From Gnetum montanum (lineage: Eukaryota; Plantae; Gnetophyta): a stretch of 64,000 bases of DNA. This document shows, piece by piece, positions 1 through 64,000 of the stretch. How positions within the stretch are numbered: position 1 is the first letter of the stretch; every line of letters starts with the position of its first letter. The position numbers and the translations under genes are program-made. The stretch is taken from NCBI GenBank assembly GCA_015680685.1, contig MNCI01001419.1, positions 177,492 to 241,491 on the forward strand, written 5' to 3'. The notes under the pieces are model-generated. The model was not told the DNA's origin. It saw only the letters and a program-made list of their open reading frames with translations, and ran no database searches.

Positions 1-318
1 TTTATTGGCTTATATGCTTGGTACTAGTTTTTTATGAAAATGTAGCAATATTTTATGTGGCTGGACTTGATTATCATTATCAGGGGGCATTCTATAGTAA
101 TATAAGCTCTCCCTTTAAGCCTCTGAAGTCATTTTCTTTAATACATGCTGCAACTTATTTTTGTTTATTCTCTGAAGTTATTTTTTTCATTTTCTGATTT
201 AATGCATGCTGTAACCTATTGTTTATCCACTNCCCCTGATAATGATAATCAAGTCCAGCCACATAAAATATTGCTACATTTTCATAGAAAACTAATACCA
301 AGCATATAAGCCAATAAA
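1..318. repeat. 86-bp inverted repeat (1-86 vs 233-318) with one arm starting at an N
   Basis: The reverse complement of 1-86 matches 233-318 with 2 mismatches; the second arm begins immediately after the N at 232. Confidence 0.9.
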
Positions 319-1768
319 GTTTATCAGATTTTAACATCAGGAATCCCTTCCCCACCACTATTTTCACAGCTGCTTCTACGCTGTTAATAATGCTCTCGGC
401 AAGTTCACGACACATTTTGGACTTATGAGCTCGCTTTATAAAGTTGGGATAGGAGATTCAGAGGTGGGTCTTTGGAGTTTTGGAATTTGTTGTTCTGGGT
501 TGAGTTCATGCGTCTTGCATGTTTGACTACAGATGTTGACTAGGGCTTCCTAGAAATATTTGGGAAGGATATGGTGCTGAAATTTTGTTTGAACATTAAA
601 CAAGTGTATGCTTCGACTATTCTGTTTGCACTTGCAGAGGGATAGAGGCCTGGAAACAATTTTCAGTTTTGTAACCAACTGATTCCCTTCCCTCATAGGT
701 TGTGCATTAATGACTGGCCGAAATGACGACCACAGGTTATGCATTTATGACTGGCCGGAATCACGACGTTACCTGAAACCAGAGACGCAACATGAGATGG
801 CCATGGCTCATGAATAAAAATACGAAACCAATCCACTAAATAAAAATATTCTCTAAAATCATCTGAATAAACTAAAACGAAAAGTAAAGATTAGGTAAAT
901 CTAAGCAAAATAGGCAACTCAATTGATACGAAAATCCACTAAAATCTACTACTAAAGATCAAACAGGAACGTGTTCTCACACAAACTGAAAGAGCAAGAT
1001 GGAAGGGGAAGAAAAGCGGATTTCGTGCTCATGAATCACGATAGAGATGGAGAAAAATGATTTATAGCAATGAGGGAAAGAAGCAGAAAATAACAAGTGA
1101 GACAATTCTGATACAAACACGTAGGATATGCTCACTCAATTATGATCATGCAACTTCGAAACGCATACGTGCAAAGAGCAAATAAGGTGAGCGCATTCTT
1201 ACCAAACCAAGAGCAAAATTCAGCAAAAAAATTATGCACTAAGCTTACAAAGGTAAAGCATGTAGCGCTTGCATTTAAAAAATAGAAGAAATATCATCCA
1301 AATTTTTTAAGAACAAAAATTAGAATTAAGGATCGAAGAGAACGACTTGCAATGCGTGCTTAAGCAGACTCGGCAAGTGAGGAGATACTCCGTCCAGATT
1401 CTGCTAGAAGGAAACGATCGATTTTTCTAGGGAAACCATGAATAAAAAAGATGAAAACTGAAAAATATAGAATGATAGATGTGCAGCGCATTCTGTAAGG
1501 GTAACAACTCATTTTCTAACAGGAAAAGCAAAGACCTCGTCTACTGCATCAACAGATAATTCCGATAAGGCAAGTCTCCTACCCAGTCACCCAAATCAGA
1601 CTGGGCAGACAAGAGCCCCTGCATCAGAAGAAATGTTCATCATCTTCTTGTGCCTGTAGATGAAAAAGTGAATGAAGCAAAAAATTTTAGAGCTAAAAGA
1701 GAAACAAAGCGTTTGAAGAGTTTGGAGAAGCATCCAAATCTTTATCAATGGCGGAATAGGAAGAGCGA

Positions 1769-1846
1769 CTGTAAATAAAAGGCAGAAGATGAGGAGCGTC
1801 TGTAAATAAAAGGTGGAAGAGGAGGAGCATCTGTAAATAAAAGGTA
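1769..1846 (+). repeat. 31-bp tandem repeat, ~2.5 copies
   Basis: CTGTAAATAAAAGG recurs at 1769, 1800 and 1831 with similar spacers. Confidence 0.8.
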
Positions 1847-2079
1847 TTGGGTGCGGATGCAATTTGTAGGAAACAAGTAAGATTTGACGCAATTTGCAGT
1901 AAAAATAGGTAAGATTTTAATTGACAATGAATGTTCTGGGTGAGACTTGAAAAATTGGACGAAAAATTATAATTTATGTACCCAATGTGGATTTTACATG
2001 CTTTGTACGTGTGCCCGAATCCACCGTGTACGATTCGTGAGATTTTCTTGGGAATCGCGAATCTCCGGCGCATAGTGCA

Positions 2080-2425
2080 TACCAAAGTGTCCACATCCAC
2101 GCCTATGATGGTAATTCCCATGAAGCTCACATAGTAGTAGTACTCATAGTAAACAGGGTTGGTGAAGAGGTTGGTGAAGATGAGGGAGGACGTGTTAAAG
2201 GAGCCGTTGCCGAGGATGAGGTAGGCTGGTAGACAGTAGCCGAAAACGGAGCTGAAGGCGTCCACGGTGAGGGAACCGAGGGACACTTTGCCATGCCTGA
2301 GTCTAACGAGGTCAAATAGGGGGGTTGTGGCCATGGATGAGCATGTACAAGAGCTGCTTCAGTGTGCCAAAGCCAATCTCCACCACGATCTCATACATGT
2401 ATCCACAGCCACGAGGACCCATCAG
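2080..2425 (-). pseudogene. Fragment of a plant A1-family (nepenthesin/ASPG-like) aspartic protease, internally deleted
   Basis: Minus strand reads GCGYMYEIVVEIGFGTLKQLLYMLI (like GEY.V.+G.GTP.Q..Y+.+D), then jumps to LVRLRHGKVSLGSLTVDAFSSVFGYCLP...FTNLFTNPVYYEYYYYVSFMGITIIGV (like GL.GLG.G.+SL.SQ..FSYCLP..FT.L..NP..YYV.L.GI). The catalytic DTG and the segment between are missing. Confidence 0.75.
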
Positions 2426-2427
2426 CA

Positions 2428-5112
2428 TAGAGTATGCATTTTTAAAAATGGCAAGCTAGTAATAATCAATGGTAATCTTACTATTGAACAAAAATAGATG
2501 CTATTGAGGATGATCAACAAATGGCCAACAACCTTTACATGGTCATATCCTAAACTCATAGGGATTGATCTTAGGATATGCCAGCATTGTATCTACACTA
2601 ATTTGACCATGAAGCTAAAGTGACAACCATAGCAGTGATTGAATCTCAAATTGAACTAGATTATCAAAGAGGAAATCAAAAGGCTCCTCAATGTTGGGTT
2701 TATCTATCCTATTGCAGATAGTGAGTGGGTTAGCACACTTGTAATTGTGCTAAAGAAAGGTGGTAAGTGGCAGGTTTGCATCAACTTCTAGTTGTTAAAT
2801 ATGGCAACATTCAAAGATCGTTTTTCATTGCCATTTGTGGACCAAGTATTAGACACTATATCTGGTCATTGCTATTATAGTTTTCTAGATGGTTATAATG
2901 GCTATAACCAAATTTAGATTGCATTAGAGAATTAGGAAAAAACTATGTTCATGAGTCCTTGGGGGACTTTTGCATATCAGAAGATGTCTTTTGGTCTATG
3001 CAATGCTCCAACAACATTCCAATGCTTAGTCTTGAGCAGTTTTTTAGCAATAGATCGATAGTAGGATGGAAGTCCTCATGGATGACTTCTCCAACTATGG
3101 CGCTATATTTGAGCAAGCATTGAACAACCTTGAGCAAGTGCTTAAAAGCTGTATGGAGATGAATCTTTAGCTCAATTGGCAAAAGAGCCATATGATGATG
3201 TAAGAAGCTATTGTACTAAGGCATAGAATTTCCTAGGCAAGGATTAAGGTAGACTCTGAAAAGATAAAAATCATCTAAGGAATAACTCATCAACTAGAAT
3301 TCATCAAAGATGATTAGTGATTCTTTAGATACACTGGCTACTACTGATGATTTATAGAGAATTTCTCTAAGATTGCAAAACTATTGGTCAAGCTAATAAA
3401 GAAAGATGTTTCATTCATCTAGATCAAGGAATGAAAAAATGCATTCCATAGCCTCAAGTAAAAGCTTGTAGAAACTCCAATTCTACAAGCACATGACTAG
3501 TTCAGACCATTTCATATAATGATAGATGCATCTAACTATGCCTTGGGACCTGTGGTTACATAGTTGGACTATCAAAAATGTTCATATTATATCCATTGCA
3601 CAAGCTAGAGCATTGTGGGTGCACAGTTGAATTACACCACCATAAAGAAATAACTCATGGCTACGATGTATGCTTTGGAGAAGTTCAAGCACTATGTGGT
3701 TGGATATAAAGTATGTGTGCATAAAGATTATAGTGCCATCTACTTCCTCATGAACAAGCGAACAGTGAGCCTCCATGTCATATAGTGGCTAGTTATATTA
3801 CAAGAATTCGATCTTAAAATGGTAGATTGAGAATATGGTCATTGATTACTTGTCTTGGTTACAATGGGATCACAAAGAGAAGGAGAGCCTACTCTTTGAT
3901 CAATTTTTTTATGAACTCCTCTTTACAAGTATAATAAATGAATAAGTTCTTACAAAAACAAAATGGTATGATGGCATCCTTATCTTCTCACTCAAGAGAT
4001 GCCACAAGACCTAGACTACAAACAGAAATAACAATTTTTTCATGAAGTCAAATGCTTCATGAAAATCAATAGACACCTTTATAAGGTATGCATCAATGGC
4101 TTGGTTCATTAGTGTGTACCTCATGTTGATTATTTGCATGTTCTTCAAAATGCTCATGAGGATCCTTGTGGGACCAACTATGCTGGGAGATGCATGATTA
4201 TTAAGATCCTAATGGTAGAGTATTATTGGCCAACCATCTTTAGGGATGTCCACCAGTTTGTCTGCTCTTATAAACATTTTCAACAAGATTGTGGGATGAT
4301 CATATGAATAGAGGATCCTCAATAGTGGATTCAACCACTGAAATGCTTTAACATATGGGGCATTATCTTTATAAGTTCCATCACACCCATGTCAAATGGA
4401 AAGGCATATATAATCATTGTCATTGATTATTGCACAAAATGGGTAGAAGCAACAACCATCACTGACTATATCTTATCCACTATTACAGGATTTATACAAA
4501 AAAATGTTGTGAACAAGTTTGGGATGCCATGTACACTAATTTCTAAAAATGGAACCTATTTTAAAAGCACTACCTTTTGCAAGCTTATGCAATGCTTGGG
4601 GGTTGAACATAAACTACTAACACCCTACCATCCTCAAGCCAATGGTCAAGCCAAAGTTACCAATAGGGAGATCACAAATATCCTAATGAGAATTATTAAC
4701 AAATATAGGAGAGATTAGAGCACAAAAGTCAAAAATGCTCTTTGGCCATACCTCTCAACATGGAAACACCCTATAGGCTACTCTCCCTATGAGCTAGTGT
4801 ATGGAAAGTTACCAACACTTCCTATTTAATCTGAACTCCATACACTTTCAATAGCCTATGACTTAGAACTTGACCTACGCATAGCACAAAAAAAAAAGGT
4901 TGATCAACTTGAACATGATAGATGAAAATCAATTGGTAGCCCTATCCTAGAATGAAGAGTACAAAGCATTCAAGAAAAAATTCCATGACCTTAAAATAAG
5001 AAAAGTAAAATTTCAATTAGGAGATAAGGTTCTTTACTAAAATCCCACATACATACCTCAACTAACTAAGTTCTAGACATTGTGTGAGGGGCCTTATATT
5101 ATCTACAAAAAT
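2428..5112 (+). mobile_element. Degenerate Athila-type Ty3/Gypsy pol remnant (RT-RNaseH-integrase), no LTRs seen
   Basis: YSFLDGYNGYNQI, FGLCNAP, DASNYALG, NYTT, IDYCTKWVEA and TPYHPQANGQAK motifs with many stops; colinear with 11940-14545. Confidence 0.92.
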
Positions 5113-5669
5113 TTTCATTTTATATTTTTTCTATCTTGTTTAATATGCAGAATATTGAATATAATATATATTTAATGTTTTCCAATGCATCTTAGAATGG
5201 AATATCACGTTACTAAATTTAAAAGACTTTAAAACCTTCATTGCCTTCCTAATATTAAATATTTTATGTGGTATCTTCTTCTTCAAGGTCTTTCCTGTTA
5301 CATGAAATTTCATGTAGTTAGGCATGCCATAAGCTAAATATATGATATGTAATTAGTTGATGATTGTATTGTTTCCATGCATATTTGGAATTGGGCCTCT
5401 ATTATTGTCAATAATTTCTTTCCTTATTGGAAAGAAACTCTTCTTGGAGATGCTCTTTTTGTTTCTAAGGGATTTCTTTATATTTGGAAGTGCTTACATC
5501 TTTGTCTTTTACATATTATTTGGAAAATTACATATGATATTTTTCACAATCATGAAGTTATCCATGATGAATTCACCATGCTTTAAAAGATCAACATTAT
5601 TCAACTTGTTTTCTAAGTTAAGTCTTTAGTTGACAATGATTTACTAGAAGCTAATAATCTTTTTTAGCT

Positions 5670-6666
5670 AATGAAATTTAACATGGTTCCCCAAGTTGGG
5701 TAGTTCATACTCAGAGGGTATATTGCAAGCATGTCTTCAAAATTTATTACTCTTAAATGTGGTTTGAAGGACACCACACACTATACAATTTATAAGCTCT
5801 ACTCCAAAGTGTTATGGCACTACACCAACCACTCAATCCTACAAGGTTCCAACAAGCCTAGAATGTGGTTTCTAGGCTTCCAAAAACTTTATAATCTTGA
5901 GCTCCACTCCAAAGTGTTTTGATGCTATACAACCACTCAATCTTACAATATCCCAACAAGCTCAAGCAAGATGCCTTCCTACAAAAAGCACATTAACCCC
6001 ATAGGGTAACAAAAGAGAACAACAATTACAAGGGATGAATGTAACTCAATTTTCTTATCCTTGCACTTTGAAGTACATCACACTTTACAATGGACAAATG
6101 ATAATACAATGATGAGCAATAACAATTACAATGATTGACAAATTATTACATAATGATAGTACAAAGGTTTGCACATTTTCTAATGAGAATGATGTCTTCC
6201 TATGGTCATCATATTTTCAAATTCATCTTGGAACTCATGCAACAACTAACTAATTGTCATGAAAGATGTCTTCTTCATGGTTGAGGTGTGTTTCTATTTT
6301 TTCCTTCATTTTGGGAAGATGCCTTTGTCTAATGAAAGACATCTTTTTGAAACTAGCTTACATTTTGTGAAGATGTCTTTATCTAGGGAAAGATGTCTTT
6401 GACTGATGAAAGACATCTGCTATTTTTTAGAACATCTTCTTCTATGGTGCCTTTAATTCTTCCAAGACATCTATTATTTCTAGAGATTTCTTTCTTCACC
6501 TTCCTTTGCATGATGATTTGTTTGTTCCTTTTCCACAACCTTGATCTTTTGCAAACCTTCTTGTCTCAATCCAAGTTCTTGTCCTAGAAGCATAGTGATC
6601 AAACACACACACAAGCAAATTTGTCTTCTATTTTTCTTAACATTTTGACATACCAAAAGGTCCATA
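5670..6666 (-). repeat. 3' LTR of the Sirevirus-like element (last ~80 bp not recognisable)
   Basis: Aligns with 24300-25288; starts TATGGACC (decayed TG) directly after the PPT. Confidence 0.85.
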
Positions 6667-6667
6667 A

Positions 6668-7100
6668 TCTTCCCCTTTTTGGTAATGTCCAAAACTTAAA
6701 AAAATGGATTAGTCTTTTCTAAATACATAATAACACATAAGCTACTTCTTCCCCTTTTGGACATAACCAAAAAAGATAAAGTATATAAATTAGATGCATA
6801 AAAATAGACCAATGAAATCATTAAGACATATAAATTCCTATGGTAGCCAGGGATTAGGATAAGGGTTGAGGTTCAATAGTACGAGAAATGATGCAAGAAA
6901 GAAAGAAGAAAGTATACCACACCCAAATAATAAGAGAAAACACCAGCTATTTATAACTCATCTGCAAACTATTACATACCAAACTTTCCATAATCACATA
7001 AGAGTAGAACTATCTGCAACTATCATATCACATTAGTTCAATATGTGCAAAATTCTCAAAATCACATATGTGTGAACCAAAAAATTTCTTCTCCTTTTTG
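6668..7100 (-). other. Multiple polypurine tracts
   Basis: CCAAAAAGGGGAAGAT next to the LTR, with related tracts at ~6746-6760 and ~7087-7100; repeated PPTs are a Sirevirus hallmark. Confidence 0.75.
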
Positions 7101-7640
7101 AAAGCAACCATCCAAGATCTCAATCAGTAACTTTGGTCACATCCTTAGACTTTGAATCCTCTATTGCTCATGATGGACAATAAGTATCCTCCCCATTGTC
7201 ATCACTACTAGTGCTAGGATGGCTTGATCTTTGTGTATCCTCATCAAAGGGCTCCTCAACCTGCTACATGGGAGCCCACTTGGGATGAAGCTTCGCTTAA
7301 AACTAAGAGAAAGATAGTTGAGTTGATGAAGTTAGAGGCTATTGTACTAGTACCCATTGGGACGTGGTCCTAAAGATTCTCTCCATAGCCCATTGCTCAA
7401 AAGAGCTAGAAGCATTAATAGAAGGTGGAACTGAGTAAGTAGGAGGGATTGGATCATGGTGCTCTAGCTACTACATGGAAGCATGATGCTTCTCATGAAT
7501 ACTAGCTTAGGATGCCTATGGCTCTAAATCTAACTCCATCCTTGAGTCATACATACATGAGGATCTAGTTGATGAAAAATGTTGTGGTTGGTTAGGAACA
7601 TCCTCCTCACTATTAGAGATAAAAGAAGTAGTAACCTCCT

Positions 7641-8520
7641 TGATGAGTGTCAAAGTGTCATGTTGAAAAGCCCCCATTGATGTGGCCTCATCGACAGATC
7701 CCATTTATGTGGTGTTGCCCTTGTCAATGGGGCTACGTTAACATAGCATTTGCTACATTAATAGGGCCCCATCAACATAGCCTTAGAACAAAAATTATAA
7801 ATATGAGCTCCTAGTCATGTTTATGGGCATTCAATTCATAGTAGTAGTAGAGCTCTTACAGTTTTTTCATTCAAAAGTTGGAATATTTTTCCTAAGTGGA
7901 TGCAGCAAGAGTCATTGAGTGTATGGATATTTGTTTAAGCATTGTTGTACTTGAGCACGATCGTGTGTATGGAAATAAAGATGAGCTTCTTGATAAACCT
8001 TTTAGCATTATGAATAGTTTAGATATTTATTCATACATTTAATGATTTTAGTTATTTATTTAATATTTTCTAGTAATTAAGGTAATTAAGGAAGATATGT
8101 TAGATAGATTAAATACATAAGTACAACTGCTTTTAGCATAACATATATTCACTTGGTAATCCTAGTAGTGTTATTGCTTGATGCACCTTGTAAGGTAATG
8201 GTTGTTTACCCAGCAGTGGATATGTAAGTTCATAACATGCATGGAAAGTCGAACTAGATTCTTATGTTATGACTAGCTAGGGACCAGTCATTTAGTTAAA
8301 TTAAATTAGTCATTAAATTACTTCATCTTTTTTGCTTTATGTATTAAAACCATAAAATAGAAAATGATAAAAATTGTATCCCTCGATTACACTTAACCAT
8401 ACCTTTGAACTTCACAAATATAATTGGGAAGACAATGAATGACCTTAGGGTATCTCTTCATGTGTGAGTGCTTTGTGATTTGTATGGTTGGATGTAGGGG
8501 TACCTCTTCACCACTCATCA
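7641..8520 (+). repeat. Athila 5' LTR
   Basis: TG...CA ends with a 9-bp terminal inverted repeat; TATAAATA at ~7796; aligns with 19888-20836. Confidence 0.92.
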
Positions 8521-8521
8521 T

Positions 8522-8539
8522 TGGCATCATTGTTGGGGA
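8522..8539 (+). other. Primer-binding site, Athila type
   Basis: TGGCATCATTGTTGGGGA is a deaminated form of TGGCGCCGTTGCCGGGGA; related PBSs at 31007 and 63944. Confidence 0.8.
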
Positions 8540-9399
8540 CTCTATTTGTTGAAACATGCACTAGCTAGGTCTAGTGGATATCATTAATATCATTGGTTGA
8601 ACATTAAGGTTAATATCATTCCCAAATAACATAACTAAAGAAGCACATTAATACTTTATTTGTTTGCAAAATGTATTTTTCTTGCAAGTGTGATGATGTT
8701 AAACCATCGATCCCAGAAGAGTGAAAAGTGCTCTATACTTATCTAGATGAGTTTGTACTTGATTTCACCTTCATCCTACATCAAAATGAGCAACTATGAT
8801 GACATGATATGGAAGGCAACATTGTATTTTCCCCTGATAGATCTATGCCTAAGATGCTACTTCAAACTCTAAAGATGTTAGGCATCTAAAATCTTCAAGA
8901 GGAATACGTTATGAATGGTTATGAAACTCAAGACTATTGTCCCACTAACACACAATGCAAGCAAGATTGACATTAAGAGAGGCATCATGAGGATACTAAA
9001 GGGAAATGGTTCACTAATCCCTTGTTCCTACTGAATTAAGATGATAATAAGAACTTTGCCTCTGAGGGCTCTCAACATGAAAATTCTCTATCATTTTTTA
9101 CTAAAGATGAGGAAGTGACCTTGAATCTATAGTCTATAATCCATAATTTAGGTTTAGAGAAAGATGGCAGTCAAAGAAAGGGATTAAACAAGAATCAAAA
9201 TCATAGAAACCTGATGAATGTGGCCATGATAGCCAGGGGAAAATTGGTAGATTTCATGGTGGAGGAAATCCTCCTCCCTCTTCCTCCTCTTCATCTACAT
9301 ATACTTATTCTTCCCCTTCTAATTCTGGAAGACATCATTGAAGGACCAACCATGATGTAGGTGAGCATCAAGGAAATAATACTAATCACCATATCCACA

Positions 9400-12300
9400 A
9401 TAATCAAAGGGCTAACTAAGGATATCATTGGTGACAAAAAGATTATGATGATGATGAGCCTTTATTGATGACTGGAAGCATGTTTAACCTTGTAGAGGTA
9501 GTTAAGATTCGAACTAGGCATGTGAAGGATAGTTAGATCAAGAACTTAGACATGAACAATATCTCAAGATTTGAGGGGGGATATAACTCTAATCCACAAA
9601 CACATTTACAACATTTCCATGATGCCTATGCCTTCCATGACATTGAAAATGATTGGTAGAAATTCAAACTCTTCACTAGGACACTCATCAAGGAAGCTAA
9701 AAGCTAGTATTGATCATTAGAGTTGGAATCTATCCTTAGATGGAGTACAATGCTAGAACTATTCAATGATATATATTAGATGTGCTTCAAAGTGTCCAAC
9801 CTAAGAAGGCAAATCCAATGCTGGAAAGAGAAAACACATGAATTCTTGGATGATGTCATGGGAAAATACTATTCTTGTTTACATTGATGTCCTAGCCATG
9901 ATTATTCTCAAAGGGAACAACTGCACCACATCAAAGATGGACTTAGAGTAGAAACCAGAAGAACTCTTTGAATTTATGCCCAAGGAAGATTCTTTGAACT
10001 AAGAGCTCATCAAATACAAAGGTTGATAGAATAGGTTGCAAAATAAGAAGATGATTTGTGAAAAAGGGAAAGTGTAGAAGAATATAATAGGTACCCTTTC
10101 ATTAGAAAATGAGAGGTTTGATTTTGTGACAAGGAGGAGTGACCACTTGATGGAGTGGTGTAAACCTTGCCCATCCAAACATTTGTATCTAATATTTTGA
10201 CAAAGGTTGATAAATTATGGTACTATTTGGATAAGAAATTTCAAAATGCTATGAATATTGTTGAAGAATCCGAAGAGCAAAATAGTGATTGTAACCACAG
10301 AAGATGGAATGAAGCTAAACATGCCTACCAAAGAACGATGGGCAAAGTTGTAGTAGTAGAAGAAGTTATGGAGATAGACTCTAATGATAATGTTGATTGT
10401 GAAATATGTCAATATGAACATTCTCAAGGATGTTTCCTTATGGTACCACACTTAAAAGAGTCTAGGATGTATGTGTTAAATATTTGACTAGCATGGAGGA
10501 AAGCACCTAGACAATTACCTTATCCACAAGGTAATCCATGGTAGTTCCACCAACAACAATAGTCTTACTATCCAAGTGGAGCTCCATCACAACCATATGA
10601 ATAATGTCAATAGTGACACCAACCAAAATTGTGTGGAATGCCACTACCATGATAGTAGTACCTTTATAGGCAACTATATCCATACAAGTACTATGTTTAG
10701 AAACTTGTTTCTCTAAGAAGTTATTCAAGTCATGCCTCATTTCAGCATCACTATTACCCTCAAGAGTACCATTGAACTCATTCACATCTACTCGAGGGAA
10801 ACACCCATACCCATACCATCCTTAGCATTCATCTACATACATCCCTGTACCCTCAACCCAGTTACCTCCTATTCCATCTATGTAGGGCAAAATTACTCCA
10901 GAGCTGTAACAACAAAATGCTATGAGGGTTGTACATTCACAATTAACTTTTCAGCTATGTGCTTTGGACAATCAATCTAGAAAATGATCATTTTTTGACC
11001 TAACAATCCTCCCAAATCCGCACAACCTAATGCAGCTAGTTTTCCTATATATTCAACACCCTCATCCTCTACATCAAATACATTTAAGTGCTTTTCAAAC
11101 CAAATGTTGCCTCAGATCCACACTATGATCTTAACTCATGTTGTTTATGATTTGATCAAGGCTAGCAAGCTTTCCATAAAACAATCTAACCTAGAAATTC
11201 CACTTATTTACCTATAGATTATTATACATGAGCCAAGTAAGGCCCTTCTTGATTCTAGTTTTGATGTTAATGTCATCTCCCATGACATGTACAAGGCTTG
11301 GAACCTACCACTTCTCACGAAGAGCAAAATTAATCTAGAATTAGTATATTAGTTAATTACTATTCCCTTGGCACTAGTGGAGGACATTTTGATCATAGCT
11401 TATGGTTGTTCCTATCTTGCTAATTTTCTCATGATCAAGGTAGCAAATTGCAAAGGTAACTTTCCCATCATTATGGGAAGGACATGGCTAAGAACAGTTG
11501 ATACATAAATGGACATAAGGGACATCTCCATGAAAATCTCTAAGGAAAAAGAATTTGGAAGGCTGGAAAAGAAGTGTGTTCTATGCATCACATATAGTGA
11601 TAACAATTACAATTACATGTAGAAAATCTAGTCCATTAAGAGTACATTCATTAAGGCATGAAATCAATGTGCAAATAAAACAGATATCCAAAGGTGCCTA
11701 GGAGTAGCAACCATAAAAAAAGAGGATACCTAGTAGCTAACAGCTAACTCTAATAGTAGCGCATTATTCATAGAACCTATTGAGAGCCTAACATGTGCTT
11801 ATGTTAAAGGCATGGATGAACTTGAGCAAGTTCACCACTAACTCTCTAGTGATGAAGATGATGATACTTGTTGTAGAGTGTTAGAGATCCCTAAAAATTT
11901 CAAATAGAAGCCCCTAGAGTTAAAAACTCTACTATTCAACATGGAGTATGCATTTTTAAACAATGGCAAGTTAGTCATAATCAATGCAAATCTTTTTCTT
12001 GAACTAACAAGAATCGATTTAAGGATATGCTACCATCGCATCTACACTAACTTGATCATGAAAGCAAGAAGGTAGTTGCAAAGGTAGCTAAATCCCAGGT
12101 TGAAGAAAATCATCAAAGAAGAAATAGAAAAAATCCTCAATGTGGGGATCATCTATCCCATCATGAATAGTTAGTGAGTTAGCCCACTCAGAATTGTGCT
12201 AAGAAAAGATCATAAGTGGTAGGTCTACATTGACTTTAGGCTATTAAACATGGAAATATTTAAAGATCATTTGTCATTTTCATTTATGAACAAAGTATTG

Positions 12301-14680
12301 GATACTATCTTTGGTCATTTCTATTATAGCTTGTGGGATGGTTATAGTTGCTATAATCGAATCCAAATTATGTTAGAAGATTAGGTCAAGACAACATTCA
12401 TAAGTTCCTATGGGACTTTTGCATATGGGAAGATGTCATTCAGTCCATGTAATGTCCTTGCAACATTTTAATGCCTAGTCCTTATTGGTAGCAGGGTAGA
12501 AGTCTTTATGGTTGACTTCTCTACTTATGGGGCTACATTTGAAAAAGCCCTAGACCACCTTGAGTAGGTTCTAAAGGGATGTGTCAAAACAAACCTTAGG
12601 CTCAATTGACAAAAAAGCTATTTAATGGTCCAAGGAGGCATAGTACTAGGGCATAGAATTACTTAGGTAGGGATTGAGGTAGACCTAGAAGAAATAAGAA
12701 TCATCCAAGGAATCACACGCCAACTAGAGATAGTTAAAAATGTTCAATAACTCCTTGGACAAACTAGCTACTACTGGTAATTCATAGAGAATTTCTCTAA
12801 GATAGCGAAGCCATTGGTCAAGCTTATAAAGAAAGATGCTCTATTTATCTAGACCAAAGAATGTGAACATGCATTCCAACAATTAAAAAATAAACTCATA
12901 GAAACTCCAATTCTATGATCACCAGACTAGTCCAAACCATTTTACAGAATGACAGATGCATCTGATTATGCCTTGGGAGCTATTGTTATGGAGTTGGATG
13001 ATAAGAAACATCCATATTACATTCACTACACAAGCTAAAGCATTGTGGGTGCACAATTGAATTACACCACAACTAAGAAGGAATTAATGGCAATTGTGTA
13101 TACTCTCAAAAGGTTCAAATACTATGTGCTTGGCTACAAACTATTTATCCACACATATCATAATTTTATATGATTCCTAATAAATAAGCTAACAATAAGC
13201 CACCATATTGTATAGTGTCTTGTGATCTTGTAGGAATTCATTCTCACAATTGTAGATCAAAAAGGATATGAGAATGTGGTTATCAACCACCTCTCTTGGT
13301 TAAGATGTGATAATAAAGAGGAGAAGAGCCTGCTCTCTGATCAATCTCTATATGAACTCCTCTTTACAAGAGTTATAAATGACCAAGCACCCACTAAACC
13401 AAATTAGTATGCTAGCATGCTCACTTACCTTCTTACTCAGGAGATGCCACAAGATCTATACTTTAGGAAGAAATAATAATTTCTTCATCGGGTAAAGTAC
13501 TTCATGGAAATCAATGGACACCTTTACAAATTGTGCACTAATGGCCTAGTTCATTGGTATGTCCCTAATGTAGATCAATTGCATGTTCTCTATGATGCAC
13601 ATTAAGGCCCTTTTAGAGGCCACTATTCAGGGAGATGCATGACCATAAAAATCCTAATGGTAGGCTACTATTAGCCTACAATCTATAAGGACACCCACCA
13701 ATTTGTCTGATCTTGTGAACATTATGAAAAAGATGGTGGGATGACTACTCAAATGGAGGGTCCTCAATAGTGGATTTAGCCATTAGAGCTCTTTGACATA
13801 TGGGGCATTGACTTCATGGGTTCCACCACACCCATGTCCAATAAAAAGATGTATATCATCATAGTAGTCGACTATTGCATCAAATGGGTATAAGCAGAAG
13901 CCATCACTAATTGTACATCATCCACTATTGCTAGATTTATACAAAAAAATGTTATCATTAGGTTTGGGGTGTCATGTTCACTAATTTTTTCAATGGAACT
14001 AATTTTATAGGTGCCACCTTTTGAAAACATATGTAATTCTTAGGGGTCAAACATAAAATAACAACATCTTATCACCGCCAAGCCAATGGTTAAGCAAAGG
14101 TAACCTACAAGGGGATTACAAAGATCCTAATAAGAACCATAAGAAAATATAGGAGAGATTGGAGCACAAAACTTAATGATAACCTATGGGCTTACCTCCT
14201 AACATGAAAAATTCCTATTGGCTACTCTTCTTTGAGTTAGTATATGAAAAAGTTTCAACACTTCCAATTCAATCTAAGCTCCACATACTCTCAATCACCT
14301 ATGAACTAAATCTTGACTTGAGCCTAGCACATAGAGAATGATTGATCAACATCAACATGCTAGATGAAAATCAATTAGTGGTCCTATCTTTGAAGGAAGT
14401 GCATAAGGTATTCATTAAGCAATGCCATTACTCAGGAATATAGAAAGTAAAGTTTCAACTGAGAGATAAGGTTCTCTTTTGGAATCCCACACATGTACCA
14501 TGAAAAAGTAAGTTTCAAATGTTATGAAAGGGATCTTATATAATTACTAAAGCCTTTCCCTCTAGGTCCATGACCATATACAAACTTGAGATCCCAAATA
14601 AAAGGCAGTTGGTCAACATCCAACAAGTAAAGCTTTTCCATGAGCCTAAGCAAGCCAATGCAATAAATACCTCAATGGAT
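9400..14680 (+). pseudogene. Athila gag-pol (retrotransposon gag, protease, RT, RNaseH, integrase), many stops
   Basis: KFKLFTRTLIKEAKS(W)Y gag motif ~9660; KALLDSSFDVNVI protease ~11240; DASDYALG ~12955; WGIDFMG and VDYCIKWV integrase ~13800-13890. Confidence 0.9.
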
Positions 14681-16776
14681 GGACAACCATCCTTAATTTT
14701 TCAAATCTTCTCCTTCCAACATAGTTATGGGGGAGATGGACATCCATGCTAAATCATCCATATGGCTACTCAGTTTTTCTATTTTTTCTTTTGTTTTCCA
14801 CATTTTTGATTTTTCAAGTTATTTATTTTACAAGGATTTGATTTTCAAAGTTTTTTATATTTTTACACCATTTTTTTATTTTACACCATCCTTAGTAGGT
14901 TTGAATCTTCATTGGATATTTTACACTTTCTTGTATATTTTATTTTGTTTAAGTGTGATTTTCAAATTTTTGCTAATAAAAGTGCTTTATTACCAACAGG
15001 ACATGGTGGTGTTGTGGATATTACTAATGATGGTTTGTGATTTATGTTTTATTTACTAATTTCTAGTTTCTATTTTTGAATTTTTGTACCAATGACTCAG
15101 TCATGATTTCTTTTTCATAAAACAAGCAATGAGTCCATAACATCCACCTATTCACAAAATCTATGATTTTTGTTGTTTTGAAAGTTTGAGGTCCCTTTCA
15201 TTAAATTAAATTTTAATTAATCTATGACCTTGGTATTTTTTAGAATTAGAAAAAAATTAAAGGTTTGAATAGGATGTGACTTCCAGGAGACTTAATACTC
15301 TTTGTACTCTTCTACTTACTTGAGTTCTTGAGTGTTCTCATGGACTTCTTATCATTCCATTCCAACCACTAATAGGAAGACAAATAAAGTTTTTTCATAG
15401 TGTGGTTTTGATCCAAAAAGAAAAACAAGAACAAAATATTAAAAAAGCACATGATGGAAATTCAAAGCACATCCCTTAGATAAATAAATGGGATACAAAC
15501 ACTAGTTATGGGACTAGAAAGACATGTATCCATGCCTAAAGGTCCCCTCCAACTAAGGCTCTATCCCACCTCCTACTTATTTTTTGTTCTCTTTATGGAA
15601 TGATGGTTGTTTTGTGGGTGCATTCTTATGTCTTGGGGGGATGGATTGGACTTGGAGTGGTCATGCAAAGTCATTGAAAAATATTGGTTTTGGTCTGGAC
15701 TAGGGATCAATCTTATTTGGTCATTTTAAACATGAACTCCATAAAGGACTTCTTATGAGCTTAGTTGGAATTTCATTACACCTTCTCCATAATTCATTTA
15801 TGTTTTCTATAATTCACCTCATTGCTAAAGTCTATGTTCTTGATTCTGTGTCTAGGTCTGACATATTTGAATTCTTACGTAGAATCTTCAAGGTCTTGGT
15901 TCTTAACTTTTATTAATCATTAATCACCTATAGGCCCCATATACTTCTTAGGTTGAGGTTATGCAAGGGTAAACAAGGCATGTGCTGCTATGGGAAGAAC
16001 CCACTTGCATATCTCTTAGTGGTGTTCATTAAGCACCTTATCCTTAGGCATTCCTGCAAATAGAATCTTTTGTACATGCATCTTCCACATCAAACCATGT
16101 GCTCCTTTACATATTTTATTCATTAAATATGTTCTCTATTAAATTTAAGACCCTCTTCAATGATTTTATCATATTCTGGCTTTTCTAGAATTCCATAGAC
16201 CCCAAGTTCATTGAAAAATTACTTATATTTTTTGAGATATTGACATTTGAAAATTTTTGTTGATGAGTGTTGTATATAGGGCCCCGTTGACAAAGCAGAC
16301 CCATATATAGGGCCCCATAAATGTAAAGAAAAAATAGTATAAATAATCATGACCCCACTTGGAAAGTTTTACATTTTCTCATAAATGCCAAAGGAGTTTT
16401 TCAAATTTTTAGAGCCCATAACTTACAAACCATTTATCTAAATCATTCTATTCTTTGACCTTGTAGCTACTAGAGGTAAGCTCTTCATCATGGGGGCCAT
16501 AAATGTGCCATTTTTGATAGAAAACTCTTCATGATTTTTTTAAGTTCCAAAAAGGTTTAACTAAAAAATCAACTATCAAACACTAAATTACAAGAGTTAA
16601 AATTTTCTAAAAATCTCTAGTGACATTAATAATAAATAATAATTAATTAATTAATAAAATAATAATATACCATGGTCGAACATTAGCCAAAGTGTAACAA
16701 ACTAATGAGAAAAGGTATCCAAAAATCTAAAGTTATACATTATATTTACTAATCTATGGATGTGTTATGATTGTAG

Positions 16777-19590
16777 ATGGCACCAAAAGGAAAGCACATG
16801 CAAGAAGTAGGACCATTCCAACTAAGGGAGAAGTGACCTAGAATGGGAAGAGTCTAAGAACATCCCCATGAAGAACCACTTGCAACCCATGTCATAGGTC
16901 CTTTTTAGGAAGAGGTAGAAGTGGAATCTATCAAACAGATTCTAGAATCAATAGCAGTAGCAACAAAACACTCCCATTAGGACAATGCACTAACACAACC
17001 TGCAAATCTTGAAGTAACCTTAATAGAGGCTTACTTGAATCAAATGAAATCAAGTGAGGTCCAAAAATCAATGCCTCAAGAGTTAAACTTTGGCCTTTCT
17101 TGAAGCATGCACCAAATGAAGTATAGTACTAGTTGAAGACCTCTCCCATATGGCTAATCATCACTTCCATTAGGAAGTGGTACATGGGAGAGATGTTCCT
17201 ATTTTGGAACAACAAGAAACCCAGATAAACAGTGAAAATCAAACACATCTCAATGTCCTACTCAGTGTAGGCCATTGCTGTAGTGCATGGGTTACTTGGA
17301 ATAGGCATAACCTTTATTGAGATCCCAATGTAGGTGGATCCTAGTATCAAGAAAGAATAGACACAATGGTACTATGGTGTCAACCATAAGGAGTTTGGTG
17401 AGCTCATATCGGTAGAGAAAATTTATTACAAGATTGTTATCCTTTCACCTCAATCCCATGGTGAGGCCAAGAAAAATCACCACCTTCTCTACCTGAGCAT
17501 GAAATAATTCAAGTAGGAGATTGCCAATCAACCTTCTACAACTAATCTATCTAGAGATAGAGAAGTAGTTTAAGGAAAATGAACATGGAAGGAAGGCACT
17601 CCCCTTTCCATGCCTCTTTAGGAAACTATATCAAAGGGAAGAGATATTTCATTATTCCAACGACATAGTGAGAATTGTTCTAGCCACCAATTGGGTGGAA
17701 ATTATGAAGGATAAGACACCTAGAATCATTATTCAAGAAGAGGAGCAATGATCACCACCTCCACCTACCACTTAGACAACAATGCCAAACATCATTATGA
17801 TAATCCAATGGTTATGCGAATACTAGGAATGGCTCTTCAGTGAACAAGAGTAACAAGTAGGCATGAGTGAAGGCAACCCATCCATGTATAGACTAGCAAT
17901 GAGTCACCTCAATGAGTTGGCCCTAAAATTTAGTTTGATGGATGGAGGTGGATTCATTTTCTTGACCCAAAGAACACAACTACATGTGAGGTCAAATCCT
18001 AGCACTAGAGAGGTCATAGTATCTCTTGCAAAATAATAGTCACTCTTAGAAATTCCTAAGAACAACATGACCTTCTTGGTGTGCTTAGAGAAGGGTGAGG
18101 GAATAATTGTATTAGTGATGTAGCACCAAGGATAAGAGATCATAGTAGAAGTGGTTGCTAATCATATTGTCGAGACTCTCACTGCACCTATGACATCTAC
18201 ATTAGTTATCACTACACTCAAAGATGTGCAGACATCCATAGGAACCATAAGTGGCAGAATAAACATAACATAGCATGAAGAACTACTAGATCAACTAGTA
18301 GTAACCGAGCAACCACTTCTAGATGTCTTTAACCTTCTAGACAACATTACTATAATCCAGTCAAAGATGCTAGATGTAAGGGGCAAGAATATATTATTAA
18401 AAGGGAAACTTAAAATGCCTAGGGAGTGAAATAATTGATTGGCTACAAAAGTTCCTAAATGAAGAGCCAAATAACTAATCTCACATTTCTCAACCTACCA
18501 TTAACAAGAGATGAAGCTATGTAACAACTTCACACTAAGCTTAAAAGGGTTGAGGTTGTAATGGAGATGGTGGTGTTCTATCAATCCTTGGTACATACCA
18601 CTTAGCACAAGATTTAGAAGGCCTTGGATTAGACCCACCAAGAGAATGTTCAGTTAACTATCGAGAACCATCTCCTACAAAATGTTGATGAACACAAGCA
18701 ACAATTAACTAACTTCATCCATCAATAATAAGAGTAATTGGCCAAAGCAAACACAGAACTAAGGATATTGATAGCAAAGAATAGGAATCTCTCCATGGAG
18801 AAGGTATGCACTCTTCATAAAAAAATTACAATCAAGGTAGCCTCTTGGAAATCTAAAGCTCTCAAATTTGAGAAATCAAAGATCATTACAAAGAATAGGT
18901 CAACCTAGAGAAGGAGGTAAATGAAAAATACATCTAGTTGGTGAAGGTGAAAGTAAATGAAGCCCTCCAACAACTCTAGCAAGATAGAGAAGTTTGAAAA
19001 CCCATCATTGATGGAATAGATGCCTACAATAAGGTAGTGATTTTCACAAAGGGGTTGAAGATCGAGGAGATGACAAAATATATAGAGCTGGCCAATCTCT
19101 ATTATATAAACCTAGTCATGTTAACTACTAGATGACTATGATTAGAGCTCCAGAAGTATGTGGATAGGTTGTACTTGTTGTATGAGGACAATCTCGAGCA
19201 CCACAAGCACATCAAGGATAAGCTTGTGATGACTAATGCTAAACTTGAAGTTCTCAAGGCATGACTCATTAATCAATGATCAACTGCTAAGAGCCTAGCA
19301 AAAAGGATGAATGACTACCAAGATCTACAAAATGCAATCAAAATGTTCAACATTAAATGCAAATAGTTTGCTGCTTGGTTTGTGAACCTAGAGTAGATGT
19401 TTCCAATAATGCCATATTTGTGAAATGTCACCATTCTAGCCCACATTTATGATGCCATGTGGACTATGAATGATCCCTGGTGTAAGGAGGAGAAGATGAA
19501 GGCATTGCTAAATGACTTTCACCTTCCACCAAAGGTTACAGCTATAGCAGGATAGCCACAACCACCTTAGCTACACACATGTTCCTAAAG
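16777..19590 (+). pseudogene. Athila accessory ('env-like') ORF: N-terminal PF20167-like domain plus C-terminal coiled coil
   Basis: ttgtag|ATG GCA CCA AAA (acceptor-like site then MAPK); motifs WYMGEMFLFW..TVKIKHISMSYSV.AIAVVHGL and LPINLLQLIYLEI..ALPFPCLFRKL; E/K/Q-rich tail homologous to 33150-34865. Confidence 0.7.
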
Positions 19591-19887
19591 CTGGTGAGGG
19601 TCCTTCAAAACCATAGGAGCCATCACTGCTTGGGATTGTTTGATTTTCTCCACAACCTTCATGCCATCAAAGAAAGTGTTGCCCAATTGTTTTTGTGTAG
19701 TACTGTCATGGTGTTTAATTTTGCATCATGAACACTACAATTTTGTAATGTATTGATATGTATACTTAAGGCACTCATTTTTATCAAGTTATTTTATTTT
19801 GTTTTGTTAAGAGTTAGTCAATAATCCCATACCTTTTTAATTTTATAAAAGAACTAAAGGAAAATTTTTCATTTAGTCATGGAGGTA

Positions 19888-20836
19888 TAATAAGTATCAA
19901 GGTGTCATGTCGATGAGCCCTCATTGATGTGGCCTAAGTAACAAGCCCCCATCAATGAGGCCCCATTTACATGATGTTGTCCCATCGATGGGGTTGGGTC
20001 ATCATAACATTCGCTACATTGATGAAGCCCCATTAAAGTATCCTTAGAGCAAAAACTATAAATACAAGATCCCAGGCATGTTTATGGGCATTCAAGTCAT
20101 AGTGATAGTAGAGCTCTTACATGTTTTCTGTTTGAAAGTTAGAATATTTTTCCTAAGTGCTTGTAGCAAGAATCATTGAGTATATGGATCTTTATTCAAG
20201 CATTGTTATACCTGAGCATGATAGTATGTACAAAAATAAAGATGAGATTCTTGATAAACCTTGCAGCATTCTAGATAGTTTAGATATTTATTCATGTATT
20301 TAATGCTTTTAGTTATTTATTTAGTATTTTTTAGTAGTTAAGCTAATTAAGAGAGATGAGCTAAATAGATTAAATACATAAGTACAACTACTTTGAGCAT
20401 AACACATATTTGGTTTGTAATCCCAATAGCATTCTTGCTTGGTGCACCTAGTAGTATAGCACTTGGTAACCTAGTAGTGGATACATGGGTTTAGGACATG
20501 TAGGGAAAATGAGACTAGATGCTTATGTTAAAACTAGCTAGAGACTAATTAGTTAGTTAAATTAAATTAGTCATTATATTAGTTCATCTCTCTCTCTTTA
20601 AGCATTAAAACCATAAAACATAAAATGATAAAAATAATATGCCTTGATTACACTTAACCATACCTTTGTACTTCAAAAGTGTAACTGGGAAGATAATGAA
20701 TGACCTTAGGATAAAGTTCATTTCCTAGAAGACTAGTGCACCAAAAACTAGAGAGTGCATGAATTCAACTAGATGGTAAATGAGTGCTCTATGATTCATA
20801 TGGTTGGGAATAAGGGTACCTCTTCATCACTCATCA
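19888..20836 (+). repeat. Athila 3' LTR
   Basis: Starts TAATAAGTATC (deaminated TGATGAGTGTC), ends CACTCATCA; colinear with the 5' LTR. Confidence 0.92.
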
Positions 20837-21939
20837 CTTGTCAAAAATCTATCCTTTGGAGGAAGATGAAATCCCAACTATAGCCAATCTCTTACATAAG
20901 TAAGGAAGGTTCCTCCCAAGATTTATAATGGCTCATGCAAAGGGCTAAAGGAGCTTCTTTAGACATGAACTCATCTAAGCACTGGTGGATTTTGATAATC
21001 TCAACTGTGGAGATTATTCCTTCTTTTATTTCAGAGGTATGGTATTGGGTCCTACTTCTATTGCATGGGAAGTACTCCTTTTCTCAACATACTCACTGAG
21101 ACTTATCTTGTCTTTAATCAAAGGAAACTCTAGAATAGGTACATCCTTCTAGTAAATCAACAAATTGATGAGGTAGGGATGACCAAGAATTCTCTCTTTG
21201 GAATAGAGGTTTAAAATTTCTTGATGAAGTGTGTGTCCTAGATCCAATGATAAACCTAAAAGAAGATAATAAAGTACAAAATCCTTGGGTGGTAGTAAAA
21301 TTTTGTAGCTACCTTCTTTCATCATGATGTTATACAGAACAACAAGTGACAAGCTGGAGGCATCATGAGTCATCTACTTCTCTCAATATGATCCATATCA
21401 AAGGACATATCTCTACCAAATAAGACATCACAGAGTTCATAATGTCCTATAGGCATTATACAATTTGCATAAATATCATGTATAGCATCAATGATTACTA
21501 GGAAGACATCAATACTAGAGATACCCTTAATTACATGAACTTAGGGAGAGACATCAAAAATAATTCCCCCAACCATTGATGTGAATTCCCCAACAATAGC
21601 ATTAGAAACAAAAATATTACAATAAAATTCTCTAATTAGTATCTTAGAAACTAGAAAATTCATAGTAATGAAAGTGTTCCAATTCAGAAACTTAAAATAG
21701 TCTAGCAAGGCTTGTTGTCTATGAGCCAGAAAAGCAAGAGAATGTTTAGAAATGATGCTACTTCTTTGATTTTCCTCAAACCTATGATGTTCACTCATGC
21801 TATGAAATTGAGGCATGCACAAGGGTGACATACTATTGATACTCCCTTTTGAATGATTTTTGGGTAATAGTCTGGACATTCCTATCTTCTTATGGGCCAT
21901 CTCTAACAAAATTGCTACAAATAGTGGAGTCCTAGTCAT
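20837..21939 (-). pseudogene. Sirevirus accessory ('env-like') ORF with PF20167-like domain; continues at ~7100-7640 beyond the Athila insertion
   Basis: FKFLNWNTFI..KILIREFYCNI..FTSMVGGIIFDVSP and LDLGHTLHQEI..LGHPYLINLL. Confidence 0.75.
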
Positions 21940-22549
21940 CTCTATGAGGTAGATCTAAAGGAATATGACAAAAAATGAGGATTTTATCTCTTATAGTGGT
22001 AAAAAATTAAGGGCTTTGAGAAAAAAAAAAGAGATCTTTTACGCATTTGAAATACATAGTAGATGTCTTTCTCACATAGTAGATGTCTTTTCTATGGTAT
22101 ACAGAAAATTAGACAAATGTCTTTGTTTACACGAAGATGTCTTTAGAGAGACATCTTTTATTTTTGAAAGAATTCTTTTATCAAAATCAGGATGGAGCTT
22201 GGGAAAGGTTGTCAATGGGTTATAGTCTTAATGAAAGCTAAAAAAACAAAATAAAACTTACCCCTACTTATCTATTATACTATCAAAAAGTGGTGGAGTT
22301 TAGAGATCTAGAGAATGAGTTTCCTCTTTTGAGGATTCTCCTCTCAACCAAACTTCTCCAATGTCCAAAGTATGACCTTCTCTTATGAATTTGTTGGTGA
22401 GGATGTCATGATTTCTCTATTCCTATTATTTAACTCTCCATTCATTTTTTATTTTTTTGATGTATTGAGTTGACATCTACTTTCCTTTGTGATCCTACAC
22501 AAAATCCTTTCTCAGTGAACTTTGATAAAACTAAGGAGTCCTATGATAT

Positions 22550-24166
22550 GGCCAATGATAATATTTAAGAGTACAATCCCATTGTTTAGGTCTTAACATG
22601 TGAAAATAATAGCACCTCATTCTCTTATGGAAGTATGAGTAATTAGAATATCAAACCTTTCAAGACCTTTTTGAGATATGGGTGCATCCTCTGATTTTTA
22701 TGTGCTAGTTGTTTCTTTTGGTGGATCATTTGATTGGGATGTGTTTAGAGGTGATGAATATTCTTAAGTGTAGCATCCTAGAATGCTCTTATCATGTGGA
22801 CTTCTTCCTTGTCCTAGGACCATTTGAAGGGATTTATTTTCCTTGTCCAATGTCTCATTTATTAATTTAATGTTTGCAACTTCTACTTTAGCCTATTTTA
22901 AAGATGAGGTTAGCTATTCATTCTTAACCCTTAGATCTAGGAGTTGTTTAGAAAGATCAAAAATATTCAAATTCAACAATGATATTTCCTGATCTTTAGA
23001 CTTAACTTTTTTATTTAACTTAGTGCAAAGACTTTGAAATGACAAAAGCTCATTGCATAACAAATCAAACCTTTCATCATCAGCTAAGATCATCATCTAA
23101 TGAATCAACATCATCATTAGTGAGGACCATGCAAATAAGATGAGAACTTTTTACATCATCCTCAATTTCTTCCTCACTCTACTCCCCATCATCCTAACTT
23201 ATATAGAAGTTGGTCTTTTTTGCTTCTTCAATGGACTTGTTCTTGGTTTGGAACCTGAAATTGCTGGAATATTTGGATGTAATATGGTCTCTTCCTCCAC
23301 AAATCCAACATTCTACAGAAGAGAAATCTAAACTAAAATTCAAAAACTTCTTATCTCTTTCTTTACCTTTGAATAAATTGAATCTTTGTTTATTTTTTTC
23401 CTTTATTCCTTCTTATTATCAATCATCATAGCCTCATAGTGAGAAAGACAATCTCATATTCACCACCCTCATCATGCTCATTAATCTCCATCTCCTTGGA
23501 GGTAGTCTTCAAGGTAATGGATCTTTCTTAGATAACTCCTTCACTAATGAGATTCATCTCATAAGAGATGAAAGCACTTTCAAGTTCTTCAAATTTTAGG
23601 TTTGAGAAATATTTGATTTCTTCCATTGTCATGACCTTAGGTCTAAACTCTAGTTGAATATTTTTGATCATTTTAATGATCACATTACTTTTAGGCAAGT
23701 TTTTACTAGCACCTCTAATGGCCACAAGCATATCATTGGCTTTAGAGAATTAATCTTTTTTCTTTTTATCTTATCTTATTTTAAGCTTATTATATTTACT
23801 TTACAAGACCAACAATTTTTATTGCTTAACAATAGAGGTACCTTCAAACATAGCTTCTAACATTTGTCAAATTTCTTTGGCTCTTTTACATCCTACTACT
23901 CTACTAAATTGAGATTTGTTCAAAGCATAATATAAACAATTTTTTTCTCTAGAATTAAACATGAACATATCTTTTTCCTCTTGTATCCATTTGTTTTGAG
24001 GCTTGATGATGTTAGTGGAGCTATCAATAGGTGGAGCGTACCCTTCAAGGATTGACTCCCACATTTCAAACTCCATGGATTTGAAGAATGCTTTCATTCT
24101 AGCTTTTCAATAAGCAAATATGAATCTATTGAACATGGGTGCCTTTGTGTAAGATCTCCGATCCAT
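22550..24166 (-). pseudogene. Sirevirus-type Copia gag
   Basis: MDRRSYTKAPMFNRFIFAY(W)KARMKAFF..FSRVVGCKRAKEI; EFRPKVMTMEE (UBN2-like); decayed CCHC knuckles ECWICGGRDH (~23300) and ~22600. Confidence 0.88.
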
Positions 24167-24206
24167 TGTTTACTCTTGAAGGTAATGATGACAAAGAAGA
24201 GTACCA

Positions 24207-24219
24207 GGCCATGATATCA
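24207..24219 (-). other. Decayed tRNA-iMet primer-binding site
   Basis: Minus strand TGATATCATGGCC resembles TGGTATCAGAGCC, a few bases inside the LTR end. Confidence 0.7.
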
Positions 24220-24223
24220 CTTA

Positions 24224-25288
24224 TGAATTGTTGAACTTAGAAGGGGGGTAAGTGGATGAATAAGTTTTTCAAATTGAAATTATTTGGATAAATCATACAC
24301 ATTGAATTTGATGTGGTTTCCCAACTTGGGTAGTTCACAATCAAAGGATATATTTCAAGCACACCTCTAAACTTTTTTGCTCTCAAATTTGTTTGAAGGG
24401 TACCACATCTTATACAAGATCTAAGCTTTGCTTCAGAGTGTTATAATGCTACACCAACCACTCAACCCCACAAGATCTTGACAAGCTTCAAATGTGGTTT
24501 CTAGGCCTCCACAACCTTTATAATCTTGATCTCTACCCTAGAGTGTTGTTGCACTACACAATCACTTAATTTCATAGCATTACAATAAGCTCAAGCAAGA
24601 TGACTTCCTGGAAGAAGCACGTCAACCTCATAGGATAACAAGAGAGAACAATAATTACAAGGAATGAATGCAACTCAGTTTGCTGATCCTTGCACTTTGA
24701 AGTATAGCATACTTTATAATGGACAAATGATAATACAATGAGGAGAAAAAATTATTGACAATTGATTACAAAATGATAGTACAAATGCTTGCACATTTCC
24801 CAATGAGAATGATGTCTCCTTATAGTCATCATGTTTTCAAATCCATTTTGGAACTCATGAAATAGAGAGATAATATCATGAAAGACATATTCTTCATGTT
24901 TGAGGTGTCTTTCTATTTTTCCCTTGGTTCTAGAAGGTCATTTTTGTCTAGTGAAATACACCTTATTGAATCTGGCCTGCATTCTATGAAAAAGTCTTTA
25001 TATGGGGAAAGATAGATTTGTTTAATGAAATACATCTACCATTTTTTAGAGACATCTTCTTTTGTATTGTCTTCAATTCTTATAAGACATCTACTATTTC
25101 TTGGAGACATCTTTCTTCACTTTTCTTTGCATGATGAATTCTTCATTCCTTATTCACAACCTTGATTTTTTTGCAAACCTTCTTGTCTCAATCCAAGTTC
25201 TTTTTCTACAAGCATAATAATCAAACATACATACAAATAATTTTGTCTTCCATTTTTCTTAATGTTTTCACATATCAAAAGGTCTGCA
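24224..25288 (-). repeat. 5' LTR of the Sirevirus-like element
   Basis: Begins TGCAGACCTTTTG on the minus strand and ends CAATTCA; homologous to 5670-6666 and 28200-29362. Confidence 0.88.
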
Positions 25289-26769
25289 TCTTGAAACTCC
25301 TTGGGAGGTGGGATTCCATGATGTCTATGATGTCTGTGAAGCTCCATGGGTGGAAGGATTCCATGGTGTTTGCAATATCCATGAAGCTTTATGAAAGGTA
25401 GGATTTCACAATCTCTATATTATCTATGAACCTTGTAAGAGGTAGGATTCCATGGTGTTCACAAATCTCATAGACACATTGAATTACCAAATTTTTAATA
25501 GATTATTCAAAAAAATTAGTGATGATGATGGGAACAATGTCAACACCATAAGCAATGACAATGATACTATGGTGATGGTTGGTAGTAGGAAAGATGTCAT
25601 TGATGACAACAGTGATTACGATGGTGGGCAATGAGAAGGGCAACAGAAACAAAAAAAAAGGCAATGGATAATATGAAGCAAGTAGCAAGAAACATGAGAA
25701 CAAATAGTGTGGAGTGGCAATGTTGGAATGGTGAGGGTTTCCATAGTCCCTTCTTCCCAGAGCTTGGTGTAGCCTACCCTACCACAATTAAGTTTGGAGG
25801 CCCTACCCTAATGAAGAGTGGCCTAGCCTCTCACTATGGATGGGTGTTCATCTTTATGGACTTCTCCACCATTAGTCTACTTGTGATGCTCATGCTACTC
25901 AAAGTGTACCGTATCTTCTCCTCATGTAGCCAAAATGCTAACTACATGCCATCCATGGTAGCAGGACTACTTAGGTGCACAATCTAGAATAAGTAGTTCC
26001 ACTCATACATCCATGTCTTTCCAAAAGCCTTTCTCAACATTGCTTCCACATTATCCAATATCAAGAACACCACATCCTTTATTACATTTACTAGGACCAT
26101 GTTTGCATCCACCAATGCTCTTCTGGTGGGGTCGTTGCTATGTGCAGCATGGAAGAAAATATCCACCTTGGTTAGCTAACATTCAATGGTTTCCTCTAGC
26201 CCTTGCACAATGGTCTCCACAATCCGCAAAAGCTCAAACAATGCTCTCTTGATGATTGCTATTTCCAAGTTGGCATTCACAATCAATGTCACTATCACAT
26301 CACTAAAAACCACTAGCCTTGCAAGATTGTACATGTGATCATCGTCCGAGTGAGGTTCACAAAAAATGCTTGTGAAAATCTTCTTGCACATGACTAGCAC
26401 ATCACACCAAGGCACCACTACACTTGGTGCTAGCTAATTAAGCCCAACCAGAACATTGGACCCATGCCTTTTGTACAACACAATGTAATGAAAAGATAAG
26501 GTTGGTAGCATGGTAGGTGAAGGACGTTGTGGAGCGACAGTGAACGAAAACTAACAAAGCATGTGTAATAGTAGGGGTGGTGGGTAGGGAGGGTTTTAGT
26601 GACATAAACACATGTGGAATATAGCAATGGTGGATGCTACTCAGCCCTTTTTAGGCCAATGCAACCTAATACAGGGCTACACGACCATCATGAAATTTTT
26701 TTCTTAAATATATTTTATATTTATTTATTTTCAAATCATTTTAGGAATTGGGGTTTGAACCCACAATGT

Positions 26770-26895
26770 TTTATTTTTATTTATTATTACTATTATTATT
26801 ATTATTATTATTTTAATTATAATTATTATTTTTCATATATATATATATATTTAAATTTAAATTTTTTTATTTTGTTTAATATATACATATGTATA
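26770..26895. repeat. (TAT)n / (TA)n microsatellite tract
   Basis: Runs of TTA/TAT and TA read directly. Confidence 0.85.
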
Positions 26896-26999
26896 TCACC
26901 AAGGTTCCTAGTCAAGTCATTACCACAACTAGACCTAAGATTTTGGTTTAAGAATTAAGAGGTTACAAGTCCAATCCCAAGTTCTAAAATTATGTCATT

Positions 27000-27720
27000 A
27001 AGGTTTTAGGATAACATTTTATTATTATTTTATTTTAGCATGCATAATAAGAAATTTTAAACATTGATATCTATAAAATCGTAAGTTGTATTGAGATGAA
27101 ATTTATACCATTGGAATCATCTTGATGAGTACTACAAGTTGCCTATGGTCATAAGGTCTAAAAACTAATTTGAATTTCCAAGATTTTAAAGAACCAAGAT
27201 AGCTTATTTTGCCAAATCGACATTTCTAAGCTAACATATAGACGAAATGATGACTTCTAGATAACTCCAATAATTATAAATGATATGCTTATCCTTAAAT
27301 GCAAAAAAAAAAAAATTACCTTAAGATTTTGGGACTATGAGATAATCTTATCCTCTCACATTAGGATTATGTCCTAGGTATTAAGGATAAGCAAGACATC
27401 ACAACATTATTCCTCAAAGACTCATTTTTGTATGAATCTCATAGTAATGAAAATTTATTAGTTCATTAGGAATGAGATAATCTTGTAACCAGGTTGAATG
27501 CCTAAAATTTACCAATACATGAGTCCAAGCTAATATGAGTATTGCCAAGTTTATAGGAGTAAGGTATTCAGGACAATAATTTTCAAATGAGACCAAATCA
27601 ACTCAGGTCATAGTTATTAACCTTCTAGAAGGACCTTATTGATGACCTAAATTCATTACATTCTAACACTAATATAAGATGGGTAAGAGTTACATAGATT
27701 AGTGTTTTACCAATGTTTCC
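27000..27720 (-). mobile_element. Possible Gypsy 3'-end remnant (chromodomain-like tail plus LTR start)
   Basis: HVLVNFRHSTWLQDYLIPNELINFH loosely resembles a chromodomain (YLVKW..STW...P.ELI..FH), followed by a purine tract and TG. Weak. Confidence 0.3.
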
Positions 27721-28199
27721 CACAATCGATCTACCTTGGTGAGGCATAGTCAAATCTCCTAATTGCTAATATCATCATATGAATCTTAGTTCGTGACGTT
27801 CATATTCAATATGATATACTTTATAGTTCTTTTATAAATGTATGGATCATCCTGGACATATGACATATTTGGTGGTGGTTTGTGGCTCTCCTTGGATCTT
27901 GGCTCTATGGTTGATCATCAAGTTGTAGTTGGTCCATGATTCTAATTAGTCCTTGGATCATGGTTTTCTTCGATACCAAATGTGACATCTTATTCCTAGA
28001 TGTTATGGCAAACACCAATATATGTTTTATTAGACATTATGTAGAAGTAGATACTATACCAGAAACCATATATATGCAACATTTGACATTATGCATAGAG
28101 AAAATAACAAGGAAAATGTGAAAGGAAAAAAGAAGAATGCTTTGTTGATGCAAAATAGTGTATTTGGATCATCCTGTGAGATTGTTCATTTCATTTTTT

Positions 28200-29362
28200 T
28201 GTTGACCTTTTAGTATGTCAAAAAATTAAGGAAAATGAAGAACAATGATGTTTGTATGATTTTCTTTTTATTTACAAAAGTAACAGAAAAGGACTCAAGA
28301 CATCACAAGCAAAGTATGGATCATAAGAACCCAAGGAAGCATGGATGAATATGAAGAATTCAAGAAAAATGTGTCTATTGTTGTTGAAGATGATTCTTGG
28401 ATGTTTTAGCATATTTTGAAGTATTTTTGGCTCCTTTTGATGAGTCTATGAGGTTATAAGTTCTATGGGAACCTATTTGGAGGCATCTGAAGGCTCCTAG
28501 CATCAAAGCAAATAGTTTCAATTTTGGGCCTTTCAAAAGAGACGTCTTTCCAATTTCATAGACATCTTTCAAAAATAGAAGACATCATTCTAGTGAGAAA
28601 GACATATGTCATGAAAAAAATATGTCTTTCCAAAATGAAGGCCTAATATAGAATGACATCTTAGTCTTGAAGAAAAGCTCTTCAATGATCATTAGGTGGT
28701 TCTTGCACAAATTCCAAGGTGACTTCAAAAACATATTGGCTATAACAAGACTTTACTCTCATTAGGAAATGTGAAGGATTTGTGTAGTATCAAGTGTCAT
28801 TGTTAAGAAATCATTGCATACATCATTCTCTTGTTATTTTTCCTCATTGTACTATCTCTTGTTTGTTATAATTCCTTAAAGTGAGCTATACCTCAAAGTG
28901 CAAGGATTAGCAAACCTAGTTACATTCTTTCCTTGTGATTATTGTTCTCTATTGTTCCCTTGAGGGGTTAACATGATTCTTGTAGAAAAGAATCTTGCTT
29001 AAGCTTTTTGGCATCCTACAGGATTGAGTGTTGGTGTAATGCTACACCACTCTAGAGTGAAGCTCAAGTTGTAAAGGTTATGGCATCCTAGAAATCACAT
29101 TCTTATCTTATCAGGACCTTGCAAGGTTGAGTGAGCTCGTAGCATCAAGTCACTCCAAAGTAGATCTTAGAGCTTGTATAGGATGTGGTACCCTTCAAAC
29201 CATGTTTTTGAAGGAACAAAGTCTAGAGGTGTTCTTACAAACTACCCTTCAAGTGTGGACTACCCAAGTTTGGGAACCGTGTTAAATTTTATGTCTATGT
29301 TTTGTCTCAATGATTTAAATTTGATGAACTTATTCATCCCCACTGTCCTTCTAATTTTAATT
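28200..29362 (+). mobile_element. Solo LTR of the Sirevirus-like family
   Basis: Starts TGTTGACCTTTTAGTATGTCAAAA; homologous along its length to the reverse complement of 24224-25288; no adjacent PBS or PPT; TSD not resolved. Confidence 0.85.
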
Positions 29363-30559
29363 ATCCTTATTTTCTTCCTTTGTCATCTATCCCTTAGAGG
29401 CGATCCAACACTTCCATTGTAGTTAAGCCTACAACTAGCCAGAAGGAATAGCCACTTCTTTTCCTATCCTACTTGACTTGGCACTTGTTACTCACCTTTT
29501 ACTAGCTCTACAACTTTATGCTGAGATGACCTCTAAGCTTGGGTATAAACACCTTAGGTGAAGTCTCCAAAGGTATTTCATTGATACACTTCCCTCACAT
29601 GTAATTGTTCATATAAATGTGATCTAAATATTTTTAAAAATCTAATATTTGCAAATTAATCCCTCCAAAATAAAAATTATAACATATATTTCTTATATTC
29701 CAGATTATCAATTTGGTTCTATCCACATTTATTCAAATACTAGATCAGTAGCACTAATATTATAAAATTTGCAATATATTTTACATACCTTCTATAGTGG
29801 TGGATATTAAGAGAACATCATCTATATACAAATAAAGATTCCCTACATGGAATCCAATTTTGATAACATGACTATCTTGCCCCTTACATAATCATTCTTT
29901 TATTTTATCAATAAACATACCAAAGAGAGTTAGAAAAGTAAACAATCTTACTTAACTTTAATTTTTCTCTAGAATTAATATTTTTTTCTATAAATTACTA
30001 TTTATAGTTTCAATAATCACTTCCTCATATAATCTTTGAGTTTTTGTATTGAAATCAAAGGAGACTAATTTTAAATAAACATAATCATAGTTTTATCTAA
30101 ACCATAAAATAATATACTTTTACAAAATTATAAAATAAATAAATTTTTTTTTGTTATGCTAGTGGACCGATTTTATCTAAAACTTGCTCAATACTTTGTC
30201 TCAACTTGGCTAATTTTAGCTCAAGAATTAATTCTCTTTTCTAATAGAGTATCTAAAAATTTAGTAAAAATATTATTCACAACCATTATTTGGTAATTAT
30301 TCAAGTTATTTTTATTCCACTTTTTATATAACAAAATAACCTTACTAGTTTTCTAATGTTGATGTAATCCTTGATCCATTATTGAATTTAATTTGTGTCA
30401 AATATTTCTATGAATAATAAGTCTTGCTCACTTGAATAATTCTACATATAAACCATATGAATCCATAGCTTTTCCAGATTCTAGCTTTTAATACCCTCTA
30501 TCACTTTTTTAAGTGTAAATCAAAAGGATTCTATCTTTTAATACCCTCTCTACCCTTAT

Positions 30560-33500
30560 CTTCTAGTAACGCAGAATGAGTACGACTTAATCACAAGCAT
30601 TTTAGTGTGACTACTTGGTAACCCAGTAGTGTACCTACGCCATGTGCTTGGTAATCCCAGTTGTAGTCATGCATAAGGTCCAAGATGTGTATGGATGATT
30701 AAGGAACAGATGCTCATTACACTTAGGCTAGTTTAGATTCTCTCTCATCCTCTCTTCTAGCTTAGTTGATATTATTTCCCATCATACCTAGGAGTAGCAT
30801 TAGTGTAGGAACACATCATACACGTCACTCTCAACTAAACCATAAGTGACAAAGCTAATAATTGTCTAGGTGGGAAGACAGCGAACAGTGATCTACGAGT
30901 AACTATCTAGATACCACAACTAGTCCATCTGTGGAGTTCGACTGGATCATGCATGAAGTTCTTGTATTCATATGGTTGAGTGTAGGGGTACCTCATCACT
31001 CATCATTGGCACCGTTGCTAGGGATGAAGCTAGTTATCTAGATTAGTTATATCATACAAGGTCACTGTATAGGAATTAACGATATATCTTTTAGGAAGAA
31101 ATAATTACAAAAAGTCACATACAAATTCACACACAATTTAACAATCATGCCTCTCCTACAAGACTACAATAATGCCACATCTAGTGAGGAAATTCATTGG
31201 AGAACCAATGAATTATATGACAATGAAGGTTGGAGTATGCAATTTGAGGTGGGGGTTTCTTATAAACATAAACAAAGGTAGCATCGTCCCAACGCACGAA
31301 AGCGTAACTTCCTCGATGAAGATGAACCCCTACTGGCCACTACAAGCCTAACAAAAATACAAGAGGTTGTTCGAATCCCCATAGGCATCGTAAAGAGAGC
31401 CTCCTACCAAGGCTTGATTTAAACAAATTTTCCAATTTATCAGGAGGCTATGAATTAGATTTGCAACAACATTTACAAGGCTTCTACAATGCCTATGCAT
31501 GGAACAACATTGATAATGGTTGACAAAAAATCAAGCTCTTTCCTATGACACTCGTTGGCCAAGAAAAAGTATGGTATAGATCGTTAAAACCAAATTCAAT
31601 ACAACGTTGGCCAACAATGGTAAAACTCCTTAACGAAAGATATCAAACTTACGCAAGAGTGTCAGCCTTGAGGAAACAAATCCAAAAGTGGAAAGAAGCA
31701 CAGCATGAACCCTTGGACATGGCCTTAGAAAGATATTATGCACTATTAAACAACTGTCCAGGCCATGAGTTCTTTGAGGAAAGGCTAATGTACCATATCA
31801 TTGATGGGCTTCGTAATGAGACAAGAGAGACCCTACGGATGTATGCCCAAGATCAACTATATGAACTATGAACCCATCAATTCCAAGAGCTTATTAAGTG
31901 GGTACAAGAGAAGAAGGAGAAATGGCTATATGGGAGAGCGTTAAAAAACATCAACGGGACCAAAATCTTAACTTAACAAAGGTCCTTAATCACAAAAAGG
32001 AGAAATCAACCTATCTCAAGAAGGAAGAACCATCTTTGCTAGTACAACAATCATTAGAGGAAATCAAGGCAAGATCAATAAGATGCTGGAATGAATGCAT
32101 AAAAAGTGTGGGGAATATATCAATATTATTGGAGATAGAGTTTTCACAACCTGAGAAGTAGGAAAAAATATCATTAGACAATCAGAAAAAAGGGATGAGG
32201 AAAATAAGATCTCAAATGCCAATCATACCTATGAATGCAACATTTTCTATACAATCATCCCAAGGGCCAATGCCAAATCTTGTTACATTTATATGAGCTT
32301 TGGGGAAGCACGTTACACCTAGAGTTTGTACAAAGATACTATGTTCGATCACAGGGGCAACAATCCCAGTCATGGGGGAAGCCATCCCTAAACTGGGGAC
32401 ATCCTTCCTATCATCCGAATCTAAATGCTTATCTAGTTTAACATCCTATTTCCCCAACTAGGTCAACATACTCTATCTCAACGCATTATTATTCTACTCA
32501 ATACTATCAACCCATGTCCTCAACACAACCACCGCCTTGTGTTCCTTACACTTCTGCTAAATTTCAACATTCTCATCCTTTTCCTCCTTCTACATCGCCA
32601 CCAACTATTCCTGAAGTGTCTGCACCATAGCAACAACCCACGAATGTTACTTATGCTACTATTGCAAACAACAGTGAGAGACCTCCTCAACATCAAAGGT
32701 GTACATTCTTTAGACATGACTGTAGGAAGGGACAACATAGTTCCAAGGCCACTGCATTCTCCAACTTAGCACAAGTCCAACACTATGGTGCATCCTTCTC
32801 CTTGAACCCAACACCTCATGTCACCTCATTAGGACCACCAATTAACACTCCCACAACCATACAGCCCAATGAATACAACCACGGAGGATGACATCCCAAT
32901 CCTTGCATGCCATCTTATGATCTCAAGTATCATGGTCAACTCTTCATATGCCAAACTGCTAAAGTCACCAACTACAAGAAAAATCACTAGTGAGACACTG
33001 GGGCTAGAACAAGAAAAATAACAGATGGTAGGGCCAACTACAACTCAAATTCCAAGACCCAGCCAACTTCCAAACACGAGACCTAGTCAACAAAAAGAAG
33101 TAGGACCTAGCATGAGCTAGTAGGATCAACCACTGCCACCATCGCAAGATTACAAACTATCGATGAGCCATCTCGGGGCCATCTCTAAGATGGTCAATTA
33201 CGAAAGTCGTGATGATGAAAATCTCTTCCGTGTCATCAACGATGCTGTATAGCCTACGGTTTCTATGGATCGCATGCAGGGTGAAGTGTCCATTCAGATA
33301 GGAGGAGGAGAGAGTGCTTGGTCACAACAGATTTCAGGGAATGCTGCGTCCTTTCAGGTGCAGTTGGAAACTGGTGAAGGGGCCACAGTGATGGCTACGT
33401 AGCATTAGGATGTAGCAAGAGTCATAGAAGTGGTTGTAGATCACATTAAAGAATCATTCAATGTATCTATTTTTTCACTGGTAGATCTTATAGGAGCATG

Positions 33501-35263
33501 GGATGCTCAAACTTTGGCTAGTACCTTAATGACTCCTTCGGAACATGAGGATGTACTTGACTGATTGTTACAAACAGGATAAGTAATGATGTCCTTGTTT
33601 GACATCCCATAGGATGTTACAACAATATAATCAGACCTCATTTCCACCAAGGGGAAGTTGGTCATGACGGAGATGAGGGCCAAGCATGTTCAAGCAAAAG
33701 TGCAAAGATTGCAAGAAAGGCTTGTGACCTGGCAAGTAGTGCAGCGAGATCCTTCTCAATTTGTTCTCGTAGACCAGCTAGACACTTTCAGAACTAAGAA
33801 ATTTAATAAATTGTTGATAGAGAATAAAAGAGTCATGGAAGAAAAAGAGAATGTTGTTTGGGATGCCTCTGTGGCACAAGTGAAAACTTACATGCACGTC
33901 AAAACACTCAAAGCCTTACAAGAGGAAAATAAACAACTTGTTGTTGACAACCTTCAATTGACCTCTATGGAGAAATAAAAGAATGTTCTTGAGGAAAATT
34001 TTCAATAGTTGTGAGAATAACTAATCAAGGTCAACTAGGACATGAACCATTTAGCCAGGAAAATTGGATCCTCTCGATGGAGGAGGTACACGCCATCCAT
34101 CAGAAGATGGCCATTGAAATAAGCACATGGCAGAATGAGGCTAAATGACATGAGAAACTAAAGGAGCATTTCTGGGACTAGGTGGGGATGTATAAACAAA
34201 TCATCGAAAAGGAGATCTATATGGCCAAGGCCCACATCAATGCTCTTAGTGCTCAACACACTAACTAGTGGGGCATATTGGACACATACACATTTGTCGA
34301 CCCAGCTAAAGTTAAGAGCCGAGACCTACAAATCTAGGACCTTACAGAGTACATGGAGTTAGAAAACCTACAATATGCCAATCTTGCCATGTTAACAGTA
34401 GGGTGCTTGAGAATAGAGCTTGAGCAACAGGTAGCCACCACCTATGTCATATATGAAAGAGAATTTGCAAAACGCAAGAAAACATTGCAAACGTTGGATG
34501 TTGCAAATTCTAAACTCAAGGTGGTTAAAGAAAGCTACCAGGGGCAGAAAGGTGTCGCAACAGACTTGGCTTGATGGCTCATAGATTTTCAAGAATACAA
34601 AGACAAAGCCAGAGCCTACGAGGAGGAATAGTGGGTGTTTGCGGCTTGGTATGTTAAAGCAAATAAAATGTTTCTGGAACTACCGTGATCATGGGAAGTT
34701 CCAACTCCATTAAACATTGGAACATTAGCATGGACAACATAGGATTCTCAAACTGAAGAGGAGAAACTCTAGGTCATACTTCGACACCATCAAATCCCAA
34801 GACCTGGAGTGCAAAACAAGGGAAAGGCACCCATGGAGGAGCCACCACCACCAGGAACTACATGAGTTTCACCCAATTTTGTACTTATAGGATTTTATTT
34901 TACATTCTTCATGTTGCGTCTCAATTTTTTTCTGATTCCACACTATGGCATGAATCCATTCTAGTTAGTCAATAATCCCATACCTATCCACTGTGTAACC
35001 TCACTTTAACTCAAGGATGAGTTTTCATTCATTCATGGGGGTATGATGAGTCGTGAATTGTTAGCCATGATATCGTACCCATGATATCACGTATGCAATA
35101 TCATGTACCCGATATCACAGCCTAGACGAGATATCACAACCTATCTCCTCATTTATAAATAAGAGGCGATACCACAACTAGTCTGTCTACGGAGTTCAAC
35201 CGAATCGTGTGTGAAGTGCTCGTATTCGTATGGTTGAGTGTAGGGGTACCTCGCCACTCATCA
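30560..35263 (+). mobile_element. Non-autonomous Athila-related element (partial 5' LTR, PBS, gag, accessory coiled-coil region, internally deleted 3' LTR; no pol)
   Basis: LTR end CACTCATCA at 31005, PBS TGGCACCGTTGCTAGGGA, gag KLFPMTLVGQEKVWYRSLKPNSIQRW, ATGGGGGTA then TGATGAGT at 35044, CACTCATCA at 35263. Confidence 0.85.
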
Positions 35264-35589
35264 ACAGGCTAGCATCCCTTGGGGTGATCATATTGGCACA
35301 TAGTACTATCTTCTTCCTCATCCAAACTTATTCTTGAATAGTCAACCACTAAAGCTACTCTTCCTTTTTGTCCAAAGTCTCTTTTCTTTTTTTTCCTTCC
35401 CTTTGACAAGGGCCTACTCAGTTCTGTCCTTCATAATTTTCAGAGTTGTTACAAACTTTTCATCTACTAAATGCAACATTTTTTCTAGCTTTGTTGTAAT
35501 ATTAATTATAGATTTCTAAATAGGTAGCATTTTCTTCTATACTATCTCATCCAAGATTTTCTCCTCGTATGGATCACATATTCATACAC

Positions 35590-36320
35590 CCCTTTTGCAA
35601 ATAGATGGGTCTCTACTATACTCTTCTACTAGTTCTCTTTTCTTTAATTTTTCTCCTTCTTTTTCCACTTGATTAATGGATCTTTGGATTTAATGGGAAT
35701 GCATCTCTGATAGCTAGCCTTCAGCATTAATCCCAAGGATATCTCTGGTCTTATTTTTAATCTCATCAACAATGTGCCTGATTGCTCCCTTGAAGAAAAT
35801 CCATGGCCTGGACATATATGTAGGAGTGAACAATCTCTATCCATTGTTGCATCAAGGGATTCATAGGTCCCTTGCTTCCATCATTGGATTTTTCCTAAGG
35901 TTTAACACCTAGGAATAGGTTTGATACTTCTCATTAGAAAGTTCAAGCATGATAATCCATCTCCTAATTAATTTTGGTTTCAATGATTTGTACTAGCTTT
36001 AAGCCTCTTTGACAAGTGTCCTAAGGAATAACTTGAGTTTTTGCTAATCACTTTCTATGTTTTGTATGGCGTAGGCATCATGGAATGCTTGAAGGTGGTG
36101 TTGTGGATTTGCATTATATTCACCCTCAAATCTAGACATGTTATTCATATTTAGCCACTTGATACAACTATCTCTTATGTGCCTAGTTGGAATATAAATA
36201 GCTTCCTATATGTTGATCATGTTTTGAGTTGCCAATAGGAGCTCTACACGTTCATAGGATTTGTTTGCTCTATTATAGTGATGCCTCCTTCGATGCCAAT
36301 AGGGCCTTTGTTGTATTGGG
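35590..36320 (-). mobile_element. Athila-family gag fragment
   Basis: Reverse complement aligns with ~9430-10090 (e.g. MNNMSRFEGEYNANPQHHLQAFHDAYA; HICPGHGFSSREQ). Confidence 0.85.
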
Positions 36321-36399
36321 AAAACCATGAAATAATAATATTGAGATTACCAAATGATCATACTTAATTCTTGAAATTAGTCATATCCATTCGACTTAC

Positions 36400-37688
36400 T
36401 ATTAATAAGTAAAAATAAACTGCTTGGAAAAACTAAAGTATTATGATAGTAAAACAGTAAACATTAAGCTAAGTAAAATAATAAACTAAGAGAATGCTGC
36501 AATGATGGGAAATAATTTTGATCTTTATTTTTATTACAACTTGTGTCCAAGTTTAAAATGCTCAAACAAAGACATTGTCCAACTATAATACATCACACTA
36601 TGGAAATTTTCTCTTCTAATTGCTAAGTACAAGAAATACAAGAGTTTGGTTATGATGGGAATGAATGAAAGGTTTTTTTTACATAAATTGCATGCCCAAG
36701 TATTGTATTTATAGGGTTGCACACATCCTAAGACATCACATCAACGATGATGTATCATATGTTGTGACATCATATTAATGACATCATTGATATGTCATCA
36801 TTGCTATGATGCCGTATGATGACAAAATTTGACTTTATCACCCGTTGACGTAGCTAAATGCATTAACACATCCCCATCAATGTAGGAAAATGATTTAATG
36901 CATTTTCATTGATGCAATGCCTCTATTTGTCTATAATTATGTAAGAACCCATTGCGTACTTGGCACCATTTGGTTAGTAGTCTAGCCAGACTCTTGCAGT
37001 TTTATTTCATAATCTTAGCAAACAATCAGTGAGTGCCTACAATATGGATTTGAGTCAATTTTATGGTGTCTTATTCAAGTGGCATTGTACTTGGACACAT
37101 TCCATGAACAACAATAAGATCGAGATTGGTTCATATTCATTGCAGCACTTTAACTTAGAATAGATTTACTTTTAATGCAATTTACTTTCGATGTACTTAG
37201 TTAATATTTTACATTTTCTTGTATATTAATCAATTGGCAGAATGAGCATAACTAGTTTGAGCGTAAACATGTATTCACTTGGTAGTCCTAGCAACACTAT
37301 TGCTTGATCTGCGTAGTAGTATAACAATTGGTAATCCTAGTAGTGGATACATGAGTTCAGGACGTGTACAGCAAGCTAGGAACAAACACTCATTGCCTTT
37401 AGGCTAACTTAGGATTTATCTTCTTATTATTAATTAATTTAAATAATTAATTTCTACATTATTATCTAGTTAGTTTAAGTTTCATACAACATCAATAATC
37501 ATATGCCTCACTTTGGACTAAACAATATATCATAAAGCTACAACTAGTTCAAGTGAGAAGACAACGGTCTGTGATCAATGCCTAACAATTTAGATACCAT
37601 GCTAGTTCCATCCATGGAATTTGACTGGATTTCTTGTCAATGCTTGTGATTCATATGGTTGGGCATAGGAGGCACCCACAACTCATCA
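36400..37688. repeat. Two Athila-family LTR remnants head to head (minus ~36400-36800; plus ~36800-37688)
   Basis: The plus copy ends ATGGTTGGGCATAGG...ACTCATCA with no PBS; the minus copy has TATAAATA at ~36707-36714 and LTR-like downstream sequence. Confidence 0.65.
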
Positions 37689-38852
37689 TTAATAAATAAA
37701 ACTAGTGTTACACAACAATGTATCCCTATGGAAATTTTGTGTTTGAGGATGTAGGTATGATGTTTGGTATATTTTGGGTGTACAAATGAATGTGAGGTAC
37801 CAACAACTTTTTATTTGTTCTAAAATGCTTATAAAATACTTTGTTCTTCAAATTGTACTGTAATTTTTTAAGTTCATTGTATAATTAGATTGGATGCAGA
37901 GTATCTTTGAAAAAACTATTCTTCATATTCCAAAATGCTTTTCTATCAAAATAGTAATGAAACATTTTCAAGTACCTCATATGGTTGGCCTACATGCAAA
38001 ATATATCTTCAGATTCATGTCACATGCAACGTTCCTAGAAAATCATCCCATTCCAAGTACATTGAAGAATACCTACCTACATCCTAGTATCCTGGAAACA
38101 TGTGAACTAATTGATCCTACTCATAGACAAAGCTACAAATCTAAATAATTTAATGACTTCCTAAACATGGATGATAATCTAAGTAATGAGTAGTGGGTAG
38201 CTCTTATAGTCAACCATACAAATCACAAGCATTCACGTTTAATTTAGATTAATAGTATTGAAATTGATAAGGTGTGAGGTTGCGGCGTTAACTCAACCAC
38301 GTTAAACAATAACAGTTTAAATTCTTAATCATTTCCATGTTGAAGATCTTTCTGGCACACCGTACAGTTGAAACACGTAACTTCATCTTGAAAGTATCTT
38401 TCTCCTTTTTATGTTTACTTAGTTAAATTTATTTGAGACGCGGAGACGCAAATGTTGGGAGGCATTCAATCCCTAGCGAGGGTCTAGAGCGTGTAGGGTG
38501 AAGCATTTTGTTCTCTGTTTGACACCGTCTTTATCAGTTATCTGTGTCGTTTTATACACCGTCTTTTTGTAAGGGGATGATTCCATTTATATTCAATCCA
38601 TTTAATAATTTTGTTTTCTAGTGAGGGAGCGAGCGCATCTGATAGGATAAAGGGATTGGACACCCTTTTGAAAACCATGTTAATGGTAAATATCTATGAG
38701 GGAGCCCGGCATCCGATGGGATAAGGGGATCGGATAAGTTTGTGAAAATATCTGATCGTGAGATATCAAACTCTGGTTTAAGAGCCGTACAACTTTCAAG
38801 CTGTCCAGATATTTATCTTTCATTTGTACATGTAGCAATAATGGAGCAGGTT

Positions 38853-40399
38853 CCTGCATCCTCGTCAGTACATCCAGAAGCAATTCCCGACTGATCCACG
38901 CTGGATGCAGCTCTTTGGAAGGAAATTCTCCCGAAAAAAATCAAGATGTTCGGGTGGCTGATCCTCCACCACACCCTCCCCATCCGGACATTATTGCATA
39001 TTAGGGGCATGGCAATCAGTACCCATTGCCCCTTGTCCAATCACTATACTGAGACGCTGCAGCACTTCATACATGAGTGCCACGTTACCAGACAATTCTG
39101 GCATACGGCCGGTCTCCATCCCATTAATGTTTTTGGGAACTCATCGACGCTTACTACACTGTGGATTCTGTGGAAGGCCAGAAATGAATGCATCTTTAAA
39201 GGCGTGGCCTGCCCTCCCCCGACTGTGTTATCTGGCAGGTTCAGGAAATTCTGGCATGAAATTACTGCCGCGATGGACCGGCATACCCGCCTCGAACCTC
39301 CCGTGACAGCTATTCAACGTCTGCTGCGATGGACCAGCATAACCCTCTCGAACCTCCCATGACAACTATTCAACGTCACCCAGAGCTTTGGCAATGGGCC
39401 TCTCGCATGAGGTGGACTAAAATTTTGCCCAGAATTGCCGCTGACCCCGAGCTTGACACCCGCCCCTTTTACACAAATTGGCACGAGGAGACCACCGTGT
39501 TTAGAGGGCAGCAGATTCATATTACGGCGGCATCGGTTGCCGCCGTGATTGGGGTGTCTTTCAGCAATGCTCACATTCCCCTGGGTGGGTTCGCATGCGG
39601 CTACTCTCGATTTCTTCCAGGGCCCCATCCCGAAGATGGCCAGTGGACATATCAAGGGGACGGCCCTCTCGTCCAGTGGAAGGCGGCGGCGAAGTTGGTT
39701 GAACGTTTTTTCATCCATTCTGGGTCACACCACAAGCTAAATGGGGTGCACTTTAAATTCATTCAATGTATGCGCAACGACACCCCCATCAACCTCCCTT
39801 TGTTTCTCTAGGAGTCTCTGCGGAGGCGCCACCCTAACAGACATCCCAGGCTGATTCGTGCCCTGTGGTTGGCTAGCACTCCCTCCCTGCCAGCTCAACC
39901 TTCGGATCTTCAGGAGTCGCGAAAGCGAAAATGCCAGGGTTCCGACGAGGGGACCATGCTCCAGCACCCTGATGTTGGCCAAAATCAGAACCTGCTGAGA
40001 CTGCACCCTGAGAAGGACCCTTCGACAAGAAATGATACCGTCGCCAGCAACACGGGGGCAGCTTCCGAACCCCCCAGCATAGTCACCGATCCAGACGCTG
40101 CTTTGGATTGAGGGCGTCCTCAAGGATCATATGATGGGCATCGCTCAGACGATCGAGGAGAACCGGCGCCACCCCTCGGTGGGGCCTGGACAGCCGGAGT
40201 TTCTCGCTTTTGCTCCGGGGGCGGTGGTTGCCTGCCTTCCTGCAGGGATGCCTGTGGCGGGGGGAGGTTTGGCTCCTCGGGGGGTCCTTTTTGTCTTGGT
40301 TGGTGTGGGGCCAGCGGTTCTGGTCCGCACTACGCGCCTATGTAGCTCCTTTGTTTTTTTTGGAATATAATTTTTCTCTCCACCTTTTCAGAAAAAAAA
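38853..40399 (+). mobile_element. 5'-truncated L1-type LINE (zf-RVT end of ORF2 plus an extra 3' coding region)
   Basis: 16-bp TSD AATAATGGAGCAGGTT (38837-38852, 40400-40415), poly(A) tail, and zf-RVT motifs WKEILPKKIKMFGWLILH..CPLS..ETLQHFIHEC..FW and LWILWKARNECIF. Confidence 0.93.
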
Positions 40400-40540
40400 A
40401 ATAATGGAGCAGGTTTATGATATTTAGCTTTCATTTGTCTAGATATTTATCTTTCATTTGTACATGTAGCAAAAATGGAGCAGGTTTATGATATTTATCT
40501 TTCATTTATACATGTAGCAATAATGGAGTAGGCTTATGAT
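40400..40540 (+). repeat. ~48-bp minisatellite that was the LINE target (first unit at ~38806-38852)
   Basis: GATATTTATCTTTCATTTGTACATGTAGCAATAATGGAGCAGGTTTAT recurs on both sides of the LINE. Confidence 0.8.
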
Positions 40541-41022
40541 AGGACATAGTGGTCCAAACATTCATCTCTCATTCATCTCTCATTTGTATCATTCATGGAA
40601 TACCCTTGTGATACTACACCTACCTCTCTACCATATTGAAGGGTTGTGTTAAAGGCCTATGTTCGATTTTTTTTCTTTAAATATCTAAATATGAAAATTT
40701 TAATTCTTTCAATTTATGGTAAAAATTTTAATTCCAAGTATTTTAAATTTGAACCCTCATGGATGCTATGCTATATGGAATTACTATTCCAACTAAATTT
40801 TTTTGGACCAAGCAATTCAATTCTTCTTTGCAATTTTATTCGCGTGCCATGTCCTTGAGTAATAGTGGAAGGTGTTAGAAAAATAACATTTACCCTATAA
40901 TACTTTCATAGAAATTTGTTTATAATTCAGCATTATCTAATGGAATCAAACCTATGAATTAAAGCTTATAAATCAAAAGTCTTAATTATTATTATTTTTT
41001 TAAAGATACAATTTAGATGTGC

Positions 41023-41460
41023 TTTTAGATGCAATCAATGTTACTTATAATTACCCTAAAAATACAAATTTATGAAAAGAAAAACTTTCTAATCCACTAA
41101 GTTTGCAAAAGCAAAGAAATAATTTCTAATCCACTAAAACTTACTATAGTTGCATCTTATAGAAAACTGACATTGATTAACAATAAAATTAGTTTACACT
41201 TGAAGCCAAATTGCTATGAAAAAATAACAAATTAAATTGACAAAGCTAATATTCAAATTTGATTTTAGATACAATAAATGTTACTTATAATTACCCTAAA
41301 AACACAAATTTATGTAAAATTTCAAAAGCAAATAAAGAATTTCTAATCCACTAAAACTTACTATAGTTGCATCTTAAACAAAACTGACATTGATTAACAA
41401 AAAAATTGGTTTACACTCAAAGCCAAATTGCTATGGGAAATGACCAATTGAATTGACCAA
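41023..41460 (+). repeat. Tandem duplication, period ~240 bp
   Basis: AATGTTACTTATAATTACCCTAAAA and AATTTCTAATCCACTAAAACTTACTATAGTTGCATCTTA each occur twice in the same order. Confidence 0.85.
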
Positions 41461-42479
41461 ATGAGTATTTTCTATCAAATGAATGTACTATATGTTCAAT
41501 AGATGTTTTTTAAATACACACCTACTACGGTCAAGATGACTAATCTCAATGCCTATGCATCAAGCCTAATGGCAATTAACAAGTCATTCGTTACTAACTA
41601 TCAATAGGCAAGACCACTTATGAGTTACCAAGAATCTAGCCCACAAACCATTTAGTACAATAAATCACTCAAAATGGCAAGAGTAACTACTTACTACTAA
41701 TAAATGATATCATCTAAATTCCTTGAATAAGAATACAAAGCTCTTACACATAGCGTTAGTAAATGTCTTTCACATGATTACACTACCTTGCATTTTAGTC
41801 CCCTAATATCTATTACTGTTTCAATTCCTAATACTATATTTGGTTATAGTTACAATTTCTAATCCCATGACTTTTATACTCCATTTAAGAACTAGATTTA
41901 GTAATAGTTACCATCTCTAGTACCATGACTTTAATACTACAGTTAAGAAAGTTGCATTGAAAATAGTTTGGAACCATTTGAGATGCAATAGTTCGCCAAT
42001 TCCCCCAAAATAAATAGTTCACCATTGGTAACTGAGCATGATTACATCTATTCTATTTAGGATTTAAAGAAATCTATGATATGGTTTGTGACCCATGTAT
42101 GCAATGCTAAAACTATGACCAGCATTAATAAAACCATGATTGGGATGCATGATGTTCATTCAACCATGTATGTATGTACATGATTAGACATGGAGATATA
42201 TGATCCATAGTTATTTGCAACCAACATTACGAGAACGAACCTACCTACAGTCAGTCATAGCACATGGGAATATTAAAGTATTGAAAAACCCTACAAAATG
42301 CATCATCTCAGAGTCTTCGTTAAAAGCTTACTGGAAGAACCTCAAGTAACCAAAAGCACTTGTTTCCACTACAGTGTAAATCACTAGAAGTTGAACCCTT
42401 TTCGGCAACATCTGCAGAAAGACTATGACTAACAATCCCTTCTAGTCCATTGTAAATTTATGCTAAAAGTCCTTTGATA

Positions 42480-45310
42480 ATCTAGAAGGCTCGATGCAAG
42501 TTTGAATGCATGCTATTGATTGCATTAGGCCTTTTGGAAGTGATTGTAGGCACGTTGGTGGGCACATCACCTTGTAGTTTGTGTAAAAATCCTACTAGTA
42601 CTATGTCCACAGACTGGAAGTAGTGGTTTCCAAGTAACTGGTCATCATGTGAGGTGACTTTCAAGCATATTGTAAGTGCACTACTACTAGCATTTCCTCG
42701 TAGTCCATTGAAAATCTGGGCTGGAAGACTTCCTATCATTTGGAAGCCTCAATGCAAGTGTGAATGTGAACTTTTGGTTGCATTAGGACATCTAGAAGCA
42801 ATTGTTGGTAAGCTGCTAGATGCATCCCCTCACAATCTATGTAAAAATCCTACTAGAAGTGTGTTTGCCAAGTAGTAGCAGCGGTTTCCAAGTAACTGGT
42901 GATCAACAAAAGTTGGGTGTCTTTTAGGCTAACTACGAGTGGACTACTATTAGCAGACCCTTGTAGTGCATTTTAAATATATGCTATAAGTCTTCCAATT
43001 ATGCGAAAGCCTCTATGCAAGTGTGAATACGCACTACCAATTGTAGTAAGACTTTCAGATGAGACTATGAGGTTGCTGCTCAACATACACCCTCGCAGTG
43101 CATGTGAATATCCCACTAGAAGTGCATCTGTAGACAAGAAGTAGTGGTTTCCAAGTAACTAGTAATCAATGGAAGTAGTGACTTTCAGGGCCCACTACGT
43201 GGTGATTGTTGGATACAACCCCCCACACTGAGTGTTAATATCTCATCAAAAGCACCTACATAGATAGAAATAAGTGGTTTCCAAGTAATTGGTGATCAAC
43301 AAAAGCAAGGTGACTTCCAAAGCCTATTACAAGTATGCTACTCAACATAATCCCTCATAATGTGTTGTAAATCTGAGCTGGAAGTTTTTTAATCATCCAA
43401 AAGCCTCCACACAAGTGTGAATGTGTGTTTTTGGTTGTAGCAGAACTTCTAAAAGTTGTTACGAGGTTGATTGTTGGATACACCCCTTCACTCTATGTGT
43501 AAAAATCCCACTAGTAGTGCATCCATATATAGGAAGTAGAGGTTTCTACGTAACTAGTGATCAATGAAAGCTAGGTGACTTTTGAGACCTATTGTGAGCA
43601 TGTGACATGATGCACCCCCTCGCATTATGTTGTAAATCCAAGCCAAAATTATTTTGATCACTTGGAAGCCTCAATGCAAGGGTGAATGTGCACTATCAAT
43701 TGCAATAGGATTTCTAGAAGCGACTATGAGGTTGTTGCAGGATGCATCCCCTCATACTATGTGTAAATATCCCACCAAAAGCATGTTTATAGAAGGGAAG
43801 CAGTGGTTTCCAAGTAAATTTTAATCAATAGAAGCTGGGTGACTTCTAGGGCCTATTGTGAGCATGTGACATGATGCATTCCCTCGCATTCCACTGTAAA
43901 TCTAAGCTAGAAGTCTTCTAATCACCTGAAAACCTCCATGCAAGTGTGAATGCATGCTACTGATAGTAGTAGGACTTCCAAAAGTGACTGCGACGATGCT
44001 GTTGGATGCACCCCCTCATAGTATGTGTAAATATCCCACCAAAAGTACATTCATTGACTAGAAGTAGTGGTTTCCAAGTAAATGGCGATTAATAGGAGCT
44101 AGTTTTCTCTTGGAACTATTGCGAGTTGATTGTTGGATGCACCCCCTTGTAGTGCATTGTAAATATGACCTACAAGTCTTTTGATCACCTAGAAGCCTTC
44201 ATGCAAGTGTGAATGCACCCTATCAATTATAGTAGGACTTTTGAAAGTGACTACGAGGTTGCTACTGAATGCACCCACTTGCACTATGTCTAAATATTGG
44301 GGCTTACCACAAGTTGACTATTGGATGCACTGATAAAAAGTAATGGTCTCCAATTAAATGGTGATCAATGGAAGCTAGGTTGGGGCTTACTACAAGTTGA
44401 TTGCTGGATGCACCCCCTCGTAGTTTGTTGTAAATCTAAGTTAGAAGTTTTCTGATCATCTAAAGGCCTCCATGCATGTGTGAATGCATGTTACTAGTTG
44501 CAGTAGAAATTTTGAAAGTGACTACGAGGTTGCTACTAGATGCATCCCCTTGCACTATGTGTAAATATCCCATCGAAAGCATATCCATAGATAGGAAGTA
44601 GTGGTTTCTAAGTAACTAGTGATTAATGGAAGCTAGGTAACTTTCGAGGCCTACTGTGAGTTGACTATTGGATGCACCCCCTTGCAATGCATTGTAAATC
44701 CATGCTGGAAGTCTTCTAATCATCTAGAAACCTCCATACAAGTATGAATGCATGCTACGGGTTGCAGTAGGACTTCTAGAAGTAATTGCAAGGATGCTAC
44801 TAGGTTCACTCCCTTACATTGTGTGTAAATGTCCCATCGAAAGTATGTCTATTGATTGGAAGTAGTGGTTTGTAAGTAAATGATGATTAATGAAAGTTGG
44901 CTAACTCCTAGAACTACTATGAGTTGGCTGCTAGATGCACCCCCTCGCAATGCATTATAAATCCAAGTTAGAAATCTTATACTTAGCTAGAAGCCTCCAT
45001 GCAAGTGTGAATGCACACTACTAGTTGCAGTAGGACTTCTAGAAGGGATTGCGATGTTGCTACTAGATGCACCCCCTCGTACCATGTGTAAATATCCCAT
45101 CAGAAGTGCATCCATAGGGTGGAAGCAATGGTTTCCAAGTAATTGACAATCAATGGAAGAAGGGTGACTTCCAAAGCCTATTGTGAGTACGTTGCTTGAT
45201 GCATCCACTCATACTATGTGCAAATATCCCACTGGAAGTGCATCTACAGATTGGAAGCAATGATTTTCAAGTGATTGGTGATTCATAGAAGTAAGGTGAG
45301 TTTCGAAAGC
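42480..45310. repeat. Tandem array, ~264-bp unit, ~10-11 copies
   Basis: CCTCCATGCAAGTGTGAATG anchors at ~42489, 42747, 43010, 43404, 43669, 43933, 44196, 44467, 44731, 44994; AGTGGTTTCCAAGTAA in each unit. Confidence 0.95.
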
Positions 45311-45944
45311 AACTCTGAGTTAGATGCGAGCTACAAGTTTTGAAAAGGATGCAAAACACATTGGCTTACACCTGCTTAAGAAAAAGTATATGTACAATGA
45401 ATGAACAAAAAATAATAACTGAGGTTTTAGATTACAGCCTTGTGGCTAGTTGAAGAAAAGTAGAGAAAGAAGGTTTGTAATGATTTCAAAGGTGTTTATG
45501 AAGGTTGATTTAAATTTGTAAGTTGTCTTTAACATTTTTAATGTTTGTAGAATGCAGAATTGTTTTTTGAGTTACCATCCAAAAATCATTTTTGTTTAGA
45601 TGTGAGGACAACAAGACCATGCTGGTTTTTTCGAAATAGTATGGTAACAAGAAATACAAGACCTAGAAAATGATGCTTTTTCAAAAAATGAAATAAGATG
45701 ATCCTATTTCTATGATGATGCTTTGCTTTAATATACAGAGAAAGAGTGAAAAATTTATTGTGGGTAAACAAAGAAATGCAATGTTTCATTGTGAATTTTC
45801 AAATAGGAAGAAGAATCAACAAAAATGGGAAAAGAAAACTTACTTCCAAGAAAACCGCTACACTTTTCATGCAAGGTAGGTTTTCTTAAATTTTCAAATT
45901 CCTCAACGATGTTTATGATATATTTGTATATTGCATATTTTCAG

Positions 45945-48560
45945 AGTCCTACCTAATGTCCATGTATATACATGAATCAATTGTCATTATTCATATGGCC
46001 CAAATGTTATTGCACGGGTGGCATCTAGGGAAGGAAGAAAAAGAAACAAGATTGGTAGAAAGACTAGTTACTAATGTAATTTCATCATATGTATTATGGT
46101 GGCGCTGAGCATGTTGCATGCATTATATATAAAGAAATGAATCATGTTGGCACATTAGGAGCTTATTGTCATGGCTTGCTTGGTCCTATGTTGGATAGAA
46201 GAGATGCTTAGTCAATACATATTTCCCTTGAGATATGTCAAAGATAGTGTCATTATGGAACCAAGGATTTCTAGTATATCTAATTTATGAGAGATATATT
46301 AAGGATCTATTCAATGAATGGCAAGAATTCAAGTTGTCTTGGTAGAGGGACATGTTTCTTCTTAAAAAGGACATTTATAATATTTGCAAAGATGTTACAT
46401 TGGAATACAAAAAAAGTGAGCATAATAAAATTAGCACAAGGTTATGGTACCAAAGCACCACATATTTCTTCTTTTGCTATCAAGAGGAGAACATTGAATA
46501 GTCTATCCCAACAATCATCAAGTTGCAATCACCATGGATGCTGAAAAAGATGATAGGTCTATTGCAAAACAACATAATTTCAATGGATTCAACCTTCAAC
46601 ACCAACAAATATGAAGTAAATATTTGGGGTATTTTAAAGAAACCATGTATCAAGAATATTTTTTGTTGAAATTAGCTCATTTTTCTAATAAAAATGGTAT
46701 TTTTATAAACAACTCCATCTTCACATAGTCATGGCTTTTGATTTATACTACAATGGATTGCCTATAGGATGGGTGATCTCCTCGAGGGTTATAGAGAGAA
46801 ATGTCACAACTTGGCTATATGAATTGATGAGGAGATGCAAGTCCTGAGAGTTATGATGAATAGTAAATGCATTCATGCTAGATGATTTAAAAGCTAAAAT
46901 GAATGCTATAAGGTAATAGTTATAAACAATGAAATTTAGTTTCTTATTTTAAAGCTTAGCTCAAGACATGGAGATATCAGACTTGAATGTGAAACATTAT
47001 GTGAAATAGTCAGGTTTGTATTTGGTTGTTGTATCTTTCTATGCATTTGGCATGTATGGAGGGCATGGAGGAAGAACTTGGCAACAAAGGTTAGAGATTC
47101 TATAATGAGAAAGGCTATGACATCACATCTAAACTTTGTTATGAATAAACAAAAAAAATCATACGGATGTAGTTGTGGAAATTAACAAGTTTTTCATTGA
47201 GCATTAATAGAATGTTAACTTTATTAGTTACCTAAAGAGCGAATGGATAAATGGATATAAATTTCATAAGTACATATACATTGTAGCTTAATATAATTAG
47301 ATTGCATTATTCTTTTCTTTTTTTCTTTTTTACTTTTTTTTTTGTTGAGGGCTCAAAGGTTCATTTCTTAGGGATGTGGGAAAAAGCCTATCATGATATT
47401 CCTCATGCTCAACAACACACAAACAATGTTGTGGTGTCCTATCATGGATTTTTAAAAGGAAAATTCTTGAGAGATATCAAAAATAGGAAATATTGTTGCA
47501 TTGATTAGCTTATATGGACTTTGATAAAGGTACAATCATGTTACTAAAATAATGCCAGACTTAAAGCTATAGGATATCTAATAAATATAAAGGATAAATA
47601 AATCAATAAGAAGTCATGGGAAAAGGCAATTGAAATCTATGATGATGATTGCAAATAAGTACTGGATAAAGAAGATGAATATCTTGTGCATAGTCAAAAT
47701 TCTTTGAAATAGGATACTTGGTACAAGGTATCGAAGGTGTTCTTCTTTAGTATTTTTTGTGAGTGTAGATGGTTTAGCATCAGTCATTTTTACAACCATT
47801 CAATGAAAGTTATGATATTAGTCAAAGGATATATGAGTGCATATAAGTTCTTCTTTAGATATGAGTATTTTGATTCAAGACCTCCTTTTGAGCTAAACTC
47901 GTTTATACCTCATGAATTTTCAAGCTATGAAGAGGCATCACATTCAGAGATGACACTAGAGATAATCAAATCAAACTCTAGGAAATCAAATATCAAAGAG
48001 GTATAGAGTGCAACAATATCTTCCCATGAGTAGAATAAAAGAGGTGTTCATAAATTATATGAGCAATTCGAAGCATTCGAGGATAATGTAGATGAAAGCT
48101 TGATAGTAAAAATAGCAAAAATAAAAAAAGGCATTCAAAAGTTTTACAAAGAATATTCCCAAAGATAAAGAGAGTGTTCTTGATCTTGAAAAATATGTTG
48201 AGCAAATTCCGTGTAAGTTCTTGATCTCAATAAATGAAAATGATTTGTTAAGTATCAAAGGAGTGTCAAGTTGGGACAACCCTACTAAAAATTGACACAA
48301 AAATCTGTCTAATCCAAAATGTTGTAGAAAAATGTTTATGGAAGGTAGAGACACATTCTAGCTTCACTAACCTATATTTGAATATGTAATTTATGATTAA
48401 TAATTGAAAGAATTAACATTTGTTATTTTTAACTTGTAGAATGCAATGAAGATAGCCAAATTTGTAATCGAAACTCATCTCCCTTATAATCAAATATGTA
48501 GTAGTTGAATGCGCAGGTTGCATGACAGAGAGAAGTTTATGTCATTAGCTGAATTTTGGA
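45945..48560 (+). pseudogene. Spliced Mutator-family DDE transposase with SWIM zinc finger
   Basis: IIYKEMNHVGTLGAYCHG; ISMDSTFNTNKYE|gt; NGLPIGWVISS; AFMLDD; IFLCIWHVWRAWRKNL (CxxH); HTNNVVVSYHGFLK (E>V); CECRW..H SWIM; intron-like AT-rich gaps with GT donors; many stops. Confidence 0.9.
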
Positions 48561-50899
48561 TTGCATAAAGCATATAATTTTTGTCTAAGATGTTTTTTAT
48601 TTGCAAAATTTTGAACATCTAAATAGTAATTGAAACTAATATAAAGATTGAAAAAGGTTTCTATTTAATTTTCTAGTTTTATACACAACTTTTTTGGCAA
48701 ACTACAAGGCCATTGCAGATAGCAACCACTTGTGCCTTTAATATATGTGTTTCACATGATGCTTGCAATTTGTTTCTATGACTACATGCGACCCACATGA
48801 GCCATTAATCAAACCAGAAAGTGTTTTTTAATAATGTGAGCTAATGTAATTCATAACATCGCAGTTTACACTAGCTAACTATGAGACTAATGTGAAATGT
48901 AGGCAGTTCCATTAATATTCTTCAGACAACGAGTACCTGCTGATCATAGTTTCCAAAAAAGATTTTGCATCATAGCATGCCATATGAAACACACATTTCT
49001 ATTTCAATCTACAAGGTTGCTGCTCATGCATGATCCTCACATTATCCTATATGACTATGATTTGCATAATTTATTACATGGCATATGCATCAATGTTACA
49101 GTATGAGTTGAACATTATCCGCATTAGCTCACATTGCACATAAAATGTGAAAACAAAATGGGACCTTCACAAAAATGACACATTACAATTGTTGCAACCA
49201 AGTCCATAGAGATGAAGAGTGCACCAAGTGGGATATCGCCATCATTTCCAAAGAAATCTAATAGCAGAAATAGTGGCTACCTACAGCAATGACAGGTAGG
49301 GTATGTTAGAACCTACAAATTTTAATATTTATGTTGTGGATTTTGTTGTCCTATGGTTTTCTATGACTTCATGCAAAGAAAAAAATTGAAAGAGGTTGCA
49401 TATGTAGAATTCTAGAACTTCTTTGTTTTATTGCTCATGCCTCCTAGCATTGTGATTTTTTTTGTAATTTGAAGTTAATATTTGGGACAGGTGCAATTTT
49501 TTGTGCTACACTGTAGTTATGGGATAGAGTTACTATGAATCCAGTACTACATTAGTTTACTAGAGATGGCCAACATGGGATTCATAAGAGTATGTTTGGT
49601 AATGTGTATTAGACGATGCCTTATTCAAAGATTTGAATGTCTATAAGGGGAAACAATGATGGCTAGGATTGTATGGAATACATCAAAATTTCATGTCTCT
49701 TTTATTTTGGGTATTAATTTAGTTTATGCCTAATTTACAAACAATGGTTTTTGTAATGAGTGATATTTTGTGCTAGGGACTATTTGCTCAAATTTCAAAC
49801 ACAATAAGAATTTTCAACTTACATTATTGATACGTAATTACATAATTTATACCATCTATTCATTATCATATTCTTAGAAATGTCCAAATTAACTTGGATT
49901 TTGTCTCATTAGAAATGTCATGAACCACTTCCTTGACTGTTAGGATGTGTTTGTTATACATTTTATAAGCATTTCTTATGACTGAATAACTAAGGAAAAA
50001 ACCTTTATTGTTAATTTGTCTTAATTTATCTTTGCTTTTCAAAAAAAAAGTAGTTGAAAGTAAAAATTGTTAAGTAATTTTCCTTGGATTTATTACCATA
50101 ATAAAGCTTAGATGGTGTCTTTCTGATGTTTGATCTAATAAGAATCAAATTTAAAATATAGTATGTGATCTTTATGGCTTCTCCCGAAAATCATTTTGGC
50201 AAATTTTACTCATGGAATAGGGTTCTTGTCATTTCTTGAAGCACCTAGTTCTTGTATTTAGTAACTCCATTTTTTCAAGGTGTTCTAAGAACTAAGATTT
50301 AATGCTTAATGCCTTCATTATCATAGCACTTAACAAAATTGGTAACCTCCATGATCACTTCTAATCTTCTTAAGAAAGTACCCCTTTCTATTTGAATCTT
50401 GTAGTAGAGTTTCTTCTTAAAGGATATGGATTTATGCTTATGTTTTTAGCATGTTTCACATACCCTATCCTTATTGGATTGAATGTTAGACAATCCTTCA
50501 ATGATATATTTTTTTGGTAGCTTAGACTTTCAAAGAAATAAGTGGTCTATTGTTCTATGTCACAAGCAGATGTCTTCTTATTAGCTAATTAAACACTTCA
50601 AATTATATCTACTCAATTCAAAATTATCAATAATATATAAATTACTACATTTATGTCCCATGAGGATTACTTCATCAATTTTAACATCCTTAATAATTTA
50701 ATGGTTAACCTAAAACAATACAATAATGCACAATGCGACATAGAACTAATGGAATTGATGCTAGTACACAGTGAATTTACAATACAATGGTTCATACAGC
50801 AACATGCACAACAAAATTATATGTTTCCAGTTGTCATAAACAATCAAAGAAAAAAAATAACTAGTATCATGAGTGGTACCAAATAAATCTCACAATTAG

Positions 50900-53110
50900 C
50901 AACATGCATGACTGCTATGCCCAATTGTGCATCACACTTTTTTTCTTGTGAAAATGCTAAGGGGTGCATCCAACGTAGGAGGATGCACTTGGCCACTTCA
51001 TCACTCTAGCTCTACTAGCTCCCTTATGTTTTTCTAGTGCTACATTCCTATCTATCTCCAATGACTTATAAAGCTATTCATAATTTGCTCCAAATATAGT
51101 AGCCTCTTCCTCCTCCACATACATGACATTAGATGGTCTGCCTTCGTAAAGAAATCATGAAAAACATGTAGTCTCTAAGCTTCTACCTCTTTCTTGAAAC
51201 CTTTTTTTGTTGGGTTTCTAGAACTTTAGCATCTCATCATGAGTATAATAATAAAATGCAATTCTTAATGGCTAATATAAAGACTAAGGAACCTTTCTTG
51301 TGGTTGCAATTTGCAATTTTCTTCATAATTGATATGCAAAGGAAATAATTACCTTGTCATTCAATGTGGGCTTGGGTTTTATTGGTTGAAGTTGTTCATT
51401 AAGTAGGAGCATTTAAAGATGGAAAGTACTACTAAGTACATTAAAGAAATATAAAAGTTAGGCATATATGTTAATTGGTTAGTGGTTGTAAGTAGGAAAC
51501 TTAATGTAGCATTACAATTATTTATTTTGAGCATTTAACATATGGAAATGGCTAGGATAATAGCTTATATATATACTAATTTTTAGATGATTTTTAATTA
51601 TTTTTATTTTTATGATTTGCATTTTTTCTTCATAGAGAGGCAATACATAGCCAACCAAACAAAGGAAGTTAAGTAGACTACAAGGGCAAGAGGCTAGTAG
51701 GCACACGTAGGGGTAATAGTAGATTCAATCCTAGGCTATTGCACAAGATGCTTGTAGAGAGAAGGAAGAGATTTGTAGAGCCCATGAGCAACATGCATGA
51801 GAGGAACATTAGTGCTAGGAGGCAGAGTTTAGAAAAGCCCTAATATGAAGTCCTAAGAACTTCAATTCAATGTTGTAGTTGGTGTGGCTAGAGATGCATG
51901 CCAATCTCATTGAGTGTTGTCTTTAATTCATCATGGGTGGTGGGACTGAATGTTATGAAGAGAAGGCACTTCACTTCTACATCTCACATATTCGAGGTGC
52001 AAGATCATCTATGGTCATCTTCATTGGTGATTCTAGATATCCATTGATAGAGGGCATCCTAGCGGACATACTTCACATAGTAATTGGTGCATGCAGGGAA
52101 TCTTTTACTATTGCAATGATAAATAAAAAAACACAGTTGCTTTTCATGGTTCTTGAGGTGGAGTTAGATGAGATAGGTTTGTCTTACAAGAACTTCTTTC
52201 CTAAATGGAGAGTTCTTGTGAGGGTAGTTCAAACCAGCCTCCTTGTTATGACTCATCACATGCACATAATGTCCTTTACATTGATGATACTACTTCATTT
52301 GGAGGGAGACCATTTCCTCAAATACCCCCACATTCTGATGAGCAAGATGCAAGTCCTAACTATGGATGTAGCGACCATTCCATTTCCATCAGTAGCATTA
52401 GCTCTTTTTAGGCATTGGTAGATTTTAGCACCTAATCATGATGTGAAGGAAATGTAGATATTCAATGAGGACTAGTTGCCTCAATTGGGTTGTTCATTCT
52501 ATACAAAATGGATCCCCAAGACTCATGTCAATGATTTGGTATGGCTACCTGATCCTCAAATGTCAGGGGATTGTGGATGGAATGAGTTCTATGGTAAGGG
52601 TAATTAACAACAAGTTATTCATGTTCAACCACTATAGTAATAGCAGTTTGAAGATGGGGTAGCTATTTTTCAATACTTTAAGGCAATGGAGGCTAGGGTG
52701 AACATAAGCATAGATGGTCTTGTCTTGAGGATTGATGCATTTGAGTCTCAAACGCATCAACATTTTGGCCATGTGGAGAGGAGACAGATCCACTTGCCAT
52801 CAACTATGAAACCATAGCCACTTATACATTTTAGTAGTTTAGGTTAGTGCATAGATACAATGGTTTAGGGAAGTTGGTAGACAACATCCTTGATCTAAAG
52901 TTGATAACCATGGCCACATTAGAGCACATAGTATAGTTAGTACCATCAAATCTAGCTTAGACGAGAGATAACCTTGCTTAATTGGTTGATGACATAGTTA
53001 TTGAGGTAGATTTCATGGAGATAGTGGTTGTAGAAGTAATGGAGAAGGATACCTGTGTTGAGGATGTTGAATAGTCATTCTTGACTCTTATTTTGATTTT
53101 TTTGTTTACC
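50900..53110 (-). pseudogene. Possible decayed multi-exon gene of unknown function (Ser/Thr/Pro-rich long exon)
   Basis: Higher-GC, codon-like blocks separated by AT-rich stretches with donor-like sites (~51352, ~51707); no motif recognised. Confidence 0.3.
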
Positions 53111-53416
53111 ATGAACAATGTTATGATTATTGTCACAATCGATAAGCTCTTGCTTGACTATTGGACATGTTTGTTTGTCATTTGGTGCCTTATTTCTGTA
53201 TAGAACATTATGGTTTTTCATAATTAAAGTTGAAGAGTTTGACCATTTTTGCATTGTGTATTATTCATTTTTTCAAAAAAAATGATTCCAAAGATGTCAA
53301 AACAATGAAATAACCTTATTGTAAGTAAAATATTGATTGCATTCTTCATTTCTATAGTTGAGAAATAATTCCCCATTTAAGCTAGTAATATTTGGTCTCT
53401 CCATTTTGTCAAAATA

Positions 53417-54610
53417 TGAAATTTAACATACTATGAGGGGATGCGGTCCACATACCCTTGTAGTAAATAATCTTTATTGAAACATGCAGGTCACATTCTC
53501 ATGCACTAGTAAATTTTTGATTTTGTTTGACGATGTGATCAGCTACGAGGTGCATTGTAGACAAATCCTGCAGATCATATCTCCTTGCACTAATAAAACT
53601 ACTTTTTGGTATGTGCTATGAAGGAATGCAAGTCGTAGTTTGGCAATGCAGAAAATTTTTTCAACTAGTGCCTCTCCAAACATGCGGTGCACGGTTGCTC
53701 ATACTCATAAAAACATGTTTGTGTTCTAAAGTAAGTGCACATGTGAGCTACATACTATTTGCATGTGCCGAGTGCGAGTAAGGTGCGTAACGTATGTACT
53801 CACAAGTCAGCAAGAAACCTTGACTTTTTCTTAAAATAAGAAAATTAACATACTGCGAGGGTATGCGATTCACATACACTTGTAGTAAATAGTATCTATT
53901 AAGACATGCAGGTTGCATCCTTATGCACTAGTAAATTCTTGGTTTTTTTCAACGATGCAATCACTTGTGAGACACACTGTAGATGAATCCTGCAGATTTC
54001 ATCTCCTCACACTAATAAAATTAGTTTTTGGTATGTACTATGAAGGAATGCAAGTTACATATTTGCAACATAGAAATTTTTTTCAATTACTGCCTCTCTA
54101 AACATGTGGCTCACAATTACTTGCACTGATAAAAACATGTTTTTGTTTTGAACTACATGCACATGCGAGTAGGGTGTGTAACATATGTACTTGCAGGTGA
54201 GCAAGAAACCTTGACTTTAGCTTAAAATAATAAAATTAACATATTGCAAGGGCATGCAGTTTGCATACCGTTGAGACATGTAAGTCTCATCCTCATGCAC
54301 TCGTAAATTCCTAGTTCTATTCGGCAATGTGATCACTTGTGAGATGCACTATAGATGAATTCTACATATCACATCTCGCTACACTGATAAAATTAGGTTT
54401 TGGTATGTATTTTGAAGAAATGTGAATCACATTTTTGCAACACATAAGTTTATTTCAATTGGTGCCTCTCCAAACATGCGACTTGTAATTATTACATTGA
54501 TAAAAACATGTTTTTGTCATGTACTGTGTGCACATGTGAGCTGCATATTATTCACATGAACTGAGTGCGAGTAAGGTGTGTAACGTATGTACTCATAGGT
54601 GAGTAAGAAA
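53417..54610. repeat. Tandem array of three ~390-425-bp units
   Basis: AAATTAACATACTGCGAGGG, TTTTTGGTATGT, ATAAAAACATGTTT and GCAAGAAACCTTGACTTT recur; units start at ~53417, 53841 and 54232. Confidence 0.93.
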
Positions 54611-54960
54611 AGTAATACGACAAAATTATGAGAAGCATATTTTATGTAGAGATTATGACAAATTGCTTGTTCGATGGAAACAATATTAGGAACACATATT
54701 GAACCTTGAAAATTATAGATTCCCTTTTATATTTCAGAAAATAATAATCACAATACGAAACAAATGAACATCATATATATTTCAAATTGGTAACCATGAT
54801 ATAAATACATTGTTCTCACATGAACAAAAAATTTTCCTTTCATTAAAGATGGCGAAGAGGCATTTACATCATAGATGTTTTTTACATTAGAAACAAGATA
54901 CAGTCCATGCTCACTACAATCCTCGCAGACAAGATGCTACACACAAATTTTTTACCATGG

Positions 54961-57436
54961 TTAGTCAAGCACTAAATGACTAAGAATATCTTGTATCATG
55001 GTATTTTGATACATAGAAACAAAATTGTTGCTAAATTTTATCTCTTTTCTAAATACTAAATGGTGCATGAACAATATCGTGTGCATGCCATAATCATATC
55101 CATTTTCTTGAGTAGGTATGCCTTGCACAGCCGTTGTACTCCACTTTGATGATGACTTCTTTTGCTTTGCCTTCACCTTAGTTGTGCTTTCAGCAATTGA
55201 AGAATCACCTTTGAATAAAAAATCAAGAAATGTTGACATTAACTTTTGAATAGTAGCTACATGTTGGGAAGAAGGTAATGAATTGTAAACACACATTTTA
55301 CTAGTACATGTGTCTAAGACCACGAGCACCTAATGACCGCCAATATTGAATGGGGTGCAAAATAATTACAGTCATGATTCAAAAAATTCATCCTAATATA
55401 TTTTAGATTTCACATATTCAGTAAATTCCTTCTTTGTCATGAACACATCAACCTTTTCTTCACGTGATGTGTCACTTTCAACATTGATCACATGTCTTTT
55501 TGTGGGCTTCTTTGCTTTATGTCCCAACAGGTTTTTTTTGCTATGTTGCATCTTACTCTCTAGGGACTTTGCAAATGCTTGAAACATAATATTAAATACA
55601 AAATATTTTTTAGATGCTTCACAATCAACATTAGCTTTCTAAAGTTGCTTAAGGTACATGATGTACACATCAATGACATCATCATCAAGCCATTGTTTTC
55701 ATCCAAGTTGGTATACAAACCTGAAAGACATTCCTATGGAAATGAATGGGGGAAGCAGTGACATAATAAGGACTTCACTATTTAAATTGCTTGTGACAAG
55801 CAATTACATTACTCTATTAACTATCACACATGATTAACCAATTAGGATGATGAAGTTAGCAGGCTTCACTATTTGAACTGTACCAGATGGTAGATCAATT
55901 GGGCTATTCAAGTCTACATCACCTACATGTGAACATTCATAAGATGGACGTCAACATACATAAACAAGTGATCCAAACAAGTCTACTTATATGTTTCTTC
56001 ATTTGGATTATTTTATTGAAATACTTCTTTGATGTCTCCTTTAACTGAATCAAATAATCTTCTGGCAGCTTTCGTTGTTGCCATTTTAGTCATTTATGTT
56101 CAACACATGTACAATACAAAGACCATTGAAATTTATAAAAGATATGAACAATGTATTAAAACTACAAGGTTTTATAACATGGCACAAACCTTTGATAGTA
56201 TGAACCCCATTAGCACAAATGTCCTTACTATAAAAAATATCAACTATAGCATTTTTTAATGACATAATTTTTTATTCAGTGTGAATATTGGTTTCCCCAT
56301 GTTTTCAATCTTAGCAAGCAACTTCTAGTTAAATCTATTTTGTTCAGCCACATAACTCTCATTTTTGACCTTCAATTGCACATGTTCTTTTATCAAACAT
56401 GATCTATATGATTTTAGCTCCTCTAGAGCACTCCAAACTGTTGAATTGCTTTGAGAATAATTATTTAAAGTCTCCATCACATGTTCCATCTTATCATCAA
56501 TGGATTGGTAAGAGAATTTTTCATGTTGGCAACTATTATCGATAGCTTAGGTTTAAAGTTCTTTCAAAAAATAGGTCTCACCCTTGTTGGACACTAATGT
56601 AATCTTCAATATACTTATAGGATCTAGGAGGACTATTCCATTCATTTGGATAGCCATAAAATGAATATTTTTTAGCAATTATTTTGTCACTATAATGGGA
56701 AAGCTAAGGGACTCTTTCACATCATGGAGCTGCCATAACCTTGCCCACCTCTTCATCTCAAACATGATAGTCATTGGGATATCAAATGGAACACTTTCAT
56801 TATTTTCCAATGCCCACATGAGTAATATTGCATTATTGAAAATCTTTGCTTTCATTTCTTTCACTAGAAATAAAGACCATTGCATAAATTTGGAAAGCAA
56901 CAAAAGCTTTGGATAATCATTTGGATTATCATCTTTCATCTTAAATTTTTGGGCATACTTGTATAACATCTGTAATGTCATGAACATTGAAGGTGAAATT
57001 TTGTCTTTGAATGGTAGGCTGTAGAGTACTTTTCGCAATAAACACACTATCAGTTAACCATTCATAAAAGCTGTAAACAATATTTTTGTCATAACTTCCA
57101 TCCATTGTCATCCATTGAAAAATTTCAATTTTCTTTAATTTTCAAGAAAGAATAGACATTTTTGGCAAGTCTAATTGTTTGTAGATTATATTCATAGAAA
57201 ATGCCAATAGCTACAATTCAATCAAATAAATAAAATGTTATCATAACATAAAGTAGAGTACTTGAATTAAGACATATATACTATCAATATTGGTTCATAT
57301 AAAACACAAGTACTCACATAGAAGATCCCTTTTGCTAATCCCCATCATTCTAACAAGCTCCATGTTCAAACACAACTTCAACAATATCCCTCAATGACAA
57401 AGACAATGTAATTAGAATAGCCTTCTTTGGTAATCC
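54961..57436 (-). pseudogene. Multi-exon Ulp1/SUMO-type (C48) protease gene with an N-terminal PF20167/DUF1985-like domain
   Basis: QWLDDDVIDVYIMYL; TPFNIGGH(W>*)VLVVLD..VY(D>N)SL; IPTQENGYD(C>Y)GM. N-terminal part: FQWMTMDGSYDKNIVYSFYEW..TIQRQNFTFNVHDITDVIQV..FDIPMTIMFEMKR..LSFPIIVTK. That both parts form one gene is inferred from strand and proximity. Confidence 0.82.
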
Positions 57437-58525
57437 TGCAATGAAATTAATATAATTGGATAATGTTCTTAGCTATCACAATATTTACTAGGGCATCATA
57501 ATCAATTAAACATTCAGTAGTGATAACTTAAAAAAATATTTATGGGAAATTATGTGACAGAATAAAATTCACTGAACTGCAAGGCCATGCCAGTAGCATG
57601 TCCTCTTAGAACACTTTTCACAGTATTCTGCGAGGACATGCAGGTCCTCACAAAACACGTTTCCTAGTATTCTACGTTGCATGTCCTTGCAGAAGACTTT
57701 TTCCACAAAGACATGCGATTTGAATGGCCTCACGGATCACTTTTCCATTGCAAATGAGAAGTTTAAAACAATGAGAGGCTGCATGGCATATGACATTGCA
57801 TTGACTCTCATTGCATTGACTCTCATCCCTCGTGCGAGTCACAGTGGCTTGCAATGAAACTCAAAACAAACTAAAATATTGAATTTCAGAGCATTTGGAC
57901 AAACAACACAATGAATTTAAAGACACTAGGAACCGCAGCGAATTAGGATGCAAAATGGCAGATACTAAGGCAAAAGTTTCGTCTTTTCAAAATGAGGAAA
58001 AAAATGAAATTCAAATTATGCAAAAGTTAAGTCTGTTCAAAAGAAATTCTAAATAGGTATAGTAACCTACAGAAGCATGAGGAGGATTGGATTTGGGCCC
58101 AGGCCGACGAGGCAGAGTGCTCATGAGGCTAAGGGAGACTCTGGCCCCGCAGTCAGCAGTGGCAAACAGCAGCCAACGGGTGTTTACGTGCGTCGCAGCT
58201 GCTTAGGGCAAATGGGTGTCAACGTCGGGTGGTGCTGCAATGGCGGTAGGTTTTTGTTATCGATGTTTGATGGGGCATCGGGTTTTTGATGCTGCAGTGG
58301 GTTTTTTGCGTCATATGAGGGGGCATCGGCTTTTGGATGGGCATAAAGGATGTGCATGGGAGGATGGGCATGCCATGAGGGATTAACAATCATGCATAAT
58401 ATGATTATGGTTGGGAACCCACCACCTGCAGTCCTTAACTCTCTGTTTCTCTGTATTATGCTGTGAGCCGACACTTTTGAACTGCACCGACTGTGACATA
58501 TGCAAAACGTTAAAGTGCCCACCCG

Positions 58526-58636
58526 TGATGGATGCTGTTAAAGGACCAGATTGGTGGTAGCAGTGTGCATCCGCTCAAGAAGAACAAGAACAACCTTTTG
58601 TTCTTACTCGATGTAAGTGGAAATTCAGTTTCAGTT
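58526..58636 (+). repeat. Upstream copy of a ~110-bp sequence repeated, in permuted order, at 61324-61479
   Basis: GATGCTGTTAAAGGACCAGATTGGTGGTAGCAGTGTGCATCCGCTCAAGAAGAACAAGAACAACCTTTT and GATGTAAGTGGAAATTCAGTTTCAGTT occur at both places. Confidence 0.92.
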
Positions 58637-58670
58637 TTAGAAGCGAAGAAGTAAAGCAGACATTGTAAAA

Positions 58671-61357
58671 ATGAGACCACACGCCTTGCCATTGCCATTT
58701 CCAGCTCAAGGGCATGTGAATCCGTTTGCGCAATTAGCACAGATTCTGATTCATGAAGGAGTGCAGGTTACCTTCGTGAACACTGAGCACAACCACAGGC
58801 TGCTCAATCCCGTATCCAAAGACGGTGGTGGCGGTGCTGGTATTGGGATTCGATTCGAATGTTTTGCGGACGGGTTACCGCCGGAGCACGGGCGAGCCCA
58901 GCAGTTGACGGAGCTGATCGATGTGCTCAAACGCGAAGCTCCGGCTCACATTGAGCGCATCATGATGGAGTCCGCGGCCCACGGTGATCCCGTTACGGTG
59001 ATCATATCGGACGGTATCTTCTCCTTCACCAACGATATTGCTCGCCGTCACGGTGTTCCCCGCGTAGCATTCCAGTGCCTGCGGATTTTCTTGTTACCAC
59101 TACATGCCCACTCTCGTCCGCCATTGTTACGTTCCCTTACCTGGTATGCTCGTGCTATTTTAGATTTCACAGGTTCATTTCAGTATCTGCCTTTCAACAA
59201 TCCAAGGCTGCAACTAAAGAAATTTAGAGGTTAAGAGTTAGAATCTTTATCACTATTCAGTTTATTCGTTCGTCAATATGAATTTTTTTAGTATATCTTC
59301 AAGGATTTGCTGTGTGTACAGTTACTTCTTACCATCTTTTATTCGGTTTCAGTTTTACTATTTTATTCTGTTTCTCCATTTGACTCTACGAGTTAAATTC
59401 CTTGTCCATATCCCGTTTCTTTTTATCATCTTTAATCAAAAACTCAATGATTTTTAGTCTTTTGGGGCTTCCTTTAAATGACTCCTGAAAATTTCTTTCC
59501 TCATTTCTTATTTGACTTTCTCACCACCAGCTCGTTTGATTCTCACCGGTTAAATGCTTTGTATCTGGTGCTGAAGCCATCCCTTCTCTAAATCCTTGTT
59601 AAGGGAGTATAACATGTTATACTTATCTTTCAAAATACTATTCCTAATTCATTCTCCGATTCTTACCACTCATAGCCGATGTATTAATTACATGACTGCA
59701 AGATGGGTAACCGCGTTCATTTACCAACATTTTTTTTTGGCACGATCTACAATTGTTCTTTTCACTCGCCATTTTATATTTTAATAGCTTTACAGGAGAG
59801 TTATTGGTGAGGATAGCAACAAAATTTACAGGGCATTTAAAAATATGTGATATTACAGTAAAAGTTCAGTTAACTTTTATCATTTTTTATTTATCTAAAT
59901 CAAATTGCGTGCCGAGAATGCGTGCCGAGACTCCCGTCAACCTTTGGCACTTCCTCTGGCGTCCTTACAACGGCAGCGCCCTGGTAGACAGCCTGGGGTA
60001 ATCCATGCTCTCTAGCAGGCTGGCACCCCGTTCCCAATGCGTTCACCGCAGCCTCAACCGCAAACGGGCTGGACAGGTCCCACGAAGTGACGTGTTGACT
60101 GCAAACGTTAGACATTCCGCCGCTTCCCGCAATCATACAGCCGGACGCTGATCTGATCCAAAACGTTATAAGAAATCCGGCTGATCTGATCGAAAACGTT
60201 ATAAGAAATCACATGACAGGCATTGCCCAGTTAATCGAGGAAAACCAACAGCGCGGCCATCCTGGGGAGCCTATTCGAGACTCCAAACCTCCTAAGAAAG
60301 TCAGGCGCTCTGGGTAAGGGACTCGGTGTGGGGTGTACGGGCCGCCGGCGGTGATGCCTATGGTGGTTGTGGTCCACGGGGAATCCAGGGTTGGGGTCGG
60401 CGGGCCGGTGTGGTAGCTCTGGCCTAGGCACTGATGTATAGCCTTGGTCCGCGGGGGATCCGGTGTTGGGGTTCGTGGCCAGTGTGGAGCCAACAGCTCT
60501 AGCCTACGCTGTACTGATGTATAGCCTTCTTTTTTGGGAATACAATTAACTTGATTTTTATCAAAATAAAAATAAAAAATCAAATTGCTATAGTAAAAGT
60601 GATCATCTTCTTATTGAAATAGGTCCATACACCAAGAGAACAATGACCGCAAAATATATATTTTTATTTTGCCCTTGAACTCATAGATTTATACTATACT
60701 AATCTTTGACACTATTCGCTTAACATATTACAGCAATGATGTTTTGAACTTTCCTTCTTTGACACCGTTCCCAACTTTCTTTCTTTGACACTGTTTCCAG
60801 ATAACGTAAACATTTGTGCGTGACGATGCAGAGGACAAAGATGCGAAGCGGAGTGGATGGAGAAGAGGGTAACCTGCATACCGGAGATGGGCACTGTGCG
60901 AGTCAAGGATGTGCCCAGCTTCTGCTTGGTCACCGGCACCTCCGACTTCTGCTTCCAGCACTTCCAAAACGAAGCGCAGCAGATCACAGACGCGGACCTC
61001 ATCTTGCTGAACATTTGTGTGTGGGTGGGTTCCTGACGCACAGCGGCTGGAACTCCACGCTGGACAGCCTCTGCGCCGGCTTGCCCATGCTGTGCTGGCC
61101 CTTCTTCGCCGAGCAGCAGACGAACCGGCGCTTCGTGAGCACCGTCTGGCGCGTCGGATTCGAGATGGACGAGGAGGTCCAGCGTGACCGTGTGGCGGCG
61201 ATGGTGGAGAAACTCATGGACCGAAACGACACTGACGCTGCTGCCGTACGCAAAGAAAATGCGTGAGAGAGCTCTCGCTGCCATGGCCGCCGGCGGCAGC
61301 TCCGATGCCGGTCTGCAACGCCTGCTCAAGAAGAACAAGAACAACCTTTTGGTCTAG
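58671..61357 (+). pseudogene. Family-1 UDP-glycosyltransferase pseudogene (UGT85-like), exon 1 58671-59143, exon 2 ~60801-61357
   Basis: PHALPLPFPAQGHVNP and VTFVNTEHNH; partial PSPG box [32 protein letters not shown]. Frameshift at ~59072, in-frame TGA early in exon 2, large deletion at ~61016, frameshift at ~61255. Confidence 0.92.
59909..60576 (+). mobile_element. 5'-truncated LINE 3' end inside the UGT intron, related to 38853-40399
   Basis: 12-bp TSD AAATCAAATTGC (59897-59908, 60577-60588), A-rich tail, peptide homology to the other LINE's 3' ORF. Confidence 0.85.
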
Positions 61358-61699
61358 ATGTAAGTGGAAATTCAGTTTCAGTTGATGGATGCTGTTAAAG
61401 GACCAGATTGGTGGCTGTTAAAGGACCAGATTGGTGGTAGCAGTGTGCATCCGCTCAAGAAGAACAAGAACAACCTTTTNAAGAGGTCTCCAGTTTATGT
61501 AAGAAGTTTGGCTAACTCGAGCAGAAGTTACGTACCTTCTCATTTTCATTAGCAGTCTTGCCTATTTGTCGAGGAAAACGATGCGTATTACAAGGCTGAG
61601 TCATTAGTTTTTTTTTTTTGTCTACTTAAGACTATGTTTGTTTGTATTGTGCAAAGGAACAAGTTAATGTCTTCAGTAAAACTTCTTCGGTCATGAGGA

Positions 61700-62420
61700 G
61701 AAACTCTGATTATAACAATATGGGTATGACCACAGATAACTTTTGATTACACATTACTACTTTGAAATGGACATAGAAGAAAAACGTCATGGATATCCTT
61801 CCATAGCTTTATTTTTTTGGTATCTTTAATTACAGAAATATGGGTAGGGCCAATGGTCATGACTTTTCATTAATAATAGTATTAACAGTAAATGGTATTG
61901 AAATGGATATAGAAGAAAAATGTCATGGATGTCCTTGCATAGTTTTTTTTTTTTTTGGCATCTTTGATTATAAAAATATGGGTAGGCCAATGAACACAAC
62001 TTTTTATTGATAATAGTATTAATAGTAAATTGTATCATTTATTCAAAGAAATAGATATGTTTGGTTGAAAACTTCTATCCAATTTGCAAGTGGATATAGA
62101 ATCAACACGTTATCCAATTTGTGTAGAACAAATACATTATCGAATTTGCAAATGGATATAGAAGAAACACGTCATCCGTAGTAAGTGGATCTCCTTACAG
62201 ATGCTACATGTGAATGGAAAAAACAATTTAAAAAATTAATGATGGCAGGTTAATCATCAATGAATGATTCTTAACATTGTTAATGGTAAATGGTATTGTT
62301 TAAGGAAAATTAGAGGAAAGTGAAAGAAAATGTATGGTTGAAAAGTTTTATCAAGTTGATATAAAAGAAACACATCGGCAATGTCAAGTCAATATCCTTT
62401 ATGGTGCATGTGAATGGAAA
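61700..62420 (+). repeat. Degenerate tandem repeats (~136-bp period in the clearest pair)
   Basis: AAATGGAYATAGAAGAAAAAYGTCATGGATRTCCTT at ~61765 and ~61901, with partial copies to ~62400. Confidence 0.7.
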
Positions 62421-63088
62421 AAGTCATTACAAAAATCAATGATCTTGGCATCTATTGTTGGTCGAATCCTGCAAATCCACATGAGAAATGTTGTTATCTC
62501 GTGTTCCATATTTCGATGGGAACTCCTCACTCATCACAACAAATGATTTTTGGAGCTAATCCTTCTCCTTAGACTATAAGAATAATTTTGCATAATCATA
62601 GAGAAGTTAAGTTCACAACAAATTGATCAACCTGCAAAAGTACATGGTGAGTGCATAGAATCTTGGCCTTTTAGACTTTCTATTTTTCTTACTAATGTTT
62701 TGTAGTTGATGTTTAGATTTCTATTTTTTCATAGATTATTTTCATATTCGTCTTCCAATCTTTCTAACTCTTGTTTTTTGTCTTTAATTTGTAAAATGTT
62801 TAATTCTAGAGTTCACCATCTAATCTTTATTTTACTGCTTTCTCTTATTTTTCCAACTATATCTTTTGGAATGGATTGTTACTAATTAAATTTCAATTAT
62901 TTACTTAAGATGATATTTATTTGGGTCTGTTATCATTATGCTTGTGTGCTCTATTGATTTGGGTAGCATTAGTTTGCATTTTGAGATTTATGATCTTTTC
63001 ATATTATTGTGCAATTACAATATCTAATTTATATAAATCTGCACTGAGATTATTTTCATATTATTCTTTCAAATTTTCTAATTCTTGT

Positions 63089-63961
63089 TGATGAGTCATA
63101 GTTCTGTTGGTTGCATCAACACAGCCTCGTTGATTGGGCCTCATCGACACAGTGTCTATATTCAGTTATAAATACGCACCTACCAGTCGCATTTATGATA
63201 ATTGAGATTTTAGTAGTAGCAAAGCTCTTGTAATTTGTTCATTTGAAAGTTAGAATTTTTCTCTTGAGTGCCTACAATAGGAGTCATTGAGTGTACGGAT
63301 CTTTATTCGAGCATTGTTGTACCTAAGCATAGCAATGTGTGTGGCAATAAGGACGAGCTTTCTGATAAACCTTGCAACACTTTAAATAGATTAAATATTC
63401 AATTTATGCATTTAATGTTTTAAATTATTTATTAAATATTTTTTAGTAATTAAGTTAATGAAGAAATTAAGAAAGATAGATTAAACACATAAGTATGACT
63501 ACTTTGAGCGTAACACATATTCGCTTGGTAATTTCACCAGTGATATTGCTTGGTAGGCCCAATAGTGTAGTGGTTGGTAACCTAGTAGTGGATATGTGGG
63601 TTCAAGATGTGTACGGAAATTGGGACCAGATGCTTATGTTAGGACTAGTTAGATAATAGTTAATTAATTAATTTAAATCAGTTAATTCAATTACTTTTAT
63701 CTCCCATTGAACACCAAACCATAAAATATAAAATGATAAAAATCAAATGCCTTAATTACACTTAACCATACCAGTGTACATCACAAGTGTAATTCGGAAG
63801 ACAACAATTAACCTTAATGCAAGGATTCATTTCCTAGAAGACTAACGCATTGGAAACTACAAAGTCTACATAATTCCATTGGATCGTGCATGAATGCTTG
63901 TGATTCGTATGGTTGGGCATAGGCGTACCTCGCCACTCATCATTGATGCCGTTGTCAGGGA
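63089..63961 (+). mobile_element. Athila-family 5' LTR (63089-63942) plus PBS; the element runs off the window
   Basis: TGATGAGT...CACTCATCA, aligns with 7641-8520; followed by TGATGCCGTTGTCAGGGA. Confidence 0.92.
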
Positions 63962-64000
63962 CTTTGTTTGTTGAAATGTGTGCTATGTAGGATTAGTGAA

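Follow-up and report, generated by a model that had tools for sequence, protein, structure and literature searches.

PF20167-like accessory domains in decayed transposable elements of Gnetum montanum, including one fused to the ORF2 of a LINE

To our knowledge, the role of most extra ORFs in plant retrotransposons is still an open question, and we know of only one transposon protein, VANC21, with a proven anti-silencing function. The PF20167 domain of Athila-type extra ORFs is related to PF03078 (ATHILA ORF-1). In plant L1 LINEs, what ORF2 carries in addition is a zf-RVT tail and, in some lineages, an RNase H. VANC proteins bind DNA motifs and remove methylation (PMC5735166), and PF20167 itself is carried by the 3' ORF of the sunflower Athila 14 element (PMC11728184). 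PMD (PF10536) is an accessory domain found in Gypsy elements, in MULEs and in the host genes MAIN and MAIL1, for which anti-silencing has been suggested (PMC5418596), and its PMD-C form is reported to be structurally like the DUF1985 of VANC (bioRxiv 10.1101/2024.09.27.615353).

The window analysed here is the whole stretch of 64,000 nucleotides from Gnetum montanum (contig MNCI01001419.1, positions 177,492 to 241,491). The original prediction placed one accessory domain in four transposon classes (Gypsy, Copia, LINE and Mutator), at the sites called here S1, S2, S3 and S4, and all four of the peptides it quoted are present there as stop-to-stop pieces. Taken as a whole, it is reasonably probable that the window holds decayed copies of PF20167, an accessory domain of plant transposons whose Pfam name is 'putative plant transposon protein', with the status of each site as set out below and with a proposed role in DNA binding.

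PF20167 in the window and the host element of S2

The reference profile was built from Pfam-verified PF20167 members, taken from plant DNA within metagenomes, which match the Pfam model with E-values of 1e-23 to 1e-44. Alignments by hhalign were set against 300 control pieces and shuffles, with a control maximum of 20. When the window was scanned exhaustively in six frames with hhalign, the best three scores (41.8, 38.5 and 36.3) fell at S2 and S3, the first two of them at S2, and the next was 23.1. The features at S2 are as follows.

5675–25284, minus strand: LTR-bounded element without pol, host of S2 (LTR-like repeats, gag-like region)
21152–21954, minus strand: S2, decayed PF20167 (Transposase_32) domain (Pfam, local profile, hhalign)

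The domain is spread over three or four frames, in pieces at 21544–21954, 21373–21540, 21366–21446 and 21152–21373. The last of these matches Pfam PF20167 over profile positions 98–170 (E 7.3e-6), with a score of 26.4 bits that lies below the Pfam cut-off of 45 bits because the piece is a fragment. The two halves of S2 are the top two matches when the window is searched by hmmsearch with the local profile (E 1.1e-4 and 8.5e-4), and their hhalign scores of 34.8 and 36.9 are reached by none of the 300 control pieces. Single PF20167 members used in tblastn match S2, S3 weakly, and no other locus in the window. By these sequence comparisons, S2 certainly belongs to PF20167.

S2 sits in an old LTR element in which a gag-like region is present and pol is absent. 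The LTR-like repeats (24305–25284 and 5675–6662) are 79.4% identical, and the element has been split by the insertion of a Gypsy element at 7641–20837. The gag-like region at 24106–23197, in which a CCHC gag and a coiled coil are seen by eye, looks Copia-like by the same inspection; its pieces had no match in Pfam, the gap from gag to S2 is too small for a pol, and no tRNA-Met primer site was found in the element. The original label of 'Sirevirus' for this host is therefore not upheld.

The LINE and its ORF2 extension

The third site lies in a LINE, and a second tail of the same lineage is found further along the window.

38853–40401, plus strand: 5'-truncated L1-type LINE (zf-RVT, poly(A), target-site duplication)
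39270–39381, plus strand: tandem duplication of about 56 bp, copies 88% alike
39383–40108, plus strand: S3, PF20167-like C-terminal extension of the LINE ORF2 (hhalign, Atlas, shuffles)
59915–60590, plus strand: second LINE tail, same lineage, diverged and 5'-truncated (tblastx)

The first copy lacks a reverse transcriptase because it is 5' truncated. What remains of ORF2 includes a piece at 38895–39359 that contains zf-RVT (PF13966, E 3e-13, starting at about 38910), and the extension is followed on its 3' side by an A-run at 40392–40401. The element is bounded by a target-site duplication of 15–16 bp, AATAATGGAGCAGGTT, read directly from the sequence at 38837–38852 and 40400–40415, and it is richer in GC (46%) than the flanking DNA (about 33%). 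The tandem duplication lies just before S3, and as its length of 56 cannot be divided by 3 its second copy shifts the frame; without that copy the ORF2 frame continues into S3. In other organisms, contig depth drops at this duplication. The S3 frame itself runs from 39260 to 39808, is interrupted by an in-frame TAG at 39809–39811, and resumes from 39812 to 40108 on the plus strand.

With the PF20167 profile, S3 gives hhalign scores of 32–36 (E 1–3e-4) over 73 columns at profile positions 7–88, against a noise maximum of 23, and not one of the 300 control pieces or of 90 shuffles scores as high as its S3a piece (z 7.4 for the shuffles). Its score against a full-length profile of the Gypsy-type accessory ORF is 27.2. 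A search with a protein language model (Atlas) names the same family, PF20167 accounting for 14 of the 30 nearest clusters, with scores of 0.92–0.93, and ATHILA for 2 of the 30. Protein homologue searches in which the queries were S3a, S2a and a trimmed form of the S3 domain found no homologue. The sole match of S3a in an exhaustive phmmer search, a bacterial repeat protein, was rejected as spurious.

The family to which this LINE belongs is of high copy number in related organisms. In two other organisms the bins along the LINE are covered by contigs 90–99% alike in 30 of 30 and 29 of 30 cases, and the extension is found in hundreds of contigs at about the depth of the zf-RVT part. The second tail begins within block 2 of the domain, inside an intron of a glycosyltransferase-like gene. 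It gives colinear tblastx matches to the first (E 7e-6 and 0.25) in which protein motifs are kept, and it has a similar, A-rich 3' end, the DNA being too diverged for blastn. Thus, the extension domain belongs to the LINE, as originally proposed, and S3 is certainly a PF20167-like member of the PF20167 family fused at the C-terminus of ORF2 in an L1-type LINE lineage.

As an alternative, the copies might be separate captures of host-gene fragments of the PF20167 or PMD type, made independently by each transposon class and useless to the element. A MULE-borne PMD-C is nested within a host-gene clade, which suggests capture (PMC5418596), and every copy in the window is decayed. However, many contigs from outside the window carry long, open PF20167 ORFs 3' of an intact-looking Gypsy pol. 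The LINE extension, too, is open for about 280 codons apart from one stop, and this lone stop is missing from most of the contigs that cover it in two related organisms, where position 39810, inside the TAG, is a different letter. It is also conserved as protein between the two diverged LINE copies. We consider such captures quite unlikely.

S1, S4 and the four-class claim

The remaining two sites give much lower scores, and their surroundings are listed here.

7641–20837, plus strand: Ty3/Gypsy element, host of S1 (LTR pair, pol remnant)
17133–17748, plus strand: S1, resemblance in motifs to the C-terminal half of PF20167 (low-threshold alignment, colinear)
46502–47182, plus strand: putative MULE/FAR1-type transposase remnant (by eye: DSTFNTNKY-type motif, CxC SWIM-like end)
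54964–55329, minus strand: Ulp1 protease domain downstream of S4 and on the same strand (Peptidase_C48 PF02902, E 2e-7, profile 106–212)
56682–57141, minus strand: S4, candidate PF20167-superfamily domain heading an Ulp1-type gene (hhalign)

The host of S1 is confirmed as Ty3/Gypsy, and it is at this level that the earlier name 'Athila' is supported. Its LTRs (7641–8520 and 19890–20837) are 79.5% identical and flanked by CTTGA and CTTGT, taken as a target-site duplication, a pol remnant lies at 12002–14749, and S1 falls after the end of the integrase and before the 3' LTR. Another stretch of the window, 2553–5110, is 73% alike to the pol region and carries rve (PF00665, E 1.4e-7). S1 itself is broken by six in-frame stops and one frameshift. 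Its hhalign scores of 10–15 are noise: of 300 controls 31 reach them, as do 7 of the 60 shuffles, and the opposite strand of the region scores equally high. Homology of S1 to PF20167, as judged from these alignments, is possible but unproven.

S4 consists of two pieces, 57141–56944 and 57053–56682 on the minus strand, with one frameshift near 56950; an intron at this point was considered and rejected in favour of the one-base frameshift. S4b scored 20.2 and then 22.1 in hhalign over profile positions 136–199, which none of 300 controls and none of 90 shuffles reached (z 5.0), and an Atlas search with it gave no usable match. S4a scored 14.5 and then 17.4 over positions 21–39, which was reached by 11 of 300 controls and 2 of 70 shuffles (z 2.3). 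The two are in the correct order and register, yet noise in the exhaustive scan reaches scores as high as theirs. S4 is probably, on borderline profile scores, a PF20167 domain that heads an Ulp1-type accessory gene. Such genes are of a kind carried by MULEs, and tandem arrays are present near this one. The proposed MULE host gains from the Ulp1 domain on the same strand, but the transposase-like remnant lies on the opposite strand at a distance of about 9.5 kb, its pieces had no match in Pfam, and no terminal inverted repeats were found around the MULE-like region. Membership of S4 in a MULE is no more than plausible.

The shared pattern that was first read across all four sites stands for S2 and S3, is borderline for S4 and is at noise level for S1. 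It could be argued that the peptides other than S2 fit a loose two-block pattern by accident, the sequence around them being AT-rich and decayed. The four peptides, which had been thought alike, show no pairwise similarity above chance: with each site piece as a phmmer query against all 2869 six-frame pieces from the window, there was no cross-site match above noise. In a five-block chain test with a frameshift-tolerant PSSM, a test of low power, S2 alone exceeds 40 simulated windows, and the Pfam PF20167 search reported none of the pieces of S1, S3 and S4. Reading through the breaks with X did not raise local scores, and a MAFFT alignment of the site fragments was not meaningful. However, S3 lies far beyond all controls and is independently assigned to PF20167 by the language-model search, and S4 has the shuffle result of S4b and the correct register of S4a on its side. 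Chance as the source of S1, S3 and S4 together is very unlikely.

It is also very improbable that the domain is native to LTR elements only and was placed beside LINE and MULE parts by insertions or read-through copying: the window is heavily nested, neighbouring DNA can travel with the 3' end of a LINE, and S4 is distant from the transposase-like remnant and has no bounding terminal repeats, but S4 runs on into the Ulp1 domain. In the LINE, the domain keeps to the ORF2 frame, has zf-RVT before it and the poly(A) after it, and is enclosed by the target-site duplication; its motifs are retained in the second copy, and its depth in other organisms is about that of zf-RVT.

Possible role and relation to known systems

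A role for the domain is suggested by structure prediction. The PF20167 model used has a pLDDT of 68 (four other models are near 50, and a second structure model, at 42, was too poor for use). When it was compared by VIA-align with 48,161 chains, rank 1 was 9lnk_A, with 160 residues aligned against 44–75 in the other rows. The 9lnk structure is VANC21 with its target DNA, and the VANC21 of VANDAL21 is an anti-silencing protein with DUF1985 and DUF287 that binds DNA in a sequence-specific manner. Foldseek against the PDB gave no match, and sequence searches of the PDB did not match VANC21. By HMMER, the PF20167 proteins, their profile, S3 and S4 show no link to VANC21, DUF1985, PMD or ATHILA; the verified PF20167 proteins do not match PMD even at E-values up to 10, and the Pfam models of PMD (PF10536), ATHILA (PF03078) and DUF1985 match none of the pieces searched, so that the kinship with these families expected in the original prediction has no counterpart at the level of sequence. 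The new parts of this picture are the LINE fusion and the structural link between PF20167 and VANC21, the latter a weak one so far and dependent on a predicted model.

If the predicted fold is correct, PF20167 may be a DNA-binding module folded as in the VANC21–DNA complex. A transposon would use it to recognise its own or its target DNA and thereby either escape silencing or direct its integration, and different transposon classes would have acquired it separately. In the broadest version, PF20167, the DNA-binding region of VANC and perhaps PMD would form a single DNA-binding fold, recruited by every major class of plant transposon (as a 3' ORF in both LTR superfamilies, an in-frame ORF2 fusion in an L1 LINE lineage and an Ulp1-linked gene in MULEs) for family-specific self-recognition against silencing or for integration. 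This is a tentative idea and, as it stands, an unlikely one. The LINE ORF2 fusion, the pol layouts of Gypsy and Copia elements and the structural match to VANC21 make the question of the extra ORFs testable; if they hold, they would suggest that the transposon classes share one tool for DNA recognition.

Among known systems, Athila-type elements provide one comparison, since S2 and S3 match PF20167 and since two loci in the DNA of other plants (L103 and L104), in which a Gypsy pol is followed by a PF20167 ORF, have the published layout (PMC11728184). A further locus from other plants' DNA (L042) has a Copia pol followed by a PF20167-like ORF. A position 3' of both Gypsy and Copia pol is thus seen at these outside loci; S1 as a member and the Sirevirus label for the host of S2 are not supported. 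In contrast to the Athila-type layout, the domain in the window occurs in an LTR element that lacks pol and as an in-frame fusion at the end of a LINE ORF2, and the window's own Gypsy copy, S1, is at noise level against PF20167.

A resemblance to VANDAL elements is seen in two respects: the predicted PF20167 model matches VANC21, over the 160 residues, better than any other solved structure compared, and S4 stands first in an accessory gene that has tandem arrays close by. PMD is similar in being one accessory domain shared by LTR retrotransposons, DNA transposons and host genes; it differs in that none of the pieces matches it and no LINE host for it is described in the literature searched. 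Likewise, a full-text literature search for PF20167 found no LINE in the two papers naming the family. What the element described here has in common with plant L1 LINEs is a zf-RVT at the end of an L1-type ORF2, along with a poly(A) and a target-site duplication; it differs in that zf-RVT is followed by a PF20167-like domain of about 240–280 codons.

Family membership of the four peptides

The window is AT-rich plant DNA, crowded with old nested transposons. The four peptides (S1 to S4) that had been quoted as carriers of one domain in Gypsy, Copia/Sirevirus, LINE and Mutator hosts are all real conceptual translations, found where they had been placed:

17133-17748, plus strand: S1, broken six times by in-frame stops and once by a frameshift
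21954-21152, minus strand: S2, distributed over three to four frames
39260-39808 and 39812-40108, plus strand: S3, in a single frame with one TAG in between
57141-56944 and 57053-56682, minus strand: S4, with a one-base frameshift near 56950

Every copy in the window is dead, and the broken ORFs were searched piecewise, or with X read-through inside scripts, using neither consensus nor frame repair. An intron in S4 was considered and rejected, the sequence reading as the one-base frameshift. The mutual similarity claimed in the original prediction was not seen by phmmer, which gave no cross-site match above noise when each piece was compared with all 2869 six-frame pieces of the window.

The motif LVREFYAN is typical of PF20167 (the Pfam 'putative plant transposon protein', Transposase_32) and was used as a lead, not as evidence: members outside the window were found by scanning metagenome contigs with a degenerate DNA pattern encoding it. 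In about 60 of 120 loci the DNA is plant-like and the ORFs belong to a single family, and Pfam confirms PF20167 in representatives (E 1e-23 to 1e-44). The resulting reference profile, of 15 non-redundant domain segments, is narrow because every member was selected via this one motif.

On comparison with this profile, we assign S2 and S3 to the PF20167 family. In an hmmsearch of the window the two halves of S2 were the top matches (E 1.1e-4 and 8.5e-4), and hhalign scored the S2 pieces at 34.8 (S2a) and 36.9 (S2c) and the S3 piece S3a at 34.3 (73 columns, profile 7-88), against a maximum of 20.0 among 300 random pieces. A repeat comparison had the same outcome (S3a, E 2.9e-4). An exhaustive six-frame scan with stops as X gave S2 the two highest scores (41.8 and 38.5), followed by S3 (36.3) and then, at 23.1, by the best of the remaining alignments, and none of 90 composition-matched shuffles reached the S3a score (z 7.4). 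Pfam reported PF20167 solely for the S2 piece 21152-21373 (E 7.3e-6, 26.4 bits, profile 98-170). Independently, a protein-language-model Atlas placed PF20167 clusters at the top for S3 (14 of 30 neighbours, scores 0.92-0.93), with two ATHILA ORF-1 clusters also among the 30. A frameshift-tolerant block-chain test was weak, with S2 alone exceeding the null, and database searches with S2 and S3 pieces found no relatives. The proposed PF20167 identity thus stands for S2 and S3 but not for S1, which aligns colinearly with the profile at low threshold yet is noise in every scored test, the opposite strand of its region scoring equally high.

Host elements

S1 does lie in a Gypsy element, as had been proposed: it sits past the end of integrase and ahead of the 3' LTR in an element at 7641-20837, whose LTRs are 79.5% identical and whose flanks are CTTGA and CTTGT. 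This element is itself an insertion within the S2 host, a minus-strand element with bounding repeats (24305-25284 and 5675-6662) that are 79.4% identical and with a gag-like, CCHC-bearing region. The label 'Sirevirus' is unsupported for this host: pol is absent between the gag-like region and S2. The nesting has three levels; the pol-less element (5675-25284) has the Gypsy pol region repeated next to it (2553-5110 versus 12002-14551, 73% alike). A Retrotrans_gag domain at 31524-31868 (plus strand, E 2.4e-12) marks a further Gypsy-type element, and coiled-coil-like ORF pieces follow it up to about 34.6 kb.

The assignment of S3 to a LINE is confirmed by zf-RVT, a terminal A-run and a target-site duplication of 15-16 bp on both sides:

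38853-40401, plus strand: 5'-truncated L1-type LINE, with zf-RVT (E 3e-13) and terminal A-run

The LINE is higher in GC than its flanks. zf-RVT and S3 differ in frame only through a tandemly duplicated segment of about 56 bp, which makes the S3 domain a C-terminal extension of ORF2. In two other organisms, contigs 90-99% alike span the LINE from end to end, with similar depth over the extension and zf-RVT and a dip at the duplication. Of those that reach position 39810, most have another letter in the middle of the TAG, so the S3 stop appears to be private to this copy or to close relatives. RNA reads of related copies also turned up, in small number. At the insertion site lies a short array whose units are 48 bp long: one precedes the LINE (38802-38852) and two follow it (40436-40541). 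A second, diverged LINE tail (about 59915-60590), also 5'-truncated, retains two protein motifs and the 3' end, its DNA being no longer alignable. It lies in an intron between UDP-glycosyltransferase-like exons (58641-59231 and 60805-61263, plus strand), which were identified by eye through a motif resembling the PSPG box.

At two loci in the retrieved plant contigs, Ty3/Gypsy pol is followed after about 1.3 kb by a PF20167 ORF in the same orientation; at one further locus a PF20167-like ORF follows Ty1/Copia pol. PF20167 also occurs in a 3' ORF of a sunflower Athila element (PMC11728184). In another plant's DNA, solitary PF20167 fragments (L020, 2010-2354; L046, 2174-2518) lie within a few kb of ORFs resembling LRR receptor kinases.

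S4 and its surroundings

S4 is probably a PF20167-type domain, judging from its alignment. Its pieces S4a and S4b fall on the profile in correct order and register, with hhalign scores of 14.5 and 20.2, rising to 17.4 and 22.1 once S2 and S3 are included in the profile, still within exhaustive-scan noise; shuffle tests gave z 2.3 and 5.0, and the Atlas was silent. S4 continues on the same strand into a Ulp1 protease domain (E 2e-7). This domain (55329-54964, minus strand) has a tyrosine (DYG) where family members carry the catalytic cysteine of the DCG motif, which may reflect decay or a pseudo-protease.

A MULE host for S4 is plausible. A MULE-type transposase remnant, recognised by eye only and silent in Pfam, lies 9.5 kb away, and a search for terminal repeats around the MULE-like region found none. 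Tandem arrays (43365-45142 and 53404-54610) flank the MULE-like region, one repeating every 264 bp or so (6.7 copies that are 73% alike), the second from self-comparison; they are reminiscent of VANC target arrays.

Structure and possible function

That S2 and S3 belong to the family, that one is fused to a LINE and how the domain is arranged in LTR elements are shown; the function is a proposal. A PF20167 domain that had been verified was modelled with AlphaFold (pLDDT 68, pTM 0.64), and a Foldseek search with the model found no solved relative. VIA-align ranked first the DNA-bound structure (9lnk_A) of VANC21, the anti-silencing protein of VANDAL21; this match, named in advance, is a strong lead, not proof, and the link is so far weak. 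The domain may bind DNA; an element could then recognise sequences of its own or of its target, and such recognition might serve a VANC-like escape from silencing or guide integration.

The plant mobile domain (PMD) is known from MULEs and Gypsy elements as well as from genes of the host (PMC5418596), and PMD-C is reported to resemble DUF1985 of VANC (bioRxiv 10.1101/2024.09.27.615353). VANC proteins bind short motifs within tandem repeats and strip methylation (PMC5735166).

What the first reader, a model, noticed from the sequence alone, without database searches (positions are those of the whole stretch)
39273..40200. LINE lineage with a conserved extra coding region downstream of ORF2's zinc finger
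After zf-RVT, where plant L1s end or carry RNase H, this LINE has ~300 more codons with the PF20167-like domain and no RNase H motif that I can see. A second, diverged copy at 59909-60576 encodes the same peptide: MRNDTPINLPLFL.ESLRRRHPNRHPRLIRALWLASTP vs MRAETPVNLWHFL.ASLQRQRPGRQPGVIHAL.QAGTP, and PDAALIEGVLKDHMMGIAQTIEEN vs PDADLIENVIRNHMTGIAQLIEEN (frameshifts repaired). Both lie between a TSD and an A-rich tail, so the ORF travels with the element. Protein conservation despite DNA divergence suggests selection rather than a one-off 3' transduction. I do not know of this domain in LINEs, but could not search.
Basis: partly seen in the sequence, partly recalled or inferred. Interest (0 to 1): 0.8.

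Follow-up and report, generated by a model that had tools for sequence, protein, structure and literature searches.

The report
LINE polymerase with LTR-type accessory domain
A many-copy plant LINE-type retrotransposon family extends its ORF2 reading frame past the usual zinc finger into a conserved domain resembling the accessory protein of LTR retrotransposons, which likely gives the copying enzyme its own chromatin-binding or anti-silencing module; the two copies in this window are broken.

Summary
Observation confirmed and sharpened. 38853-40399 is a 5'-truncated, A-tailed element with a 16-nt target-site duplication and zf-RVT (E 3e-13). The downstream region matches Transposase_32/PF20167 (sole Pfam hit, E 0.004, below cut-off; ESM Atlas 0.92), not RNase H. 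New here: it is not a separate ORF3. A 56-nt tandem duplication shifts the frame in this copy. Contigs from four organisms lack the duplication, so most relatives run from zf-RVT into the domain in frame, with no common stop at the joint. A diverged second copy (59909-60576) shares the 3' tail and shows purifying selection (pN/pS 0.34, 95% CI 0.21-0.50, synonymous sites saturated). Best reading: an L1-type lineage captured an Athila-type accessory domain as an ORF2 C-terminal extension; a chromatin-binding/anti-silencing role is inferred and untested. No full-length element, RT or endonuclease was seen (no genome held), and the fold model failed. Ten literature searches showed no such LINE; Repbase/Dfam were not checkable. 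The scan has two unchecked notes of related poly(A) elements (PF20167-type domain plus J-domain) elsewhere in this genome, with the upstream LINE part unseen. New variant of a known kind; interest 0.62.

The parts
38837..38852 (+). Left target-site duplication of copy 1 (16 nt)
   Evidence: identical to 40400-40415
38853..40399 (+). Copy 1: 5'-truncated non-LTR retroelement, broken
   Evidence: depth falls at both borders; 10 contigs of X6 continue upstream of 38853 with other letters
38910..39101 (+). zf-RVT (PF13966), the C-terminal zinc-binding part of plant L1 ORF2
   Evidence: E 3e-13; Atlas 0.95, 30 of 30 hits zf-RVT
39265..39377 (+). 56-nt tandem duplication in the linker, present in this copy and at most a small share of relatives; it shifts the frame between zf-RVT and the extra domain
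   Evidence: skipped by contigs; depth at the unit joint 0.017-0.054 of flanks
39383..39889 (+). Transposase_32 (PF20167)/ATHILA ORF-1-like domain; in this copy broken by two compensating small deletions near 39577 and 39674 and a stop at 39809-39811
   Evidence: (Pfam match 39461-39874, E 0.004, below cut-off), indel and loose-end tables
39890..40096 (+). Poorly conserved low-complexity spacer with a basic cluster (RKRK, 39920-39931; nuclear signal inferred)
40097..40169 (+). Conserved C-terminal block with an amphipathic-helix pattern, 12 of 20 residues identical to copy 2
40269..40399 (+). 3' tail and A-run, homologous to the tail of copy 2
   Evidence: (65% over 141 nt, E 5e-7)
40400..40415 (+). 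Right target-site duplication of copy 1
59897..59908 (+). Left target-site duplication of copy 2 (12 nt)
59909..60576 (+). Copy 2: diverged subfamily, truncated inside the extra domain, with small internal duplications; lies in the intron of a UDP-glycosyltransferase gene
   Evidence: UGT
60577..60588 (+). Right target-site duplication of copy 2

Best explanation
This is a truncated, decayed copy of a many-copy plant LINE-type family whose ORF2 frame runs in most relatives from the zf-RVT finger straight into a PF20167/ATHILA-ORF1-like domain that was likely captured from an LTR retrotransposon and likely serves as a chromatin-binding, anti-silencing or targeting module on the element's own polymerase. 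Shown: TSD and A-tail, zf-RVT, the in-frame joint in relatives, purifying selection on the extension, and absence of an RNase H match. Inferred: (1) RT and endonuclease lie upstream in full-length copies; (2) the donor was a Ty3/gypsy (Athila/Tat-type) accessory ORF, picked up once by 3' read-through or template switching and then fused; (3) because ORF2p acts in cis and enters the nucleus with its RNA, the domain would reach the insertion site with each new copy; (4) by analogy with PMD- and VANC-type transposon proteins it would bind DNA or chromatin there and shield the copy from silencing or steer insertion, with the conserved C-terminal helix as a likely oligomerisation surface. I put the fusion architecture at about 0.85 and the chromatin/anti-silencing role at about 0.4.
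For: In-frame joint: the 56-nt duplication equals the offset between the two frames. One 500-nt X1 contig covers 39157-39309 and 39366-39556 with the 56 nt skipped. Joints with a net 56-nt skip occur in 2 contigs of X5 and 3 of X8. Loose ends at 39318-39321 that continue with the start of the domain appear in all 4 runs, of organisms A-D (6, 6, 9 and 6 contigs among the 24 of 146 rows shown). No indel reaches 15% in 39170-39480, and none of the 40 of 54 variant rows shown makes a stop at the joint. Selection: over 59 codons of copy 1 vs copy 2, pS 0.77, pN 0.26, ratio 0.34 (bootstrap 0.21-0.50), Fisher P 7e-9; differences by codon position 15/19/33; the two other forward frames give 1.35 and 1.03. 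The blocks coincide with frame-blind blastn hits. Domain. Literature: PF20167 sits in a nuclear-predicted 3' extra ORF of a sunflower Athila element (PMC11728184, passages); Athila domains are modelled as coiled-coil pentamers and VANC as MAIN/PMD-like (PMC13547354, passages and section 10); the ORF2 C-terminus tolerates foreign domains (PMC4686597, passages); PMDs occur fused to MULE transposases, speculated there to be anti-silencing (PMC5418596, passages).
Against: No full-length element, RT or endonuclease was seen (no genome held). The PF20167 match is below the curated cut-off, and no protein relative turned up in four database searches. Kinship of PF20167 with the PMD/VANC fold is my recollection and is untested: the single-sequence model had pLDDT 43 and its fold search was uninformative. 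Copy 2 does not reach zf-RVT. Not all copies keep the frame: a stop at 39253 upstream of the joint has about 15% summed share; one X6 contig has a net 63-nt, out-of-frame joint; a 670-nt deletion removing the domain occurs in one contig each of X5 and X6. Within-family variants shown in 39170-39480 are mostly non-synonymous (26 non-synonymous, 13 synonymous, 1 stop), as expected for decaying copies, and give no support for current selection. Contig depth is higher over parts of zf-RVT than over the extension, so zf-RVT relatives without the extension may exist.
Confidence: 0.45

Rival explanations
1. Same in-frame fusion, but the domain works in the ribonucleoprotein: RNA binding, oligomerisation or nuclear import of ORF2p, not chromatin or silencing.
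For: Basic cluster RKRK and conserved amphipathic helix; Athila domains modelled as pentamers with many predicted host contacts (PMC13547354, passages).
Against: The basic cluster is not clearly conserved in copy 2 (alignment); no test here separates this from the best reading.
Confidence: 0.25
2. The domain is a passenger: an LTR accessory ORF was transduced into the 3' end, perhaps twice from diverged donors, and the low pN/pS was earned in the LTR donors rather than in the LINE.
For: Only two subfamilies were compared, and copy 2 lacks the zf-RVT link; deletion and out-of-frame variants exist; within-family variation looks neutral.
Against: Both copies end in the same homologous tail directly before the A-run, which fits one capture followed by divergence as LINEs. 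A passenger would not be expected to stay in frame with ORF2 in most copies of four organisms.
Confidence: 0.15
3. The element is non-autonomous or chimeric: it keeps only the 3' end of ORF2 (zf-RVT) fused to the accessory domain and is moved in trans by ordinary L1s, or the domain is made as a separate protein from an internal start.
For: Nothing upstream of 38853 could be read; in-frame methionines lie in the linker and at the domain start.
Against: Ten X6 contigs continue upstream of the truncation point; zf-RVT in plants normally follows RT in L1 ORF2 (established knowledge).
Confidence: 0.15

Closest known systems
Plant L1-clade LINEs, including those with a C-terminal archaeal-like RNase H (Smyshlyaev et al. 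2013, seen only as cited in PMC4686597 and PMC5203782)
   Same: zf-RVT, 5' truncation, variable-length TSD, A-tail; an extra domain appended at the ORF2 C-terminus.
   Different: The appended domain is PF20167-like, not RNase H (RVT_3/RNH). PMC5203782 (passages) describes plant ORF2 as RVT_1 or RVT_1 plus RVT_3/RNH; its Pfam 28 predates PF20167 (recalled).
Extra ORFs of Ty3/gypsy Athila elements: Transposase_32 (PF20167) and ATHILA ORF-1 (PF03078); sunflower Athila 14 ORF(+) (PMC11728184); survey in PMC6317226
   Same: Same domain family by weak Pfam and Atlas matches; located at the 3' end of the element.
   Different: There it is a separate ORF in an LTR element; here it is in a poly(A), TSD-flanked element and in frame with ORF2.
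Insect R1/TRAS LINEs with a C-terminal viral SF1 helicase (PMC4686597)
   Same: A LINE ORF2 that captured a foreign domain at its C-terminus, with a proposed anti-silencing role.
   Different: Different clade, host and domain; the donor there is an RNA virus, here likely another retrotransposon class.
PMD-transposase fusions of MULEs and VANC anti-silencing proteins (PMC5418596; PMC13547354; 10.1101/2024.09.27.615353)
   Same: A transposon accessory domain fused to or travelling with the core enzyme; the functional model borrowed here.
   Different: DNA transposons; neither PF10536 nor DUF1985 was hit here, and fold kinship was not established.

Membership tests
Plant L1-clade LINE | Target-site duplication of variable length, 3' A-rich tail, 5' truncation | tested here: met
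   16-nt and 12-nt TSDs, A-runs; borders supported
Plant L1-clade LINE | zf-RVT at the ORF2 C-terminus | tested here: met
   PF13966 E 3e-13; Atlas 0.95; copy 1 only
Plant L1-clade LINE | APE endonuclease and L1-clade RT upstream, ORF1, placement in an RT tree | not testable with these tools
   Both copies are truncated; no genome held; contigs are laid only on window sequence
RNase H-bearing plant L1 | RVT_3/RNase H domain after zf-RVT | tested here: not met
   No RNase H family in the pieces scanned from 39260-40319; the same stretch matches PF20167 instead; recalled RNase H motifs not found apart from one generic match outside the domain
Transposase_32 (PF20167) / ATHILA ORF-1 (PF03078) | Profile match at the curated score | tested here: inconclusive
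   17.5 bits against 45, E 0.004, sole hit, covering profile 21-173 of 177 with about 32 residues in the wrong frame; Atlas 0.92, 171-176 shared features
Ty3/gypsy Athila-type element | Long terminal repeats, 4-5 nt TSD, separate extra ORF | tested here: not met
   A-tail and 12-16 nt TSD, no terminal repeats in either copy; domain in frame with zf-RVT in relatives
PMD/VANC-like anti-silencing proteins | Shared fold | tested here: inconclusive
   Model pLDDT 43; best Z 7.7, only generic helical repeats
PMD/VANC-like anti-silencing proteins | Sequence-specific DNA binding and loss of silencing on cognate elements | not testable with these tools
   Needs experiment

The most novel reading that the evidence does not exclude
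A plant L1 lineage took the Athila-type accessory domain from LTR retrotransposons and welded it to ORF2p, so that the reverse transcriptase carries its own chromatin-binding anti-silencing or site-choosing module to each insertion; the lineage then radiated into deeply diverged subfamilies, one of which may have added a J-domain (unchecked notes on this genome). This would be a transfer of an accessory function between retrotransposon classes and a cis-acting counter-defence not described for LINEs in the papers I could search.
Probability: 0.3. Interest if true: 0.8.

Novelty: new variant of a known kind. Interest (0 to 1): 0.62.

Why it matters
The function of the Athila/Transposase_32 accessory domain is a long-open question in plant LTR elements, where it is a dispensable-looking separate ORF. 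Finding it kept in frame and under purifying selection on a LINE ORF2 says it is useful without capsids, LTRs or integrase, which argues against a virus-particle or envelope role and for a nuclear one. It also makes the question testable in a compact system: one protein, with and without the tail. It adds a further example of ORF2 C-terminal domain capture (after RNase H and viral helicase) and a case of module exchange between LTR and non-LTR elements.

Tried and rejected
Whole-genome tblastn was impossible: no genome held. Protein searches with the domain found no relative: longer proteins (506 candidates, none at E 0.01), similar lengths (16 candidates, none). The 1.84-billion library gave 1 hit, a bacterial repeat protein matching query residues 125-155, which fall largely in the segment this copy reads in the wrong frame; rejected as spurious. 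A search with a gypsy-like ORF at 21544-21954 meant to collect PF20167 members found none; its pairwise match to the LINE domain is weak (E 0.03) and it has no Pfam hit. Metagenome and viral contigs: nothing. PDB sequence search: nothing under E 0.5. Single-sequence fold failed (pLDDT 43) and its structure search is meaningless. No RNA holder was listed. An oligo-dT run gave 46 laid reads of 12.6 million records, none 99% alike, on both strands: no evidence for or against expression. mis-registered the third codon block by one base (ratio 0.56); one search is the corrected run. Separate-ORF3 reading: rejected as the main form because relatives lack the frame-shifting duplication. RNase H reading: rejected. 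Literature: ten searches listed no LINE with this domain. Subscription papers (Heitkam 2014, Smyshlyaev 2013), Repbase and Dfam were not available, and one of the supplementary files of PMC5203782 could not be searched, so prior description is not excluded.

Full report
Setting. The window is plant DNA of about 36% GC with decayed retroelements (gag and integrase fragments) and a UDP-glycosyltransferase gene at about 58674-61263 whose best solved relatives are plant UGTs. The host lineage was not determined, and no whole genome is held.

The observation. Copy 1 runs 38853-40399 between 16-nt direct repeats and ends in an A-run; copy 2 runs 59909-60576 between 12-nt direct repeats, inside the UGT intron. 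Both are GC-rich (50-57%) against their surroundings. Copy 1 begins with zf-RVT (PF13966, E 3e-13; Atlas 0.95). Frame-blind blastn links the copies in three blocks: 39770-39887, 40097-40164 and the 3' tail, at 63-68% identity.

What the extra region is. Pfam finds nothing on 39260-39808 or on separate pieces. Read through its stop with X, 39371-39889 hits one family of 24,736: Transposase_32, PF20167, E 0.004, profile positions 21-173 of 177, at 17.5 bits against a cut-off of 45. The score is handicapped: other copies carry two more bases near 39577 and one more near 39674, so about 32 residues of this copy are read in the wrong frame. The ESM Atlas independently ranks PF20167 clusters first to third (0.92; 171-176 shared features; family shares 14%, 100% and 47%) and ATHILA ORF-1 fourth. 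No RNase H family was hit. I call it PF20167-like, not a proven member. After the domain come a variable spacer with a basic cluster and a conserved 20-residue block with amphipathic spacing.

Fusion, not ORF3. In the window the zf-RVT frame and the domain frame differ by two bases. A 56-nt tandem duplication lies in the linker, and 56 leaves the same remainder of two. Public contigs show that the duplication is not the family state. A 500-nt contig of X1 covers 39157-39309 and 39366-39556 and skips 56 nt. In a closer lay, 2 contigs of X5 and 3 of X8 show a net 56-nt skip, and contigs of all four runs (organisms A-D, two studies) leave the window at 39318-39321 and continue with the start of the domain (24 of 146 loose-end rows shown). 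Depth at the joint of the two repeat units is 2-5% of the flanks. No indel reaches 15% in 39170-39480. Of 40 variant rows shown (of 54), one makes a stop, at 39253, upstream in the ORF2 tail, at about 15% share. Reads and contigs of relatives also show a tryptophan codon where this copy has the stop at 39809 (loose ends). So most relatives read from zf-RVT into the domain without a stop, for about 280 further codons to the end of the conserved block. Exceptions: one out-of-frame joint in X6 and a 670-nt deletion of the domain in one contig each of X5 and X6. Summed depths in the hundreds to thousands along the element indicate many copies, though they are not copy numbers.

Selection. Over 59 codons of copy 1 against copy 2: pS 0.77 (saturated), pN 0.26, ratio 0.34 with bootstrap 0.21-0.50, Fisher P 7e-9; 33 of 67 differences are at third positions. 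The other forward frames give 1.35 and 1.03; two reverse frames give 1.30 and 0.98, and the reverse frame that shares third positions gives 0.50. The blocks are those found by DNA alignment alone, so the codon bias is not a product of picking peptides. Most close relatives lie 80-95% alike to copy 1, so post-insertion decay cannot saturate synonymous sites. The shared tail next to the A-run suggests the divergence happened within the poly(A) lineage. Limits: one pair, 59 codons, and copy 2 does not reach zf-RVT. Variation among close copies is mostly non-synonymous, as for dead copies.

Mechanism. Shown: a TPRT-type element whose ORF2 tail is fused to a selected PF20167-like domain. Inferred: capture from a gypsy extra ORF, since that is where the domain is described (PMC11728184, passages; PMC6317226, passages). 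For function I commit to a chromatin-binding, anti-silencing or targeting module carried in cis. The grounds are analogy: nuclear prediction for the sunflower Athila protein, modelled pentamers of the Athila domain and MAIN-like structure of VANC (PMC13547354, passages and section 10), PMD-transposase fusions (PMC5418596, passages) and PMD/VANC similarity (10.1101/2024.09.27.615353, passages). None of these passages states that PF20167 shares the PMD/VANC fold; that link is my recollection, and my fold attempt failed. PMC12844716 (passages) says it remains to be investigated whether Athila extra ORFs modulate methylation. An RNP or import role is nearly as likely.

Comparison with what is known. 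ORF2 C-terminal capture has precedents: RNase H in plant L1s and a viral helicase in insect R1 elements (PMC4686597, passages). A broad L1 survey lists plant ORF2 as RVT_1 with or without RVT_3/RNH (PMC5203782, passages); two supplementary files had no ATHILA, PMD, DUF1985 or Transposase_28 term, and file 1 could not be searched. Ten searches of the held library (listings only, except for the papers named) showed no LINE with PF20167 or PF03078. Repbase, Dfam and subscription papers were not available. The scan holds two unchecked notes on this genome of poly(A) elements with a PF20167-type ORF plus a J-domain and an unseen upstream part. I could not test them, and no look-alike sequence was found. 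If they are right, the present copy supplies the link to LINE ORF2 that they lacked. No J-domain was found in these copies.

Verdict. A real feature, well supported as an in-frame, selected ORF2 extension; domain identity probable; autonomy and function open. New variant of a known kind, interest 0.62.

Noticed in passing
window 42420-45320: Decayed tandem array, period 264 (132 sub-unit), about 6.7 copies at 73% match; may be an internal repeat of an LTR element.
   Followed up: no
window 21544-21954 (- strand): ORF with a weak resemblance to the LINE's extra domain (pairwise E 0.03); possibly a gypsy accessory ORF of the same family; no Pfam hit and no database relative.
   Followed up: partly
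window 58674-61263: GC-rich UDP-glycosyltransferase gene (best PDB hit 2pq6) with apparent frameshifts in both exons, copy 2 in its intron, and short repeats of upstream sequence after its 3' end; probably a pseudogene or mis-assembled.
   Followed up: partly
window 59906-59930, 60147-60210, 60370-60528: Copy 2 has a 13-nt duplication at its 5' junction, a 33-nt duplication and a roughly 75-nt duplication in the tail; both copies show short tandem duplications.
   Followed up: no
window 39290-39959: Contigs of two organisms (X5, X6) join 39289 to 39960, a shared deletion derivative lacking the PF20167-like domain.
   Followed up: no
window 54961-55326 (- strand): Ulp1/C48 protease fragment (PF02902, E 2e-7), typical of plant DNA transposon cargo.
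   Followed up: no
window 31524-33978: Decayed gypsy-like element: Retrotrans_gag (E 2e-12) followed by a coiled-coil-rich region.
   Followed up: no
window 2553-5110 and 12002-14551: Two 2.5-kb copies of a repeat at 73% identity, including an integrase fragment at 4326-4715.
   Followed up: no
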